Source of the DNA: Ancylonema sp. | Lineage: Eukaryota | DNA length: 62,088 nt | Direction of reading: 5' to 3' | Assembly (NCBI GenBank): GCA_050230475.1 | Contig: JBFLGF010000123.1 | Span: 1-62,088 of the forward strand | Part shown: positions 1-62,088 of the stretch, piece after piece | Layout: the number at the start of each line of letters is the position of its first letter | Position numbering within the stretch: position 1 is the stretch's first letter | The notes under the pieces: generated by a model | What the model was told of the DNA's origin: nothing | Seen by the model: the letters and a program-made list of their open reading frames with translations, nothing else | Databases searched by the model: none | Made by a program: the position numbers and the translations under genes

Positions 1-203
1 TGACCCTAAAATACTTACGAAAAGGGTGGGTCGGGTCAAATTATGTTTTTTTAAGTGGGTCATTCTATAATGTGGGTCACCCGATACTAAATATTTTTTT
101 CAGGATTTTGGGAAATTTTATATTGGGTGCGCGGGTTGGGTCAAGTGGTGTTTTCTTGGCTAAATTCATTTGTTTAAAAAAACCGGGTCATTCTGTATGG
201 CCA
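1..203. mobile_element. MITE family A copy (CCGTA-type TIR, Tc2/pogo-like), left end outside window
   Basis: Near-collinear with 15801-16012 (aagggtgggtcgggtcaaatta...gtgggtcattctataatgtgggtcac...tatattgggtgcgcgggttgggtcaagtggtg...ccgggtca..tgtatggccac). Confidence 0.75.
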
Positions 204-478
204 CAAAAAAGATTGGAAAAAAAAAAAAAAAAAAAAAAAAAGGCGATTTTTTTTTTTAATAAAAAAAAATGTTGTTTCAACCTGCTGGACCACACGTCTC
301 GACAACTGCTGGACCACTCCGACATCAGCCCTTTGCCCCATCCTCCGCCCACAACTCTCCCTACATCCCTCCCCCTCCACCTTCCCCTCTAACCCCTGGT
401 CTGTACGCCACCTATCCTCTATCCGTACCTACTCACCTGCCCCCATACCAACCCCAAACCTGACACCTTGTCTCTCAC

Positions 479-3400
479 CTCTCCAGTATCCACTTTCGTC
501 AGCTCTGTCCGTAAAGCGTCCCCGCCGAATTCCAGCCCCCCTCCCATCCCATCCAGGGCATCCACCCCAAAGTTGAAGTCCACGCCTGCCACCGCCACGC
601 TGCCCCCATCCAGGCGGAGGGAGGCAGTCACAGCTGGAACTGAACTCCCCCAAAAAGAAACCCCTTAGAAAAAAAATGAGGCCCATAGTAAGCCAAAAAC
701 ACCCAGAAACACACAAACACAATATCCCCAAACATAACAAAATAAATAAGCGGGGCCAGTAACCCCCCCCCCACCCCGCAGAACAAAAACTCCATGCAGT
801 ACTGGGGACTGCCGCCACCACCCCCTCCCACCTTGCGGCACGAGGATCTGAAACTGGTTCGTGACCGCTGTCGCATTCCCACTCGCCATCTGGTACTGAA
901 CCAGATAAACCCCGGACACATTCGCAGTGAAACTACACCCCACCTCCCCCCCGCCGCCCAGGACGCACTCCAGCCTGCTCCCCCCCCTCCCACCCCCCGC
1001 GCCCCCGCCCCCCGCGCCCCCCCCCATGGGCTCCCGCGCCGAGCTCGCCACCACTGCCACGTCAGCGTCGCTCTGCAGGGGCACCGCGATGCCCCTGCGG
1101 TCCCTCGCCTGGATGGAGAATTTTGTGGGTCCCGCCCCCAGGCCGCCCCCCATGAGCTGCCCCCCGATATCCTCCCCGAACTCGTTGATTGCCGCCACCA
1201 GGTTGCCCCGCGGCGGGCCCGCGTACGGCTGCACGACGACACCTGGCGCGCTCTCCGCCAGCGAGGCCGTGCCCAGCTGCACGTTGATGTGGAGGCGGTA
1301 GAGGGACGAGGGACCGGAAGCGGGTGCTGGGGTATAGTCAACCCGGAAATAGCATCCCGAGAGGGGGGTGAGGGTGTAGGTGGGCAGGGACGAGGGTGCC
1401 CCCGCCCCCGCCCCCCCCTGGTCCACCGAAAACAGCACCCCCAGCCGCGCCTGATACCCGTTCGCGGTCGACGTGTTCACCGGGTACCCGCCCCTGTCCC
1501 TCAGACAGATCCCGAACGCGGCCCCCTGCCCCGCCACCGCCCCCGCCCTGAACCCCGCCCCGAACACGGTGCTGTGTCTGCGCGACACGGGGCCGGGGAC
1601 CACCCGCGACTCGTACGGTTTCGACGTGTACGGATCGCCCACGGGACCCCCCCCAAAGGTCGCGTGGTACTGCAGGAGCCCAGGGGCGGGGGGGGTGAGG
1701 GCGAGGACGTAGGTACCCGGAACCGGCTCCGTGGAGTTCAGGTCCATGCTGGACCCGGTTAACCGCGTCTCAGTGGTGACACCCGTCCCCGGGTCTGTGG
1801 TCTCGATGGTCACCACCGACATTTTCGCCACCAGGTCGTTCTGCCCTGACACCGGATTGCCGTACCTGTCGCGGAGGGTGAGGTTTAGGGTGCAGGGGCT
1901 GTCGGTGAGGAGGGGGTAGGTGGGCCCCAGTCCGGATACCGTACTGTGGGCGCCAGCTGGCAATGCTGCCTGAACGACTAGCGACAGGTTTCCGTTCCTC
2001 ACCACCAAGCCCCCCAGAGTGACCACCACCCCGTATGTGCCTGCCACCTGGGCTGTTACTTTCGCCTGGTAGATCCCCCCCCCCGCTGACTGGACGGCCA
2101 GGGGGGCGACAGCTGGCGTACCCGCCCCTCCTGGGACACTTGTCACGCTCACGTTGAACGGCACGGGTCCCGATGAGACCAGATTCCCGTACGAATCCAG
2201 GGCCGCCATCTGGACCATCCACGTTGCGCCAGCTGTCAGCGTCGGACTAGCAGGCCCCATCGCCAGACTCTCTACCGGGCTCACTGCGCCAGGTGTCACC
2301 GTCACCTCATACGACGAAAGAACCGCCCCCTGCAACAAAATCTCGACTGTAGCGGGCCCCGCTACAGTCGCGTTGTAGCTCCCCACATACACCCCGTCCT
2401 TCCCGTACGACTCCAATACCCCCGTCGAGTAATAACCCCCCCCCCCCCGCACCAGGAACTGGAACACATCCCCCCCCCCCCCCCTCTGGAACCCGTTCGA
2501 GTCCGCTGACTGGATCCGTATGCCAGCTGGCACCCCCACGACGGCCCCCCCCAGCCCCGACCCCGACAGCACCACCCCCAGGGGCGACGCGGGCCCGGCC
2601 ACCGCCTGAACCCTAAACGGCGACCCCGCCGCCTGAACCCCAAAACTCTGAACCCCGACGTCGAAAAACCCCACCCCCTGGGGCGTGTAGGTGACTGCGT
2701 ACAAACCCCCCCCCACGTATTCGATCCCCGAGGGGACCGTCCCAGCGACACCTGTCGTGTTCGCACTGGGCAGCACCACCACATCCCACGCCTCCCCCCC
2801 CCCCTCCACCACACTCTTATTGCCGTCTCTAGACGTGATGTGGAAAGTGGTCGGCGTCAGGGCTGTCAGCACCCCCCCCCCCCCAACCCCCTCCCCCCCA
2901 ACCGCACTGTCTCTGGGACTCACTACGGGGGACGACGATAAGGAGGGGGGGGGGCGGGATGGGGGTCCGAGGGTGGGGAGGGTGGGGGAGAAGGGGGGCG
3001 CTGAGCTGGCACCAGCAGGGGCAGCAGTTACCGTGACCGCAACAGAGCCCCCTCCGCTGACCACCTGGGAATTCACCTGGAGGGTGACAGTGTACGTCCC
3101 TGGGGTGGGCGCACTAAACAGAGCCAGGTAGCTCCCGTTATAAAGGTTCAGGTAGGGTACCGGTATCGAAAGCCCCCCGGATCCGGCATAAGAGAAATTC
3201 AGGAGGAGAGGGGGTGAGATCGGGTCAAACGGCCCCCCATTCCCCTGGGCGTCCCTGGTGGTCACTTGGATAGGTAAGGTCGTGCCAGCTGGCACTGTGA
3301 GAGGGCCTGACGTGTCCACCTTCGACTGGGCGGCGGACACAGGCCCCCTGAACACAGGCACGGAGAACGGACTGCCTGCCACGTGTCCGGCCGGGTTCCC

Positions 3401-6400
3401 GTCGACTGCCAGCTGTACCGACACCTGAAAACTCCCTGAGGGCGGCGCCACCGGCGGCGCGACGTAGGTCACCAGAAACCCCCCACCCCCCCCCAACCCC
3501 GCCAGGCTGGGTGGCACAGCCCCCAGGGGGGAAAGGGTGACTATCAAGGTATCGTTTGACCCCCCTCCCCCCTGCAGACGTCCCTGGGATGTCACTGCCT
3601 GTACATAGAAAGAAGCCTGTTCCCCTGCCATTGATTTTATAAGCCCGGATCCGAAGGCGTAGGAGAGGGGGGGGGAGGTTGGGGCGGGGAGGACGGTGAC
3701 TGCTAGCGGGGGGCCTGGGATGTATTCCCCCCCCAGGTACGCCTGCACCAGGAGACTCCCAGGTGTTTCCAACAGAGCGCCAGTGCTGCCTCCCCCCGGG
3801 CCCTTCGTGCCTACCGGCGCCCCCCCCTCCGTGCTGCCCCCCGTGTACGAGAACTCCAGCCCCCTGCTGTCGACATTTGGCACGACGTTATTCAGGCGGT
3901 CGCGCGCCGTGAGCGCGACAGCTGGCGGCGTGCCCTGGAGCCCGGTGGGGGAGAGGAGGGAGACGGAGGAGGTGGAGGCGGTTGGGGGGCCGGGGAGGAT
4001 GAGGAGGGTGCGGTTGGGACCCAGGACCTGCTCTCCGTTCAATACGACCGAGAGAAGGAAGGTTCCCGCCACCGGGGACGAGATCTGGGCTGCCAGGTGG
4101 CATGCCCCCCTGAGGCTCTGACAGAAGCTGAGCTGGCAGTCCGGGGACGGGGTGCAGGACCCGACCACGGACGGGGCGCCAGCTGTCACCGTCCCGTTGG
4201 CTGCCGCAGTGAGTTGGGCCAGCGAGATCTCACAGCGTGGAGCAGGGGGGATCGGCACGGGGTTCAGGTACGAGTCAAAGAGGTACACCTGTACCTCCCC
4301 CTGCTCGCCAGCTGTCAGGTTCCCCATCCCCGACCCGTGCACAGCCGTCACTTCCGGATCGACCTTCCCCGGGTACACCTGGATCGCGTCCCCACCGCCC
4401 CCCCCCCCGATCGCCGCCCCACCCAGCGCCCCAGCCAGCGTGAACCTCCCCGCACGTGTGAGCACGAGGTCCCCCAAAACCCCCCCCTGCCTGAACCCCA
4501 ACACCCCCTGCACGGGCTCCAGGTTCCCCACAGTCCCCAGGCAGGTGGTATCTGGGGTGGCCAGCACAGAAAACCCCTCCCTGGGGACAGCTGGCACCTC
4601 GTACACCTGCGCGTTCCCAAACTCGTCCCGGGCCACGAACGGGACGGACACCGCGGCGCCAGCTGGCGTCGATTTCGGCACGGCGCCCAGTCGACAGGTG
4701 GCGGCCGAGGAGGGCGCGGGAGAGACGAGGACAAGGGGGGATGTACCGTCTTCCCTCAGGACCCCCTCCCCTGCCACACACGTGTCACAGACCAGACTGT
4801 AGTTTCCCGCCACGTCCACTTTAAAGGTCGCATTCCAGCCCGCCCCCCCCCCCGCCCCCCCCCCGTTCGTATACCCCCCAACCGCGAGCGGGAACGACTT
4901 CCCCCCCCCCACCAGACTCATCCCCAACCGCATCGTCTGCAGGGTGGCATCCGAAACCGCTTCCAACCCCCTAGCATCCACAGGGACAATCTGCACCCAG
5001 CTCCCCACGCCAGCTGTTGCGTCCTCGAGCCTCCTAGCGAGCAGCCCCGCCACGGGCCCTGACGCGGTCACTATCTTCAGGAACAGGGGCCCCGTTCCGA
5101 TCAGATACCCGTTCACCGTCACATACCCGACGTACGACTCGTTCACCGCCCCGCTGTACGTCACCAGGTACGTGCCGTCCCCGTTGTCGGACGTCCGTAC
5201 GGACACGTCCGTGGACAAGGGGGGGATGCCCAGGGGGACATTCAGCGGCCCCGGGGCATCGAGCACCTGGGGTACGATTCCCACCTGAACCAGATCCCCC
5301 CCCACCCGCTTCCTGTTCCCAAACACGTCTGCCCCCCTCACCACAAACGAGACCTCCGTGTTTTCCGCCCCCCCCAGCGCCCCAGCCCCCTCTGCCGTCG
5401 TTTTCGACGCGTCTGCGGGGCCCGCGCTAATCTCCCACAGAAAGGGGCTGGCCAGGAGGGGCACCCCCCCCAGGAACACCTCCACTAGGGCCCTGCCAGC
5501 TGTCTGCCCACTGAAGAACGACATGTAATACGACCCGTTCGCGCCCCCCCTCTGTACAGTCACACTCCCCAGAGGCACGCCCCCGCCCCCGCCCCCGCCC
5601 CCCCCCGCCCCCCCTACAAACAGGACAGCTGTCGCGCTCAGGTTCTTCCCCTGGGCCGCATTCCCCAGAGCGTCTCTGCACAGGACTGTGAATCCGGCAG
5701 TGGAGTTCACTGGGGCGGAGTTGGGGGGGGGCGGGGCGGGGGCGGTTGTAATGGGGTCTGCTGGGCCCGCTACCACAGTGACAGCTGGCAGTTGGGTGGC
5801 CGCGAAGGTGTAGAGCACCCCCCCCCGGAGGACGCGGATGTCGGCGGTCCAACCCCCGGGTTGGGGGGGGGAGAAGGAGAGGGTGTAGGTGCCGGTGGGG
5901 GAGGTGGTGAGGGTGGCCGGGCCCGGGTATTGCAGGGGGGGGGTACCCGGGGGACCTGTCAGGGTGGCGGTTATTAAATCTCGGGGATCGGATTGGATTG
6001 CCTTGCCGCCGCTGTCCTGGAAGACAAAGCTGAGGGTCGCCACCTGGCCTGCTGCAAAGGTGCCAGGTGGCATCGCCACGAGGCCGACGGGTGTGGGGAG
6101 GGTGACAAGGACGGGGTTTGGGGGGGAGAAGGTGAGGACGGTGGTCCCTGTGGTGTCTGCCACCTGGACGACAAGGGTGTACGCGCCAGGTGTCTGCAGG
6201 AGAAGGCAACAGGGGCAGGGTATTGATACAGATCCTAAAAAAACACCCCAAAAAAAATAAAAAACAGGTTGGGTTGGGAAAAGTTTTTTTCGACTCCTTC
6301 GACAGAAAAAAAAGAGGTTATGAAACAACAAAATTCTGTGTACGACATAATATGTATAACCGGCCATATGTATCCCGGGTATTGCAATACCCGGTACTCT

Positions 6401-6948
6401 GTGTGCATTCACCCGTATGCCATATCCGTCTGGGAGGGTGTACAACTGTATATCCATATCAATGTATGCATACGTGTATGGACACATGAGTGCATGCATA
6501 TACTTATGAACACATAAGAGCGTGCATACATACATGGACAAATCAGTGCATGCATGTATACGTATCGACATGTCAGTGCATGCAAACTATACATGAGCAT
6601 GCAAACGTACCCCATCTCAAGGAGATGATGACCCAGAACCCACCTGCAACGTATAGTTGGCCACCAGCTGCACCGAGGTGCTGCCACCTGTTGCCAACAC
6701 ACGCGCCTCCGTCACCACTTCCGTACCCGGGAGGGGCCCGGTGAGCGCCACCTGGGACCCTGAACCGACCTCGCTGGAGAGGTTGCCACGTGTCCCATAG
6801 GCGAGCTGCAGCTCCAGTGCCACGCTGACACCTGTCCCTGCCACCACCGCTGAGAGACCGCTTCCCGTGAGAGAGGCGGCTGCGGTTTGGAGGATCGAAG
6901 GGGTGCTGACAGCTGTCGTTGCCAGCTGTCGGCTCCTCGAAGAGCCAC
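479..6948 (-). CDS. Very large filamin/Ig-like repeat protein (GEX2/FUS1-like architecture); 5' and 3' ends unresolved
   Basis: Exons 6948-6644, 6193-832 (5.36 kb, open) and 639-479 have phase-compatible GT-AG sites (LQ|TPGAY; PQG|VPAVT). About 15 filamin-type motifs (RDALGN, GADVFGN, RDEFGN, RDAQGN, LDSYGN, RDRYGN; DNGDGTYLVTY; GSPF). Further 5' exons probably lie at 7270-9006, with a hydrophobic signal-like MGRKL...LYCLLISVLL at 9006. Confidence 0.85.
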
Positions 6949-9492
6949 CTGTGTTGCGTTCAAGGGTTGGAATATCAGAATAGAGGAATACGGGAGTTTG
7001 GAAATGCTCTATGAGAGCTCCACGTGTCATTACCCTGTTGGAATTTGTTCCCTCCTCCCTGTTACTTTCTCCTGTCTGGGTCCCATACCTCGCCCACGTA
7101 CGTCCCTTGACAGCAGAGAGGCCTGACCAAATCATCAATATTATGTTACTTTTTTTTTACTTTTTTTTTTTTTCATGACGGTGCATATTTATTACCCCGA
7201 TTCCGATGCTACAGACTCCCCCCTAGACTGGTTGCTATCAAGACCTAGAGCGCCAGGTGGCGTTGCTTACCTTCCAACCCTGTACGGGCTAAACCCACTC
7301 CAGCCTCCTCCCCTTCTTCCCCCTCAACACTGCACAAATTCCACCCCTCACAAGGTCAACGACTGGCCGAAGCTGCTAACCAGGGTAAGCTTCCCGAGTC
7401 AGCTTGCTCTGTAGCGACTCAGTCGAGGGGAGACAGAGTGTGACATCTGTCAAGAGTCTTTCTCTGATGGTCACACATCCTTTCTCCTCCACACAGATGG
7501 ACTCTGTACCTTTATGTTGGTGTTATTTTCATTTGTATTTTTAGTTTAATATATAATTAATTAATATATAATTAATTAATATAATATAATATAATATTTT
7601 TCATGCTACAAACACGTCAACACTCGGTAGTTTGACTCCAGAAACATACCCCCGATCCTCTATCTGTTATGTCAGAGCATACGCTGCAAGAGAGGTGGGT
7701 AGCAGTTTCATGAGGGTTTTTTTATTCCCCATTTACATAATTATTCATTATCATTATTATGAAAATAATAATCCGTTCATCCTTGATTTTTTCGGACCTT
7801 TGTTTTTTCCCGGAGACTGATTGAGGATCCAATAAACACACTCTCTGTTCATTCCCGGATAGGTCTTACCTTGGCGACGAATCTCTCTCAAACGCCACGT
7901 GGCTGATTGTCTGTGGCTGGCTCTCCTCATGTGCCCAAGGACTGCTTGCAGAGGCTGCAAAGGCGCTAAGGAGAAAGACTTGGTGCTCACATTCTGTACG
8001 ACTTACTCCACTTACTGACCACCATAATTACATGATAATATCTATCCTGATGTTGTCGGAGGATTGTGATTTCACACAGTCCCTCCCTCACTAGGTAGGC
8101 TAGTATGGCAGAGCTGTTACCAGTGGCAAATCTTTTTACCAGTAGGAGATCTCTCTACCAGTCCACAGGAGATATCATATGTGTGAGACTCAGTCGGTTC
8201 CCTATGATGACCACATAACCGATATTGTATGTTGATATGTTTCAGGTTCATGTACCTTGATCCACGTGCGAAAACACTTTTTTTTCATTTGAGAGCGAAA
8301 GATGGAGGTTATATGAATGCAATTTCTAGAATGGCACGAGAAAGTACGGGTTGTGGTTGTATGTCAAGCAGGCACTCGCAAAGTCGGCCTAATCTTGGCA
8401 CGGCACGTAGCCAAGTCGAGCACCCGACTCATCATTGGGGCTCGAGATGCAGTCCAGTAATCACCAGGTTTCTCCACAAATGTGATGAACGCGTCTCTCT
8501 GCTTCATGATTGATACCAAATACTGATTGAGTATGGTGGGATGAATAAAGAAGGGATACATTTACATCACATGTTTCTGCAATGACTCCTCCGTTCGTTT
8601 CACGTTTCGTTTCGCTTGACCTCATGTGTATAAGTAGGGGTGTTGCTACCGAAAACAAAAAAAATAAAATTTTCAGAACTTCAGTTTCTACACAGGTAAA
8701 GCTGGGACATTGATACAACCGTAACGTTCAGTCTATATTTTAATGTAAGCGGTAAGCAATGAAAATATTTGGCCTGGGGAATATAATGGCGCTAAATTCA
8801 GCGCCGGCGAGAATTTGTCGCTGACTCTGTTTCCTTCGATTCTTCAGCGTCACAACGGTGAAAAAATTACCACAATGATCTCTATACCTCATCCTTTCGA
8901 AAGGTACGCTTGGATTACCTCTTGAATAGACTATCTGGTTGAGCAGTACAGAAATGAGAAGGCAATATAGGATCTCCCCAGCAGGGCAACTCAGCTTCCT
9001 CCCCATCGGAAGCTCCCTCTTTGAACCACAGAATTGATACTGTTATCTAACCATCGAAGCGGTCATATTGGTTCGTGACCAGTCCCTGGCCGTCCGACTC
9101 CATTGTACAAGGCTGCCAGTCGTCGGACTAGGAAGGCTGCTGAAGAGCAGCGGAGGAGCAGCTCCGTTGGCGAGGGACAGAAAAACGAAAATTTGAAAAG
9201 TAAGGTATGTCGGTTCCGTACTTTTGAAAACGTGCCAAAACGGATTGTCATTATTGTTCCGTACAAATCGTGTCGCGTTCAAGGTTGATCTGAACCCCAT
9301 CAGATCCATCAGGACTTCTCTTCTGGGCGAAGGAGCGCTGGGGGGAGAACATACCACTCACTTACCTCACGGGAATATCGCAAAACATCGAGTAATCGAC
9401 ATATCGAACCTAAGTTTTGTAGAAGAGGCAAGCCTGAAAGACTGCTTCTGTCCCGGTTTTCGAGGGATTTGTTCTCGATCGGAAGGCATACG

Positions 9493-12400
9493 ATGTCGGA
9501 CGCTCACGCCTGTTGGCTCTGCTCTCCGCTTGGAACAACAACCTCGGCAGGAGACTCGCCCCTCTCACTCCACCTATCAGAAACAGAGCCCAGTAGATTT
9601 CTACAGCTGGTCTTGCATTATCTGAGACCTTTTGACGGCGTTCCTGTGACAATCGAACGGCTGTCCGGCCAGGTTAGCCTTCAGATCACCACCCGCATTG
9701 CGCTTTCGGTTCGGTATCGTCCGCAAGTCTGGCAGTCGACTTTGTTATCAGGACCGAATACTTTAAAAGCGATGAACTGGACATCAATTTTTGACTGCAT
9801 TGGCCCATTTGTCACAATTGCAGAAGTGATCAGTGTATCGGTAGCTTGTTTTAAAAGTAGTGGTTCTCGTAGTCATTCGAGTTTATACCATCAAAACCTA
9901 ATGCTCTCATAAAAATCAAGTTTCTTGACTGGTTACCCGCTTTCAAGCTTTCAAGATGATGGTGCGCCAATGAATGGAATTAAGCCTTCTAGTAGTCCAC
10001 CCGCAGGACCAACCTGTTCTAAACCGCTCCACTGAAGCAGTCACGGATCCCATCACCATTGCTCGATCCTTAGCATCTGCTGCGGGAGCTGCGGCCTCCG
10101 GAACACTGTTTGGGGCCGCTGGGGAGGCAGAAGCAGAGGTAGGGGGTTGGGTTGGGGTTTAGCGGTGGATAACTTCCTGGAAGTGCCAATGAAAAAATGA
10201 AGATGAGCGGAACCCGCAATGCTGACACTGGCCTCTCTCTTTATTGCCATTCACAATTTCTGCTAATTGTGGTGAGTTTTGGGTCGTGAAGTACGGACCC
10301 GTCTCCTTCGTTTGTCCCATCCAGGTGGACCGATTCCTGACCTCATCGCATGTGGAAACCCAGTCAGCAGTCCAGTCAGAAGGGCAGTCAGCAGTCCCCA
10401 ACCGCATTCAAACCCTCAATATCCACCTTGCTACACGATCCGTGCTGGTTGGCAGCCGTGCGGTTATCACGGTTGCTGACCTGGCAACCTTCAGTTTCCT
10501 GCATGGCCAAGTGGTGAGTTTTGGTGATGGTCTACCAGGGAGGGTTGGGGGATGGGAGGGAGAGATGGGTGGGTTGGGAAGGATGTTAAGTATGGAGGTG
10601 GGGCAGCACGGCCCATACCAAACGAGGGGGTCTGGTTTCATGATACTGATGGCCGGAAGATTGTATTTTTCAGGTGGACTCTTTGTAATTTGTTGCTGAT
10701 GTGGCATGCTGTGGTGGCTGCAGGTGAATATGACAGAGGAAGATCGGGCGACTGTACCAAACTTCATGAGGTGGTTTGACTTTGTGCAGGTAGTAGCCAG
10801 AACTCGCCTTTGAATATCTGGCTATACCTTGTACTATCAACTACTGTTAACCTATGTGGTTTCCAATATCAGGGTTTTGATACCAGCCACAATTTGGTTG
10901 GTACAGTAAATCCTGTCTGAAGGAATACTGTTGGGACCGGGAAATTATATTATATTCCTTTAGACTGGTTATTCACCTAGACAGGGACGGTCTTAACAAA
11001 TCCGGGTTTGGGACCGGAATTTGTTATTCCTTCAGAGATGTTATTCCTTTAGACAGTATTCCTTTAGATTGGTTATACTGTATCTGGAACAAATCGCTGA
11101 ACCGATCCGAGCTGCAGGATCAGGTTCAGGATCAGGTTTGAGTATTTTTTTCCAGTTTCAAACCGTTTGCTTCCTGACTGTGTGCTGGTTTTCTCTTTTC
11201 AGTGGAGGGGCGATACAGACTCCGACTACGACAAGTTGCCTGTACCAAAACCCAAGTTCAGCCCCCCTGTAAGCAATTTAGGGTTTGGCTCCCAGGTTCT
11301 TGGTTGGGTAGCGCATGGGTAGGGAGGGTAAGAAGGATTATAAGTAGGGGTCTCCAACAAATGTTCTTCGGAACTGTACCCTTCATCTGTCGTAAAGAAA
11401 CGGTTCCCATTTTGCTTCAGGACTGATAGATAGGACTCGAAGTGATTGGTTGTGATTTTGATACAAATTGATGAGTAACAGAAGCAGTATCCTACCGTTA
11501 CTACCGCAGGCCCCATTGCCTCCCACCCCCAAAGCTCCAGCACCTGCAGCATCTGAGAAGGCGGCATCTGCCACGTCAGCGCCAGCAAGTCAAAGCAGCA
11601 AAATCAACGAAAACCCCGAGGCAGACCGCCATAAACCCCAAAACCCTGAACCAAACTCCGCCCCACCCCCAGCTTCTGCGGGGGGGGCAGCAGAACCAGG
11701 AGACGAGAGGGCAGTGGGGAACGGGTCAGCCAGTGGCGTGTTGCCACCTGGCGCGGCAGGAGAGGGTGGGGGAGTAGGGGGTAAGGAGAAGAAGAAGGAG
11801 AAGGAGAAGATGGAGAAGGAGAAGAAGGAGAAGAAGGAGAAACCTCCTGCCCAAAAGAAGGAGGTGGATACGGGTATCAGTGTGGTGGACATACGGGTGG
11901 GGGAGGTGAAGAAGGTCTGGAAGCATCCATCTGCGGACACGTGAGTGGCTCCCTGGGGCGGCGGTCAGGAAGCGGGGGGGGGTCTGGAATTAGAGGGGTT
12001 TGTAGTTTTCGTAGTTTGTATTCCCCACACCCCCCCCCATAAATTGTGTGAGGGCTTGGAATGTAGAGTGGAAAGGAGGTCGAGGGGCCGGGAAGGGGGG
12101 GGCTGGGTTACGAATCTTATTGAATCCGGTGAGGATCTTTGGTTGGGAGCGTATGAGATGGGGCAGAAGTATGGGGGTGGGGTTGAGGGGGTGGTGGGTG
12201 AGTACGGAAGGAGCAGCATGACCCGAGCCTAAGTTTTGTTGAGTAATTTGTGAGGTGTCTCTGATTGGTCCGGAAACATCCCAGGGGACTATGTGTGGCA
12301 GCGGTTGGAAAGGGGTTGGGGATGTGGGGAGAGGCTCGGAATGGATTAGATCAGAGGGGCGTGGGGTTTATAGAGTGTCAACGTTGAAGTTGACTGTCGG

Positions 12401-15044
12401 TGGGGGAGGGGCGGTGGGGGGAGGAGGTCTGAGGGTCTAATGTGTTTGGATGGTTGGGCGGTTGGGCGGTTGGGGGGATGGGCGCAGGCTTTACGTGGAG
12501 GAGATTGATTTAGGGGAGGGGAGCGTGCGGCAGGTGGTCAGCGGGTTGGCTAAGTTCCTTACAGAGGAACAATTCCTGGTGGGTGTGGTAAACTTAAGGA
12601 AATAGGGGTAGGAGAGGGAGGGGGTTAGGTTGGAGGGGGGGAGGGGTGGAGGTGGGGGTGGGGGGGAGGGAGGATGGGAGATTGATTGGGGGGACCAAGT
12701 ATCAGGCTTGGGGGGTGGGAGGTTGAGAAATGGGTGGTGGGGAGTCGGAGGCGGGCAGATCGTGTATGCACATGTGTGTGTTCGGATGAATGAAAGTGCG
12801 CATGCGCATTTCCATGTTTTCTTGTTTGCAAGCATGCGGCTAGTAACGAATGCAGGCTGGTTTGAATAGTGGGTTGGATGGATAGATGGAGGGTTGAATG
12901 TAGGATATATGCGTGTACTCAGAGATCTAGTATGCATGTCTATGTGTATGTATGCGTGCATGTTGGAAGATACGTGTCTATATTCGCAAACTAGTACCAT
13001 CATAAAAAGTGAGGAAATGGGCGAACAAGGCTCCAGATTAGGAGTCCACTCACAGAGTTTGACAACCTAGAAGTATATCGGGAGAAGAAGTCAACTATAC
13101 TTCTGTAGAAACATCCAAACGTCTTCTATTCCTAGTTCTTGTCTCATGGCCCCTTGCGTGCCTCCCCCTTGTTTGCGAAATCCTCATACACGCAAACCTC
13201 GATATAAGAAACATCGTTATAAGAAACTCTTCGTTGTAGGCTGTAAGCCTCTCTGTTGCTACTTCTTTTCTACGATTTTATACTAAAAAACTGTGATATA
13301 TATAAGAAACATTCGTTATAATAACCTTTTTCCCCGAAAATTTCAGGTTTCCTTTATCGGGGTTTGAATGTTCTTGCACGCCAGTCCGTGGATTGCCGCG
13401 TCCATCCGTATACTTACTTTTCACTTACTTCCCCTAGCCCCCCCGTTTTGTCAATCTGCCGCTCAGGGTCGCAAGGTTTTAGTGATCGCAAACGTGAAGC
13501 CGTCCAAAATGCGCGATGTGGTCTCGTCAGGATTGGTGAGTGTCTAAAAGAACTTCCTCGCCTCCTTCTATATTTTCTCATTCTCCCATCTTATCTTCTT
13601 CTCCCATCTTACTTTCTTCTCCCATCTTACTTTCTTCTCCCATCTTATCTTCTTCTCCCATCTTATCTTCTTCTCCTTCTTCGCCTTCATATTCGTCTTT
13701 CCACGGCTCCGCCTCCCATCAATTTTTGTCATAATTTTACCAACAAACTATGTACAATGCCCTGCATCGTGCCACGTGTGCACTCTTATGTGTGGACTCC
13801 AACCCCAAATTCGTGTACACAACTATGACCACTCCCTATACCCGTCTTACCACAACATTTGGGGTTTTGCTACCGCCTTCAGGTTCTCTGTGCTTCTAAC
13901 GAGGAGCACACGGTGGTGGACCCGGTGGCCCCCCCAGCAAGGGCGGTGGTGGGGGAACGAGTCACCTTTGAGGGGTAAGGAGGGGGGGGGGCTTCGAAAC
14001 ACCATATTCCTCCCGTGTCTCCATAGAGACCTCTAGAACGTGCGGACTCTCTGTCAGGGGTTGCTCCATTCCTTGTGCTTTGGTGTTCACAAGATTCATA
14101 CAACCTTGCCCGTAAGATTTTTTGGTTTCCAACTCAACAATATTTGTTTAGAGAGGTTGGGTTGTAGGCCGAATCTAATCACATGTTGGAAATCGTATCA
14201 TACAGAAGCTAACGCAACAACTGTAGTTAACCAACGCAACAACTTTAGTTACTGTGTTAGCAACAAGTCTAGCAATGGAAAAAAAAGTTGATGGGTCACA
14301 TATTTTGTGAATGTTTTATGGGATGGAGATTATTACCATCCCTTACTTCTGCGCCCTCTGTATAGGCACAAAGAAAGGTTGGACCGTACAACAAACCGAG
14401 AAACAGGGAGTTGAAAAAATCGTAATGTCGAATGATTCTCAATCGTGTTTTCCTTCTTGTATGTCAATGCCCAAACAAAGCCAAAGCAACGGCTTGTTGT
14501 AACTTAGCTTCTTACGAAGTTTCTTTGGGGCTTTTCTTTTTTGGCAGCCATGACGGCCCTGCAGAGGAGCAATTGAATCCAAAAAAGAAGCAACTTGAGA
14601 AAATATTTCCGGTGAGTGAAAAAGTGGGGGATGTGAAGTTTAGGAAGCTTCCTCAACTTCAACTTGTTTGTTCAATGGATAGTTTGTTGTTGCGAAGAGT
14701 AAACGCAATTAGGCTTTACCCGGTTTCCAACCGGTGATTATTAGCCCTTGTAGCTAATATGTCTAGACTTTTTTTTGTATGTGTAATTCTATTTGTTTTG
14801 CAATGTGTAACAACTCGTAATGAGGATACATTCTTGTGTCGTGTATTTGGAAAGCATGGATTCAACGATGATGATGGCAAATTCTGTGATGATAATAATT
14901 GATTTTGTGTTCTCGGGATGTGGAACTTTGGGGTGACAGGATTTCAAGACAAACGCAGACTGTGTGCCGCAATATCAAGGCGTCGCATTTATGACCTCGG
15001 CTGGTCCTTGTACATCCTCACTGCCTCACGCCATTGTCAAATAG
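9493..15044 (+). CDS. Arc1p/AIMP1-like aminoacyl-tRNA synthetase cofactor (GST-like N-domain, Lys/Glu-rich linker, EMAP-II tRNA-binding domain)
   Basis: Exons 9493-9672, 10007-10138, 10325-10513, 10724-10789, 11203-11268, 11510-11940, 12488-12578, 13467-13535, 13883-13974, 14548-14611, 14940-15044; phases consistent. Motifs LNIHLATRSVLVG..TVADL, RWFDFVQ, DIRVGEV..VWKHPSADTLYVEEIDLGEG..RQVVSGL, NVKPSKMR..SSGLVLCAS, LNPKKKQLEKIFP. The first exon is less certain. Confidence 0.9.
10902..11082. mobile_element. MITE family B (TA-CAGT...ACTG-TA), intronic
   Basis: Terminal inverted repeats with TA flanks; reverse-complement homolog at 36868-37044. Confidence 0.85.
13187..13371. mobile_element. MITE family D (TACAC.CAAACCTCGATATAAGAA TIR), intronic
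   Basis: Imperfect TIR; related copy at 61572-61760 and a TIR fragment near 34730. Confidence 0.65.
13583..13675. repeat. 18-bp intronic tandem repeat, about 5 copies (CTCCCATCTTAYYTTCTT)
   Basis: Visible directly; produces the LLPSY repeats in spurious ORFs. Confidence 0.85.
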
Positions 15045-15280
15045 TGACGATTCTTTTTTGTTTATTGTGAATCATGGGTTTATATTTTTGCAAACACAAT
15101 TTCGTTTCTGTTCAAGACATGCACGACACCTCATGCCACCTTATGCCACCTCGTGCCACCTCATACTAACCCGGCAATTTGCAAATATTTTGAAAAACTA
15201 AACCGAATTTTCCTTGCTTGTACAAACGTCAATCGCTTTCTCAAAATGTAGAGATGTGCTTTAAATGTAATGTAGTCCTC

Positions 15281-15537
15281 TACCGTAGTGGCAAGAGATG
15301 ATGACCCGGAAATAATTTCGAGAAGGGTGGGTCAGGTCAAATCAAATAATTGTGTTTTGGGGGGTGGGTCTTGCATTGTATCCCGATATTTTGTAGAAAG
15401 TGGGTCACGGGATCTTGGAAAAGGGTTATGCTACTGAGTGAGTCAAAGGATTACCGTTCCTTAAGGGCAAGGGGGTGGGTCACTAAGATTAATTACATGA
15501 TTTTTTTTCCCCGGGGTTATCTCTTGCCGATACGGTA
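15281..15537. mobile_element. MITE family A-related
   Basis: TIR taccgtagtggcaagagat...atctcttgccgatacggta; internal aagggtgggtca.gtcaaa shared with family A. Confidence 0.75.
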
Positions 15538-15716
15538 TGTCGTTATTGGCTCAAGCTGTTCTGTCGTGTATTGTCATGTTATGGAAAAGACCATATTGTG
15601 AGAATCCTTCAAATTCATATTTGGTCCCGATCCTGATCCCGACACGGGAATTTTTGATCCCGCACCGATCCGGATCGGACTCGACGGAGTGTCGATCTAG
15701 ATTGGAGGCGCCAATG

Positions 15717-16847
15717 CTGGGTTGCACAATACGCAATACGCTATCAATACGCTGGGGTCACAATACGCCGTATTTCGCGTACCGTACTGGCCACACATAA
15801 TGACCCGCAAATAATTATGAGAAGGGTGGGTCGGGTCAAATTAAATAATTCATTTTTTCAAAAAAGTGGGTCATTCTATAATGTGGGTCACTAGACCAAA
15901 AAAAAAAAACAGGATTTTTAGAAAATTTATATTGGGTGCGCGGGTTGGGTCAAGTGGTGGTTTTTTAGTTAAATTAATTCGTTTCTTAAAATCCGGGTCA
16001 GTATGTATGGCCACTACGGTATTGAAAATTTCCGCGATTTGAAAATACGCGTATTGTCAATAAATATGCGCGTTTTCTCGATTTTAGACCCCACACATAT
16101 CCAGAAGTAGAATGGTAACATCGGGTGCCTAATCTAAATCAAATTGGCCATCAAATACGGAGACAATTATCCTTGAAATACATGGTAGGCGCATGTTTCA
16201 CCAAAACATGTGCAATTGTTTTGTTCATTTTGTCCGTGCGAGAATGGGGCATTCATTAATAGACCCACGCTTCTCATCTTCTCTCTTCTGTAAATTTGAT
16301 TGAAATTGCACACGCTTTGACCAATCTTTACTCCTTTTTCGTCTTTACTTGTCCCAAAAATGGATCAACCGGGGAATCCGTTTTTACTTGAGTATGGTAA
16401 ATGGAAAAAGTGGGAAAAATGGAAAAAAAAAAGTGGAATGCTAGAATCTAATGACGAATACAATACTTAAATCCAAGAAACAATGATTCACAATATCAAT
16501 TTAATGAGTCATACTTTTACTTCTACTCATAGTTTTACTACTCCTACTCCTAACTTTGAACTTGGACGGTCGGATGAGGTTTACTAGCGAGAATGAAGAT
16601 GATTTTTGTCGTGCGATGTAGTATCGAATAAGTTTCACTTTTGATATTCACTTTCAAACGACGTGGACCTCGCTTTGTTGTTTGCCTCCGAAAAATCAGC
16701 CATTCTTGCAATTTCATACCGAAAATTAATACAAGTTCAAAGTCTCGCGTATTTTTAAGCGTATTTCAGCGTATTGATACGCTGGGAGCACAATACGCGT
16801 GTTGAGCGTATGATAACTCAGCGTATTGTGCGTATTGTGCAACGTAG
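15717..16847. mobile_element. Non-autonomous hAT-like element with nested MITE
   Basis: TIR ctgggttgcacaatacgc / gcgtattgtgcaacgtag; subterminal AATACGC repeats; flanks cgccaatg / cgccaaac (6/8 TSD). Confidence 0.65.
15780..16021. mobile_element. MITE family A, full length, nested
   Basis: TIR taccgtactggccacacataatgacccg / cgggtcagtatgtatggccactacggta, TA flanks. Confidence 0.85.
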
Positions 16848-17347
16848 CGCCAAACATTACGTGAATCTCGACTAAAACATAGGCCAGAGGCACCCATCGA
16901 GGCGTAAAACCCCAAGAGACGATATTACTTTTGTTTTGTGAACCGTCGATTTGTGAACACCGCGAAACAGACCACGATTGGTGGGAATCCACATGCAATA
17001 CCGTTTGTGCTCCGCTATCTCCGGTATCCAACGTACTCGGAGCATTGCACACGCGCGCGCATACTATGACAATTAGCTTTTCGAATTCCGGGCGGTAGTC
17101 TCATATCAAAGTTACATTTGGGGCCCTACGGCCAACCGAATCGCCGACCGTCGGTTGGCCAATAATGTGAAATAAGACCTCTAGCCGACCGCCGATCCGC
17201 CGTCCAACCTCCACCGCCCGTTCAAGCGGTTGCAAGGAAGTGCGGTTGCAAGGTTGAGGTATTATTGTAACACCGTTGACCGGCAGTAAGCCAATATTTG
17301 GAGGCTGGCAGATTGACGGTCGGCAGTTGGGCCCAGCCGGCCGTAAC

Positions 17348-17550
17348 TACCGTGAACCCTTGATATAGTGACACTCGATGTAGTGACAGTCACGATATAG
17401 TGACATTTTTTTTGCCATTTTTCTAATCCTATATACAAACCCACTCTGTATAGTGACATTGGCTATAGTGACACACGTTATCGTGACCAAAAAATCCCGG
17501 AGTTTACTACACAGATGCCACTCTACAGTGAACCTGGTCTAGATTAAACT
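17348..17550. mobile_element. MITE family C, truncated left part
   Basis: Collinear with the left part of 38798-39346 (gatatagtgac repeats; ttttctaatcctatata.aaacccactct). Confidence 0.75.
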
Positions 17551-17597
17551 AGTTTACTGTTGTGCAAATTAATCACTTTGCAATTCTAATAGAAAAC

Positions 17598-18522
17598 CAT
17601 AGTTGCACGAACCGGCTGTTTTTTTTTCTGGAACCGGTTCCGAGATGGAACCGTTTCGGAACCGGTCGAACCGGGAGATTTGAAGGGTTTTACTCCTTAC
17701 CGCGGTATAACATTTTTTCCCTCCCAAAAAACGTACGCGGGGGAAATAAATCGTTGTAAATGTTCATATTGGTGACTCTACGTCATTTTGAGACGCTAAA
17801 ATTGTGAAAAAAAATATCGGAAAAATATGGCGCGGCCATTGTTAGTTTCAATTTGCTTTATTTCGCGCAGGACGTGGTGCATTTTCGTTGGCAGAAAACA
17901 ACACGCGACCTTCCACTATGAAAAACTTTGGAGAATGGGAAGGGATGTGAAATGTAGGAGAATGAGTAGGAAGAGAGTGGATATAAATGGATTGCCGAAG
18001 CTTTGAGTAGACGATTGACAAGAAAAGAGACATGGAAAGTTAAATCAAATGTCGAGTGGCAATACAAAACGGGTGACAACATTATGTCGCAACATTTTCA
18101 CATGGAATTAAAACACGGAATGGGAATGAAGAAAGATATATGGAATGGAGTTTATGGATGGTTGAAAAAAGATTGAAACTGAAAGTGGAACTTGTTAAGT
18201 AACTACTTTTACATAAATAGCAAGAAAGTGTGCACAGAATTGAGAAAAACAGAGAAATGCACCAACAGCAGGTAGATACACTCATGAGAAAAATCGTTTT
18301 GGTTTTTTTCACAACGTGCATCATTTTTTTTTTATTTTTTTTTGGATAGATCATGAAGTGGGACACAAAAAAAAACTATGTGTCGATTTTTCCGAGCTAT
18401 ATAGCCCCTCAAAATGCCGTTTAAGTGGGAAAACCCTAAATCCCGCGGTTCCGAACCGCGGCCACTTTTGTCGGAACCGGTTCCATCCGGTTCGGAAACG
18501 GTTCGGAGTTCGTGCAACTATG
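17598..18522. mobile_element. Non-autonomous hAT element
   Basis: 15-bp TIR CATAGTTGCACGAAC / GTTCGTGCAACTATG; perfect 8-bp TSD TAGAAAAC (17590-17597, 18523-18530); subterminal GAACCG repeats; no transposase. Confidence 0.92.
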
Positions 18523-18745
18523 TAGAAAACCTTCCGCTCGGTTTCGGGTCTTCACCCAAATTAATAATAGTCAGATTTCGCACTTCGTATTGTCTAAGTT
18601 AATATATGTTTTCCGGTCCCGACATTATGACTTCAAACATGTTTACCGTAGTTAGTGGATATCCGAAAAAACGCCGTTTATATTAATATCCTTCTTTCTA
18701 AAAACCCGGACTCGATCGTTGCGAACCCGATCCGATAGCTCAAAG

Positions 18746-20350
18746 TACCGTACCCGCCATATTTAATGCCCCAGCAAATCCCAAACGGAAATAATACATC
18801 GATGCCCCACCAATCCGCCCACCCCCCTGGAAATTAATCTTCATGCCCCACCATGCCGCCCACCCTTTCCCGACGGTTAATTACTGTACTGGGCACCCTG
18901 AATGATATTTGTTTTTCCAAAATTAGTCATTTTCGTAAATATTTTTTAAAATGATCCCGGGATTGCGTTAGTTATTATCGATGATTTCTGGTAATGAGTC
19001 CATGAATCCGTTAGTTACTATCAATGATTTTTGGGGATGATTCCGGATTGTAGGAATACAAAGTGTAAAAGATGTCCTTGGTTAGGAATTTAAAATCAAA
19101 TGATTTGTCCTTATCTGGGTCATTCTTACATATTTACCGTACATTTTGACGTCACAAGTGCACGTGGCAAGCACTCGTACTAGTCGCGATATCTCGACAC
19201 CGGTCACAATTTTGTCGTTATGGATGGTCTTAATTTGTCGTGTAGCGCGTCTAGTCGGTATTATTTCCCATATCCGGACTTCAGGGCCCGGTACGTAGTC
19301 TCTGACGTCGTAAATATCACTCGTCCAAAAATGTGTTCTTTTGCACGTGCCTACTTTGTCGTGTATCCCGTTTCATCACATCAAGAGTCACATCCAAGTG
19401 ACCCCAAATTTCCCGTAACGGGATTTATTGATGACTTTGAGTATCATTTTTTAACCATTTAGTAATTAATTTAAATGATTACTTTCGGGTTTCAATAATT
19501 AATTAAAAGTCATTTACGGTGCCCAGTACGGTATCTACAATCGCCCCACCCTGTACAGTGAAGACTTTCCTCAATTAATAAACCTTCTAATGTGCTATGT
19601 AATCTTCCACCCAAAATCTGACGTTTTGATGAATAGCCTGTTTTGATTTTGTTTTTGTGGGGGCCGGACAACATTAATTTAAACACGTTTTACCGTAAAA
19701 GGTGCGTTGTAATCAAAGTAGATGCTAAGATCCCTCTAATATTTATAAAATGTTCCTTTATAGGCCTCTAATAACATTCATATGTCCCTCCGTATCCTTG
19801 ATATCCCCAAACCTACGCATAAAAGCCCATGCATAATTTTTAATTTTCCGGACTTATGTAGGTCACTAGAAGTCCGTTTTGCCACCCATAACTTGGCTCA
19901 AAGCAACGAGCCCTGCTAGGAGATGGGGATGTTATGCATACGTTGAATCTCATTCGTTTAAAGGCGTGAATTTCAAACTAAATCACCGGAACTTGAACAT
20001 TTTATTCCCATGCTCATACAACAATATTTGCAAACTCTCTTCGGTGATCAGCATTATAAACATGATCCAGAAATTCTTTCCAACGACAATGAAAAATCAT
20101 CGTTACTTTCAACCTACCACTTTCTGTGAGGTGAGATACCTTAGTACTGGACGAAGACCTACAATTTTTCAAAAATAGTCACTTAACCCTCTGTAAAATA
20201 TATAAGCCCCATGCAACATTATAAACCGGGAATTAAAGATACTTAAGGCCCCAAGAGCCGACCTAGATATTAATATTTACTACCCGGAATTTCGCCCCAC
20301 TCGGAAATAAATAATTAATCTGTAGGTCATTAAATTTGGCGGGTACGGTA
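18746..20350. mobile_element. CCGTA-TIR non-autonomous DNA transposon (outer element)
   Basis: TIR taccgtacccgccatatttaatg / cattaaatttggcgggtacggta. Confidence 0.75.
18882..19533. mobile_element. CCGTA-TIR MITE nested in 18746-20350
   Basis: TIR tactgtactgggcaccctgaatga / tcatttacggtgcccagtacggta; related left ends at ~20438 and ~30915. Confidence 0.75.
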
Positions 20351-21021
20351 TCTAAATTTCACTTTCCCTCTACATACTATTTGGAGGGAAACTATATAAC
20401 AAACTAGAGAGGGAAACTATATAAACTATATAGTATATACCGTACTGGGCATCGTAAATGATTCCTATTTTTTCTCAAAACGAATTAATTTGTTAATGAT
20501 TTGGAAGAAAGATTCCGGGAATCCGGTTGTTATTATTGATGATTTTTGGCAATGATTTTTGGAAACCTACATACAAAAATCAAAACAAATCTTAAAAAAG
20601 AGAGAGACGCATTTTATTATGGCACGATGGGAACCGTATGCAAAAGGATCTCCATCACTGATGATCAACGAGACAGGAATTGCATGTGTGGAACGAATTA
20701 ATTATTGTGATCGCATAGGGGATCGTGATACCCGATGCGTTTTACATGTCGTTGTGTACTATTGACCGTCGGCCTATTGCTGAGTGACAACTCATCTACG
20801 TGTCAACGGCACATGCCGGACACTCTTGACATGACCAAAACAAACCAATCAAGACGCGTCAAGCAATAACGACTCTAAGTGTCGACAACAGATCAGGTGC
20901 CCGGACAGAATCGTGCCCGGCCCCGCAAATAAGCACATCTAGGAATATTGCTCCTAGGAATATTAACCGGTTACAATTGGACTAGCAAGCATAAGGTATG
21001 GCTATCCAAAGTGGCATCATT

Positions 21022-21300
21022 CCTAGTACAGTCGATTGTTGCCTGGTCAAAGAATCTACTGGTATTGAAACTACTTCGTCAACTGCCAATCATATCTAAG
21101 CATTCTGCCACAACAACAAGTTCTTATCGACACTTGTACCAGATGGCCAAGTAATCATTGAAACAAGGACATCGGCCTGCAGCCGGCCTGCCGCCTGCCT
21201 GCAGCCTGCATTTGCTGAATAACGACAAAACTAAAGCTAAATTATTCCCGGTATTGCTAAAATCGATACGACAAAAGTTCACAGCCCCTAAAAACTAACA
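21022..21300 (-). mobile_element. Partial solo LTR of the copia family at 47090-51227
   Basis: Near-identical to 47247-47525 and 50945-51227, ending in ...cccctaaaaactaaca. Confidence 0.92.
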
Positions 21301-22398
21301 TGTAAGTGTTGGGCACTTGCATCATGTATCATAACTTTTGCAAGATGCAAGATAATATATTTGCGGTTCCTCTTTTCTTATTGATATCGCAAAATACTGT
21401 GGCATGTAACGCTATGATCAAAAATTTAGCGTTTTGTGATGGGAATAAGTATTTGATGTCGCATGAACTTACCTTTGATGGCCGGATTGTAATACCATCG
21501 TCGAGCGTAAGAGATGTGATAGTCATCATTTTTTCATCTAAGTGTGGGCCTCCCACGTTATGGATCTAACGTCGCCGATAGGCTTGAATGTAAAAGCAAC
21601 AACCGTCAACGGAATGTCCCAATGACCACCCGAGATTACATAAGATCCCCTGAGATGTTTCCATCGAAAGTTTGCATATTCGTGTGTGTCGCTACCACTG
21701 GCAACGAGTCGTAAGCAACGAAAATCACTTTTCCTCAATATTATCACATGAAAGCTATATACCATCAATATGATTCGGGTACGGTGTTGGAAAGCCCGAT
21801 TTAGACATGTAGCTCCTATGTTGAATCGTGGGTAGTGTGCGGCAGTAATGAGGCATATGAGAATTTACATTAGTAAATTCTTTGGGCCCCCAGTCACGGT
21901 ATGAGAGAGCTTAGAGCGGGAATTTTCCACTTGTGTTCCCACGACTATGTAGCCCGGTTTATATCCTTGGATCCATCATGGATCATCCATGACGCGCTCA
22001 TTGGGGTCAGGGTAAAGCTTGGAATGCTTTGACAAGTGCTAGAAATGTTATCGATGCGTTTTCAAGCGAGTGGACATTTCATATTTGACAATAACGAGTG
22101 TACTTGTTTGAAGGGTCGTGGACAACAGTAGGGGTGTGTTGGCAAATAATAGTGCGCATAAGCCAGTTTACTTGAAGGTTAATAGGTAATGACTAGAGTG
22201 AATAACTCGCACGCATATTTTTGGATCGAGCTATAGCCACTGGAAAGATAGGTGATTACAATCTTACTCGTTTTCGCGAGGCTGAGTAATTCAATCGGCG
22301 AACGTCATACTATCGAGTTGGCCCATAGCGAAATACTGACCAATATGCAATACTTATCTTTAATACCAGTGAAGACCGGTGGCTCTCTGAGTGCCCTC

Positions 22399-23933
22399 TC
22401 ATATTTCATATTGGGCTCCCATAAGGAACTTGTACTTGCTTGCATCACTTGCGAAATAGCTCTCCAGCTAGAACCACAACAAAAAAAAATAATGAGTCAG
22501 TCTCTCATGATGTGAGTAATAATCAGACGGATTGGGAGATTATGCGATGACTGTCCTGAACAAAATGCTACAATGGAGAACGCAAATGAAATAGCAAACA
22601 CATAACCTGGACAGGCTACATCCGAGTCCACGTAAATGATTTTTTTGACGAGCCACCTTGACGTTTACCTGTCGTGCGCTTACCTGTTGTGCGCTGAGAG
22701 GACATCATGTGCTTTCACATAGGGTAGTTGTGGACAAGATGTCGCTGTATAGATAAGATGTCCCTATATGTGATGGACAGAACGTCCCTGTACCACATGC
22801 AAGAACCAAGTACTCCGCATGCTGACAAAAAAAGGCAAAGTAAATGCGAATGCGAATGCGAATGCGAATGCGAATCCTGTTCATGGTTGAAGTTGGAGGG
22901 CTTGGCGAGGGCAAAGAGCAGACCTGAGGCAGAGCTGCGAAATGTTTCAGGAATGCGAGGATGTTGGGGCACGTGTCCAGGCTGCCTGGCACCAGAGTGC
23001 GCTGGAAGTCTGCAGTCTCGTACAAAAGAAATTCTGGCCACGTCAGCTTAGACCCTGAGGTAAACGCTATGTCGTCAAGGTACTCCTCAATGCGCTTGGC
23101 ATGGTAGAACCACTTCTCCTTCTCCGTGGCGATAATCTCTGCATGGTTTTCTTTGTATGGAACACCTGCGCGTGGATAAGGGCAAGTATGGAGAGGCAAT
23201 GAAGGCTCGAAAAGTGGTGAACTATAACGACACAAGTCTTCCTGGAAAAAGATTACCTGCTCGGTAGAAAGATAGTAGGTTGCACATTCATGTTTCATTT
23301 TTTTGCTTGCTTGCACTTTCAAGTCAGCTCAGCGTGTACCTCATCTTGTGGTTGATAACTGTACGAAAAATGAGCACACTTTGCTGCCACCAAGAGCATG
23401 CTCGGAATGATGGAATGCGATTTTTAGTCAGGGACGCTGTCTAATAGAGGGACACAATGAATAAAAAGGTCGGACCAGCTGGTCCAAAAAACTTGCGGTG
23501 ATTGCAACTGCGAATGCGATAAGATTTTGATTTTTTGAACGTATGACGATTACATACTTATGTAATAATAAACCAGCAGGTAGGGAGGAAATTTACCATA
23601 CATAGGGCACCTCCAGTCATTGAGGACGTCAGCGAACATATCCAGTGTTGCTGCCATCTGTGGTGTGGAGCCACCAAGACCAAACTTATTCCCAAGGTAC
23701 CGCAAAATGGCGAGACTCTGTGTGAGTTTGAAATCCCCGTCAATCAGGTAAGGCAGGTTCGGGACGTCCAGTCCAAGGTTGAATTTCTTATCACTCCACA
23801 CCAGCTCAGGGGGAGTATCATACGCCAAGTTGTCGAATTTGGCGTCTACAAAATGGAGTAACATGCGACTGGGAGCTCCCCATCCCCGGATGGACCAGTA
23901 ACCAAGCTGCATCGGTTTCGAATCCGTCGGCAT
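22399..23933 (-). CDS. Glutathione S-transferase, Mu-class-like
   Basis: Exons 23933-23597 (alternative ATG 23975), 23165-22924, 22467-22399. Motifs LGYWSIRG, KFNLGLDVPNLPYLIDGDFKLTQSLAILRYLG, KLTWPEFLLYE, FAALPQ|LESYFAS. Confidence 0.9.
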
Positions 23934-24248
23934 CTCTGCCAGCCTGACTTTTTTGTCGGGCCTCGATTCTGACATGAAATGGCAAGTCACAGAATTACGT
24001 GCAGACCTGTCGCAAACTCCTCCTTGATGCGGAGACTAGCAAATTCTCACAGTTCAAGATGTTGGTACGAAATGTCCAGACTTGAGCTCTTCAAGACACG
24101 TGGCGAGCTGATAGTGGCGGACTGTGAGCGTAATTCTGACGCTGAAACGGAGGCAGAATTTGTTGCTGACTTGCCGCTTTCTAGAAAGTCGGCATGCATG
24201 ACAGTTTCTGCCAAGATCCGGCAAAACGGCCGGGACGGGCAGAATGAC

Positions 24249-26801
24249 ATGGCTTCCCGCCAAAAACGAAACACTGACGTAAATCCGACGTGGGTGCAAT
24301 CCGATCCTTTCTCACGCTTTGCCACACCATCGCCAGCAAGCATCTGCATCTGTCTGTACGAATTAGCTGTTATTTCAGCTGTTCACCTCCCCAGGGTCTG
24401 AACACAATTCAGTTAAAAGAAGGCAGGGCACACACTCACACACACGCATTTTCCGTGCATTAAGAATGTTTGCTTCCCCCTCGCTTCCATCCTTGAAGGT
24501 AGGATTCCGAAGTTCCTCTGACAAATCAAATGGTTTTCTTGTCGATTCCCTGTCGATTCCCTGAGATGATGGGTTTTCTGCTGTTTCCCCTGTTTCCGCG
24601 ATGTCTGTTAGTTCCACTGTCGGATATCGGCCCGGTCGCTGACTCCATTTGTTCAGGTTGCAGCATTTCAGGCACTCCTGCCGGCACCAGGTTTGCCAAG
24701 CTTGGCAGATCCCAGGATCAGGCGCAATGCATGCAAGAGCCCTATAGCGCTCGGGAGAAATGAAGGCAGACATTGTGGATGGCAATGCGACCCAATCAGA
24801 AGGCGCGATAAGGACGTGCTTAGAGCTGCCAAGGGAGCTGTTAAGAAGGGGTTTGGAGGAGACAGCACGCGCAAGACTCGAGATTTTGACTTCACCGAAT
24901 GGACTCAGGTGAAAACCAATATCCGGTTCTCCACGCCCTCCATCTGGCGCTCCGAAAGTGCGCACAGAAAGTCATGGGCTGGTGTGGGCACCTTGAGTCA
25001 CCACCATTTACACATATTGTCTGATTACTCGCCTGTCAGTATTTATCAATCATGAACCAGTGCTTCCAGCACAACTCATGCTGGCCACTGTTGACCTATG
25101 TTGACCTGCGTTGACATATGCTTATGGAGCGGTATGCTAAGTGAGCAATAGCTGACGACGTGCTCGCTCCGTTTGTGCACCAAAACCTTCACATTTAAAA
25201 GGAACCACATAATTTTGTTTATGGAATGGTACTTTGCTCTCCCATACCCTTGGACGCGTCCTCACAGCCCTCGACTTTCGGCATCACCAGGTGACAGAGC
25301 CAGGAGAGGTTGCAGAGGGGGCGCGGAAAGCGGTTATGGTGAAGGACAAAGGGTGAGGCTGGGGCTGGGGCTAGAGCTGGGGCTGGGGTTGAGGCTGGAC
25401 CTGGGGCTTCAACTTGTGGCAGCGAGTGCCGCCTGTCTCTCTGCACGCCATGAATTTGGTATTCATGGCCCTGAAAGAAGGTCCTAGGCAAGAATGTGTG
25501 GCACGTATGATGTATCATGTGTCCTGCTTTTTTCCCTTTCTAGTGGTCATAAAAAATACTCGACATACATTAGAAGTTATCAGGGTTCATAGAATGTTGT
25601 TTTCAAGAAGGTTCCTACTCACAGATTCCCTGGTCACGTATTCACGATTGTTGGAACCACCTGATGTCAGAATCACCTGGCTACTTTGCGGCAATGTGCG
25701 ACCCCGCTTCCTAAGAAAAATCTATAGGAGTTTGCGAATATTTTATGGTTCCTGACTCAGAATGCTTCCGCATTCCGTGCAGGTATGTGATCATTAGTCA
25801 CGAGGAGAGCGTTTATGCAATCGAAGCCAACTGCCCTGCCTGCCAGTGTCCAGTGGTCAAAGGCAAGGTAAGTCTTCTTGCTTCATCTAGACTTGCATTC
25901 GGGCCCCTGCAGTGTCCTTGGCCAGCATTTTGGACACCAGTCGCTAACTCTTGGTAACCAGTTGCTAAGACTTGGTAACCAGTCGCTGATGATGCCTGTC
26001 GCAGCTGTTGCTATGCTGTGCCCGTGGGCTTGCCATTTGGCAACCGATCTTTGGAAGTATCAAGCCTGTCAAACGCCGTGCTGTAGTCCAAGATATCCAC
26101 TCCCCACTCAATCCATAATATTTATGTTGGTCTTGTCATCTATCTCCTTCGGAATTCCTTACAGGATTTCTTGCATCTCTGTGCGTCATTTCTGCTCCCA
26201 GTTTGTCTTTGAACTGCTGATTTGCCCAATCGACAATGTCAACCTTTTATTTGGTGTAGGTGGAAGTAGGGGAGGAAGGTGATGTCGGCATCGAATGCCC
26301 ACTATGTCATTCTGTGTTCACACTGGCGGACGGCTCGGTGCGGAAGTGGTGTCCAAAAGACGGGCTCTTGACTGGGATCATCGGGGCAATGAAAGAGAAA
26401 ACAGAACGGACCGATGCACTGGTAAGTAATGTGGGGAGATAAGTTCTGCGAATTGAGATAGGTGCATACATTTGGTGATGCTGCGACACTGTAACAACAT
26501 ACCCGTAGCGGCGACATTGAGGATGAAAGGGGAAAAAGAAGCTAAGAAGACAACTCCTGTTTGGTGCAGCATTGTATAGCTGTTCAATTTCCATTCATAT
26601 ACATAATTATAAATCGACAAAAGAGCTTTGGCGCGTCGAGCACTTGTAGGTAGACACGCAGACAGGAAGGTTTGCTATGTGGTTCATAAGAAGATCCGAG
26701 CCAGTAGTTTCACTCCTTTTCTGGGAGGTTTGGTGCAGGTAAAGCCTGCCCGAGTTTCTGCCTCTGGTGCAGTCTACATGCTCTTTAATCCCTCAGCTTG
26801 A
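24249..26801 (+). CDS. Plastid-targeted Rieske-fold ferredoxin-like protein with atypical ligand boxes
   Basis: Exons 24249-24278 (tentative), 24657-24908, 25291-25352, 25783-25867, 26260-26421, 26739-26801 give ...KKGFGG...EWTQVTEPGEVAEGARKAVMVKDKGYVIISHEESVYAIEANCPACQCPVVKGKVEVGEEGDVGIECPLCHSVFTLADGSVRKWCPKDGLL...VKPARVSASGAVYMLF*. Confidence 0.82.
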
Positions 26802-27791
26802 GGTGTAGATGGCCTCCCTAGACCCAATCATATTGCTGTGAAGAATTATCTCTTTATGCAAGCTCGGCAATTTACAAGTGCAAGTAGAAATATAAGAATC
26901 AATGTAAACAGTGGCCCGCTAGCGAAAACAGTTGCATGCCTGTTTTACTGTTGCTCTCGCTTGAGATTTCAATGATGTGCCATTCCATAACTTTTTTGCC
27001 TGACAAGAGAGTTGGCATTTGAATATGTTCCTTATCAAAAATATCACAGCAAAACCTGAAAACAATATTATGAAAAGCAGCAGGAAGCGGGAAGTATGCT
27101 TTCATCCTCATAAGTGTGCTATTTCCTCGATTTTTTCTACAAGAAAAACTGTCGTATTGTTATACGACAGTCACTACCCGTGTTCGTGAGTCAGTCCCAC
27201 AACAAAGCAAAAAGATGCCACTTAGTTGACGACATCATGTAAAATTTGTCTCGCTCATTAAGAAGATACATACGATAAGATGCGAGGGGTCCTGTATTGC
27301 TGACACAACATGCACGTCCTTGAAAATCACATAATGAAGTCAATACTTCTCTGCTTTACTTTTTTCTTTTTTTGTTTCTCTTAACCAAAGGGTACACTCC
27401 TACCAGGGCTCCTATCTCTACTTGCACCCTCATACACAACCCAAATCTTCACCACTCCTCCCCAGACAGCCATAACACTTTCTCTGTACTAGATAGTAAC
27501 TAGACAAGTTAGAGCAGTCGCCCCCGTACACCACATCAGATGAAAAACTGCCACAGAAAAAACCCTCAGGGGTCGACAGAAAGATCGTCCCTGACACCGG
27601 TACAGAAAACCAATGAAATACTTTGGAGCATGACGACCTCCATCTTGTCCGGTGACTATCTCACGCCTAAAAACAGCTGCATGCCTTGCAGACATACATT
27701 CTATACACAAGCGACGTGTTTGTCAGGCACGCAGACCTCCGACCCGAGGGTTTTCCATAAACTTCATGCCCCCTCTTGTATAAATCTTCAG

Positions 27792-29427
27792 TCAAGAAAC
27801 AGATTGTGTTTCAGATGGCACTGGACAAGCCGGATCTTTGCCGACGTCGTCAGCAACGCCACCCTCGTTCCCAGCTCTCCTTGAGGTGCGCTTACATGCT
27901 CCTCCATAAGTTGAGACAGCCGACCTCTTCCTGGAAGAGTTTTCGAGGCTCTTGGCCTTCAGGGAGGAGGACCGGACTGGGCGCCGTAACCGAGCTGAGA
28001 CAACAGCATCCAAAACTCCCGGCTCCACACTCAAAGAAGATTCACCATGGACGCTCTGTTTCACCATTCTGCTGATACGCTCAATGTCCATCTCTTGCAC
28101 CGGCTTCAGTAAGAAATCCTCAGCACCTGTCTCTAAACACCTGCAGAAGCTTGCACAGAAGGGGTCAGGAAGACTAGATAGATTCGGAGTGCTGCAGCCT
28201 CCTCCAGAAAACTTCCAAGCATTCTTGACAGAATCATAAGACATACTGAATGATTCTTTCGTATCTGAACTTCACCCTAGCTGCTTTCTGCTGACTGGAG
28301 ATATGATATGCAGGACTTGCAATGCGTATTTCCTTGCAATATCCCACAGCACTGGTTAGGGGGACATGAAACAGAAGCCTGTGCATGAAGCTCACGGAAA
28401 CGCAAACGATGTCGCCTGGAGGGGTCTGCATGTTGTGTACCTGGTCACGTTTTCGCTGATGTTTTCGGAGGACATGATTACCATGGGTATTGCCCGGAAA
28501 CTTGCAACTTCCTGCAAAAGTAACACAACGACATTGAATTGCTGCCAGAGGAAGCATATAGCTTTCAGATACCGCCGGCAAGGCGGTTTGGTAGCGAGCT
28601 ACTGTGGTACCAACTAGCACCTCAAACCTCTAGTCATCCCCACAGATGTTCATGTAAGAAGAGGCAAAAACTCGATGTTGAATCGTATCTTTTAACGAAG
28701 ATTCTTGATAACGCGCAAAGACCTCTTGACCTTCTAAACTTCTATCCTTCTCAGGAGGATCCTTCAAGGGGCTTTCAGGGGGTGTCTCTAAACATTCCAA
28801 TCCGTCTCCGATCGCGGGGACATGATATGATACTCCTCATGTTACTGTTGTGGTGTAAAGTACCTTCACTCGCTTCAATAGCTCCTCTCCGCTCATTCCC
28901 GGCATGTGAAAGTCGCTAATGATCAAATGGAACGGAGGAGAGAACTGCCACCGAAGAGCCAACGTCCATATTAGCATTTCCTAATAAAGAGGCGATAGGC
29001 GCCTGCAACACCGGACATCAGACTACATCGCAATGACTGGCGTACCTGTTGTCCAGTGGAGCTGTCATTTGAAAGCCCAAGGAGCTCCAACGCTTTATAC
29101 GCACTGTTCGCACAAGTGACTGCAGTAGAACGAAAAAGATATCACTCAACTGCAAACAGGGCCCTTCAGGCAGACAGGAATATTAGATATTCGACAGTCT
29201 TACAGTTGTCTCACGGGGAGTGACGGAGTCGTTATTTGCCAGAAAACCCTACACTGATGCAACACCTGCAAAATCCGTCCAAAACAGCGGCTTCTACCTT
29301 TGTAAGCTTGACGTTGCAGCAATCGCACGACGAGCGTTCTGTCAAGCGTACTATCGTCCACTGCAAGTACACGAAGTTCTGGAAAAGACGTTGCACTCGG
29401 AGTCTCAACAAGAGCCATTGAGCGCAT
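27792..29427 (-). CDS. Type-A two-component response regulator (ARR-A-like receiver protein)
   Basis: Exons 29427-29298, 29119-29046, 28944-28864, 28511-28441, 28140-27792. Motifs VLAVDDSTLDR, ALELLGL, LIISDFHMPGMSGEELLKRVK, IPMVIMSSEN, CLETGAEDFLLKPV; short C-terminal tail with no Myb/GARP domain. Confidence 0.93.
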
Positions 29428-31728
29428 GTGCGTGGAAAAGCGTGCCTGCCTCTTCTGATAACTATGTCGGAAACAACTGGATCAGTCAGTCGATATGGTA
29501 AGCGCCATGTCGAGAGCTAACAGAGCATGAAGTCCGCTCCTTCAACAGTCTGTGTGGTGATGACAGGAACCACTAAATCAATAATGTATCAGTATCAACC
29601 ACGCTAGAGGCGAGGCACTGGGAGATACTAAATCGCCCCCTGAAACCCAAATCTGACACAATGGAAGGTAAAGATCGTCGAGTCAGCAAATCAAAAAACG
29701 CGGTGCAGGTTCAGATGAGCGTTTCAGATGGCTGGCCCGGACTTACGGGCACGCGGAACTGGCTGGATTTCGTCCATAGATTTGGTTCCAGCCGATTGCA
29801 TGACAACCGCGTTAGCGTTTGAAACGACGTGTGAACAGAACATCGACCGGAGAGCGGGCAGAGGAGGCCGGCGTTAGATTCTAGAGATCGATGCGATCTC
29901 GATTTGATTCTAGATGGTGCAATCTCGATCGTACTTCGAATATGCTTCAATGCATAGATGTACACGCCCGTAAAAATCTCCGCCGAGCGCCGCTTGCGGG
30001 CGGTCTCGCCCGCAGGCGAAACGCGGGCGAAAATGTCCACGCGGCGTGTAAAAAAAATAAAAAATGCTAATATCAACTACATGAAAAGAAAGACGCATTT
30101 TATTCAAGCACGATGGGAACCCCATCTGAGTACAACACCAACGTTATCGTACCAACCTAAAGGAACAGAAGAAGGAAAACAACCCCAATCCTAAAACAAT
30201 CGAGCAACAATCCTTAACTCTGCTGACGACAATAACACCTACATAGTTTCAACTACATCAACTACATAGTTTCAACTACATGATTTTTTTTCTTTTAAAG
30301 AATATCATAAAACATCTAGAAGCTATGCTTTTTTTAACTTGCTTTCTTGAAATCCCAAAATTCAGCGCGCCCGGCACGGGCGGCCGGGCGGCGCCCGCGG
30401 GCGGGTATATCAATGGTCCAAGCTGTGAAACGCTGAAAACGCTTCAGGCTGAATCGGTGTTGATATCGCGTCAGGTAACTGTCAGAGCTGTAGTTATTAC
30501 AATTGTACGGATAAGCAACGGACTTTGTAACGGACGAATGTTTTCCAGAATCAAGCTCCCAGCTCCCACGCAAATCTGTAAAATCCATATCACAAGTACT
30601 TATTTTAATATCTGCCACAAAAGGCGCACGTGCCATATGGACGCGTGAATTTGTACTGCATGTTTTGTTGTTGGTGAATTTCCTTGCACACGGTCCTTTG
30701 TCGTCTTGGAGAACCCTGTCTGGCACGATGTGCCCGATCAAATCTTACGTAGAATCTTCCGATACGCTGCCATATGGCAGGCATGTGGGAACGACGGATG
30801 AGGCGCAGCCACCGAGTCGGTAGCTGCGCCTCATCCGTCGTTCCGGGTCCCACGGTGGTGTGCCCGCTTCCGGCCAGGGCGCTTTTCTTAGAGTCGCAAC
30901 TCGATACACCGTTTGGGCACCGTATATGATTTCTCGAAACGATTTAAATTGTCAATGATACGTAAAAACGATTCCGGAAATCCGATAGTTATGATCAATG
31001 GTTTTCGGAAATGATCCCGGAAAAACTACATGTCAATTGAAACAAACAAAATGGAAAAAAAAAATGAATGAATGTCAATGATTTTGGGGAATGATTTTAC
31101 ATTTAGGTATTAGTTAAAATGATTGATTTCATATTTCAATAATTTATTAGAAGTTATTGTGGGTGCTGAGTGCATGGAATAGTCCTCATAGTTGTACGGT
31201 AACTTGTAACCCCCCTTAGGTTTCACGCCCGTCTCTGCATGCGGGCGAAGCGCCGGGAGGGCACGGCCCGGCCACTTCCTTAAGGACGGGCTGCATGTCG
31301 AGATTTCACCAGCCCAAAGACAAACCCAAGGGTGAAAGACATTGATACTTATAATTTTATCCATGCGCCGTACTCGTACATAATAAGAAACCTACTACGA
31401 TTCTTTCGCGCATGTGTCAAAACTCACTGGCGTGTTACGATGTTGAATAACAAAGAATTTTGCACAACCACACAAAGGGATACAAATAAAGAAGGGGATG
31501 CAATTAAAAAGAGGGAATCATGGCGTGGTGATAACTTTCAGATGTCACTAATAAGCCCTAGTATTTTGAAATGAAATCCATGCGACGTACGTGTATCACC
31601 ATAACTATACACACCATTGCTATACACTCATAAGTACAATCATTCTATCAGGTTGTGATCGTTGACAAATGATGGTTTGTGAGTGAATTCGGTCTAAGAG
31701 TGACTCTTGTTGTAATCAAGTTGCGTGC

Positions 31729-32879
31729 TATCGAGGAATGCCAAATTTTTTATCGGCATTAGCCGCTCTTGTATGGCGGCGAGCGCCAACTTCATGTAGC
31801 AGCTGACGCTGGCCTTGTATGGCGACTGGCCGGCCACACAACATTTTTGTTTTCAGCTTTTTTTCGGTCAAAAGGGTCACACTCATAATTGGGGCGACCC
31901 ACTTACTTGACCCAAGCGAATTATCGTTACTACTCCGTGACGAAAAATCTCGACCCGGGTAAATACTATTTATTATACCGTTACCCGGCAAGCGAAGTGA
32001 CCCACCCCAAACCAACGCGTATTTTTAACCGTACCAGTACCGTACTAACCATGGTGTTGTAAATGCTGAAATCCTCGGGTGAAAGAAGCGGAGGGTGTCG
32101 GCTCTAAATTTCGGCCCTCTAGCAACCGTTCAGAGCTCGACACATGTTGTCAGTCTTCAAATGTATTGTTGGACTTCGTCGCTGGTCGTCATGAAAAGAG
32201 GTCCGTTCGACATACATGAGTTTAGAGATTCCGAAATGATAGAAGCGAATGCAATAATAGTACTGTGCACATCAAAACAAATATTGTTGTGATGGTTATG
32301 TGTTATGCAAAAGATAAAACTATCCACATGATTTAAGTGTCACAACCTTCCCGTACAGTCACCCCCCCAAACTCCACATTACGATGCTAAATTGTTCTAT
32401 ACGAAAATTTGTAAGAAAACAAAACAATGACGATCGATTTGACCGCCACTGGACCACGATTGAATCTTGCGCGACCGGGGTTTAAGAACATGTGTATTTT
32501 GAGCGAAAGACCGAATATAATCCAGTTTATGATGCTGACCGCTATGCCGGATATAACCCATTTTATGATGTTGACCACTATGCCGGATTCGAAATTTATG
32601 GTGTGACCCACCCCCAAAAAATGATTTTTTTTATTCGACACGACACACCATTTTCTTAATTATTTGCGGGTCATCATTATGTATGGCCACTACGGTATTT
32701 CCCAAGGTGCTCCCTCGCCATTCAAATCCGACGGTAGCCGCCATACAAGGCCAGCGGTAGCCGCCATATAAAGCAGGCGTTAGCCAACATACAAGCCAGC
32801 GCTAGCCGCTATTTAAAGTTGGCGCTCACCGCCATATAAGAGCGGCTGATGCCTTCAACAAACTAGGCATTTCTCTATA
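31729..32879. mobile_element. Long-TIR (about 100 bp arms) foldback/MULE-like element containing a family A MITE end
   Basis: 31729-31830 (gaggaatgcc...agccgctcttgtatggcggcgagcgccaactt) is the reverse complement of ~32780-32879. Family A TIR ends at 32697. No clear TSD. Confidence 0.6.
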
Positions 32880-33806
32880 ACAAAGTAGGCATTCCTTTAT
32901 TCGTCCATATCTATTGTTGGATTTGTACTTGCATCCTACTCCCACTTCATGTATTGCATGTGTAAGGATCGCGTTTCTACGAAATCCCAAGGCCTCTCAC
33001 TCGGCATCGTCATCAATGCCACGAACAATGCCATCTAGTACTTCTCTTTTACGTGTCCGTCTTTTTTTGAATGATACCTTACGCAAAAAAAACTCTCTAG
33101 GTCATGTAGGTTTGCCGCAAGCTACTGCCTTTGGATGATCTTCTAAGGCGGGCCCGTCAAATGGAGCAATGCATGCCATCATTTTGCCGTATACCCGTGC
33201 TTTTTCGGCTTGGACGATTGGACGAGGATGACTGACTAAACAAAAAATACACTTGCGATTAAAGTGCCGAATCGAAGATTGTATCATAATGTGAACGGAT
33301 CAAAAGGTGGCGCGAATGCCTCTATGCCATAAAAACGTCCAAAACGAGGTCGATCGCGAAACCCCGATCGCCAAATCTAAGATAATATAAAAATCCGAGC
33401 GGAAGGGTGACGAGCAATATCGATTGCAACAAAAAATAATCATTTTCACATTTATTTCACATTTCAGTGTGTAATAATGTTGTTCTCGTATGCAAAATAT
33501 AGATGGAGTAACTTCCTACATTTGTTGCTCATGCCCACACGTTATCCACTTGCAAGCAATCACGTGCTATCTTGAGTACTCGCCACAACCGATTCCATGC
33601 AACATCAACATGTTGCGGTGGATAACCTTTGCTTACGGTTTTGTTGAGTCGAGGCATACGCACACGAGCAACGAGATACACATCATCGCTTTTGTGCATG
33701 TGCGTGCACACGTGACATCACGCAATGGCAATAAACGCACCGTGACTAATCACCGGACGCTGATTATTCACATTCGAAAAATGGTTTTTTTTTCCTTCTC
33801 GAGAAA

Positions 33807-36800
33807 CTACACATTTTCCCTCCGCACTTCCTCCACGACCCTCGCTCCCACTCTATCCAGCGACCGCACACTTACAGTGGCTTGCAACTTCCCTTGTTGT
33901 AAGAACGCCTCTACCATGGCCTGCCCTATCACTTCCCCCTTCTCCACACTGTCTGTTATCGCTACCGACGTCGGCCCAGCTCCACTGATCGCGCACCCAT
34001 ACGCGCCCGTGACGCTCGCAGCAACTTTGACGGCGGAGCATCCGGGGATGAGTTGACTTCTTCGCGGCTCCACGATGAGATCGGAAGCTGCATCGAGCAA
34101 GACACGGCACGTGAATAACCGAACCTCTTCACATCTCTCCTTGTCAAGGTTTTGCATCCGGAGCTCTACATTCGTAACGGTACGGGGGACCATCATGATG
34201 CATTGCAATATTGCATATCCCAAACGAAAAACTCAGAACCCCCCCCATAAAACAGTAAAAAAGGGAGGGGGGGGCTTTGCCGAAAGATATATATATTGTT
34301 ATTGTTATTGTTATTGTTATATGCTATTTTTTTTGGACAGCGTTCTTTTAGAGAGGTTCCATTGTATAAAAAACCAGAGCGGGTCTTGCGGCGGGCCCAG
34401 ACAACTAGTATATATTGAACCAATGTAGCGTGGGATCCCCATCCTCCGATACCCACATCCACAACCCATTCCTGATCCTCAACTTTCTCCCACCGCCCTC
34501 GCAACGCACAAGAATTGCTTTCACTCACCCAACGCCGCCCCTAGCAAGCTCGCATTCCCCGTCAGTATTGCAGCAACCAGAGCCGCCGCTTGACTGCTGT
34601 TGGCCACGTGCGATTTCATACTCACCTACAACCCGCAAAGAGACAAAATGGTGGTCGATATTGAGCGTTGCATGCCTCCTTCGTACGGCGTCTTTAGAAC
34701 TCAAATCGTTTCCTGTACTGTCAAAATATTCTTATATCGAGGTTTGAGGGTTTGTACTCAACGGGTCGATTCCATACTATCGCACAAAGAAACTGGGGCC
34801 CCACTCTGTATGTACGATAGTGGTTTATATTCATCTCAGTTCTACTAGAAAGAATGAGTACACTACAAATAGTTTTCAGAGATGTAGGTTTTTTTTTTTG
34901 TTGTTCTTTTCACAAAAAGAACCCTCAAGGTCCCTCCCCACAAAAAGAATCCCCACACCCAACAACCCTAACAACCCTAACAATCTAACAATCTAACAAT
35001 CTAACAACCTAAAATCTAATTCTCCTATCCTAGTTCTGCGAACACCCCCCACCGACTACCACTTCCCCACACACCCAAATTTTTTATTTTGCAAAAAAAC
35101 GGAAAACCCCCCCAAGATCACTACCATCCTCAAGCACACAACCCTCCCCAACAACTTATCTCACACACACCCACTCAGGAGCGTTTGTGCATAAGCAAAT
35201 CCGTACATAACATATCTCTGATATTTCCAACATCAGCATCTCTGTGCGGGTAGCACAGCCCTCATCGCGAAAATGATAACATCATAACACAAAGCCAACA
35301 TAACATTATAACATCATATCATCATAACATCATATTACAAAGACATCATAACATCATAACATCATAAACTCAAAGACATCATAACATCATAACATCATTA
35401 CATCATAACGTCATAACATCATAACATCATAACATCATAACATCATACTACAAAGACAACATAACATCATAACACAAAGACAGCATAACATCATACCATG
35501 GTAACACCAAGACAACATAGCATAATAAGTCAAAGACCCACCTCAGTGGGTAGCGCGGCCCTCATGGCCTTGGTAGGCGCCTCAAACGCGGGCGTGGCGA
35601 CCACAAAGAAAAGGTCGCGGTCTTCCGGGTACGGTAACCGCAGAATCTCCAGGGGGTCGTAGCTGCGGATGAGCACAAACCCGCCCAGCAGAGCGGGTCC
35701 CACGTTATCCGCGTGATACCCGCTAACCGTGGCCTCGGATCGGAGACCCGCCACGACGAGGTCGTCTTTGGAGAGGGGGGAACCGAAGAGGGCATTCACC
35801 TGGAGACCAGGGATACCAGGGATGAGGGGGAAGGGGGGGGAGGTATAGTGAAACCTGTCTTCACTAATACTGTGCTGATGAATAACCTGTGTTGCTTATA
35901 GAATGACTTCCACCCGATTTCGGGTTATCATCAACCATTCTTGATTGATATTTTTTCCCGGTGATGACAGTATGAAATCAGTTAGGTTCGACTGTATATT
36001 GAATTAGAGGGATTTTGGGGGACACACACTGGTTGTTGTCTATTCTCCTTCCCACCAGTGTGATACAACTGTAGAACCGTCCACGGCACTGACCTGAATT
36101 CTAGACAGCCACACATGTCTGTCCTCTATATCCACCCCCCCCCCTCCCCCTCCCCCCCTCCCCCCATATCATGCCAGGTGGCGCCATCCTCACCGCACAG
36201 GCCGCGGCTGCCGCACTCGCCGCGCTGGACCCCAGCCCGCTGCCAAGCGGCAGACCCTTGTGCAACGTCAGTTCTACCCCCCACGATTTCACCCCCAGCA
36301 GCTCCAGGGTGGCCCCTGCAGCGATCCCCACGCAGTTGTCGCCAGCCTCAAGACTCAGTTTGCCGCCGTCGCCGGTGATGGATACGATGCGGACGCTACC
36401 CCCAGGGACGGAGTCGGACAGCTGGGCGGGGGGGGGGGGGGGGGGGCGCAGAGGGGAGGGAGGGAGGAAGAAGGGAGGGAGGGAGGGAGGAGGGGAGGGG
36501 AGGTGGGTGGGGAAGGGGGGGGGGGGGATGAGGGTGAATGTCGTATTGAGCGATATTGGGGAATGGGAGTGCAGGTCTGAACATAATCCGGACGAAACCA
36601 CAAGAGGTGTAGTTGAGTGCTCTAACCCTCAATACCACTTTCTGTGTGCGATGATGATTGTCATACTCGAAAATTGGAAACCCTAAAAACTCCAGGATTT
36701 TTAGTCGAAAGGACCTCCTACAGGGTTTTGAAAACCTTCGAGTTTCATCCCCTTGCTCGAGCAGTATCGCCCCCCCCAATGAGCCCAAATATTTGATCGA

Positions 36801-38297
36801 TGATAGCTTCAGGGCAGAATACCTGTGACGAAGGATGATACTTCTCCCTTGGTCCTGTTCAGACTACTACAGTGTAACCTGTCTAATGGAATAATGTCTA
36901 AAGGAATAACCTCTCTAAAGGAATAGCAAATTCCGGTCCCAAAACCGGAATTGTTAGGAACCGTCCCTGTCTAAGTGAATAACCTGTCTAAAGGAATATT
37001 ATTTCCCGGTCCCGACAGTATTCTTTTAGACAGTTTTTACTGTATGTGCAATATGTGAAAAACATCAAGAATAGGATGGTACTGTTTTTTCCTCCTGGTG
37101 CCACCTGGCGCCCTCTCCCTACCTCGCACCTCTGCAATGACGTGGTCCCCCAACCCCTCCACCGCACATCCCAGAAAGTCAAACCCCGGACCGAGGGTCG
37201 CCACTGTAGCGGGGGCGAATGCCTTGACACGTGTGAACAGCGGCTGGGGTTCAGAGGCAGTGAGGGGTTTGAGGGGGGGGAGAGCAGTCTCTGTCTGCAC
37301 GGCGCAAGTCACCTGCGGGGTTTGAGAAATAGGGTTCAGGTTCAGTACAGGTCAGGTTCACATTAGCTTCAGGTTAGGTTCAGGATAGGCCCATGGATTA
37401 CGTAATTAGGACGGTGGGCCAAGCTGCTGCAATGTTCATGTAAGTGGAGAGATTGGGAGGCTAGAGGGTGGGGGGTTGGGGGTTGGGGGTTGGAGATTGT
37501 GGTGTGCAGGAGAAGGAGGGTCCGGGGGGGGGGCAGTTGGCCGCGAGATGGGGGATGGGGTGTTGGAGTTTGGGCGGGTTTGGGGGCTGGGTGTTGGCGG
37601 GGTGGGAGGTAGGTGGGTTGTGGGGTTGGCGTCGAGGGGTTTGTGGTTTCGGTGCCGTTCATCACATAAAATTAGGGAGCTGGTGGTGCTTTCACGCTGT
37701 ACACCTGTAGGATGAAGTGTGTGTATAGAACAGCCCCATGGCTCGCACAACAGGGTGAGTAAGTCAGACTTTGTCGATGTTGCACTCTTGTATTTGCCAG
37801 TATTTCAGGGTTTTATAGAAGGACGTCGGAAGATAATGTAGAAGTCCAAGGAGACATTCGAGACTCCACATAGTGCCCTAAACTTAAAACCCTGAAACTT
37901 ATGTGTTCTTATCGTTGGCTACAGAGATCAGATTTCCGGAATACAAGCCGTGCTGAATCCGGCCACGTATCCTGATTCCTATTTTAAAGTTTTGTGGAGA
38001 TTATTCATCGCAGATATTAAGTACCAATGGTGCTTAATGGTTCATTTAAATCCATCAGGAGGGCTCTGGCCTATTTTTGGCAAGGGCGAAGAAAGTTCAT
38101 ACCCTGAATCTGGTCTTGGGTGATGCTCCTTGGACAGGTCGACAGCTTGTAATCGCAGACAGCTGCTGGGCGGCACCAAGAAAATGGTTTCTCCTGGAGG
38201 TGGACACGTGGCACCACCTCGGTGGGGCTGACAATCCGGAGGTGGAACATGTAGCGCCAAGAGCCACGGGGCAAGTTTCTAGGGCCGTAGCTGCCAT
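33807..38297 (-). CDS. HSK: Homoserine kinase, plastid-targeted (GHMP kinase)
   Basis: Exons 38297-38103, 37312-37130, 36421-36194, 35799-35542, 34625-34529, 34087-33807. Motifs APATVATLGPGFDFLG, KGLPLGSGLGSSAASA, HADNVGP, ISGAGPT. Confidence 0.96.
35277..35525. repeat. (CATAACAT)n-type intronic minisatellite
   Basis: Directly visible in an HSK intron. Confidence 0.85.
36868..37044. mobile_element. MITE family B, intronic in HSK
   Basis: TACAGT...ACTGTA; reverse-complement homolog of 10902-11082. Confidence 0.85.
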
Positions 38298-38797
38298 AGA
38301 GGACAACGTGAAAGTGCAGCTGCGGAAAGCGAGGCAAAACTCGCTGTTTTTTAACAAACTGAAACGATAAGTTGAGTTTAGTGGGATGAAATCAGCCAGC
38401 CAGTTTTATATATTGTAAATAGGCTTTGATGGAGTCACACTCTTTCAATCTAAGCAAAACCAATGTTGCAGTGTCGACTGCGGTAAGTCAACTTTACAAC
38501 TTCGTTATTGAATATCAGGTCTGCTTTGCTGCAAGTCGGGACAAAAACCCCAAGGATCCGTATTTGTGAAGAATGTCCTTTCCGACAATGTGCATAGTCT
38601 TTCCTTCAAGTACCTCTCGCTAGTTGCTACAGATACGTCAGCTATCTAGCGATGCCGTTCACCTGCCTCTTGCTTTCGCGCAAAATTCGGCGCGAAATAA
38701 ATCGCGACCAGCACTTGTATTAATGTACACCATGTCAAATATGTGTACAGGACGTAAGTTTTAATATAAAGATCGATATACCGCCGGTACTCGCCTG

Positions 38798-39346
38798 TAC
38801 AGTGCAGTCTTGATATAGTGACAATTGCGATATAGTGACATTTTTTTTGCCCTTTTTCTAATCCTATATAAAAACCCACTCTATATCGTGACAATCGCTC
38901 TAGTGACACACGTTATAGTGACCAAAAATTCCCAGATTTTTGTATTGCGATGTCACTATACGGTGAAACGTGTCTAAATTTATACTGTGAAAATTAGTAA
39001 CCTGTCTATTTTAACGAATACTATTCCTCCCGAATTGTTTTTACCCGAAATGTGACGCGTGAATTAATAACCAGTCTAATATCTTTTTTGTTTGATAGTT
39101 CCAACAATAGTCATGTAGACAAGTTTTACTACAGCGTGAGGATGTTTTAACAAAAGCCGTTGAGATGAGCCACCTCCGTTAAAATTTATCGACCTGAATT
39201 TCACTTTCTCTCGATATAGTGGCATTTTCCTATTGTCGCCCTATCAAATGTCACTATACAGTGTATAGTGACAGCCCTAGCATTCGATATAGTGACATGA
39301 AATCCCTATGTCTATAAAATTGTCACTATATCGAGACTGCACTGTA
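38798..39346. mobile_element. MITE family C, full length, between HSK and PII
   Basis: TIR tacagtgcagtcttgatatagtgacaatt / aattgtcactatatcgagactgcactgta. Confidence 0.9.
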
Positions 39347-39419
39347 CTTTGTTCCGGATTCACGGCGCCGCATGCGACCTTCCGATTCGTCAGGCGCCGT
39401 TTTTAAACACACGTATGCC

Positions 39420-39620
39420 CGTACTGGCACGTGGCATAGAGCCACATCCAATCATTGAATACTTGAAAAACAACGGCCAATAGAATATAATTTATTTGCC
39501 ACACAGGCACAACGTGACCTGTTGGATTGCCTGGCTGGCTGCACGTGCTCTCCCTGGTGGGAGGCGCTCAACCATATTCACGGCGGCAATTATCCGATTG
39601 TGGCATGCCACGTGAAAACC
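39420..39620. promoter_or_regulatory. Putative PII promoter with G-boxes and CCAAT boxes
   Basis: Three CACGTG (~39428, ~39542, ~39609) and CCAAT (~39448, ~39477), just upstream of a candidate 5'UTR intron donor (gtaagt, 39662). Confidence 0.45.
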
Positions 39621-40155
39621 GCTCGGTTATCGAGAAAGGGTTGTTCACTTTCAGTCCATCGGTAAGTCTGTCTGTAATACCCCACCACAACTGCGAATGT
39701 GTTGCTGAATCGTGTATCGATCCCCAGTCGAAGATCACGTGGAGTTTAGAGTAACGTGAAGGTAATAGAATTTCGTATATAGTGGAAGGAAATCAGGTTG
39801 AGGTTGACCGAGTAGCGAAAACGACATTGAATGGCGTTGGTGACATTGTCAGTCGTACAAAACTTTCTCCTTGGTAATAAGTTATCGGGGCGAGGATGGT
39901 CTCGGAATGCTTTAATGAGCAAGCGACATTGATGTATCTACGCCTGAACTGCATTGCGCACATTTTCGGCCAATGCAGGAGCTGCGACAAGCCAAATTTG
40001 GTTGGAATGTCGAATGATACACAAACATTGAGATCTTGTGATCGGACAGCGAATTTAACCAGTCACTCGTGCCGTTCCTACATGCCTCCTCAGGTTTCAT
40101 CACGGCAGACAAGTAAGGACCGGCGCTCCCGCTGTCTTCCGTCGCAGCCGCCGTC

Positions 40156-43100
40156 ATGGCCGCGGTACAGCTGGCAGTCCGCTCTGTGGCCATTGGTGCG
40201 GCCTGTTCCAGCTCCGGGACGTCAGCTGCGCCAAGGCGCTGCCACGTTTCTGCCTCCTTGAAAAGTCCCTTTTTGGGAGCCACTCCGCAGCTGCCAGCTG
40301 TCCAAAGCTGCCGACCTCTTCCGTCTGTGGGGTATCAGAATGCGTTCCGCGTACGGGCCTCCGCTGACAGCGGGGCAGGGATTGACTTGGAGGACATCTC
40401 GAAAAGTGAGGCTCTCTGGCTCTGTTGACTTCTTTGGTCAAGGTGATGATTGCACCACAAACGCCGTGAGCAGTACCTGATTTCTCGCACCTGATAGGAA
40501 ACAGCCAACGGGTAATGTACCAGCCACGTGTCGAAATCGTGACCCTCAGCTACTCTTGAATGGAGATGAGAAGATGACAGTCCGCCTCACGTAGGACATG
40601 AGGATGACGTCATATGGAATTGTCGATGGTGATGCATACATTATCTCTCTTCCAGACCCACGTGTGACATCACCACGTGACATCACCTGGTGGATGACTG
40701 AAAAAGGGGGGGGGGGGCTCAAACCAGAGCAGAGTAAAATGGAAGCCAATTTCGAACTTCGAATTTCAATGTGGTGCCTCGTCAAACTCGGTTATCAAAA
40801 CACATCTTAACCATGCAGTCAGTGTCCCGTCCCCCGCCCCCCAACCCTCGATGGTGCAGCCCTTGTCCCCGCTGCGACGTTCTACAAGATTGAGGCAATT
40901 ATTCGCCCCTGGCGTCTGCAGTTTGTCGCAAAGGTGAGGGATGGTCGTTGCATACAAGAAGCCGGGAAGTGGTCCCAGGAAGCTTCCGGGAAAGCACGGG
41001 GAGTGGTTTTGTGTGTACCCTGTCTCCTGAAACAAAACGAAAACAAACAGAAAGTTATTTGGGACACAAAACCCAAAGTGAAAACATTCAGGAGAATCGT
41101 AGTGTGAGATTATGTCGAAGATCCGAGATTGGAGATCTTACAACGAAAATTTCATACCAGGGTTTGGATCGTGGGTTCTGATTTTGTCTTTTGTCTTTTA
41201 AAGTGTGTCCAGTCTTGTTTTTGTCGTCGGACTCTTTTTGTTTTCTTGGATGTGGCGTCAGCACCGATCCTGAACCCTACAAAAAACACAAATATCACAT
41301 GAACATGATCCTGAACCCTTCAAAAAAAAAACATAAAGTCATATTAACACGATCCTACAGAAAGGGGAAAAAAAGGAAACACGCACGGGAAAAAAAAAAA
41401 AAAAAAAAACTTGAAGAGGCCTGATGTTAGGGCCTAATTAAAATACACAACTTAGGGGCCAACTTGAAGGGTTACAAGTGGGCGAAGATTTGAGGTATAT
41501 AAAGGAGACATGCATTTTTTCCCCCTCTCTTTTGTGTTTCCTTCCCCCCCCCGCGTTGTTTTTTTTTCCAGAACATTTATCTGTCATAGCCCAAAGTCCC
41601 TCCCAGTTCCCAATCCTTCTCAACTCGCACCACCTCGTCCCCAAAAACCGTTTCCCTTTTCCTCATTTCTCCACGATTTCTTTCCTCTTTCCTCGTTGGT
41701 CGAACAATTCCTAGATGCCCTCAACGTAGCTCATCCGCCCCCCTGTCTGCCCCCCCCTCCCAGGCTCTCCTCCAGGTGGGTATCCGCGGAGTGACCGTCT
41801 CTGACGTCAGAGGGTTTGGCGCTCAGGGAGGGTCGAGAGAGAGACAGGCTGGTGAGGGAGGGGGTGGGGGGGCAGGGGGGCGGGGGGGCGGGGGGGCTGG
41901 GGGGTTGGGAGGGGGTCAGGGCTGGGGAGCTGGCGATGACACTTAGTGTTGTCGGATGTCTGATGTCTGATGGGAACATTTTAGACTTAGAATCGCACTC
42001 GAAAAGGGGGAGACGGAGTCAGTTTGGGGTCTGGTTTCTGGTCGTCTTGTAAAAAAAGGGCATTAAAAGAAAAAATCGGGTGCAAAACGGGTATCCGATG
42101 TTGTCTGGAGGCTGCAGGGGGGAAGGAGTGGGAGAGGGGGGGGGGGAGAGAGAGACAGAGGAGGTTCTTCCGGGAGATGTGGCCCATGTTTCTGTGCCAG
42201 GTGGCGCTGTTCTCACTTGCCACGTGTCCTGTGGGTGTCGCAGGATCCGAGTTCACGGACGACAAATTTGTGGTCAAGTCCAAACTCGAAATCGTGGTCA
42301 CCTACGAACAGGTAAGGAGAATCAAGGACTCAAGGAGTACCCCCCAGGGGGCCCCCCCCTCCCACATTGGACTGCTGGTCACTCAAAATGCAAATGGGGG
42401 AGGAAATAAAATAGAAGAACTAAGATTTCTTATATTTGATGTGTAAAAAGACAGGGGTGGATGCGAACTACGATCTCAGAAACTCCTCCACTGGAACCGA
42501 TTGATTTTTTTATTCCTCCTGATAAATAAATTTAGTGTGTCTATCAGACCTCTTTGATTTGACGAAATCTAAGTTGACTGGATACTGAATCTGGTAATTG
42601 TATTCCTGTGTGTATGTATGTGTAGGTGTATGTATGTATATGTATATATGTATATGTATATATGTATATATGTATATGTATATATGTATATGTATATATG
42701 TATATGTGTATATGTACATATCTATGTGTGTGTGTCTGGTGGAAATGAACTTTGCTTCCAATAAACTAATGTATAAACTCGTTCCGTTCTCCATCTTTCC
42801 CTCCACCCATACGTATATCATGGAACTCAATATGGATAATATACTTTTTGTCCTACCCAAACCAGACATAAATCTGTGCCAGACATGAATGGTATCAATG
42901 GGGAAGTCCACAATGGAAGTTATGAAATCTAAAGTACACCGAAACCACTAGAGTATCCCGGATTCCCGTATAAGATCTTGTTCGTAAGAAACACTTGTCG
43001 GTTAAGATTGTACTTTTTTTCCCGTTGTTTTTCTCCGGGTTTTGATACTTCCACTACAGTCAACCCTAGGCATCCTAGGCTCCATAGGCGTCCTTCTGGT

Positions 43101-44765
43101 CGGCCAGTAGAGGGTGTGCCCTGAGAAAGGGGTGAAATCTGTAGGATTGCCTTTACAGGGGATGTGCCTATGCAGAGGGTGCATGTTGAGAGAAAAAACT
43201 ATAGAAACTGCAGAAGGTAGGAGAAACATTCGATGATTGAAACTACTTCCTCTGCCAGTTTCTGGTTCTTAAAGCGAGGCAATGAGCACGTGCGATTTTT
43301 TAAGGTATACTGTACTGTACTACCTACCTTGCTTCCCGACCCTTGTCCGGAGTCTATCGACGTCCCCGCCTCCCTCCGCCCCCCCGCAAACAGTCATTCC
43401 TACTCCCCCCAACCCTTCACCCCCCCACCCCCTGCCCCCCTTGCCCCCTGACCCAGACCCCAGACCCCAGACCCCAGGCCCTTACCGCAATTGATTCACT
43501 ATTCTATACTTGATACTGAGACCCGATTTCACATTCATATGTGATCGACAATAATGCCTTTTTATATGTGGAGCGGTACGTGTTGATAATTGCAGATGTA
43601 CAATGTCCTCTGTCTAAATCAGTCGTCACGGTAGGAGTCAAGACAGGTTTTTCTTTCATTTAATAATCACGAAATACATCGAAGATGGACATCCCTCCCA
43701 CCTGTCACCGAAATAAGCTTCCCCACTGACTGGGTGCGCCAGTGAGGTCCTGCCACCTGTCCTCAAATTGGTCCTGCCACCTGTCCCGTCCAGGTGGAGG
43801 CCGTGATCGAGACCATCATCGCAGAGGCGAGGACGGGAGAAATCGGAGACGGGAAGATTTTCGGTGCGTGCTCTCGAGTTTGTCTGTCCCACACACATAA
43901 TTCTACTCCCAGTACCGTTGTCTACCTAACAACTTACAACCACCCCACCTCACACACGTGTGAATCAGAAGAAAAGGAAGGACCTGTCTCTGGGCAGGGG
44001 TGACATCCCCAGGACCTCTACGTCGCACACTGGTTGCAGATCCAGTTTTTTTGACAGCGGATTCATTTCGGGGGGGGGTACCGATTAACTTGTCAAGGCA
44101 GAGGGGGTCTGATGGAGATTTTCCTTCTGCTTTCTCCCTCCTCCTCTTTTCCTTCTTCTCCTTCTTCTCCTTCTTCTCCTTCTTCTCCTTCTTTTCCTTC
44201 TTCTCCTTCTTCTCCTTCTTCTCCTGCCCCTCATTCTCCCTTCTCCCCACCTCCCGATTCTGGGTGTCTCCAAAATGAGACGTCTTTGATTTAAAGCCTC
44301 CCTCGCTCGAAGACTTGCTCAATATGTACAGCTGCCAACGCACACGTGTCACGCTTCACGGTCTCACGTGTCTCAACCACGTGCACGAGAAGTCGAGGGA
44401 ACTGACTGGCTGAATGTTGGGTGTGACTTCTGCCGGTTTTGCAGTATCCCCCGTGGCAGAAGTCATCCGTGTACGGACAGGTGAGAGCAGGAGGGGTGCG
44501 TCATCGTTTGAATCTGGTTTCCCATGTGCCTCCCCACTAGTTATTACGTATCTACGGACGACAGGCGCAACTCTTTTCGTACTGAAACTTTTTACTCAGA
44601 TTTTCTACCGCTGGGATGGGAGGTGATATGGAGAGAGTCTGGCGGGGTCCCGAAATGGTTCCCTGAAAAGAGAGACAAGCTTTTGAGGTTGCAGGGGAGC
44701 GCGGTGTAGAAGCGGAACGGATGGCTGGAGGGCGAATGGAGCTCCTGTCGAGCAAGACCGAATGA
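40156..44765 (+). CDS. GLB1: PII nitrogen-sensing protein, plastid
   Basis: Exons 40156-40405, 40860-40933, 41764-41851, 42244-42311, 43794-43863, 44445-44480, 44695-44765. Motifs FYKIEAIIRPWR, GIRGVTVSDVRGFGAQGG, GSEF, ARTGEIGDGKIF, VIRVRTGERG..AERMAGG. Confidence 0.97.
42610..42735. repeat. (TATG/TA)n microsatellite in PII intron
   Basis: Directly visible. Confidence 0.85.
44148..44225. repeat. (TTCTCCTTC)n tandem repeat in PII intron
   Basis: Directly visible. Confidence 0.85.
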
Positions 44766-47089
44766 AAAACATCTACACGGAACAAGTCACTCAATCCTCC
44801 TCCTAGTGTTGGGAGTTTGTTGTTTGTTGGTTATTACACTGGTCGGAGTTTAAGGTTCGTTGGATGGCATCTGTATCCCAACCCGGAAGCGTTTGGAGAA
44901 AGGGGGGTAGGATTTGAGCATTTGAAGCACATCTCTTGATGATTTAGAAAACATTTTAGTCTACATTTTATGACTAGGTGTAAAACGTCAGCAAATGATG
45001 GCATGTGTCGTGAAGACCCATTGACTTGTGTAACTTCAGGGCTTGGTACTATCGTTAGGGCTTGAGGGTGTAGCGTGAAGGTGATTTTACCTTTCATATT
45101 TTTGTACCTCTAATAACTAATAACACTAGTCACAGAGGAGATGACCTTTGTCCATGCTAACCGCTTTCAAGTGTTTAATTTGGGTGTGAGTGGTCGGATG
45201 GTCATGGGGGACCCACCATGTCTTCTTCAAGGCCTTCTTTTGGGCCGCCTTCGTTATGAGTGCCAAATCGCTCACAAATAATCCACCGCTGTAGGCGAAG
45301 CTGGGCATGATAGGGGTGGCGTTTCCTTGTGGATAACTTACCACGTACTTGTAAGGTGAGGTGGCATCCAATTGGATAATGTCGATGAACTCATACCAGT
45401 GCCTCGGAAGATTCAAAATGGATGCAACTACGGTATACTCGACTTGTTATCACGCCCAATCGAGGAGATGAGCAACGAATAGAAAGTATGTTGACTAGAA
45501 CTCTGCAGATTCGAATTACGACAATCCAACGTAACACGAGCAATTAAATGACGTCACGTCCTTTGTCAATAGAATACCCAATGAAGAATCATGGTAGTTA
45601 CAACGGACCATGCACCAAACCCCACAAGGTACTTGCGTTACCACACGCAGGATAGCATACATGTTAGAGACTACAAGGTACATTTTTTCCGGTAGTTTTC
45701 TGGTAGCACTTCTCGCGTAGGGATGAGAAAACAGGTGGTGATTATACACCAGAACGTACATGTCAACCCTGTCATGGACACGTGCGACCAGCAAATACAC
45801 TAGACGAGTGTATGCACCTCGTTGCATGCGTTCAATGTTGTTTACATGTGCACATGCAGCTCCATCTCCATATCTCGACGATACCTCGGGAAGACGGACG
45901 TGGTAGACATTGCTTGTGTGATAGTCGAGAGGCGATTTATCTTTCAGTGTTTTTGTTATTACCTTACGTAGTTAAGGAGTCGAAATCAATATTGTGTTAC
46001 ATTCACAACTTCACTTATCTCTCTACCTTGTGAATTATGGCTCCCGACCGGCCAGTGGAAAAATGCAAAAACTAACTTCGTATCAACGCTTGTATTAACC
46101 TCGTGGAAGACACCCTCGATGACACATGCACCATTCCCGCTACAGGCAAGAATAAACTTTACAATGAAGGGTGACATCATCCGAAACTCGTTCTCAATTC
46201 CTTTTGACAAAGTTCGGGAGGGTAATCGGGAATTGCGGAGCCATGAAAGCGTTAAGCTAAGAAGCCACATCGACGGGAATATTCTCATCCATACAAATAT
46301 CGTCTTCAATTCACAATATCGGCAAGTCATCGATAAAATACCGAATCAGCTCAATTCAAGATATCATGTACACGTGTATTTTAATTTACTTCTATAGGTT
46401 CTCAAATCAAAGAAATCATCTAAAATAAAAAGATGCCTTCTCCCCACTTCACGTCTGCAACGGTCGGTCGCTCAAACAACCAAAAACTCAACAACTGCGC
46501 CATTTATCGAAACAACGTCCATTTGAAATTAGTGCACACATCACCTATGGAACAAAAAGTTATGATGATATTCTAGCGAATCATTCTTTGTCCCGGCCAC
46601 AATCTTTGGCCTATCACCATCAAACAGATGGACGCCTTACAATGCCACCGTCATCGCGGATTGTGGTCGGTTACAACCCCTCGTGAGGATGACATGTCAA
46701 CGATAAATTGAGCAACACTTGTTTCAGTTTCATTTGTTTCAGTTTTCGGTCATCTGGCCCGCGTCAACTAGGTGGTCCACGTCGGACGGACAGCCAATCA
46801 GCGGTCTAATCATACGATTCCCTTCACTTTCTCCAATCAAATTGTGAGCCCACGGGTCGGCATGCTGAAAATAACCTGAAGACTGACCGAAGTTTGTTTC
46901 GTTTCCGGTACACAACCTCCTCTGTAACGGATATTGTTTGTCGTATTTGATCATCATTTTTTGTCATTTCTACACGGAGAGGTTCCTGCTGCATAACTGG
47001 TTTCTCTTACCATACCTATTCGGTGTATGTCTTGTCATGATTGGTTTTTTCAAGTGGCGTATCCGCGTCAACACTTTTATGGAAGTCTG

Positions 47090-50000
47090 TGTGAGTGCTT
47101 TCTTCTGCCATCGATGCAAGAATAAAGCACAATTCTCTCAGACAACTCTTGAATCGACAGATCACGTCATTACAAACGTTCACACAACAAAAGTGCAACT
47201 TTGAAGTAGAAAAGTCTGATTACAGAATTCAGCATACAAGCTCAGACCTAGTACAGTCGATTGTTACCTGGTCAAAGAATCTACTGGTATTGAAACTACT
47301 TCGTCAACTGCCAATCATATCCAAGCATTCTGCCACATCAACTAGTTCTTATCGACACTTGTGCCAGATGGCCAAGCTAATCATTGAAACAAGGACATCG
47401 GCCTGCAGCCGGCCAGCAGCCTGCCTGCAGCCTGCATTTTCTAAATAACGACAAAACTAAAGCTAAATTCCCGGTATTGCTAAAATCGATATAACGACAA
47501 AAGTTCACAGCCCCAAAAACTAACACCCCCTCCCCGGGTACTTTTGTATTCCTCCAAAAACGATAACCAAAACGATATCGATTTTACAAAACATAAGTCG
47601 ACAAAAAACTCACTAAATAAACTGATCAATGAACCATCTACAATTATTTTGCATACACCAACCCCCCAGATCACAATTCTTCTTCAACGCCTTGAGAGAC
47701 AGTGGTTTTGTCAACATATCAGCACCTGGTCTTCATTCTTGACAAACTGAGACTGATCTTTTTCTTGGACACCCTCTCTCGAATGGAATGATACTTGATC
47801 TCGATGTGTTTGGAGCGACAGGATGTTGATCTCGATGTGTGTGGAGCGCTTGTGAAAAACAGGATTCTCAGCAAGATTCAAAGAACTCTCATTGTCTCCC
47901 AGCAATAGCACACCCCCCCCACCAAGACCCAACTCCTATTGCATCTGGCTCAAATAAATGGCCTCATTTCCAGCAGCACTCAGTGCCAAATACTCACTTT
48001 CACAGCTTGAGTGTGTACCACTTTTCCAGCTCACAACAGCTCCTCCACGAAGAAAGACATAGCCAGTTCTCCCCTTCCTAGTGTCGACGTCGTCACCATG
48101 ACTAGCATCTGAGTAGCCGATGACTGGCAAATCATCTTTTCTTATACATCAGCGCCCCAAATTGACAGTTCCCTTGAGATATCGCAAAACTCTCTTTACC
48201 CCCTCCCAATGCTTGTCCCCTGGCTGCTGACTGTATCGACACAAGGAGTTAACAGCAGCTGCCAGATCAGGTCTTGTTCTAGAAGTGAGATACAACAAAT
48301 TGCCCATTGCAGACTTGTAGCCCACACCCTCTATTCCAGCAGATTCAGAAGCAGATTCACAGTTTGCAGAAAATTTTACACCCAGCTCAAGAGGGGTAGC
48401 ATCATCAGGATACCATTCTGGAACAACTTCTAGATGATCTTCGTCTTCATCGCCTCCACTAGAATTGCTGACAAGTTCTGGAAGATTTGCACTCTGAGGA
48501 ATAGGGGATCTCGGTAGCTGTGGCAATAGATTTCCCACAGCATCAGGGATCTCTTCATCGACGGAATTTGGATCGTTATAGGCAGGTTGCCCACCTCTAG
48601 AAATGCCCCCTCCGAGACCAACACTACCCCCTCCTGCTCCTTGATCAGCTGCATCCAGATCTGGCCGTGACATTTTTGTTTCTGCAACTGGCTCATGCAC
48701 TCTTGCCTTCTTGCCAATTTTCTGCCCCCTCCACCAGCTTTGCTTGACAGATTCATCGAAGTCTGCATGACCAGTGCCAACGTTGTGTACTTTGTTCGTT
48801 GCAGGATCCCAGACTCGGTAGCAAGGACTGTCGGGATTCCATCCACCTAAAACACCAAGCCAAGCCAGCGCACTCATTTTCCCAGCCCGACACTCATTTT
48901 CCCAGCCCGATCTTGTTTGAGACGAGGAGCTGCATCTTCTTTGCTGCGAAGTATTTCCACCCAGGATTTTCGGCTGTATTCATCGACGAGCACCATGTTG
49001 TACACTGCTTCCCCTATTGATGGTGGATTGAACGGCCCTGCCAAGTCCACCGACACTCTTTTCACCAACTTCTCGTCGAGGATGAGGTTTGTCGTGTGCC
49101 TTCCCCAGCTTGCACCCTTCACAGTTTCGCAGAACTCTTGAGATGCCTCTTTTTAGTCCTCGTACAATATGTTGTCGTGCCACATTTTTTAGCACTCTCT
49201 CATTTGCATGCCCAAGTCTTGTGTGCAGGAGGTTGATTTCGACAGCAACTACAACAGCTTCCCCTTAAGTAAGTTGTTGATGTCGAACCGGTGTGCAGAT
49301 TAGAGTTTTTCGAACTGTCGATGTTTCTTGCAGAGTGCAAACTTGTTGTCCAGATTTTTTGTAAAGTGGAATGATGCCACCAGCTTTTCCACTGCAAGTG
49401 TAAGACCACCCTGCTTCTCTGGCTTTCTGACCGGTAAACAAATTAATGCGCATTGCAGGAATGTACAAACATTTCTTGAGTGTTACTCCTCCACACACTC
49501 CCTCAGTATTCAGCTCAATTGTTCCCCACTGCTTCACTCGCACACTTCCGACCAGATGATGCATGATGACCTCGTGTGGAATGTCTTCGATGATTTTGAA
49601 AAGATTTTTTATGCCCACAAGAATGGTGACTGGAACCATCGTCGAAAAGGAAATCTTTCTCTGCATCATCATCATCTGCAACATTTCCTTCACAAATTTT
49701 GGAGCAACGACAGCTTCTCCATGACCACAACTCTCCTCCTCATCGATTTCACCAACGAAAGCTATTTTTCTCCTAGTGCGTACCCCTTTTCTCCGTATTC
49801 GTGGAGCTTCGTTTTTCTTGTCGAAACATGTTAATTCCACATGACCAATGGCTCCACATCTGCATTCTTCGTTTTTCTTGGAGCAGTCTCTGCTGTAGTG
49901 ACCTGTCTCTCCACAAGTATAGCAGGAATGTCCTCCACTTGATCCATTGCCTCCACGTCTGCCTCCACGACCACCTATGATTCCACGATTATCTGCTAAA

Positions 50001-51227
50001 TACCCCCTGAATGTACCCCTGCCTCCACGATTGTCGATACCACCACCTCTGCCTTGGCTTTATTTTTTTTGTTGCGCTGACCACTTAGCATAGTTTGCCT
50101 CTACAACTAGTGCCTCAGCATCTTTGACATCTTTTTCTTTTTTGTCATCCAGCTCATCCATTCCCATTTGCCCCCAGATCCAGCTGATCCCAGGTGCCTC
50201 TTTCTGTCTATAGTAAAGCTTCTTCAACATGCCGTATTTTGTTCTTGACATGGCCAGCAAACAATGCCATCACCTGGTCTTCTGCGCTGACCTAGAAATT
50301 TTTTTTTATGTACACACTCTCTGATGATCGACAGAGAAATATTCTTGATTTCTCTATCTGGCATCTTTTCATCGATCTTGAAAGAGTTCAGCTTTTCTTT
50401 TGCAATCTGTCGAAGTTCTGGAGACACCTTGTCATACTCCTTTGTCAGATAGTCCCACATCGCCTTTGGATCTCGTTCAAATTGTTCAAGTGATGTAGCG
50501 ATGTCGTCACTGACAAGTTGCATGAGTAGCATGACTGCCTTCTTTGATCTTTTGCGGAAGCTTCGACATCAAGTGTATTCTGCTCCATTTCTGCTTCATT
50601 TGTTGGCCAGTGTTCATCATCATATCTGGCTGTAACCTCAGTTGGAATAGTCTCTGTTACTTTGCACATCTCAAGGCACTCAACATCATCAAGAGTAGCT
50701 GAGGCCTTAGATCTCCATGCTTGAAAGGTAACTTTATCTCCATCCAGAATGCAGTACCGTGCTCTGGATACCACTGTGAGTGCTTTCTTCTGCCATCGAT
50801 GCAAGAATAAAGCACAATTCTCTCTCAGACACAACTCTTGAATCGACATCGACAGACAGATCACGTCATTACAAACGTTGACACAACAAAAGTGCAAGTT
50901 TTGAAGTAGAAAAGTCTGATTACAGATTTCAGCATACAAGCAGACCTAGTACAGTCGTTTGTTGCCTGGTCAAAGAATCTATTGGTATCGAAACTACTTC
51001 GTCAACTGCCAATCATATCTAAGCATTCTGCCACATCAACTAGTTCTTTCTTATCGACACTTGTGCCAGATGGCCAAGTAATCATTGAAACAAGGACATC
51101 GGCCTGCACCGCAGCCGGCCTGCAGCCTGCCTGCAGCCTGCATTTGCTGAATAACGACAAAACTAAAGCTCCCGGTATTGCTAAAATCGATATAACGACA
51201 AAAATTCACAGCCCCTAAAAACTAACA
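47090..51227 (-). mobile_element. Ty1/copia LTR retrotransposon, degenerate internal-deletion derivative
   Basis: LTRs 47090-47525 and 50775-51227 (TG...CA), 5-bp TSD GTCTG, PBS TGGTATCCAGAGC (50773-50761), PPT GGGGAGGGGG (47535-47526). Copia-order remnants: gag zinc knuckle CYTCGETGHYSRDC, protease FDDGSSHH, integrase LHTRLGH/VSVDLAGP, RT end YKSAMGNLLYL..TRPDLA, RNase H GYSDASH/SCESEY/DNES; many frameshifts. Confidence 0.96.
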
Positions 51228-53420
51228 GTCTGGCCTTCCATAAATCACGGCGCTGAACGTGCGTCGACTAATGACGTGTTTCTGATCCAGAGTGTCGATC
51301 GTTATTTCCAGTCGTTCCGTCCTGAATGAAGTGGTGATATGATTGACATCGACCGGTAACGTGATTTCACGTGTAACAACTTGCCTTGTCTTGTAATCAT
51401 GCGATTGGTTCTACGTCCGTAACAACCTAGACTTTTCGAGAATGCACGAAGTAGTTCCAAATTTGTTGGTTTGAAGATCATTTGAATTTCCATAATGTGA
51501 ACCAAAGTCAGGCATATTGATCGAACCCCGCCCAATGCACTAACTACAGGTGTCACCTGATCTACAAGCCCTGGAAAATATGACGAGACGTGCCGATACC
51601 CTCGAGCAATCTCTCTTGCACTTGAAAACATTTTTTATCGTTTGCATGTTGTATGTACTTCTCGTCGGTGCATTTAGTGGTGTCTCTGAAGCCCAACCCT
51701 CTGGAGGGCAGACATTTGCGACCTTCTACGGACAAATAAATGGCGATGGCAGCGACGGTAAATCCACATCAACCTTCAAAAGTGCAGTTAGTATGTACCT
51801 CTACGGATAAAGATATATCTTTTTTGGTAACAGCTTCATCTGTAATTCGATCGATAGCATCCAACCAAAAATAAAATCAAAAATAAAATCAGGAAACTAC
51901 CGCCTCTACCACCTCTATCATACGCCGGTATATTCTCCGTCAGGTTAAGAGTGCTACTAAAAGTCGAAGAACAAGTTGTGTTGTAATCGAAGGATATTTG
52001 ATGGCACCCGGTTGGAGGACCTAATTACTTCGGTAATTAAAAAAAAAAAAAAAACGGATTGTTTAAAATCGATAACTGCATGTTTCTCAGGCTGGAATTC
52101 ACGTTCCTCTGTGTGACAGGTGGTGCTTGTGGTTAGGGTCCACTCCTATCCACACCGTACGGAGCTCTGATCGCGGCTGGAAGTCCGCCAATTTACAACA
52201 ATGGTCTAGGCTGCGGCGCATGCTACTTGGTATAACCAGAAATCCTGCGGGTCAGGGATACATTCACACGTTAGTTTTTGTGTTCAGTGACCAGCTGACG
52301 GAGCGCACGTTACCTCAATTAAATATGCGACGATTTTTGCTTTTTGAATACAGACACAATGTCTCGACAAAAGTCTCTGCTCGACTACGCCAACACTGGT
52401 CGCCATTACAGATTTGTGTCCTGGTGATCAGTATTGCGGCAACAATCAAGTGGCGTTTGATTCGAGCGGCGCATCAAATGGATCGCCTGCCGTGACGGGA
52501 CAAGCTGACAATTTGCAGCAGTTAGGAGTGTTGAATATTTCGTACACGAGGTATTTTCCTGATATCTTTTTGGCTTTGATACATGCGGGTATCTTTTTTA
52601 CTTTCATTTGCATAGATGTCCGGCTGCAACTATACCACTTTCCGGCGCCTTTTATCACACCAGAGGAATCAGTACGTGGTCCACTTTCTCGCTCGCAAAA
52701 ATATATGCAGTTCAATATAATTCAGCATGCTTAGAATATCGAGCATTGAGGACCAAAACCAGCTTCACCGATTTCCGCAGGGCCCCATGCCGTTTTGGAG
52801 CAAGCGCCCTAGCGATACAAATCCGCAGAGGAAGTAATAATTATTATCTCTCCCTCGTGCCGATCGGAGGTGCCGGTCCTGGTGCCATTTCGGGACCGGC
52901 CATTAAATCGGTGAGCGCTCATTTCATCGTTCAGTCACCGCCATCATATTACTAAACGACGGTGAGTCATAATTCAATGCAACGGCTCTTTTTACCTGAC
53001 TTGTAATCCTCCATCATCATCGAAACTTGTCCTTCTTCGATGATGATTGAAACGTGTAATCTTATCCTGTTTCATGTACTGTGATTCTCACCTCGTCTGT
53101 ACGAATTGCAGGCGATTTCGAACACCCTCATCCAACTCTCCAAGGACTTCGGAGCGTCGTATGTGTTGAACGGTTATCAGCAAGGACCGTACACGGTCCA
53201 GCGTTGACAGGTATGCCAGTTCTACGCATGCGCGACATACCACGACTACGGTCAGGGACTGGAAATCGCTTACAACGTACAACGCACACCTTGAAGCGGC
53301 AAAATGACATCATCGAACTGTGTCTCCATGCAGGGGAGATTATTACATGCAGGAACCTTCTCCCCCAGGACTTTTCAGGCTCTGGGAAATATTAGGTCTC
53401 ATTCCAAGAGACCTAAGTTT

Positions 53421-56314
53421 CACCAGTTGCTTTCGGATGGTTGAAATAATCTGACATGGACCGTACTTCTGTACGATTCTGTCCACGTCAGGTCGCTCCG
53501 GGGTCTGTGATTGGCTGATTCTGCCGGGTTTGACGATTTTGATATTTTGTAGAGTTTGGATGACATGTCACTGCTGACATGTCGTGCTGTGATTGGCTGA
53601 TTTTCGCGTTTTCGCGTTTTTGCGGTGGAAAATTTTGCGTGAGATTCTCTCCCAATTCTGGGGGTTGGAGCTATTTCATGTGTGTTAGGCCCCCTACTAC
53701 AACCCTTCCATGCCTTAATATTGTCTATCTCTACCCTCATCCCTGTGGGATGTGCGATTATGTGTTGGAAGGAGAATGGAGGGCGATCAGAACCCCTTCC
53801 CTCATTTTCTTTCCAACACATAGTACGGATTTATTATCACTTATGTGAGCCACCGAGTGCTTTCGGAGGCGCTCTAGCTGAAGCTTTCGAAAGAAACTAG
53901 AATAAAGGAAAACGGTTTTTGATCTAATATTTTGTCGTACACTTATATCATATGTTTTCTATTTAACACAATTTCAATTTCGATTAGAAGGCTGGTTGTC
54001 TGGCTCGCCGGCTGGCTGGCTAGTTGGTTGACTGGCTGTGTGGTACATACCATAATTGCACGGACCGGCGGACCGGGGTCCCGAGGTCCCGACTCCGGAC
54101 CGAGGTCCGTCCTTTTGGGTCAAAAATCCGGACCGGCTGTTTAGGGTAATATCGATTTTTGGGGGTTTTAAGGTATTTTCCGTGGAGAAAAAACTCCGGA
54201 AGTATTTTTTTCGCTAGTAAATTGATATTTCACATCTTGTAAAAAATGTCAAATGAATATTAGACCTATCAAATAAGTAATCAAAACCTGCAATATATCT
54301 TTGTAGATGCGTTTTTCACCACTTTCAAGAGATATCACTTCGGGAAATGCTATAGGACATTTGGAATGGTTACAAGTACTACATTTTTTTTTTCATGTTC
54401 CATAGGTTACAATGTAATTATGAAATGATGCTCATGTGAGGCTCAAGAAAATGTGATGAAGGTTTACCGTATCATGGAATTAAATAAGATTAGAAACACA
54501 TATATCAAACATCATCCTGAATTTTTTTTCCACGCTCACAACCTTGTATTCAACCTTATCTCCACCTTTCAAATACATTCCTCACTTCTCACTTTCCTAT
54601 TCTACATAAATAAATGGGTAACTTCCCTATCTAAACTTTACTTACCGCATCAAAATCTCCTCGCTTACAACTTTATACTTATATAAAACGGAAAGAAAAA
54701 CGTTACCTTCTACACCCACAATTTTTGTTATATTTTTACACCCAACATTCTTCACTATCTACATCACCTTTAATAACCTCCCTCTCCCCACTTCCCGCTC
54801 CTCACTTGTCACTCCCCAAAAATCTTTCCCGACTCCGAATAACACATTTCCAAGTACCTACTTACACCAAAAGCCATTTTGTCGATTTTGAATTTCACCA
54901 TTCAATCGATGGACGGTTGGATACGAACGATACTATAGATTATTATTTATTTTTTAAATTTCGCAACAACTTCGCAAGTCACAAATGACACATGTATTCA
55001 CACGTGTGAGGTACACAAAAAAAAATGAAGCCGCACGTCCTTTTTCCCCGCGGAAAAATTGCGTGGCAAAAAAACCCTAAAAGTCCCCGGTCCGACCGGG
55101 TCCCGACTCGGGACCCGGTCCGACCGCGGTCCCGAACATCCACCACTGTTGCCGGTCCGTGCAACTATGGTACAGACATCTGCACGATATATCCCGTTGG
55201 ACCTCAGAACCAGAATGAATTTGAATCTGAATAATTTTGGCCTCGCGCAATCTTGACGCAGAGAGAAAAGATATTGCATAAGAGGCCAGACATATTAGCC
55301 ACAGAGTGCGAGACACAAAGTGTGAGAGCGAGAGTTAGAGAGAGGGCGACAGGTGACTAGCTGGCCGGATAGCTAGCTGGCTGGCTGGCTAGCTGGCTTG
55401 ATAGTTGGTTGGCTGACTGGCTCTATGGCTGGCTGGCTGCCTGGTCGCAATCGCAAATCGCATCGGTAGTGGCAGGCGCAGTCGCAAACACCGCAATTTG
55501 TCTAAAAATCCGTTGGTCGCTTTGCGTATACCTTTGTTCGCTGGCTGACTGGCTGCATGGCTGGCTGGTTGGCTGGTAGCAGTCGCAGGCGCAGTCGCAA
55601 GAGAGAGGCACATGCTTGTGCTCGCAAGTCGCCTGTGTGGAAGTCATAGATGCATCGACAAGTGTGCACAACCGGTTTCTAAACTGGGGTTGGTCTCTCC
55701 AGATTACGATAGAAGTGAATATAAATATTTGAATCTGCACTGAAATAGACAGAAATAGAAACACATCATATTTGATATGGGAGAGGTGAGGAGCGCAGAC
55801 CTGCACTTCTGTCGTCTACGGTATTGCATACTTCGTACTTCAGGGGGGAGCTATCAGTGGCAAAACGAAATTCGCAGTCTCAAAACCCGTCAAGTTTGCT
55901 GAGCGCTTACCTTTACCCTCTAGTTGGCTGACAAATGGCTGATTGGCAGTCGCAGTCGCAGGCTGGTTGGCTTGCAGTCGCAGTCGCCAGTCGCCAATTG
56001 CAGTCGCAACCTCCGTTCCGCTCGCTCAGGGGTGGTGCTGTTGACAGCTGCTGAAATTGTTATCGTTTCAAGAACGCTAGAATTGCATTAAAACGTACTG
56101 CGATACTGGGTAACTTTCTTCGACATCGCTCACAGCTCGGATATGGTAGTGGTGATGAGCTGCAATGGCGAGATTGGCCGGCACAATTGACGGCGACTAC
56201 CCCTAACGGCCGACGCCGCACGTCCGCCGACCGGTAGCAATTTAACAGCCCAATAAACCCGGCGACAGGACACAGGGCACAGGCCACCCAATCTTAAAAA
56301 AATAAATAACCTTA
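53421..56314. mobile_element. Unclassified 2.9-kb insertion flanked by a 12-bp direct repeat
   Basis: AGACCTAAGTTT at 53409-53420 and 56315-56326; A-rich right end; internal GGCT and GTCGCA repeats. Confidence 0.6.
54051..55169. mobile_element. Non-autonomous hAT element (nested)
   Basis: TIR CATAATTGCACGGACCGGC / GCCGGTCCGTGCAACTATG; TSD GTACATAC / GTACAGAC (7/8); subterminal GGACCG repeats. Confidence 0.9.
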
Positions 56315-59300
56315 AGACCTAAGTTTGACGGTCACGACCGGATCTTGTTATCCCTGCGGCAGTCAGTTTAGTTCATTTTCCTCCACCTCCCCTCCACCGG
56401 CACCGTCCCCCTCGCGACCGCCCCCGCCAGCCCCGCGACCAACCTCCCCAGCCTCGCAGGCTACTTTTCCACCGCCGCAGCCGCCGCCTCTAGCGTCTCC
56501 TCCCCCTCCGCCACATGCCAACTCTCCTCCTCCACCTCGTGCCAGTCCACCACCTCCCAGTCCTTCACCCGCACAAATTATTGCCCCTCCTCCGCCTGGA
56601 AGCCAATCACCACCTCCGATATCGACAATACCACCTCCTCTAAAAGTGCAAGGTAAGTAGCAAGTAGTAATAAATGGTCAGAATTGTCACTAAAGTAAAA
56701 ACAACAATAATTGTAATAACAATAATAGTGATGATAATAGTAATGATAGTAATATAAACAAGAATAGTAATACAAGTTATGTTAGTGATAGTACGATCTC
56801 ACGGTTTTAGTACCTCACATTCCGGTAGTGGGTGCAACACCTTGGGAATCAGTTTACAAAATAATTTTGAAGTTTTTTGGTTTGTTTTTCAGGTGCGGTC
56901 ATCGTCATACCTCAAGAATTCATAACCAGCTACCCTTCGGGTTCCACAACAATCTCGCAGTTCAGACTCGTAGTTACGAATATTGGCTCCGTCCCCACAC
57001 AAACAATTGTTTTTCAAGCTTTCAATTACAATCCTCTTTCTTCTTAGAATTTCGTTGGTCTAGGAGGCGGTTATTATTCTCCCCCAACATGGTTATTTCC
57101 TTTTCAGCCCGGTCAGGTATACGTCGATGCCGGGTACCAAAACCCGACCGGTCAAGCAACATTTAAAGTTACATAAGATGTGACCAAGTACCCGTGACGA
57201 CCATCAATGTGTTGAACTTCAATTATGCAAAGGGGCTGGCTGTTTCGAAGGCTTAATGTTCGGCTATATCAGTGTACTTGTGAACAACTCGTTTTGTTGG
57301 GTATTTTTAGTGTCCGCAACTTTGCGGCCACGACGATTGTCGATGCTATGACAGCCAATTATTTAGAGCCCAAAGATAACAGGCTGATCATGTCGGTGAA
57401 TTTTTAGTCGGTTGGGTGCACGTATCGCCCAATGGTGACAACCTCCACGCTTCGCTTTAGTAAACCACTTTAAACCACTTTTCGAATATGAATTGTCGTG
57501 TTTACGTAGGAAGATCTAGTAGACGTGATGTGGAAGACGTTTCACCACGTGTTGATACGAATTGCCATCTAAGTAGAATCGACATAGTACTCTATTTTAT
57601 CGTTACGATAGGTGTTTATTTTGATAACCGGGATTCGTGATTGGCGGACAAGGACAAGGAATATACGTTAACCATAGCACTACTTTACGTGTCAGTTTTA
57701 TGTGTCGTTCGTGTTTTATATGTTCGATTGTCATGGCATTGTGTTGTGATTGTTTCAAGTATAAAAATGTTTTAAACAAAAACATTTGAAGTAAAAGTCC
57801 GCCTATCGATATAATTAAAATTCAACATTCACAACAACCTATGGTGCGATGAGCTTACCTGAAAAACCCGATATTTTTTGAATCCACAATTTAGCGCTCA
57901 CGTGGAGACGATGAACTCATGAGGGTGTGATATCTAATCGGAAAAAATGATATTTCAAAAGGAAATTTGTAAAAAAGAACAAGCCGAGCTCCAACCGGAA
58001 ATGGATTTGAGTTTGTTAGTTTTGATGCAAATTGTTTTTTTGCACCCACGATGTGAGGACAGATAAGTCGATCCCGCGTGCGAATATCCAACGTCGTCCG
58101 CTCTTGGCTCACTTTTCAGCTAAATCAGATCTCCATGACTAGGTTTTCAAAACCCTTTCGACGCTGTCATGCCGTTTTGAGATCGTTGGACCAATTCTTT
58201 TTATGTAATGACTAAGCGCTAAAAATATGTGAGTTCTAACGATTTTTAGTCGCTTAATGAACTTGTTCTTACTTGTTTTTGTTCAAGTGATCAATTGTAG
58301 CGCAGTTGTAAGAAAAAAATATGTTTGAAAGAGTTAAGCACCTAAGGTTGGTGTATCAATTTCCACATGTTAGTTCAAGGTTTTGTAGCTTATCGATATT
58401 TTCGACGATTTAAGTGTGCGCAAAACACAACTATTAATCTTGACTCTCAGAATCATCGATGATTTATTGCACGTGCTATTTATACATCCTATTCAAGAGT
58501 CAAAGTTTTAAGATCAATCGAGAAGTATTGGCAGCCTTCGCGATTTTCAAGAAGCGGTGCTTCGATTGTTTCAAAGCAAAGTTACCGCTCTCGATTGACG
58601 TTGTCTGCTTTTCAAGTTTTTGGCCTGTATTTGTTAGAAGAAATCTCTTTGAATTTCCTTGCAATCGTTTAGCTCATGTAATCTCTTCCTTTGTACCATT
58701 TGACGTTCTAGTATCCATCAATCGTCGCATCGTTTTATTGACTTGAGATTTGTTTCATTGTTTGTTACTGCTGTTGGTTATTGAACAAATTACCAAGTGC
58801 AAGTTTGCACGTAAGCCGTTCGTGTTTTTTCATTTTAATTTTATGAGTCGTCTTTACCTTTGGCGATACCTTCGCGAATTTTGTTACTAGCCGTTCCGTT
58901 GACGTCATAACATCGTAAAGATTTAAAAACTTGGATATTTCGCGTGTTTCGCGTGTGTGTTGCGTGCATATTATATCCATCGAATGTGCTACACTCCTTT
59001 GGTTGTTTGTTGACTAGTGCTTTACATCGATTGTTAGTTGTACCGTATCGCGTAACATGAAGATCACTCCTTTTTTTGTGAACACATTTGTCTAAGTTCA
59101 TCGGCTGCTTTCCTTGACGTTTTTCTTTGCAGTTGTCTCGTGTTATGAACTTCCAGGTCCCCCATTCGGCTAATCCTACGTTGCTAACATAGACCTCACC
59201 GATTCCATCTAAATCCGTTGCGGAAACGGTTCGACTCGCCACCAAGCACACTTATCAATAACTCAAGAATACAAGAAGAAAAGAAGACATTAAAAACCAA

Positions 59301-60350
59301 CACTACGTACATACCGCAATTTACACCAACGTGCAATGCACACGATGTTGATCACATCAACGCAATAACGCGTTTTTAGACATGCAATTTTGAGTCTATC
59401 CGCTCCAAGGGTTTTTAAAAACATCCGGTAAAAAAACCCGTAGTGTGACACCTACAAGCCTTAGACATAAGTCAAACGAAAGGCATTCACTAGGTCATTC
59501 ATCATTGGTACATTTTAAGACTTACACGTCTTCCTTATCCGTGGATGCCTAGCTCGTTTTCAATTCATACTTACATGCATTTCATATGTGTCGTATAAAG
59601 TTAGTCTACTGATACACCGTATTTAAGGTAGCCCCCCCCCCCCCCTCCATATCTTATATCCGGACACCGTGCAAGTTGCAAGTTTCAACTATTTGGATTC
59701 CAAGCCACCTCTCTACACCTTGCGTCCCCTCTGGCATCCCCGAGACGTGGTTGTTAGCCCATTTTTTTGACGTCATCACCTCATATCTCTCAGATGCCGT
59801 CACATGGCTCTCAAGGTGACAAGCCGACGAGACTCACTAGTCCGAAGTGACATTGACGAGTGACAATGCTACGAGCGTACGAGTGACATTGCTACGAGCG
59901 TACGTCTACTACGCAACTTTCTTAACGTCATTTACATGTTCTTACTACACAAATTTGAACCTACTGGTTCAAATTGGTGTGGATGGTGTGTATAGAATAA
60001 CGGATGTTTTTTACTTTTGAACGCATTTGGGGAAATGCGTTTGGTGAAGAACATGTTTGGGAAGCGTTTGGGGACTACAATCTTACCCAATATAACGACA
60101 TGATTTTTTTATTTTTTTTTATTTTTTAAATGAGAATATATTCATTCCAACGAATTTATAATATTGAAGGTCCTCATATCGATGGGCGACTCTTGGAGAA
60201 AACTGTTCTCTATGTATGGGCCTATCTCTGAGGGAGAAAATAAAATTATAGCACGAGATTATTGCACTTTTTCCATAGAGACATTATTTTATTTTCTACG
60301 TGGAAGAGCAGCTCCATTCCTAGTAAATAGGTCTACCCCCGCTTCCCGGG

Positions 60351-60434
60351 GTACCAGTGGTCTAATGGTAGAATAGTACCCTGCCATCCGATGTCAGAGC
60401 GGTACAGATCCGGGTTCGATTCCCGGCTGGTACA
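60351..60434 (+). tRNA. trnG-GCC: tRNA-Gly(GCC) with 13-nt intron (60387-60399)
   Basis: Acceptor stem GTACCAG/CTGGTAC, anticodon arm GTACC-CT-GCC-A[intron]C-GGTAC, T arm CCGGG-TTCGATT-CCCGG, oligo-T terminator at 60438. Confidence 0.93.
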
Positions 60435-60598
60435 GCCTTTTTATTTTTGTAGACCTTTGTAAAAAACGAATCTTTCCGGTTGTCGGAGTTGGCAGAGCCA
60501 CCGACGTGCCAGCTGGCGCCTGCGTTGACCTCATCCTAAAATGGGGGTCGTCCACGGAGGGTATATATATTTACGAAATCAGCCCTCCCACTACAGGC

Positions 60599-62088
60599 AT
60601 GGCTGCCTGTAGCCGCTCCAGTTTCTGCTCCCTATCTGCATGCCGATCATTCTCCGCCCCCACATGTCGGCTAACACAGCAGCAGTGGAAGCTAGCTGCA
60701 CGAGACGGATGTTGTGTTAATCAGGCTCGCAGGAAGCACGGTCTGCCGAGGTGGATAAATTCTTGTGTTCGTGCAAACTCGCGGCCGTCATGTGCAGCCG
60801 CTGAGCCGCAAAACGGATCGCACGCTACGACAAAGTTTCTATTGTCGCTGTCTTCCGTGGTGATAGACAGCATCATCCATTTGTCGGAGATGACTGGTTC
60901 TGTACGGAGCACGGCTATGAAGCAGGCGATTAGCTTCTTACTGCTTATGACCTTGACATTTTTCCAAGTGAACCCCTCTCTGGCGCTTGTCGAACTTGGA
61001 GACGCTCAAAAGGCGGAGTTGATCAAGGCGCAGGACGCCTACATTCGAGCAACAGCTCGCGAGGACCTTTCTCTCGAAGACGACGCGCTGCTGGAAGCCA
61101 GTCCCGAGCCGGAGCAAGTAGCTTTCCTTGAACGACTAGTTATATTCCTTTTATGCATCGTGCATGGTGCACATGATGTTCTACACTATGCAATGTCTGT
61201 ACGAAGACAGGACGTGCCTTCCACGGTCACTTCGTCCCTACATTCTAATATAATGAAAGAGCTGGACAACGAACGCGACGAATGCACATTAGCACTCACC
61301 AAAAGCTCCTCTGGACAGGGCAGTAACCAACTCTCGGTGTGCTTGTGCAATGTGCGCCCTGTTTCATCAGGTCCACGTCGGCATGGCCGGCCCAAACAAG
61401 GTTCAGGTCACGTGGGTGACCAGCGACCCTTCTGCCACCTCCCGTGTTCAGTTCGGGACCAAACCCGGGGTCTATGACCAGGAAGCAGAAGGCTCCAGCG
61501 AGACCTACACCTACCTTCTCTACAGGTCACTCTCTATGCCCTCAACTGTATGTGGCTGCCACTTGGCGATGTACACTCACACCTTTATATAAGAAACTCA
61601 CAAAATTCGTAAAGAGTTCGTCTCTTAATCGTTTTTTACAGCGAATGTTTCTAACATGTATCGCATTTTGTGTGTAAAGAGGCCAAAAAAAAATGTAAGA
61701 TAGTTTCTTATAGCAAAAAGTTTCTTTTAACGAAGTTTCTTATATCGAAGTTTGAGTGTAACGTGATTTGTGTTTAACGTGATTTTCTGAAGAGGAGGAT
61801 AATAAGCACTGAAAATGGAGGTTGAACAACCACTGCGGAACATCCACCATACTTTTTCCACATTTTTTTTCAGACAGCCATACTCACCTCTATCAACCAC
61901 AAATTGAGCACCGTGACATCAGGAAAACGGGCACATAAGCAGACCAGATTCTCATTTTCTTTATCCCTGTACCCCCTCCAGGAAGCTGACCACCCCCCCC
62001 CTCCCCCTGTCAGGCGACCTCGGCCAGACGGGTTGGTCTGTTTCCACTCTAGAGCACCTGGAGCAGAACCCGCACGACCTCGTCATCA
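60599..62088 (+). CDS. PAP: Purple acid phosphatase, 5' part (runs off window)
   Basis: Exons 60599 (or 60917)-61117, 61371-61525, 62014->62088. Motifs PEQ|VHV, VTWVT, VQFG..PG.Y, GDLGQTGWS.STLEH. The expected intervening exon was not found. Confidence 0.85.
61572..61760. mobile_element. MITE family D in PAP intron
   Basis: TIR tacactcacacctttatataagaaact / agtttcttatatcgaagtttgagtgta. Confidence 0.8.

Follow-up and report, generated by a model that had tools for sequence, protein, structure and literature searches.

A degenerate palindrome overlaid on exons and exon edges in a streptophyte alga, likely a protein-read mark on genes

Introduction

Known signals at the DNA level that lie in genes or limit codon choice include bacterial DNA uptake sequences, human exonic transcription-factor sites ('duons'), and the PATCs of C. 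elegans; these are not palindromes of the kind described here, and we know of none that fills half of the encodable sites in a eukaryotic exon. Signals more comparable to ours have so far been described mainly in bacteria, in particular cyanobacterial HIP1 (GCGATCGC) and the alternate HIPs, GC-rich palindromes overprinted on coding DNA in all reading frames, with 15- to 300-fold enrichment and 0.2 to 2.7 copies per kb (PMC5861425).

The 62,088 nucleotides analysed here (the window) belong to a streptophyte alga, a green alga related to land plants, and carry the palindrome G[AC]CA[CG][CG]TG[GT]C at 0.64 copies per kb, above the 0.2 per kb threshold for HIP1. Like HIP1, the algal motif far exceeds a synonymous shuffle (about 27-fold), has one-off variants skewed to the outermost base, and invites the same debate over selection versus repair. 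It departs from HIP1 in that i) it is a longer degenerate 10- to 12-mer (YGMCASSTGKCR), not GCGATCGC or a close variant; ii) it lies in a eukaryotic nuclear genome, is tied to exon edges, and has no known cognate methyltransferase; and iii) there are no copies in 35,466 bp of intergenic DNA and 2 in 3,500 bp of upstream DNA, whereas HIP1 occurs both within and between genes. The analogy with HIP1 drawn in the first-pass annotation of this DNA holds in how densely the motif occurs and in its independence of reading frame, but fails in sequence and in distribution. Among the literature matches listed, with subscription journals mostly outside coverage, none concerned this motif in any alga.

Form and abundance of the motif

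All counts come from this one window, not from the genome at large or a relative's DNA. Each of the 39 coordinates listed in the first-pass annotation is an exact match, and a fortieth site at 7894 had been overlooked (Table 1); the resulting 40 compare with 0.85 expected under a Markov model of order 2 and 4.75 under order 5. The motif is a strand-symmetric structure of two sharp half-sites around a fixed 2-bp centre: enrichment is seen solely at a spacer of 2 bp in a scan from 0 to 15 (49 sites versus 3 to 9), is limited to C/G centres among the 16 CANNTG words, and has no equal among 384 palindrome patterns of the same shape, where the motif has 38 genic copies and the top non-overlapping pattern 4. 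One further pyrimidine/purine on each side extends the 10-mer to the 12-mer YGMCASSTGKCR, the pyrimidine flank being present in 38 of 44 half-sites versus 58% expected (P=4e-5). The chief half-site is GCCA (50 of 80 overall, 15 of 20 in non-coding DNA).

Sense-strand orientation is even (centre CC 10, GG 6; ends 13 versus 9) and centres are mixed in the 10 non-coding copies (CC/GG 6, CG 3, GC 1), indicating that the signal sits on DNA. Degeneracy is limited to A/C and G/T (amino/keto) and C/G choices, which by the established chemistry of base readout suits protein contact rather than transition-type mutation.

Table 1. Filamin exons and motif positions in the window
Feature	Position	Strand	Remarks
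Filamin/Ig-repeat gene exon, 5.36 kb	832..6193	-	PF00630; 22 motif copies, 1238 to 6185
Upstream filamin exon	6644..6948	-	4 copies: 6785, 6827, 6908, 6921
Motif in filamin intron	7252..7261		10-19 nt from 5' splice site
Motif in 5' filamin exon (frame uncertain)	7894..7903		sole perfect G-box decamer
Motif in linker exon (LPPG), tRNA-binding-domain (Arc1p-like) gene	11743..11752		coding
Motif upstream of GST start codon, about 120 nt	24095..24104		5' region
Motif in homoserine kinase intron	36173..36182		12-21 nt from 5' splice site
Motif in homoserine kinase intron	37100..37109		14-23 nt from 5' splice site
Motif in predicted transit-peptide exon, homoserine kinase (CHVS)	38203..38212		coding
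Motif in predicted transit-peptide exon, PII (LPAV)	40293..40302		coding
Motif in PII intron 1	40523..40532		sole intron-interior copy, 118 nt from splice site
Two motifs before PII 3' splice site	42196..42228		39-48 and 16-25 nt upstream
Two motifs before PII 3' splice site	43752..43785		33-42 and 9-18 nt upstream
Motif between tRNA gene and purple acid phosphatase gene	60508..60517		about 380 nt upstream of phosphatase

Codon-level enrichment in the filamin exons

Exons of the filamin gene hold 27 of the 40 copies, and motif density is highest in the big exon because its G/P/A/T/V-rich protein offers so many encodable sites (21 per 1000 amino acids). As had been claimed, the copies there fall in several reading frames (18, 3, and 1) and bring A/T-ending codons, otherwise rare, into a GC3-rich exon (GC3 0.79): CCA is used in 10 of 13 cases inside motifs versus 14 of 151 outside, ACA in 7 of 11 versus 20 of 137, and GCT in 13 of 19 versus 19 of 170. 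The copy at 6185 runs across the exon's 3' splice site: read on the minus strand, its first G supplies the G of AG.

Neither the protein nor its codon usage accounts for these numbers. Shuffling synonymous codons yields 0.8 copies (maximum 4 in 3000 shuffles) versus 22 observed, and shuffling within classes of previous and current amino acid yields 3.1 (maximum 7). An exact dicodon shuffle and a protein-fixed codon-pair Markov model, both compared with the 21 copies wholly inside the exon, yield 3.7 and 3.4 (maximum 10 in 1000 runs each), so that the motif remains enriched about 6-fold beyond protein and codon-pair constraints. We thus regard it as extremely unlikely that the sites are a by-product of the filamin sequence (xAG), codon usage, or CpG deamination. 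CCG is indeed depleted and CAG raised, and the protein is permissive, but 10 copies are non-coding, and simple deamination as the mutational source is excluded by the missing alternatives (GMCA-SS-CAKC 0, GMTG-SS-CAKC 0) and near-missing CG-containing intermediates (0 to 2).

Encodable sites are all-or-none: 21 in the big exon are perfect and 3, 4, 5, and 5 have one to four mismatches, versus 0.8, 3.4, 8.9, 15.8, and 8.8 under the null, so that a site either matches fully or stays at background level, which implies a per-site bias of roughly S=4-6. The remaining two encodable sites in the adjacent exon are one-off matches. Use of an encodable site is independent of the distance to the next (P=0.89), indicating no local saturation; one-off variants in the big exon differ at the outermost base more often than expected (5 versus 1.9), and one-off sites are not depleted.

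Judging from its sequence, the filamin protein itself seems bent towards the motif, with 19 [TP]A[GV] tripeptides versus 9.2+-2.8 expected and none of 5 distant homologues (matches at 24-26% identity, none of them close) showing a clear excess. The total of encodable sites lies just marginally above an amino-acid shuffle (38 versus 29.6+-4.9, P=0.07), a point against the weakly selected protein site proposed below.

Other genes, introns, and intergenic DNA

In other coding exons, 3 of 8 encodable sites are filled (P=0.0016), so that the excess is not limited to the filamin gene. Among the copies that the first-pass annotation had assigned to other genes or their 5' regions, 24095 and 60508 are indeed upstream and 11743, 38203, and 40293 coding, but 40523 is deep intronic. 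The proposed proximity of intronic copies to splice sites was borne out for 7 of 8 (at most 50 nt), although 43752 and 43776 form a tandem duplicate of 24 bp and hence do not count as independent. Only 2 of the 40 copies lie within 500 bp upstream of a start codon, and the TE-rich tracts lack the motif as claimed, the 4.2-kb copia element, like the intergenic DNA, having none. In single-copy DNA, defined by copy-number bins from three sequencing runs of one sample over 1-14,000 and 33,500-45,000, we find 5 copies in 1.3 kb of intron flanks, 1 in 5.2 kb of intron cores, and 0 in 3.8 kb of intergenic DNA (P=1.7e-4); the pattern is therefore not merely one of recent transposon turnover, and intronic copies near splice sites do exceed background. 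The motif is confined to exons and exon edges, and the earlier proposal of a DNA-level, strand-symmetric overlay restricted to genes is supported. Only the tRNA gene was matched by Rfam.

Three 3' splice sites are overlapped by a copy, one perfect and two one-off (6185, 6944, 36417), and several introns have G-rich 5' ends and C-rich 3' ends. A signal in RNA, whose near-self-complementary copies might pair or be bound by a splicing factor, thereby defining exons or preventing cryptic splicing in the giant exon, would explain these overlaps and the crowding near splice sites, and the intron ends could also pair; it is nevertheless improbable, because the sense strand is not preferred, because copies in either orientation lie next to donors as well as acceptors and also precede two genes, and because many pairings between strict palindromes of amino/keto degeneracy would contain mismatches.

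Related palindromes and transposon spread

In the invariant CA..TG core, palindromic half-sites, fixed 2-bp centre, and free choice of C or G at that centre, the algal motif resembles the bHLH E-box CASSTG, as at the recruited sites of ASCL1, a bHLH protein able to bind it (PMC8977041). Unlike CASSTG, it has strongly specified GM/KC and Y/R flanks and a very high density in coding DNA. Plant G-box/ABRE elements (bZIP and PIF sites; ABI5 bgmCACGTGk) and MITE-borne G-box arrays share the GM..KC flanks (PMC5950925), but are CG-centred and located in promoters or transposon ends, whereas 33 of the 40 algal copies are not CG-centred and none sits in a transposon; with a CG centre in only 7 of 40, the suggested link to G-box/ABRE elements fails. 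The TALE homeodomain palindrome of TGIF1, TGACAGCTGTCA, fits the consensus exactly (PMC6158717), yet TGACA, the half-site expected of TALE homeodomain dimers (compare the KNOX/BELL TGAC pairs), makes up 7 of 80 half-sites, far fewer than GCCA. The Apicomplexan TGCATGCA, bound by ApiAP2, is likewise a hyper-abundant eukaryotic palindrome (PMC6631176), but is described as intergenic, whereas the algal motif is exonic and avoids intergenic DNA.

Could the sites have been seeded by G-box-bearing MITEs? Amplification of G-box-type motifs by MITEs has been published (PMC5950925). Scans of outside contigs with a three-copy pattern of the motif gave 12 viral loci, all tandem repeats (a later scan gave 1), and at least 122 metagenome stretches, mostly one CG-only repeat together with tandem repeats and chance bacterial matches. 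Among the 121 metagenome loci listed, none resembled the algal genome, 103 had below 40% GC, and 508 of 526 sites were the CG-centred form, in arrays; at two loci examined, the arrays lay within the long inverted arms of a 1.2-kb element. In the window, however, repeats lack the motif, similarity between the flanks of copies is scarcely above controls (9.9 versus 9.4 of 30), we find no terminal inverted repeats, and the sites are in frame at synonymous positions with a freely variable centre. Seeding by MITEs is thus very unlikely and, for the sites in the window, largely refuted.

Some copies recall the core of the animal CTCF site; this candidate was rejected, the CTCF motif being asymmetric and plants lacking CTCF.

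Selection or biased fixation

We conclude that the motif is likely a protein-read mark on genes. Specifically, we put at about one half the probability that YGMCASSTGKCR, located in exons and in the first 50 nt of introns, is bound by a dimeric protein that is abundant and probably of the E-box (bHLH) type, its sites being kept by weak selection for marking the chromatin of exon-rich gene bodies. Such a protein would read the palindrome, each site might confer a small advantage (S about 4-6), and the bound protein could help define gene-body chromatin (CG-methylated, unlike transposon chromatin) or the nucleosome layout at exon edges. Several findings sit uneasily with this reading: sites are occupied without saturation, no perfect site is common to the two paralogous transit-peptide exons (0 of 2, one being a one-off match), and a density near 4 sites per kb in coding DNA is unusual for a transcription factor. 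A mark on genes in general is also opposed by the GST, response-regulator, and phosphatase coding exons, which use 0 of 3 encodable sites, and by the dominance of one gene in the 62 kb seen.

As the main alternative, the sites may have no function: a methyltransferase, mismatch-repair, or recombination factor might bias repair or conversion to the motif allele in gene-body chromatin, so that sites accumulate step by step wherever the encoded protein permits. In mathematical terms a bias of 4-6 and selection of 4-6 are equivalent, and occupancy without saturation fits drive as well as additive selection. Turnover of sites between the paralogous exons, the CpG depletion and G/C runs seen in the window's genes (signs of gene-specific mutation or conversion), and the skew to the outermost base, as reported for HIP1 (PMC4390886), agree with biased fixation. 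Sites nevertheless crowd near splice sites, at 50 nt or less, whereas the single-copy intron cores in those transcription units are near-empty, and one-off sites persist, so that we hold this explanation to be possible but rather unlikely. Also counting against it, we know of no eukaryotic methyltransferase with a 10- to 12-bp target.

More tentatively still than a weakly selected protein site, one may imagine a genome-wide, sequence-encoded exon mark, read by a dimeric protein, that occupies about half of all encodable positions, alters codons and amino acids, and sets gene chromatin apart from the surrounding transposons, a eukaryotic counterpart of HIP1 in a near relative of land plants, possibly related to the G-box by descent. 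We wish to stress that a motif filling over half of its encodable positions implies a force on the DNA itself that outweighs codon bias, and may even guide the choice of amino acids, in the nuclear genome of a eukaryote. Selection and biased fixation both imply a protein to be found, either a sequence-based exon marker or a factor that skews repair in favor of its own site; the question of selection versus drive in HIP1 would become testable in a eukaryote, with bearing on how algae near land plants distinguish genes from transposons, and with consequences for codon modelling and the design of transgenes in this lineage.

Spacing and surroundings of the sites

The regular nucleosome-scale spacing that had been suggested finds no support: no period of 100-260 bp is seen in the big exon (P=0.67 for the 22 exact sites, 0.80 for the 34 including one-offs, both small samples), where the coefficient of variation of spacing is 0.92. 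CpG levels near and far from motifs show no clear difference (0.78 versus 0.70). Among the single-copy read differences listed, which are sparse and too few to gauge constraint, none lies inside a motif. Of 12 close pairs, 4 are spaced by 23-24 bp, one of them the tandem duplicate, a merely suggestive preference.

A palindrome in excess of chance

A regular-expression scan of the window found 40 exact matches to G[AC]CA[CG][CG]TG[GT]C, where Markov models of the whole window predict 0.8-4.8; all 39 positions listed in the first-pass annotation are exact matches, and one more lies at 7894. The 5.36-kb filamin exon (832-6193, minus strand; the big exon) holds 22 copies, compared with i) 0.8 under synonymous-codon shuffling (maximum 4 in 3000 shuffles); ii) 1.2-3.1 under context-preserving shuffles (maximum 7); and, for the 21 copies fully within the exon, iii) 3.7 under exact dicodon shuffling and iv) 3.4 under a protein-fixed codon-pair model (maximum 10 of 1000 for each). 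The last two nulls are conservative because they were trained on sequence that contains the motif, and the excess survives this fixing of protein and dicodon usage. Big-exon copies occupy different reading frames, as the annotation had claimed (all three, at 18/3/1), and favor A/T-ending codons, the rare codon CCA scoring 10/13 inside motifs and 14/151 outside. Motif orientation is balanced relative to transcription, in keeping with the proposed strand symmetry; action at the RNA level we regard as improbable.

The motif is sharply defined at every position, and among centres enrichment is limited to C/G. Half-sites separated by 2 bp occur at 49 sites, versus 3-9 at other spacers; a pyrimidine lies outside 64 of 80 half-sites (P=4e-5 in the big exon), giving the extended consensus YGMCASSTGKCR. 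Among 384 same-shaped patterns compared, the motif has 38 genic copies and the best non-overlapping pattern 4. Centres of the 10 non-coding copies are CC/GG (6), CG (3), and GC (1), with GCCA in 15 of their 20 half-sites; the surplus of GC centres in exons reflects alanine codons. No patterns predicted by CpG deamination were found in the window.

Distribution over genes

Of the 40 motifs, 30 lie in coding exons (10.4 kb) and 7 in the outer 50 nt of introns (flanks; 2.5 kb); a single one is found in intron cores (10.3 kb), 2 in the 500 bp upstream of genes (3.5 kb), and none in other intergenic DNA (35.5 kb). Both the concentration in genic DNA and the proximity of intronic copies to splice sites, noted at first pass, hold. 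Flank copies are spread over 5 intron ends (length-based P about 3e-4); flank GC is 0.54 versus 0.44 in cores, and base composition predicts 0.05 flank copies. In bins judged single-copy from sequencing contigs, which cover 25.5 of 62 kb, the counts are 5 for 1,303 bp of flank, 1 for 5,196 bp of core, and 0 for 3,832 bp of intergenic DNA (P=1.7e-4).

Exons of filamin hold 27 of the 40 copies, and the high density of the big exon is largely due to a protein sequence that often permits the motif: encodable sites, where the protein sequence would allow a motif, are realised at 26/46 in filamin and at 3/8 in the other six genes, where 0.37 are expected (P=0.0016). The excess therefore extends beyond filamin, as first proposed; the GST, response regulator, and phosphatase genes use 0 of 3. 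We conclude that, in the one 62-kb window sampled, the excess is real, strong, and DNA-level.

Strength of the force and candidate readers

Encodable sites of the big exon are bimodal, 21 being perfect and 17 at roughly background mismatch counts. By our arithmetic, odds of 21/17 versus 0.8/37 give S of about 4 under mutation-selection-drift balance (about 6 in the main frame alone, with a neutral chance near 0.003 per site), a value identical under selection or fixation bias. In the filamin exon protein, [TP]A[GV] reaches twice its shuffled expectation (19 vs 9.2±2.8), and 5 distant homologues show no clear excess; the overall number of encodable sites exceeds expectation only marginally (P=0.07). 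Spacing of the 22 motifs in the big exon appears random, and no 100-260-bp period was found.

The fixed two-fold symmetry of the motif and its degeneracy, amino/keto or C/G, are features that dimeric proteins read and would point to such a reader. bZIP proteins typically require ACGT; the invariant CA..TG and free C/G centre would suit bHLH better than bZIP or TALE. A CA..TG core with free C/G centre is described for bHLH recognition in the available portion of PMC8977041. A TALE reader fits less well, TGACA occurring in only 7 of 80 half-sites (TALE sites as given in the accessible text of PMC6158717 and PMC3904721). At roughly even odds, we read the motifs as weakly selected candidate binding sites, which a dimeric protein with bHLH-type recognition would read on the DNA, which weak selection would keep, and which would mark exon-rich gene chromatin. 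Motifs might instead accumulate by protein-directed repair or conversion drive, as modelled for HIP1 (PMC4390886, in the part available); we think this less likely and retain it mainly because saturation is lacking, site use in the big exon being independent of distance to the neighbouring site (P=0.89), but prefer selection mainly because motifs concentrate at exon edges. Sites can turn over, since the two perfect sites of the paralogous homoserine kinase and PII exons lie at unshared positions.

Comparison with known systems

The analogy to HIP1 drawn at first pass stands for density, enrichment, and frame independence (HIP1 as described in the available text of PMC5861425), but not for sequence or location, as HIP1 also occurs between genes. 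The nearest eukaryotic case we read, apicomplexan TGCATGCA, is intergenic in the accessible part of PMC6631176, whereas the algal motif is genic; no description of the motif in an alga was found in the literature searched, whose coverage was incomplete.

A scan for three copies returned only tandem repeats in viral contigs and, in metagenome contigs, mainly AT-rich loci (103/121 among those listed), where 508 of 526 sites are CG-centred and spaced 18-19 or 23-24 bp. In two loci examined, such sites lie in the long inverted arms of a 1.2-kb element, which among the loci listed is very common in AT-rich contigs. These arrays match MITE-type amplification of G-box motifs (published in PMC5950925, seen in part) and are a phenomenon distinct from the algal motif.

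Gene composition

CpG observed/expected is 0.42-0.88 in genes, lowest in intron flanks (0.42), versus 0.97 in intergenic/transposon DNA across the window. Runs of at least 7 G or C are almost restricted to genes (69/72), GGG makes up 191 of 289 Gly codons, and in the filamin, Arc1p-like, homoserine kinase, and PII genes several introns start G-rich and end C-rich. Such depletion and runs would be consistent with gene-body CG methylation as in Klebsormidium (PMC5890265, available portion). Median motif-to-run distance in the big exon is 103 nt versus 54 nt at random (P=0.016, one of several tests).

Gene content and phylogenetic placement

The seven predicted gene models were annotated manually, based on splice signals and translated sequence. 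Pfam matches back filamin, GST, GHMP kinase, PII, and purple acid phosphatase, and weakly the tRNA-binding domain; the response regulator is a putative reading of its own sequence. Database matches of the homoserine kinase exon are plants and green algae. A quick tree was built from 47 sequences, without any named Coleochaete, Klebsormidium, or Mesostigma sequence; there this kinase clusters (support 96-97) with two tree sequences, P0004 (80% identity) and P0029, among streptophytes and separate from Chara, Spirogloea, Closterium, and land plants. The host is, judging from sequence, a streptophyte alga, which we tentatively assign to Coleochaetophyceae.

Features located in the window and in two metagenome loci
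Feature	Sequence	Position	Strand	Remark
Homoserine kinase predicted transit-peptide exon	window	38100-38297	-	paralogous to PII exon; genes head-to-head
PII predicted transit-peptide exon	window	40156-40405	+	paralogous to homoserine kinase exon
GST gene	window	22924-23975	-	
tRNA gene	window	60351-60434	+	insertion in anticodon loop
Copia-like element	window	about 47000-51230		two LTRs
Partial LTR	window	21017-21300		related to copia-like element, 26 kb away
1.2-kb element	L018	9022-10268		long inverted arms with G-box decamer arrays
1.2-kb element	L039	9035-10297		long inverted arms with G-box decamer arrays

Transversions towards A/T, possibly technical in origin, account for nearly all listed differences between the window (1-14000 and 33500-45000) and single-copy contigs of two sequencing runs, X1 and X2. 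The GST, which we take to resemble the mu class, unusual in the plant lineage, has zero G/C runs and zero perfect motifs in its coding sequence. The tRNA is Arg(CCG) by ARAGORN, but its Rfam alignment agrees with Gly(GCC) and a ~13-nt intron. Homoserine kinase and PII begin with paralogous coding exons (alignment score 208; null maximum 126), an inverted duplication having placed the same leader on two unrelated plastid proteins.

Follow-up and report, generated by a model that had tools for sequence, protein, structure and literature searches.

A spliced gene of Ancylonema sp. for a Rieske-fold protein whose four conserved cysteines probably form a mononuclear metal site

Results and Discussion

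A Six-Exon Gene for a Rieske-Like Protein

The window analyzed in this study, a 62,088-nucleotide stretch of contig JBFLGF010000123.1 from Ancylonema sp., is gene-dense eukaryotic DNA that includes a Rieske-like gene on the forward strand (Table 1). The homologs described below point to a streptophyte-like green plant as its source. Other features of the window are also listed in Table 1. The N-terminal part of the glutathione S-transferase finds its best Protein Data Bank (PDB) matches among animal mu-class enzymes (E 1e-24), and to our knowledge the mu class is not among the usual plant transferases. The filamin-like frame is unusually long for a single exon, and its GC content is 61–68% compared to ~45% for most of the window. 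The receiver gene is one that we take to resemble a plant type-A response regulator.

Table 1. Positions of the Rieske-like gene and of other features in the window
Feature	Positions	Strand	Description
Filamin-like frame	665–6586	−	1973-aa stop-free frame with filamin/Ig-like repeats
Glutathione S-transferase gene	22705–24035	−	GST_N and GST_C domains; head-to-head with the Rieske-like gene
Rieske-like gene, exon 1 (alternative)	24249–24278	+	10 aa; choice of the original prediction; frame also open; weaker donor
Rieske-like gene, exon 1 (preferred)	24466–24498	+	11 aa; opens the likely transit peptide; best donor, no acidic residue
Rieske-like gene, exon 2	24657–24908	+	Remainder of the likely transit peptide, followed by basic linker and first Rieske strand
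Rieske-like gene, exon 3	25291–25352	+	Rieske large-domain strands; phase-2 intron common to Sphagnum homolog
Rieske-like gene, exon 4	25783–25867	+	Box 1, C-P-A-C; weak Pfam Rieske_2 match, profile 29–50
Rieske-like gene, exon 5	26260–26421	+	Box 2, C-P-L-C-H; Pro-loop Cys (26350); insert helix; weak Pfam Rieske_2 match, profile 60–83
Rieske-like gene, exon 6	26739–26801	+	Last two strands and stop; without membrane helix
Receiver gene	27792–29141	−	Split response-regulator receiver gene; weak PF00072 match
GHMP kinase exon	36101–36628	−	Homoserine-kinase-like
LTR-retrotransposon remnant	48149–50945	−	Fragmented; carries zinc-knuckle, Pol beta-barrel and SH3-like domains

Exons 2 through 6 of the Rieske-like gene are joined through GT-AG introns of 317–430 nt to give a single open frame that ends with TGA at 26801. 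The resulting protein is 35–50% identical to its homologs, and it matches a profile built from 21 of these, with the model itself left out, at E 5.8e-56. Exon 4 was found by tblastn with six of the seven homologs tested (E ~1e-5 to 1e-7), and homolog fragments begin and stop at the edges of exon 5. Moreover, the last four introns agree in both residue and phase (0, 2, 0, 0) with those of a Sphagnum-like homolog, beginning with the one that ends exon 2, and the first intron is of phase 0 and lies inside the N-terminal extension in both genes. The Sphagnum introns were located by comparing an intron-free contig (L001, 99% identical to the Sphagnum protein), which was taken as a spliced transcript and maps as six blocks, with two genomic contigs.

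The original prediction, which was made from the sequence of this window before homologs were consulted, had likewise divided the gene into six exons. Exons 2 through 6 stand, given the open frame and the four shared introns, and the spliced model is supported by the intron positions and phases as well as by the profile score. Its first exon fares less well. By a crude donor score of our own, this exon reaches 5.0, whereas the preferred one reaches 7.5, the best among 10 candidate first exons, and the latter appears to fit better as the start of the coding region.

An N-terminal extension of ~90 residues precedes the folded domain and contains few acidic residues. Because this acid-poor segment has no counterpart in the cyanobacterial relatives, the protein is likely to be imported into the chloroplast. 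At the other end, the chain stops a few residues past the last strand, and no C-terminal membrane helix is present: the highest 19-residue Kyte–Doolittle mean in the window protein is only 1.14 and falls in the N-terminal extension. A search for an amphipathic membrane-docking helix was similarly unremarkable (percentile 0.45–0.95).

Four Invariant Cysteines Occupy the Ligand Boxes

Both ligand boxes are found where the original prediction had placed them and with the substitutions that it described. In box 1, cysteines are encoded at positions 25832 and 25841, with alanine (25838) where histidine is expected. Box 2 carries cysteines at positions 26296 and 26305, and cysteine takes the place of its histidine. 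Conservation of these four residues, on which the prediction depended, extends to 21 of 21 aligned full or near-full homologs, such that all 22 complete members of the clade, counting the window model, read CxxC/CxxC. The histidine position of box 1 is S, A, T or V in every one of the 21 homologs, and that of box 2 is cysteine in 22 of 22. Neither C-x-H nor C-x-x-H is therefore present, and the four-Cys proteins should not be filed as Rieske [2Fe-2S] proteins. The database label of this name that they carry is probably wrong.

A further cysteine adjacent to box 1 (25847, two residues after the box) had been noted in the original prediction as an extra residue. It is private to the window gene: each of the 21 homologs has Phe instead, which places it outside the conserved site.

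Fold and Ancestry

A structure model was computed for a homolog (P0084, 43% identical to the window protein over 133 aa) from an alignment of 32 rows. Its mean pLDDT is 77.7, rising to 86–88 in the box regions. The model resembles Rieske ferredoxins and NirD (Foldseek E ~1e-6), its fold-match lists are filled by Rieske proteins, and superposition on the 2de5 ferredoxin (Z 16.4, rmsd 1.5, 103 residues aligned) points to a Rieske fold. In addition, four of four full homologs pass the cut-offs of PF00355 and PF13806. The Rieske scaffold that had been predicted from the window alone is thus borne out by its homologs. Membership in the NirD family was considered and rejected, because two of three four-Cys homologs score 24.2–24.4 bits with TIGR02378, far under the cut-off of 74.65, and the third has no listed match.

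The best sequence match in the PDB is 8jng (E 1.3e-5), a CxH/CxxH protein that is, by its entry title, a Rieske subunit of the Porphyridium PBS-PSII-PSI-LHC complex. Among prokaryotes, the best matches are soluble cyanobacterial Rieske proteins (E 1e-13 to 1e-18), a type that extends to Chloroflexota, to some Gammaproteobacteria and to two archaeal MAGs as well (L007–L063). The boxes align without gaps to those of the CxH/CxxH relatives (C-P-H-L-K-L-P with C-T-S-C-K-F-P, and C-P-W-H with C-P-L-C). In this register, the first histidine of the cyanobacterial relatives is lost, the residue after it has become cysteine, and the second histidine is replaced by cysteine.

Searches also recovered a second, larger group of relatives, whose named members among the matches listed are all chlorophytes. 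At the box positions these proteins read S-x-x-Y/F and V/T/S-x-x-D. Across 100 aligned rows, the four ligand positions hold no cysteine in 96, one in 4 and two in none. This ligand-less group (P0050, P0100–P0198) is large and well conserved, and some of its members are 286–410 aa long.

A tree was inferred from 59 rows after removal of the five ligand columns, with a sampling that comprised neither PSB33 nor algal CxH/CxxH members. The window protein falls inside the four-Cys clade (support 99/98). The four-Cys and ligand-less clades are sisters with moderate support (89/81, long branches flagged), and both are separate from the CxH/CxxH proteins. Because the first cysteine of each box occupies its ancestral position, the four-Cys state would most simply have arisen directly from a ligand-bearing ancestor.

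Distribution

When exon 5 was used as a query against 1.84 billion representatives, 54 matches were returned, 20 of which proved on reading to be true relatives. Many of the others are long repeat proteins with only a short aligned stretch, including four that were read as RCC1-like repeats, and all such matches were excluded. Later profile searches gave 26 and 152 matches (120 listed). Named four-Cys members come from charophytes (Klebsormidium nitens, Chara braunii and Chara vulgaris), bryophytes (Sphagnum, Physcomitrium, Ceratodon, Marchantia, Riccia and Calypogeia) and ferns (Adiantum, Ceratopteris and Pteridium). No named seed-plant protein is among the matches listed. Because several matches are unnamed and the search was word-based, the disappearance of the family from flowering plants is best treated as a lead.

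In prokaryotes, a search of GTDB contigs with the exact four-Cys pattern gave four candidate stretches, none of which was confirmed. The family profile matched in 40 of 251 cyanobacterial genomes, and CxH/CxxH was present in each of the 37 prokaryotic matches inspected, namely 30 of the 42 cyanobacterial places, six further loci and one plasmid locus. The last of these came from a tblastn search of plasmids that produced 14 weak matches.

In the Atlas, the Chara homolog has two close neighbors in features or in structure, both of them clusters without Pfam domains that consist mainly of diatom sequences (149 and 201 aa), and a Pfam-less diatom cluster is the nearest feature cluster to that homolog (0.92). 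These clusters may extend the four-Cys family. A query of the Atlas and the PDB with a one-exon match (P0001) returned nothing usable.

A Predicted Mononuclear Site

The spacing of the four cysteines has a precedent in protein engineering. According to the accessible text of the review PMC2946596, the H44I/K45C/H64C mutant of the Sulfolobus solfataricus Rieske ferredoxin ARF (Iwasaki et al. 2005) forms a rubredoxin-like mononuclear Fe/Zn site with the ligands C42-x-I44-C45 and C61-x-x-C64, and this mutant took iron. The box sequences of the natural family are also akin to the knuckles of five cyanobacterial rubredoxin loci that were fetched (C-T/S/R/K-x-C-G-Y and C-P-V-C-G/S). Given the engineered spacing, the rubredoxin-like knuckles and the all-or-none occurrence of the four cysteines, a mononuclear Cys4 site holding one or the other metal is predicted with good confidence. 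Such a site was one of three options in the original prediction. It has become the leading reading on the strength of the spacing and the all-or-none cysteines, and the other two, an all-Cys cluster and a thiol switch, now appear less likely.

We propose that the ancestral cysteine of each box was kept, that the box-1 histidine was lost as a new cysteine arose one residue on, and that the box-2 histidine gave way to cysteine. The two loops would then close as a rubredoxin or zinc-ribbon knuckle around one tetrahedral ion. More speculatively, this ion might clamp the small domain in a purely structural role, and the protein might be a binding (accessory) factor on the stromal face of the thylakoid, as is the cofactor-free PSB33/TEF5, rather than an electron carrier. 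A location near the photosystems is suggested, again more weakly, by analogy with TEF5/PSB33 and 8jng.

Iron and zinc Cys4 sites cannot be told apart by sequence. We nevertheless slightly favor structural zinc over redox iron, because the sister clade persists without ligands, because TEF5/PSB33 functions in PSII assembly without them (PMC12164590, accessible text), and because the net charge of the domain is near neutral (−4 to +5 across 22 sequences). The weak Pfam matches over the box region are to zinc ribbons and not to rubredoxin. One point against a structural clamp is that the ligand-less sister clade may have changed function. Our best explanation, which is tentative as to the metal, is that this spliced nuclear gene encodes a soluble, likely chloroplast-imported protein of predicted Rieske-ferredoxin fold in which two CxxC pairs would clamp one ion, with zinc the foremost candidate.

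A less probable but serious alternative is that the Cys4 site is filled with iron in vivo. In that case the protein, though built on a Rieske scaffold, would carry single electrons in the manner of a rubredoxin in the chloroplasts of non-seed plants. The family probably descends from a CxH/CxxH Fe-S ancestor, and its knuckles include an aromatic residue five positions after the first cysteine, as in rubredoxins. Furthermore, the engineered ARF twin binds Fe(Cys)4 (PMC2946596), and a redox-active plastid rubredoxin, RBD1/RubA, is described as required for PSII assembly in the accessible text of PMC12164590. However, the sister clade copes without any ligand, no fused reductase or partner occurs among matches of 78–438 aa, and PF00301 gives no match at E up to 0.1 in four of four homologs and none in the window exons. 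Small electron carriers usually have a strongly acidic surface, and the near-neutral charge of this domain also speaks against such a role. The four-Cys protein is thus not a rubredoxin by family, but it may work like one.

It is unlikely that the cysteine pairs serve instead as a dithiol/disulfide switch or an oxidoreductase site with no permanent metal. CxxC motifs can act as redox-active thiols, plastid zinc-finger proteins can show disulfide-isomerase activity, and the Pro loop supplies an additional cysteine that is invariant in the four-Cys homologs. However, this cysteine is also present in the ligand-less clade and in 8jng, and so it is older than the ligand switch. Moreover, two CxxC pairs that lie on facing ligand loops and occur all or none are better suited to a shared metal.

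Continued binding of a [2Fe-2S] cluster, through the four cysteines or through three of them and the histidine that follows box 2, is a still fainter prospect. That histidine is invariant (21 of 21 homologs), and the accessible text of PMC2946596 reports both that a lone His64Cys change in the archaeal scaffold yields a 3Cys-1His cluster and that one rubredoxin variant can hold [2Fe-2S]. The same source states that plain His-to-Cys swaps in this scaffold impair cluster assembly, and that the CxxC/CxxC spacing yielded a mononuclear site. The histidine also occurs in the cyanobacterial CxH/CxxH proteins, where it alternates with Arg and Lys, and it therefore need not be a ligand. Finally, although no terminal branch in the four-Cys clade is longer than that of the window protein (0.74), and although its first exon is uncertain, an artefactual gene model or a decaying pseudogene is very improbable for a six-exon open frame that shares four intron positions with a homolog, matches the family profile so strongly and keeps all four cysteines.

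Implications

Searches of the open-access literature turned up neither an account of a Rieske family that naturally carries CxxC/CxxC boxes nor any mention of six homolog accession numbers, and the ligand-less chlorophyte clade was likewise not found described there. The four-Cys Rieske variant is real, conserved and apparently undescribed. It is possible, as far as the case for iron allows, that the family represents a natural switch from Rieske to rubredoxin chemistry, in which a redox-active Fe(Cys)4 site would make it an electron carrier, so far unrecognized, in the plastids of charophytes, bryophytes and ferns, one that flowering plants would have lost. If this is true, then one family would display all three states (2Fe-2S, single metal and no metal). 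Because a natural family has the designed spacing and stands beside cluster-binding and ligand-free relatives, cofactor switching on one scaffold becomes testable with natural proteins, and genetics should be easy given the homologs in Physcomitrium, Marchantia and Ceratopteris.

Comparison with Known Systems

PSB33 (LIL8/TEF5) resembles the window protein in being a green-lineage protein with an N-terminal extension and a Rieske-like domain without histidine ligands. In contrast, PSB33 as represented in the accessible sources has at most one cysteine and has one or two C-terminal membrane helices. Identity with PSB33 was rejected given the absence of a membrane helix, the four invariant cysteines and the distinct Physcomitrium accessions (XP_024377109 for PSB33, XP_024403560 for the four-Cys homolog). 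The window gene is not a PSB33 orthologue, a distinction drawn from accessions and features since PSB33 lies outside the tree. The original prediction had looked to PSB33 for a relative, but the ligand-less chlorophyte clade and the soluble cyanobacterial and algal CxH/CxxH proteins are nearer.

The soluble PSB33-like proteins of cyanobacteria and algae (such as Chlamydomonas Cre02.g093650 and Porphyridium 8jng) are related to the four-Cys family in sequence, share its W/Y-x-P insert and the helix after box 2, and also have no membrane helix. However, they keep CxH/CxxH and are predicted [2Fe-2S] binders, whereas the four-Cys family has lost both histidines. In its accessible text, PMC8003979 lists PSB33 together with a soluble CxH/CxxH PSB33-like protein that has no land-plant ortholog; the four-Cys form is not mentioned in the accessible parts of that article or of PMC6006212. 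Members of the ligand-less chlorophyte clade (Micractinium PSC71881, Gonium KXZ50122 and Chloropicon QDZ23357) are ~29% identical to the window model and have the CPK loop in common with the four-Cys family.

Rubredoxins (PF00301, including plastid RBD1/RubA) likewise have two CxxC knuckles composed of very similar residues. In the four-Cys family, however, the whole fold, of ~125 aa, is that of a Rieske protein, and the distance from the first to the third cysteine is 24, compared to 33 in the five rubredoxins.

Structural comparisons showed long ago that Rieske ligand loops resemble the knuckles of rubredoxins and zinc ribbons, and the switch of cofactor has been accomplished by design (PMC2946596, accessible text). 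Unlike the ARF H44I/K45C/H64C mutant, the family that includes the window protein is natural, is conserved across streptophytes and is likely plastid-targeted. Nevertheless, the two have in common a Rieske scaffold, the identical CxxC and CxxC spacing and the same three changes.

Follow-up and report, generated by a model that had tools for sequence, protein, structure and literature searches.

A shared predicted transit-peptide sequence in the head-to-head homoserine kinase and PII genes of Ancylonema sp.

Two neighbouring genes of Ancylonema sp. (contig JBFLGF010000123.1; the window is the whole stretch analysed, 62,088 nucleotides), one for a predicted homoserine kinase (HSK) and the other for a PII protein, begin with homologous N-terminal sequences that are predicted plastid transit peptides and are encoded on opposite strands. 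The initial annotation had aligned the two N-termini without gaps, with 34 of 65 residues identical, and its translations, coordinates and count are all correct (Table 1). The explanation that we favour as a whole, with moderate confidence, is that the targeting sequence of PII overwrote the first exon of HSK by recombination and that patchy gene conversion followed.

The gene pair and its transit peptides

Both genes are intact and lie head to head, with their ATGs 1.86 kb apart. The HSK gene has five introns and encodes a product of 413 aa without an internal stop. It carries both the GHMP_kinases_N and the GHMP_kinases_C domain (Pfam) and groups with streptophyte HSK, its closest database relative being P0001 (80% identity); with both domains and an intact frame, it is predicted to be a plant-type homoserine kinase of the GHMP group. 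The PII gene has seven introns and encodes 218 aa. The P-II domain (Pfam) was detected at its cut-off on one 29-aa exon, that at 41764, and the protein has the N-terminal and C-terminal extensions of the PII of Chloroplastida (GLB1). The C-terminal extension presumably resembles the Q-loop. The role of the Q-loop in Chloroplastida PII has been described (PMC7027753).

Runs X4 and X5 of the window's own sample are labelled 'DNA?' yet contain spliced contigs, and one X4 contig spans five PII exons in order. X4 contigs do not reach the HSK first exon or its junction 38103/37312, a gap that speaks neither for nor against this junction; run X3 of the same sample holds a small share, in short pieces only. 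The spliced contigs reveal an untranslated exon upstream of the PII coding region, so the ATG lies in the second exon, which had been mislabelled as PII exon 1. A MITE-like element lies between the two genes, 0.5 and 0.8 kb from their ATGs, and the shared exons are outside it.

Table 1. Features of the HSK and PII genes in the window
Feature	Position	Strand	Remarks
HSK first coding exon, 65 codons, predicted plastid transit peptide	38103..38297	-	Left arm of inverted homology; donor GTATGA, phase 0
HSK intron 1, predicted, 790 nt	37313..38102	-	GT-AG, phase 0, before Val of V-T-C-A; ancestral position
HSK exons 2-6	33807..37312	-	37312-37130, 36421-36194, 35799-35542, 34625-34529, 34087-33807
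MITE-like element between HSK and PII	38800..39344	.	30-nt terminal inverted repeats from CAGTG, TA on both sides
PII untranslated first exon, visible part	39730..39761	+	Loose ends of spliced contigs in X4, X5; begins further upstream, about 39713
PII 5' UTR intron	39762-40093	+	GT and AG located
PII first coding exon	40094..40405	+	62 nt UTR, transit peptide and linker; ATG 40156; covered by X4, X5 contigs, spliced to 40860
PII predicted transit peptide, 65 codons	40156..40350	+	Right arm of inverted homology
PII later exons	40860..44765	+	40860-40933, 41764-41851, 42244-42311, 43794-43863, 44445-44480, 44695-44765

Both peptides are N-terminal extensions that precede the mature domain, similarity within the HSK family beginning at about residue 60-82. 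Transit peptides are rich in Ser, Thr and Ala, basic, almost free of acidic residues and start with M-A. The HSK and PII peptides have this character, with 23% and 18% S+T, 1 and 0 D+E, and 7 and 6 K+R among 65 residues, respectively. The cleavage motif of transit peptides is (V/I)-X-(A/C) followed by A; directly after the shared stretch, HSK reads V-T-C-A, in agreement with the motif, and PII reads V-R-A-S, which deviates from it at the last position. Chloroplastida PII is nuclear-encoded and plastid-localised (PMC7027753), and plastid-enriched fractions of Arabidopsis contained HSK (PMC7650296). We infer from the sequences that both peptides direct import into the plastid.

Homology, age and further copies of the peptide

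At the nucleotide level, the two exons are identical at 116 of 195 positions (41/65, 46/65 and 29/65 at codon positions 1, 2 and 3), the match has an E value of 7e-9 and the longest identical run is 8 nt. Synonymous differences are common, as had been noted, 16 of the 34 identical residues being written with different codons. The local BLOSUM62 score of the two peptides is 164, against a mean of 27 and a maximum of 63 in 20,000 shuffles, and the shuffled peptides gave at most 17 identities. Over 66 aa the pair scores 168, compared with a mean of 23 and a maximum of 35-39 against 51 HSK-family N-termini. The other predicted transit peptide of the window (ATG 60599) scores 30 and 26 against the two peptides. 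The claim that the N-termini are homologous is borne out by scores so far above those of shuffles and unrelated transit peptides. Convergence, or a composition shared without common descent, might be considered because Ser/Ala-rich composition is common among transit peptides and the organism's other predicted transit peptide is likewise Cys-rich. However, it is already refuted by the shuffle, N-terminus and same-genome controls, and with the nucleotide match and the ungapped alignment of three sequences described below its probability is negligible.

The homology runs from the ATG to codon 65-66. Outside the coding stretch, bins of 30 nt had only 5-12 identities each; the 500 nt upstream of HSK and PII gave a score of 165, which is not above chance (shuffles: mean 153, maximum 188), and the alignment of the UTRs was no better than chance (p 0.18). 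The GT of the HSK donor is in register with the Val codon of PII, as the initial annotation had stated. The two exons differ by a dN of about 0.4 and a dS of 1.0-1.6, synonymous sites being near saturation. With pN at 0.32 and pS at 0.67, pN equalled or exceeded pS in none of 5000 bootstrap draws, and the dN/dS comparison that had been proposed as a check indicates purifying selection on both exons. The shared exon is an old copy maintained by selection.

Further copies were sought in databases and in the sample. Among 1.84 billion representatives, a search that is blind to full-length proteins clustered by their mature domains, the only credible carrier of the peptide was P0122 (E 2e-14), which is the first coding exon of a PII and shares the linker end as well. 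It aligns without gaps to window PII (31/66) and to window HSK (29/66), and in the three-way alignment 24 of 66 columns are invariant and no indels occur. P0123 (E 1e-3), a repetitive ORF with 23 positions matched, was dropped as a chance hit. A word-based protein search with the PII exon at longer lengths confirmed none of 724 candidates and missed P0122, which falls within that range, so this search is lossy; with the three-way alignment it confirmed one of 2569 candidates, P0122 again. A metagenome scan with the peptide confirmed none of 238 pattern matches, and an atlas comparison gave an uninformative best score of 0.79. In a scan with HSK exon 4, 80 of 363 loci were kept and none exceeded 69% identity; neither PII nor the peptide was found beside HSK in these 80 loci (E 0.01), nor, at E 1, in 16 plant- or alga-like HSK loci, several of which have short flanks.

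In run X1, six contigs fall on 40000-40460 and only two of them are other copies of the peptide, both traced to PII-like or HSK-like sequence, as against up to 120 contigs per site for the MITE-like element. As far as copies with at least 80% identity over about 34 nt are concerned, the proposed search thus shows no high-copy repeat. With this cut-off, the contig search missed the window HSK exon itself (59% nt identity), so equally old copies on other genes would be missed as well. The peptide might then belong to a small genome-wide family, that is, a mobile or much-copied transit-peptide exon on several unrelated genes, two of which are neighbours by chance. In favour of this, the sample contains two or more additional types, and any copy less than 80% identical would be invisible to this search. 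Against such a family stand the scarcity and the PII-like or HSK-like nature of the X1 copies, the unrelated second transit peptide of the window, the lack of an additional copy in its 62 kb, the lack of terminal repeats or target-site duplications around the shared exons among the longest repeats listed, and the one credible database match. We regard this explanation as quite improbable.

Replacement of the HSK exon and the direction of copying

It had been proposed that HSK gained or replaced its targeting by a local inverted duplication from PII, with recruitment of a cryptic splice donor. All five window HSK introns match in position and phase those of a bryophyte-like HSK gene (locus L013 compared with its transcript L012). 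In that gene, too, a phase-0 intron with the donor GTATGA precedes this Val. Since intron 1 and the exon boundary are ancestral, the event is better described as replacement than as gain, and no cryptic donor is needed. HSK likely swapped out a transit-peptide exon that was already present. HSK relatives carry N-terminal extensions of their own; that of P0001 is unrelated to the window peptides (score 20-22), as expected from ordinary transit-peptide drift, and hence provides no clue to direction.

The ancestral HSK would have had an older transit-peptide exon ending at its splice donor, and recombination between the neighbours would have overwritten this exon with PII transit-peptide sequence up to the ancestral donor. 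The inverted copies would then probably have been re-homogenised in patches by gene conversion. Local inverted copying, as put forward initially, is the most likely origin, given that the copies are inverted and their ATGs are so close. Either tag would serve, both proteins being bound for the plastid stroma, so the swap was likely neutral and implies no shared regulation. The suggested tie between nitrogen sensing and threonine synthesis is not supported on present evidence: the DNA upstream of the two genes is not homologous, and there is no sign of binding between PII and HSK.

Two further types of the peptide, A and B, were read by hand in the window's own sample from 30-letter loose ends flanking a 34-35 nt match; their contigs were retrieved by a middle-part match to PII, so that part is biased. 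Type A, which is present in X4 and X5, the runs with spliced transcripts, maps onto 40277-40405. It overlaps by exactly 30 nt a contig bearing a PII-like exon end and is therefore likely to represent a second PII. The tail of type B (codons 56-65) agrees with window HSK at 6/10 aa and 21/30 nt and with window PII at 1/10 aa and 14/30 nt (HSK vs PII, p 0.12). The 817-nt contig of type B leaves the PII exon end uncovered. X4 also contains a second HSK in spliced form, with 17 differences in 104 nt, and we infer that the HSK-tailed type B contigs belong to a second HSK gene. The contigs of both types may derive from a different organism or haplotype within the sample. Contig depths of about 120, 160 and 45, which are not copy numbers, hint at three related sequence sets.

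Between types A and B, identity is 27/30 nt over codons 35-44 and 16/30 over the tail (Fisher p 0.003), a stretch in which the window pair has 17/30; at third positions the counts are 9/10 and 4/10 (p 0.057), so that support for conversion from these positions is weak. Among HSK, PII and P0122, and thus with three sequences only, HSK and PII group against P0122 at 9 sites versus 4 over codons 1-34 and at 2 versus 8 over codons 35-66 (contrast p 0.036). The initial annotation had presented the pair as a single captured event. This is not supported: dS is near saturation, and one duplication does not account for the patchwork among the further copies of the sample. Repeated gene conversion between the inverted exons would produce the patchwork, and we rate this reading at slightly below even; a similar signal could arise from constraint on the F-G-A-A-Q-Q-L stretch of the protein.

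Could one ancient inverted duplication nevertheless suffice? It would have carried the 5' region of PII (acceptor, UTR and transit peptide) onto the first exon of HSK, with no later exchange, and the patchwork would reflect uneven constraint and small samples. The limits of the homology, at the ATG and at codon 65-66, agree with such an event, as do an acceptor-like CAG 61 nt before the HSK ATG (the proven PII acceptor is 62 nt before its own) and HSK-type and PII-type tails that are consistently distinct across copies. However, the UTRs align at chance level, the 500 nt upstream of HSK contain 13 C/TAG sites, and an HSK-tailed copy shares with a PII-linked one a run of 27 identical nt, which would be hard to keep when the longest run of the window pair is 8 nt. 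A single duplication is in our opinion rather unlikely.

As to the source, the claim that HSK received the PII exon is favoured, and we hold copying from PII to HSK to be the probable direction. It is not established, since P0122 resembles type A and may lie inside the event, leaving no secure outgroup. Copying from HSK to PII is also conceivable, because the ancestral HSK exon stopped at the same R-V boundary: as a clean module bounded by the ancestral phase-0 intron, the HSK exon would have been written in frame into the first coding exon of PII. This would require a precise in-frame fusion within that exon, and the sole carrier of the peptide in the databases is a PII. Over codons 44/45-56, a stretch chosen by the search, window PII shares 32/35 nt with type B and 24/34 with window HSK. 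We consider HSK an unlikely donor.

Comparison with known systems

Transit peptides change too fast for their origins to show often, and the documented borrowings concern newly transferred organelle genes. Two old nuclear genes with one tag point to a working tag replaced by that of a neighbour, perhaps with continued exchange. If true, overwriting by a neighbour is a rarely seen route of import-tag replacement, and gene order shapes the evolution of targeting signals. The pair would also be a natural experiment in which one peptide serves two cargoes and the 24 invariant residues of 66 are candidate positions for import mutagenesis. As a tentative generalisation, head-to-head neighbours bound for the same organelle may keep exchanging targeting exons via inverted copies, so that the transit peptides of unrelated proteins evolve in concert; HSK and PII would have made such exchanges more than once, in different lineages, and targeting signals of other eukaryotes may turn over in this way too. 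In a literature search that had subscription journals outside its scope, we found nothing linking transit peptide, homoserine kinase and PII, nothing on concerted evolution of transit-peptide exons of unrelated proteins and, by titles only, none on exchange of targeting exons between neighbours.

Borrowed tags of transferred organelle genes, as described in excerpts of the source papers, include rpl32 with Cu-Zn SOD (Malpighiales), rps7 with thioredoxin m3 (Passiflora, Salicaceae), accD with KASI or LPD2, and mitochondrial rps11 in rice (PMC8429499, PMC7488351, PMC4750060). As far as these excerpts go, HSK and PII are like the SOD-rpl32 type in being unrelated proteins with homologous N-terminal targeting sequences from a separate 5' exon, and like rps7/trx-m3 in Salicaceae in that the copies diverge once separated. 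In the SOD-rpl32 type, however, the recipient is fresh from the organelle and untagged, and lies on the donor's strand, within one of the donor's introns or within a duplicate of the donor, whereas HSK and PII are both old nuclear genes, divergent, with separate exons on opposite strands, a recipient that was probably already tagged and signs of repeated exchange. The SOD-rpl32 exon is common to both products via alternative splicing, whereas HSK and PII each have an exon of their own; an earlier chimeric stage may have existed.

Unequal recombination can supply transit peptides through exon shuffling, and many transit peptides have an exon to themselves; in the available part of an angiosperm survey substitutions, indels and alternative starts dominate and alternative first exons were not detected (PMC7456531). 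What is accessible of that survey concerns gain of targeting, whereas HSK and PII would represent a swap between neighbours that both had targeting before.

Concerted evolution can be driven by gene conversion between paralogous segments in inverted orientation. The HSK/PII pair resembles such systems in its inverted arrangement and short spacer, and perhaps in patchy identity and partial clustering by locus, and differs from them in that the unit is the 5' coding exon alone, the genes being otherwise unrelated.

HSK and PII genes and their surroundings

The window is eukaryotic sequence, with introns, MITEs and one retrotransposon (Table). Pfam searches detected both GHMP domains in the homoserine kinase (HSK) gene and the P-II domain in the nitrogen-sensor (PII) gene, which lies head to head with it. 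A phylogeny of 21 HSK proteins, with an unresolved backbone, pairs the window HSK with its nearest database relative, P0001 (82% identity, support 96/92), and places both outside the land-plant groups. The window likely comes from a streptophyte alga.

Features of the window
Feature	Position	Strand	Remarks
HSK gene		-	Six exons, 413 aa; GT-AG introns, zero internal stops, intact
PII gene		+	Seven coding exons, 218 aa; GT-AG introns, zero internal stops, intact
Filamin-repeat frame	665-6586	-	Stop-free, 1973 codons, four filamin repeats
tRNA-binding-domain protein exons	11462-12602	+	
Glutathione S-transferase exons	22705-24035	-	
Response-regulator receiver protein exons	27792-28980	-	
Inverted arms	31726-31821 and 32788-32882		About 96 nt, 80% identity, internal 23-nt repeats; downstream of HSK
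MITE-like elements	38800-39344, 36868-37044, 10902-11082, 17374-17545		High-copy, TA flanks
Retrotransposon	47090-51227		LTRs 47090-47525 and 50775-51227, about 90% identical; zinc knuckle and pol domains
Gene with Cys-rich predicted transit peptide	60599-61477	+	Hydrophobic signal-like stretch follows; control peptide

One MITE-like element sits in the spacer separating HSK and PII, a second in intron 2 of HSK and others elsewhere in the window; a partial copy of the retrotransposon LTR is found at 21022-21300. The inverted arms are probably another non-autonomous element. The filamin-repeat frame resembles GEX2-like proteins. The gene supplying the control peptide matched no Pfam family, and its product is possibly a thylakoid-lumen protein.

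Runs X4 and X5, from one sample of a single study, contain spliced PII contigs in which 40405 is joined to 40860, and 40094 is preceded by an untranslated exon whose last base is 39761. The PII exon that encodes the shared peptide is therefore transcribed; it is exon 2, where the initial annotation had exon 1. The start of the first coding-region intron of PII (40406-40445) is conserved: three other contigs of the deep run X1 are about 90% identical over 40378-40432, one of them running on into a similar donor-like site, and P0122, a PII first coding exon from another record, reads through the intron start with nearly the same residues as the window. The downstream donor-like site, if used, would add an in-frame stop, and the conserved stretch may be a regulatory splice element. 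Scattered base errors in the window, about one per kb, are likely; 12 sites differ by one base from the covering X1/X2 contigs (37197, 34190, 34885, 35174, 35370, 37575, 39681, 39873, 40134, 41345, 42899 and 42977), and at 37197 HSK residue 104 is Thr in the window and Asn, as in the family, in the contigs.

Homology of the N-terminal peptides

The shared peptide is a real feature. When recomputed, the ungapped alignment of the HSK and PII N-termini reported in the initial annotation gave the same count, 34 of 65 residues (116/195 nt). Its score of 164 is far above all controls: the maximum was 63 in 20,000 shuffles and 39 in a set of 51 HSK-relative N-termini (from proteins starting with Met and having a long enough extension), and the other predicted transit peptide in the window scored 30. 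Homology runs from the ATG to codon 65-66, and the upstream DNA and UTRs of the two genes gave no alignment above chance. Codon position 3 is the least conserved (29/65 identical vs 87/130 at the other positions, p 0.003), and pN is 0.32 against a pS of 0.67 (dN about 0.41, dS about 1.6), the same nonsynonymous and synonymous measures being 0.25 and 0.98 over codons 11-54. The copy is therefore old, with both exons maintained as protein, and this protein-level conservation is our main ground for regarding the HSK exon as coding. Both N-termini have the composition of transit peptides, and both PII (PMC7027753) and HSK (PMC7650296) are described as plastidial in plants.

All five window HSK introns match those of a bryophyte-like HSK gene, L013 (with its transcript, L012), in residue position and phase, the designation bryophyte-like coming from reading of the sequence and not from tree placement. 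In both genes a phase-0 intron with donor GTATGA precedes the Val that follows the position of the shared peptide; thus the recruitment of a cryptic donor proposed earlier is unnecessary. The L013 gene (7040-8922) has one more intron in the 5' UTR and, if the first Met is used, two within the N-terminal extension.

Other carriers of the peptide

A profile of the two peptides, searched against 1.84 billion representatives, returned two matches at E 0.001 or better. P0122 (E 2e-14) has the same linker and reads on into the intron; its peptide aligns ungapped with those of HSK and PII, 24 of the 66 columns being invariant. Among contigs of the sample matched to the window PII exon at 80% likeness, six X1 records fall on this exon, one of them the locus itself, two carrying other copies of the peptide and three lying on the exon end and intron start. 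These other copies are of two types, A and B, read and counted by hand from 30-letter loose ends of contigs. Type A also occurs in X4 and X5. It shares 14 of 20 flanking residues with P0122, its contig has an overlap of exactly 30 nt with one carrying a PII-like exon end, and it is therefore likely a second PII. The type B tail matches the window HSK at 6/10 aa (21/30 nt) and PII at 1/10 aa (14/30 nt), and nothing in the 817-nt contig of this type matched the PII exon end at 80% likeness. X4 also holds a spliced second HSK (record 23) with 17 differences in 104 nt (37130-37233); in the first ten codons past the junction of exons 2 and 3, it differs from the window at 9 of 10 third positions. 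For both HSK and PII, two or more diverged sequences are present in the sample. Most simply, the sample would include another, diverged HSK/PII pair with the peptide on both genes, from a paralogous locus or a related organism, and type B would be the putative HSK member of that pair. A small peptide family on other genes is possible, since copies below 80% identity are invisible to the contig matching, and the window's own HSK exon was missed by it.

Types A and B share 27/30 nt in codons 35-44 and 16/30 in codons 56-66 (p 0.003); in the corresponding stretches the window HSK and PII agree at 17/30 and 9/30 nt, their longest identical run being 8 nt. One contig of type A in X1 and one with the type B tail in X2 have a common projected start at 40277; read from contig geometry, this is what two copies with 30 or more identical letters upstream would give. 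HSK and PII group against P0122 in codons 1-34 (9 sites vs 4) but not in codons 35-66 (2 vs 8; p 0.036 for the contrast). Gene conversion between inverted copies would give such a pattern, with tails grouping by gene and inner stretches by locus; we see moderate support for it. Constraint on the peptide could contribute, the samples are small, and at third positions alone the A/B patchwork has p 0.057.

Proposed origin and known borrowed transit peptides

HSK and PII are divergent and 1.86 kb apart, and the first coding exon of one was likely overwritten by a copy of the other's during recombination or repair. The copied tract would run in frame from the ATG as far as R-V, where the ancestral HSK donor lies. 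Both proteins being plastidial, each could be delivered by either tag, and the swap could have reached fixation at no cost. The resulting copies would form an inverted repeat able to convert again until too diverged, a point that the window pair (59% nt) has probably already reached. Of the earlier proposal that HSK gained or replaced its targeting, the gain falls away; either the content of an existing HSK exon was overwritten, or HSK would itself be the donor. PII is favoured as the putative donor, because the sole carrier among the database matches is a PII and copying from HSK to PII would require an exact fusion within a PII exon. Searches for the pair in other sequences yielded no close relative with flanking DNA. 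The analysis gave no support for PII and HSK being linked in regulation or by physical contact.

None of the titles listed in literature searches concerned the HSK/PII pair or the exchange of targeting exons between neighbours. In a survey of angiosperm transit peptides, exon shuffling is given among their sources, and no alternative first exons were detected (PMC7456531). Transit peptides are described as borrowed by genes newly moved from organelles, as in rpl32/Cu-Zn SOD, rps7/thioredoxin m3, accD/KASI or LPD2, and rice rps11 (PMC8429499, PMC7488351, PMC4750060). The HSK/PII case would work in the same way as these borrowings; unlike in the organelle transfers, however, an old nuclear gene that already had a tag is the recipient, and the two exons are separate and inverted.

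Follow-up and report, generated by a model that had tools for sequence, protein, structure and literature searches.

A decayed expansin gene of the streptophyte alga Ancylonema that very probably once encoded a Ser/Pro-rich linker and a C-terminal CBM49-like module

Introduction

Expansins joined to an extra carbohydrate-binding module are represented by fungal swollenin, which carries a CBM1 module at its N-terminus, and by bacterial CBM2/GH5-expansin fusions. CBM-appended expansins have been discussed in the context of fungi and bacteria, whose proteins target host walls. The excerpted text of a preprint on microbial expansins gives such fusions for 49 of the 491 microbial species with expansins and contains no occurrence of CBM49 (10.1101/637728). 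CBM49, which shares the CBM2 fold, is instead the C-terminal module of class C GH9 endoglucanases such as SlCel9C1, AtGH9C1 and ME000032S05484 from Mesotaenium (P0003 in the following), in which a GH9 hydrolase is followed by a Pro-rich linker and then by the module. According to an excerpt of the work on AtGH9C1, the entire module resides in the last exon, binds crystalline cellulose and targets the enzyme within the wall (PMC3500288).

In algae, the expansin MdEXP2 from Micrasterias has a long C-terminal extension, which consists of a second DPBB_1 domain (residues 302-385; PMC3191482), and the role of algal expansins is listed among the open questions in the excerpted part of a review (PMC10762512). 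The domain combination CBM49;DPBB_1;Expansin_C is already present in a published supplementary table, where it is assigned to 13 genes in five of 16 genomes, all of them from Klebsormidium or Zygnema (K. nitens one, Z. cf. cylindricum five and three strains of Z. circumcarinatum three, two and two), and to none in the other 11 genomes, which include three land plants as well as Chara (PMC11096116 supplementary file 5, sheets 4f and 4m). The main text of this Zygnema genome paper does not contain the term 'CBM' and leaves the combination uncommented (PMC11096116). Our literature search, which mostly covered journals outside subscription, yielded no text describing an expansin-linker-CBM49 fusion.

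Here, we analyzed a stretch of 62,088 nucleotides from Ancylonema sp. (contig JBFLGF010000123.1 of assembly GCA_050230475.1, forward strand; 'the window'), for which a prediction made from the letters alone had proposed an expansin fused via a Pro-rich linker to a probable CBM49 module. We are confident that the locus is a dead copy of a real gene of this kind, lesioned and yet one gene.

Results

The expansin part is spread over six exons on the forward strand. Exon 1 (51580..51757) begins with the ATG at 51580, specifies a predicted signal peptide (Kyte-Doolittle peak of 3.1 at residues 19-29, the hydrophobic core being defined by this measure only) and the motif ATFYG, and ends in a phase-1 donor. 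Exon 2 (52120..52229) contributes the GGACG and CGACY motifs and the Cys pattern of expansin domain 1. This exon alone matches Pfam DPBB_1 with E=0.0063, which is under the cut-off. It also aligns with 2hcz, 1n10 and 7xc8; all three PDB matches of the expansin part are beta-expansins, with 2hcz scoring best (E=1.8e-5; range to 3.8e-4). When compared by eye over 35 ungapped residues, exon 2 shares 22 identical positions with CbEXP8 from Chara braunii, 20 with PpEXPB1 from Physcomitrium and 16 with 2hcz from maize. The remainder of the double-psi barrel is encoded by exon 3 (52354..52550), which includes TDLCP and, where HFD is expected, AFD; Phe and Asp are retained and His is replaced by Ala, just as in PpEXPB1. 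The sole PDB match of exon 3 is maize beta-expansin 2hcz (E=0.056), and the nearest Atlas clusters are of the Barwin/DPBB_1 type with scores of at most 0.89, which we regard as a lead only.

Exon 4 (52781..52910, with GT-AG boundaries) spans the domain linker with its R-x-P-C motif and the start of domain 2, where a second, weak stretch aligns with 2hcz and 1n10. The middle of domain 2 falls into exon 5 (53112..53210), which was set by eye against alignments of algal expansins (PMC13493406 supplement 1), and the left part of exon 6 (53334..53387, right boundary ± ~15 nt) continues to the P-x-x-F turn. Pfam Expansin_C (domain 2, CBM63) was matched neither by single exons nor by the read-through of exons 4-5; by eye, the domain 2 motifs match published expansin alignments, and D-F-G-A occurs here as in CbEXP8 and CbEXP11. 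Word-seeded protein searches confirmed none of 87 candidates for exon 3 and none of 14 for exon 2, results that carry little weight, and metagenome scans confirmed none of 597 and none of 372 pattern matches. Four of the five introns in the expansin part lie at what we take to be the positions of the EXPB introns A, C, B and F, and one is extra; CbEXP8, in contrast, has introns A and B only. That pattern is named in the same study in which algal expansins, including CbEXP8 and CbEXP11, fall outside both EXPA and EXPB (PMC13493406). The designation 'Expansin-B-like' is apt as a description of resemblance, but not as a statement of membership.

The end of the expansin is found almost 3 kb downstream. 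In the right part of exon 6 (56329..56369), the last strand of domain 2 closes with the canonical expansin C-terminal motif G-x-x-Y-x-C-x-x-Q-F (56340-56369), a pattern with which moss and algal expansins likewise end, and no stop codon follows. Among the 124,172 positions in all six frames of the window, the strict form G..Y.[SC]..[QN]F occurs once, at 56340, and a looser pattern five times; because the motif was written after the sequence had been seen, the single occurrence somewhat overstates its rarity. The reading frame is open from 56316 and runs through this motif and the linker to the donor AAG/GTAAGT at 56653. Because the end motif shares its frame with the Pro-rich stretch and is not followed by a stop, expansin end and linker most likely formed a single exon that was later split. 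Of the exon proposed originally for the Pro-rich region (56363-56652), the frame (56364-56651) and the donor hold, whereas the acceptor at 56363 is probably superfluous; a phase-2 GT donor that could serve it is not present in exon 6 ahead of the next stop. The linker (56370..56652, phase-1 donor) comprises 94 residues (56370-56651) with 46% Pro and five Ser-Pro3-5 motifs, and resembles in character that of Mesotaenium GH9C (39% Pro, three SPPPP motifs). The intron between linker and last exon is clean, with phase 1 on both sides and an acceptor before 56893, in agreement with the predicted phase match.

Between the two parts of exon 6 lies a repeat-laden segment of ~2.9 kb (53388..56326, boundary not fixed), probably a transposon-derived insertion, inside which a nested MITE-like element (54048..55172) is bounded by terminal inverted repeats of 22 nt that are 95% complementary. 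A 15-nt direct repeat at 53409 and 56315 (14/15 identical), matched by just two of 2,981 random zone pairs, suggests that the two sides were formerly adjacent, and exon 6 would have been continuous before the insertion. The best pair of inverted ends, chosen blind to frame, reaches 10/12 with a 2-nt flanking duplication and restores the frame; it was rejected as proof of the boundary, as the same 10/12 was attained by 64 of 296 random pairs.

Alternatively, two neighbours could be present: a two-domain expansin that ends with the TAA at 53414-16 and, ~3 kb downstream, an orphan linker plus CBM49, the 3' end of either a GH9C-type gene or a stand-alone CBM gene. On the left side, a Y-x-x-x-x-Q ending closed by TAA indeed makes a passable C-terminus, a candidate AG acceptor is available at 56362, and linker and module strongly resemble the GH9C tail of P0003. 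This reading, however, requires a further in-frame TAG at 53393, and its ending matches the expansin end motif worse than the right side does. Furthermore, the direct repeat suggests that the gap is an insertion, a hydrophobicity screen revealed no signal-peptide-like ATG frame on the plus strand of 53420-56362, and annotations of five algal genomes contain the fused combination. A GH9 catalytic domain is absent from the window: tblastn with P0003 matches the CBM exon (E=1e-6) and otherwise returns E>5 throughout, by which a GH9C remnant at the locus was rejected. We therefore consider two neighbouring genes highly improbable. The reading as one gene, with the last strand of the expansin in frame with the linker, bears out the original prediction. 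Within the window, tblastn and blastn uncovered neither another expansin nor another CBM copy.

The last exon (56893..57176, terminal TAA at 57174-76) reads as originally quoted, including its premature TAG (57045-47). Its best Pfam family is CBM49 (PF09478; E=0.0023, model positions 2-73 of 80) with 18.6 bits, which is below the gathering score of 23.4 for a query carrying X at a conserved Trp; DUF7194 is a close second (E=0.005), and the module of Mesotaenium GH9C also remains below the CBM49 cut-off (21.8 bits). A phmmer search against 1.84 billion proteins gave four matches, three of which carry CBM49, Mesotaenium GH9C among them; the fourth (P0004, DUF7507/DUF11) was left out of alignments as unrelated. 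With the Mesotaenium module, BLASTP shows 29 of 82 residues to be identical. A PDB sequence search with the exon returned a single, unrelated match (E=0.054), a word-seeded protein search confirmed none of 90 candidates, again weak evidence, and CBM1 was not matched in Pfam by any exon.

An AlphaFold model of the module (pLDDT 80.9) has a predicted CBM2-type beta-sandwich fold: VIA lists CBM2-type folds at the top, with Z scores of 8.3 to 3ndy_E (rmsd 2.6, 89 residues) and 7.7 to 1exg_A, ~8 being near the background of the tool, and the top rows in Foldseek are likewise CBM2-type, all with E>0.001. As CBM49 homologs were part of the alignment used for folding, the model lends no independent support to CBM49. 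Tyr13 and Trp66 are present in the module, and position 51 is the stop codon where four of four aligned homologs have Trp; the three positions may correspond to the binding triad (PMC11423589). When the Mesotaenium module was searched in Atlas, with GH9 clusters skipped and clusters of at least 50 members covered, the matches were bacterial CBM2/CBM49 clusters (scores of at most 0.88) and included no expansin cluster. Family assignment, CBM49-bearing matches and fold together back the original reading of this exon as CBM49.

At least four lesions make this copy a pseudogene: TAG stops stand at a conserved Tyr and a conserved Trp position, the frame is shifted once, and ~2.9 kb of sequence are inserted. 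The first TAG (52134-36) lies within the GGACGY motif, where expansins carry Tyr, and the second (57045-47) replaces the shared Trp of the last exon. At the end of exon 5, a TGA (53205-07) appears in the exon frame, and the exon ends in phase 0 while exon 6 begins in phase 1; the frameshift near 53202 is probably a short deletion. The original prediction had recognized the stop in the last exon and made no mention of the TAG in exon 2, the frameshift or the repeats.

Could the gene be alive, its breaks reflecting assembly errors or a non-standard code? GT-AG ends are kept at all six introns, so decay is not advanced. However, two TAG substitutions that affect different residues, together with an indel and a nested repeat of 2.9 kb, do not amount to one type of error. 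Recoding of stop codons was rejected, because the two TAGs replace different residues and an open frame of 1,974 codons in the window contains 70 codons for Gln, 69 for Tyr and 11 for Trp, but no TAG. A live gene is consequently the least credible of the explanations considered, and we give it hardly any weight.

Discussion

The ancestral product was most likely encoded by a single gene and would have comprised a secreted expansin, a Ser/Pro-rich linker and a C-terminal CBM49-like module. From the known biology of such parts, it is predicted that the protein was secreted, that O-glycosylation of Hyp stiffened the Ser-Pro linker, that a flat aromatic face bound cellulose and that the protein caused wall creep; the module would likely hold the expansin on cellulose during non-hydrolytic wall loosening. 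We consider cellulose-tethered wall loosening a reasonably likely function of intact versions. Taken as a whole, the one-gene pseudogene together with its explanation as a cellulose tether appears probable to us.

A competing explanation likewise assumes one gene, and sees in the tail mainly a hydroxyproline-rich glycomodule or spacer of the chimeric extensin-like type, with a CBM whose ligand is a non-crystalline glucan or a hemicellulose, or whose role is confined to localising the protein, without boosting loosening on cellulose. The five Ser-Pro motifs of the linker, the score of the module under the CBM49 cut-off and Tyr at its first aromatic position are in line with this idea; in addition, the CBM49 of AtGH9C1 is suggested to recognise another form of glucan than tomato CBM49 (PMC3500288, excerpt), and long chimeric extensins are noted in green algae (PMC10762512, excerpt). 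Because the linker lacks Tyr, however, the extensin cross-link motif is absent, and three aromatic columns, one of which is now the stop, appear to be common to the module and its CBM49 homologs. We regard this explanation as rather unlikely and favour the cellulose tether.

Among described proteins, the class C GH9 endoglucanases match the locus in the order of linker and C-terminal CBM49 and in the placement of the module in one last exon; the N-terminal part is an expansin here and a GH9 hydrolase there. Since Mesotaenium GH9C has a similar linker and module and the CBM49 of AtGH9C1 occupies a single last exon, a class C GH9 gene may have been the source of linker and CBM exon. With swollenin and the bacterial fusions the locus shares the principle of an expansin with an additional carbohydrate-binding module, so that 'swollenin-like' is acceptable as an analogy, but the CBM family differs, the CBM2/49-type module sits at the other protein end from that of swollenin, and plant-type introns and a predicted action on the own wall set the gene apart from microbial CBM-expansins. 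The gene is presumably of algal origin. MdEXP2 resembles it in having an extension, composed of DPBB_1 rather than CBM49. In Chara, where no fusion is tabulated, the scaffolds of CbEXP8 and CbEXP11 bear gene models of 268 and 245 aa, too short to accommodate a CBM.

The closest counterparts are Zci_11758.1 and Zci_12192.1 from Zygnema and the gene from K. nitens, which combine in one gene model the three Pfam domains predicted for this locus; these are table rows of automatic gene models with domain names in alphabetical order, and thus putative homologues with a presumed domain order and linker, whereas the Ancylonema copy is broken. Long candidates for the K. nitens gene are kfl00728_0080 (394 aa), kfl00857_0040 (527 aa) and kfl00036_0270 (885 aa). 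The table nevertheless supports the originally suggested existence of a wider algal family. More tentatively, and with doubts outweighing our confidence, we propose an old, undescribed family of streptophyte algae that originated from class C GH9 through exon shuffling prior to the split of Klebsormidium and Zygnema, persisted in filamentous algae but disappeared from land plants, and would be the plant-lineage counterpart of swollenin, targeting loosening to crystalline cellulose.

With the Ancylonema copy being a pseudogene, the interest rests on the family. Expansin surveys whose alignments are cut off at the final Phe of domain 2 would overlook CBM tails. The named candidate genes from Zygnema and Klebsormidium make a comparison of creep and localisation with and without the CBM direct, and a green-lineage version based on the native plant CBM49 would demonstrate that algae related to land plants equipped expansin with a cellulose anchor as well.

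Structure of the disrupted expansin gene

The expansin-like locus at 51580-57176 (+) is a pseudogene with a conceptual product of about 457 aa. Its exons, rebuilt from the sequence, lie on the plus strand at 51580-51757, 52120-52229, 52354-52550, 52781-52910, 53112-53210 and from 53334 onward (exons 1 to 6), followed by the CBM49-like last exon at 56893-57176. Each of the six introns is of the GT-AG type and 123-362 nt long, and splice phases agree at every junction except that of exons 5 and 6. The Pro-rich stretch is joined to the last exon by an intron in phase 1 whose donor matches the consensus, and both of these parts were verified in the rebuilt gene as originally quoted. The lesions comprise a TAG at 52134 (+) at a Tyr position, a frameshift near 53202 (+), a putative insertion splitting exon 6, and a TAG at 57045 (+) at a Trp position. 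Stop-codon recoding is an unlikely explanation for the TAGs.

Exon 2 matched Pfam DPBB_1 (E=0.0063), and a PDB search with a read-through of the frame with exons 2, 4 and 5 returned three chains, all of them beta-expansins (top 2hcz, E=1.8e-5). Exon 3 searched alone matched 2hcz weakly, and no match to Pfam Expansin_C appeared when the expansin part was searched in pieces. Four introns occupy what we take to be the positions of introns A, C, B and F. This is the ancestral EXPB pattern according to the sections of PMC13493406 used here, which also place algal expansins outside EXPA and EXPB; we therefore term the expansin part EXPB-like only, such that the label 'Expansin-B-like' holds for similarity and not for membership. 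By eye, the nearest sequences among the alignment excerpts of PMC13493406 supplement 1 are Chara CbEXP8/11 and moss PpEXPB1.

Connection of the expansin part with the tail

Because 3 kb of repeats separates the two halves, it was questionable whether the tail is part of the same gene. From 56316 on, the reading frame in which the Pro-rich stretch lies has no stop, and it contains, at 56340-56369, G-x-x-Y-x-C-x-x-Q-F, the C-terminal pattern of moss and algal expansins in the excerpts of PMC13493406 supplement 1. No stop follows its Phe, and the frame continues through the linker as far as the donor (56653). In its strict form the pattern is found once among the 124,172 six-frame positions of the window and, in a looser form, five times, counts to be read in the light of the pattern having been composed with the sequence already known. 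A 15-nt direct repeat (14/15 identical) is present at both gap ends; among 2,981 random zone pairs, 2 matched this level of identity. Of the inverted-end pairs sought without regard to frame, the best one (53388/56326) would bring the frame back; its score is equaled by 64 of 296 random pairs and the insertion boundary is therefore tentative. Within the gap lie a MITE-like element and microsatellites, and neither a signal-peptide-like frame on the plus strand nor a GH9 was found in it. An alternative reading of the left side lets the expansin end at TAA 53414, but the motif is then poorer and a further TAG is encountered en route. The in-frame pattern, the uninterrupted frame and the flanking repeat uphold the predicted assignment of the tail to the expansin gene, and we conclude from the sequence that expansin end and linker probably formed one exon, exon 6, before an insertion split it.

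The C-terminal module

The top Pfam family for the last exon was CBM49 (E=0.0023; 18.6 bits, below the cut-off of 23.4), followed by DUF7194 (E=0.005). A phmmer search of 1.84 billion representative proteins (threshold E<=0.001) yielded four matches, none of them an expansin fusion. Three carry CBM49: one protein is unnamed, one is a GH5 of Clastostelium, and one is a GH9 of Mesotaenium that also has a Pro-rich linker. The last of these, together with the expansin similarities, suggests that the source organism is probably a streptophyte alga. A Trp common to all four aligned homologs is the site of the premature stop. The AlphaFold model, built on a 5-sequence alignment, is a beta-sandwich (pLDDT 80.9) that in structure most closely matches modules of the CBM2 type (Foldseek E 0.015-0.07; VIA: Z 8.3, rmsd 2.6, 89 residues). 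Taken alone, these scores are middling, and the modeled fold agrees with the sequence evidence for CBM49. Best family, three of four phmmer matches and fold favor the original prediction of a 'probable CBM49', while the score stays under the Pfam cut-off.

Occurrence in other algae and relation to known proteins

The predicted wider algal family gained support from the portions of PMC11096116 supplementary file 5 used here, where the combination CBM49;DPBB_1;Expansin_C is tabulated for K. nitens and Zygnema genes (Zci_11758.1 and Zci_12192.1 are listed under all three domains). It is counted once in K. nitens, five times in SAG 698-1a, three times in UTEX 1559 and twice each in UTEX 1560 and SAG 698-1b, which makes 13 genes in all; 5 of the 16 genomes have it, and three of these five are strains of one species. 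The same portions give zero for Chlamydomonas, Volvox, Mesostigma, Chlorokybus, Chara, Spirogloea, Mesotaenium, Penium, Marchantia, Physcomitrium and Arabidopsis; these may be undercounts, because diverged CBM49s score below the Pfam cut-off. CBM49 as such is expanded in Zygnema (16, 9, 9 and 8 genes vs 0-4 in the other seven algae; sheet 4b), with 6-8 GH9-CBM49 genes per Zygnema genome in the portions used. The main text of PMC11096116 has no occurrence of 'CBM', and in the accessible content of nine of its files 'CBM49' and 'expansin' are confined to file 5. Excerpts of Table S2 of PMC11547041 list several long algal expansins of up to 885 aa, and the passages of that paper used here give no account of their extra parts.

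The proposed likeness to swollenin holds for a working mode predicted by analogy and not for membership, as the locus belongs neither to the swollenins nor to the CBM2-expansins treated in the preprint 10.1101/637728, the consulted sections of which do not mention CBM49. The C-terminal extension of MdEXP2 is, in the relevant part of PMC3191482, a second DPBB domain. 'Expansin' does not occur in PMC5977491 on CBM49 evolution, and PMC4755413 names CBM49 solely within a reference. No text describing an expansin-CBM49 fusion was found in the literature, with subscription reviews and bioRxiv supplements outside the search. The architecture is already tabulated yet apparently uncharacterised.

Surroundings of the locus

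A degraded Copia-like LTR retrotransposon (47090-51227, -) terminates some 350 nt before the ATG of the expansin gene; its LTRs (47090-47525 and 50775-51227) are 90% identical and enclose zinc knuckle, Pol_BBD and SH3_retrovirus domains, and a partial solo copy lies at 21022-21300. A filamin/Ig-like repeat frame (665-6586, -; 1,973 aa, eight Filamin stretches, E=4e-55) is located in a block of 60-68% GC vs ~45% in the remaining window. A spliced glutathione S-transferase gene (22705-24035, -) encodes GST_N and GST_C, with an N-terminus that we take to be mu-class, a class that to our knowledge is unexpected in land plants. A multi-exon GHMP kinase gene (33807-36628, -) probably encodes homoserine kinase. 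ARAGORN called an 84-nt tRNA-Arg(CCG) at 60351-60434 (+) with Gly-like arms and a 13-nt extra piece; this could be a tRNA-Gly interrupted by an intron, or the head of a SINE. The frame at 60918-61140 (+), within an ORF at 60377-61477, opens with a signal-peptide-like stretch and has no Pfam match; nor does 27792-28271 (-), which by eye resembles a response-regulator receiver C-terminus. A polyketide-cyclase/START-like exon lies at 30334-30744 (-; E=0.0075).

Proposed function of intact proteins

Overall, the predicted feature is real and its interpretation largely right, though this copy is dead. The tether mechanism proposed for intact relatives is based on the binding of crystalline cellulose by CBM49, which localizes AtGH9C1 in the wall (PMC3500288), on the three-aromatic arrays that mediate cellulose binding in CBM2 and CBM49 (PMC11423589) and on expansin action as the basis for slippage without hydrolysis (PMC10095946), each as given in the sections used. 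By analogy, intact expansin-CBM49 proteins would be secreted and would bind cellulose via the aromatic face of CBM49. Ser/Pro linkers are subject to glycosylation, and a stiff, probably glycosylated Ser/Pro arm would let the expansin reach adjacent load-bearing contacts, where its domains would facilitate slippage without hydrolysis.
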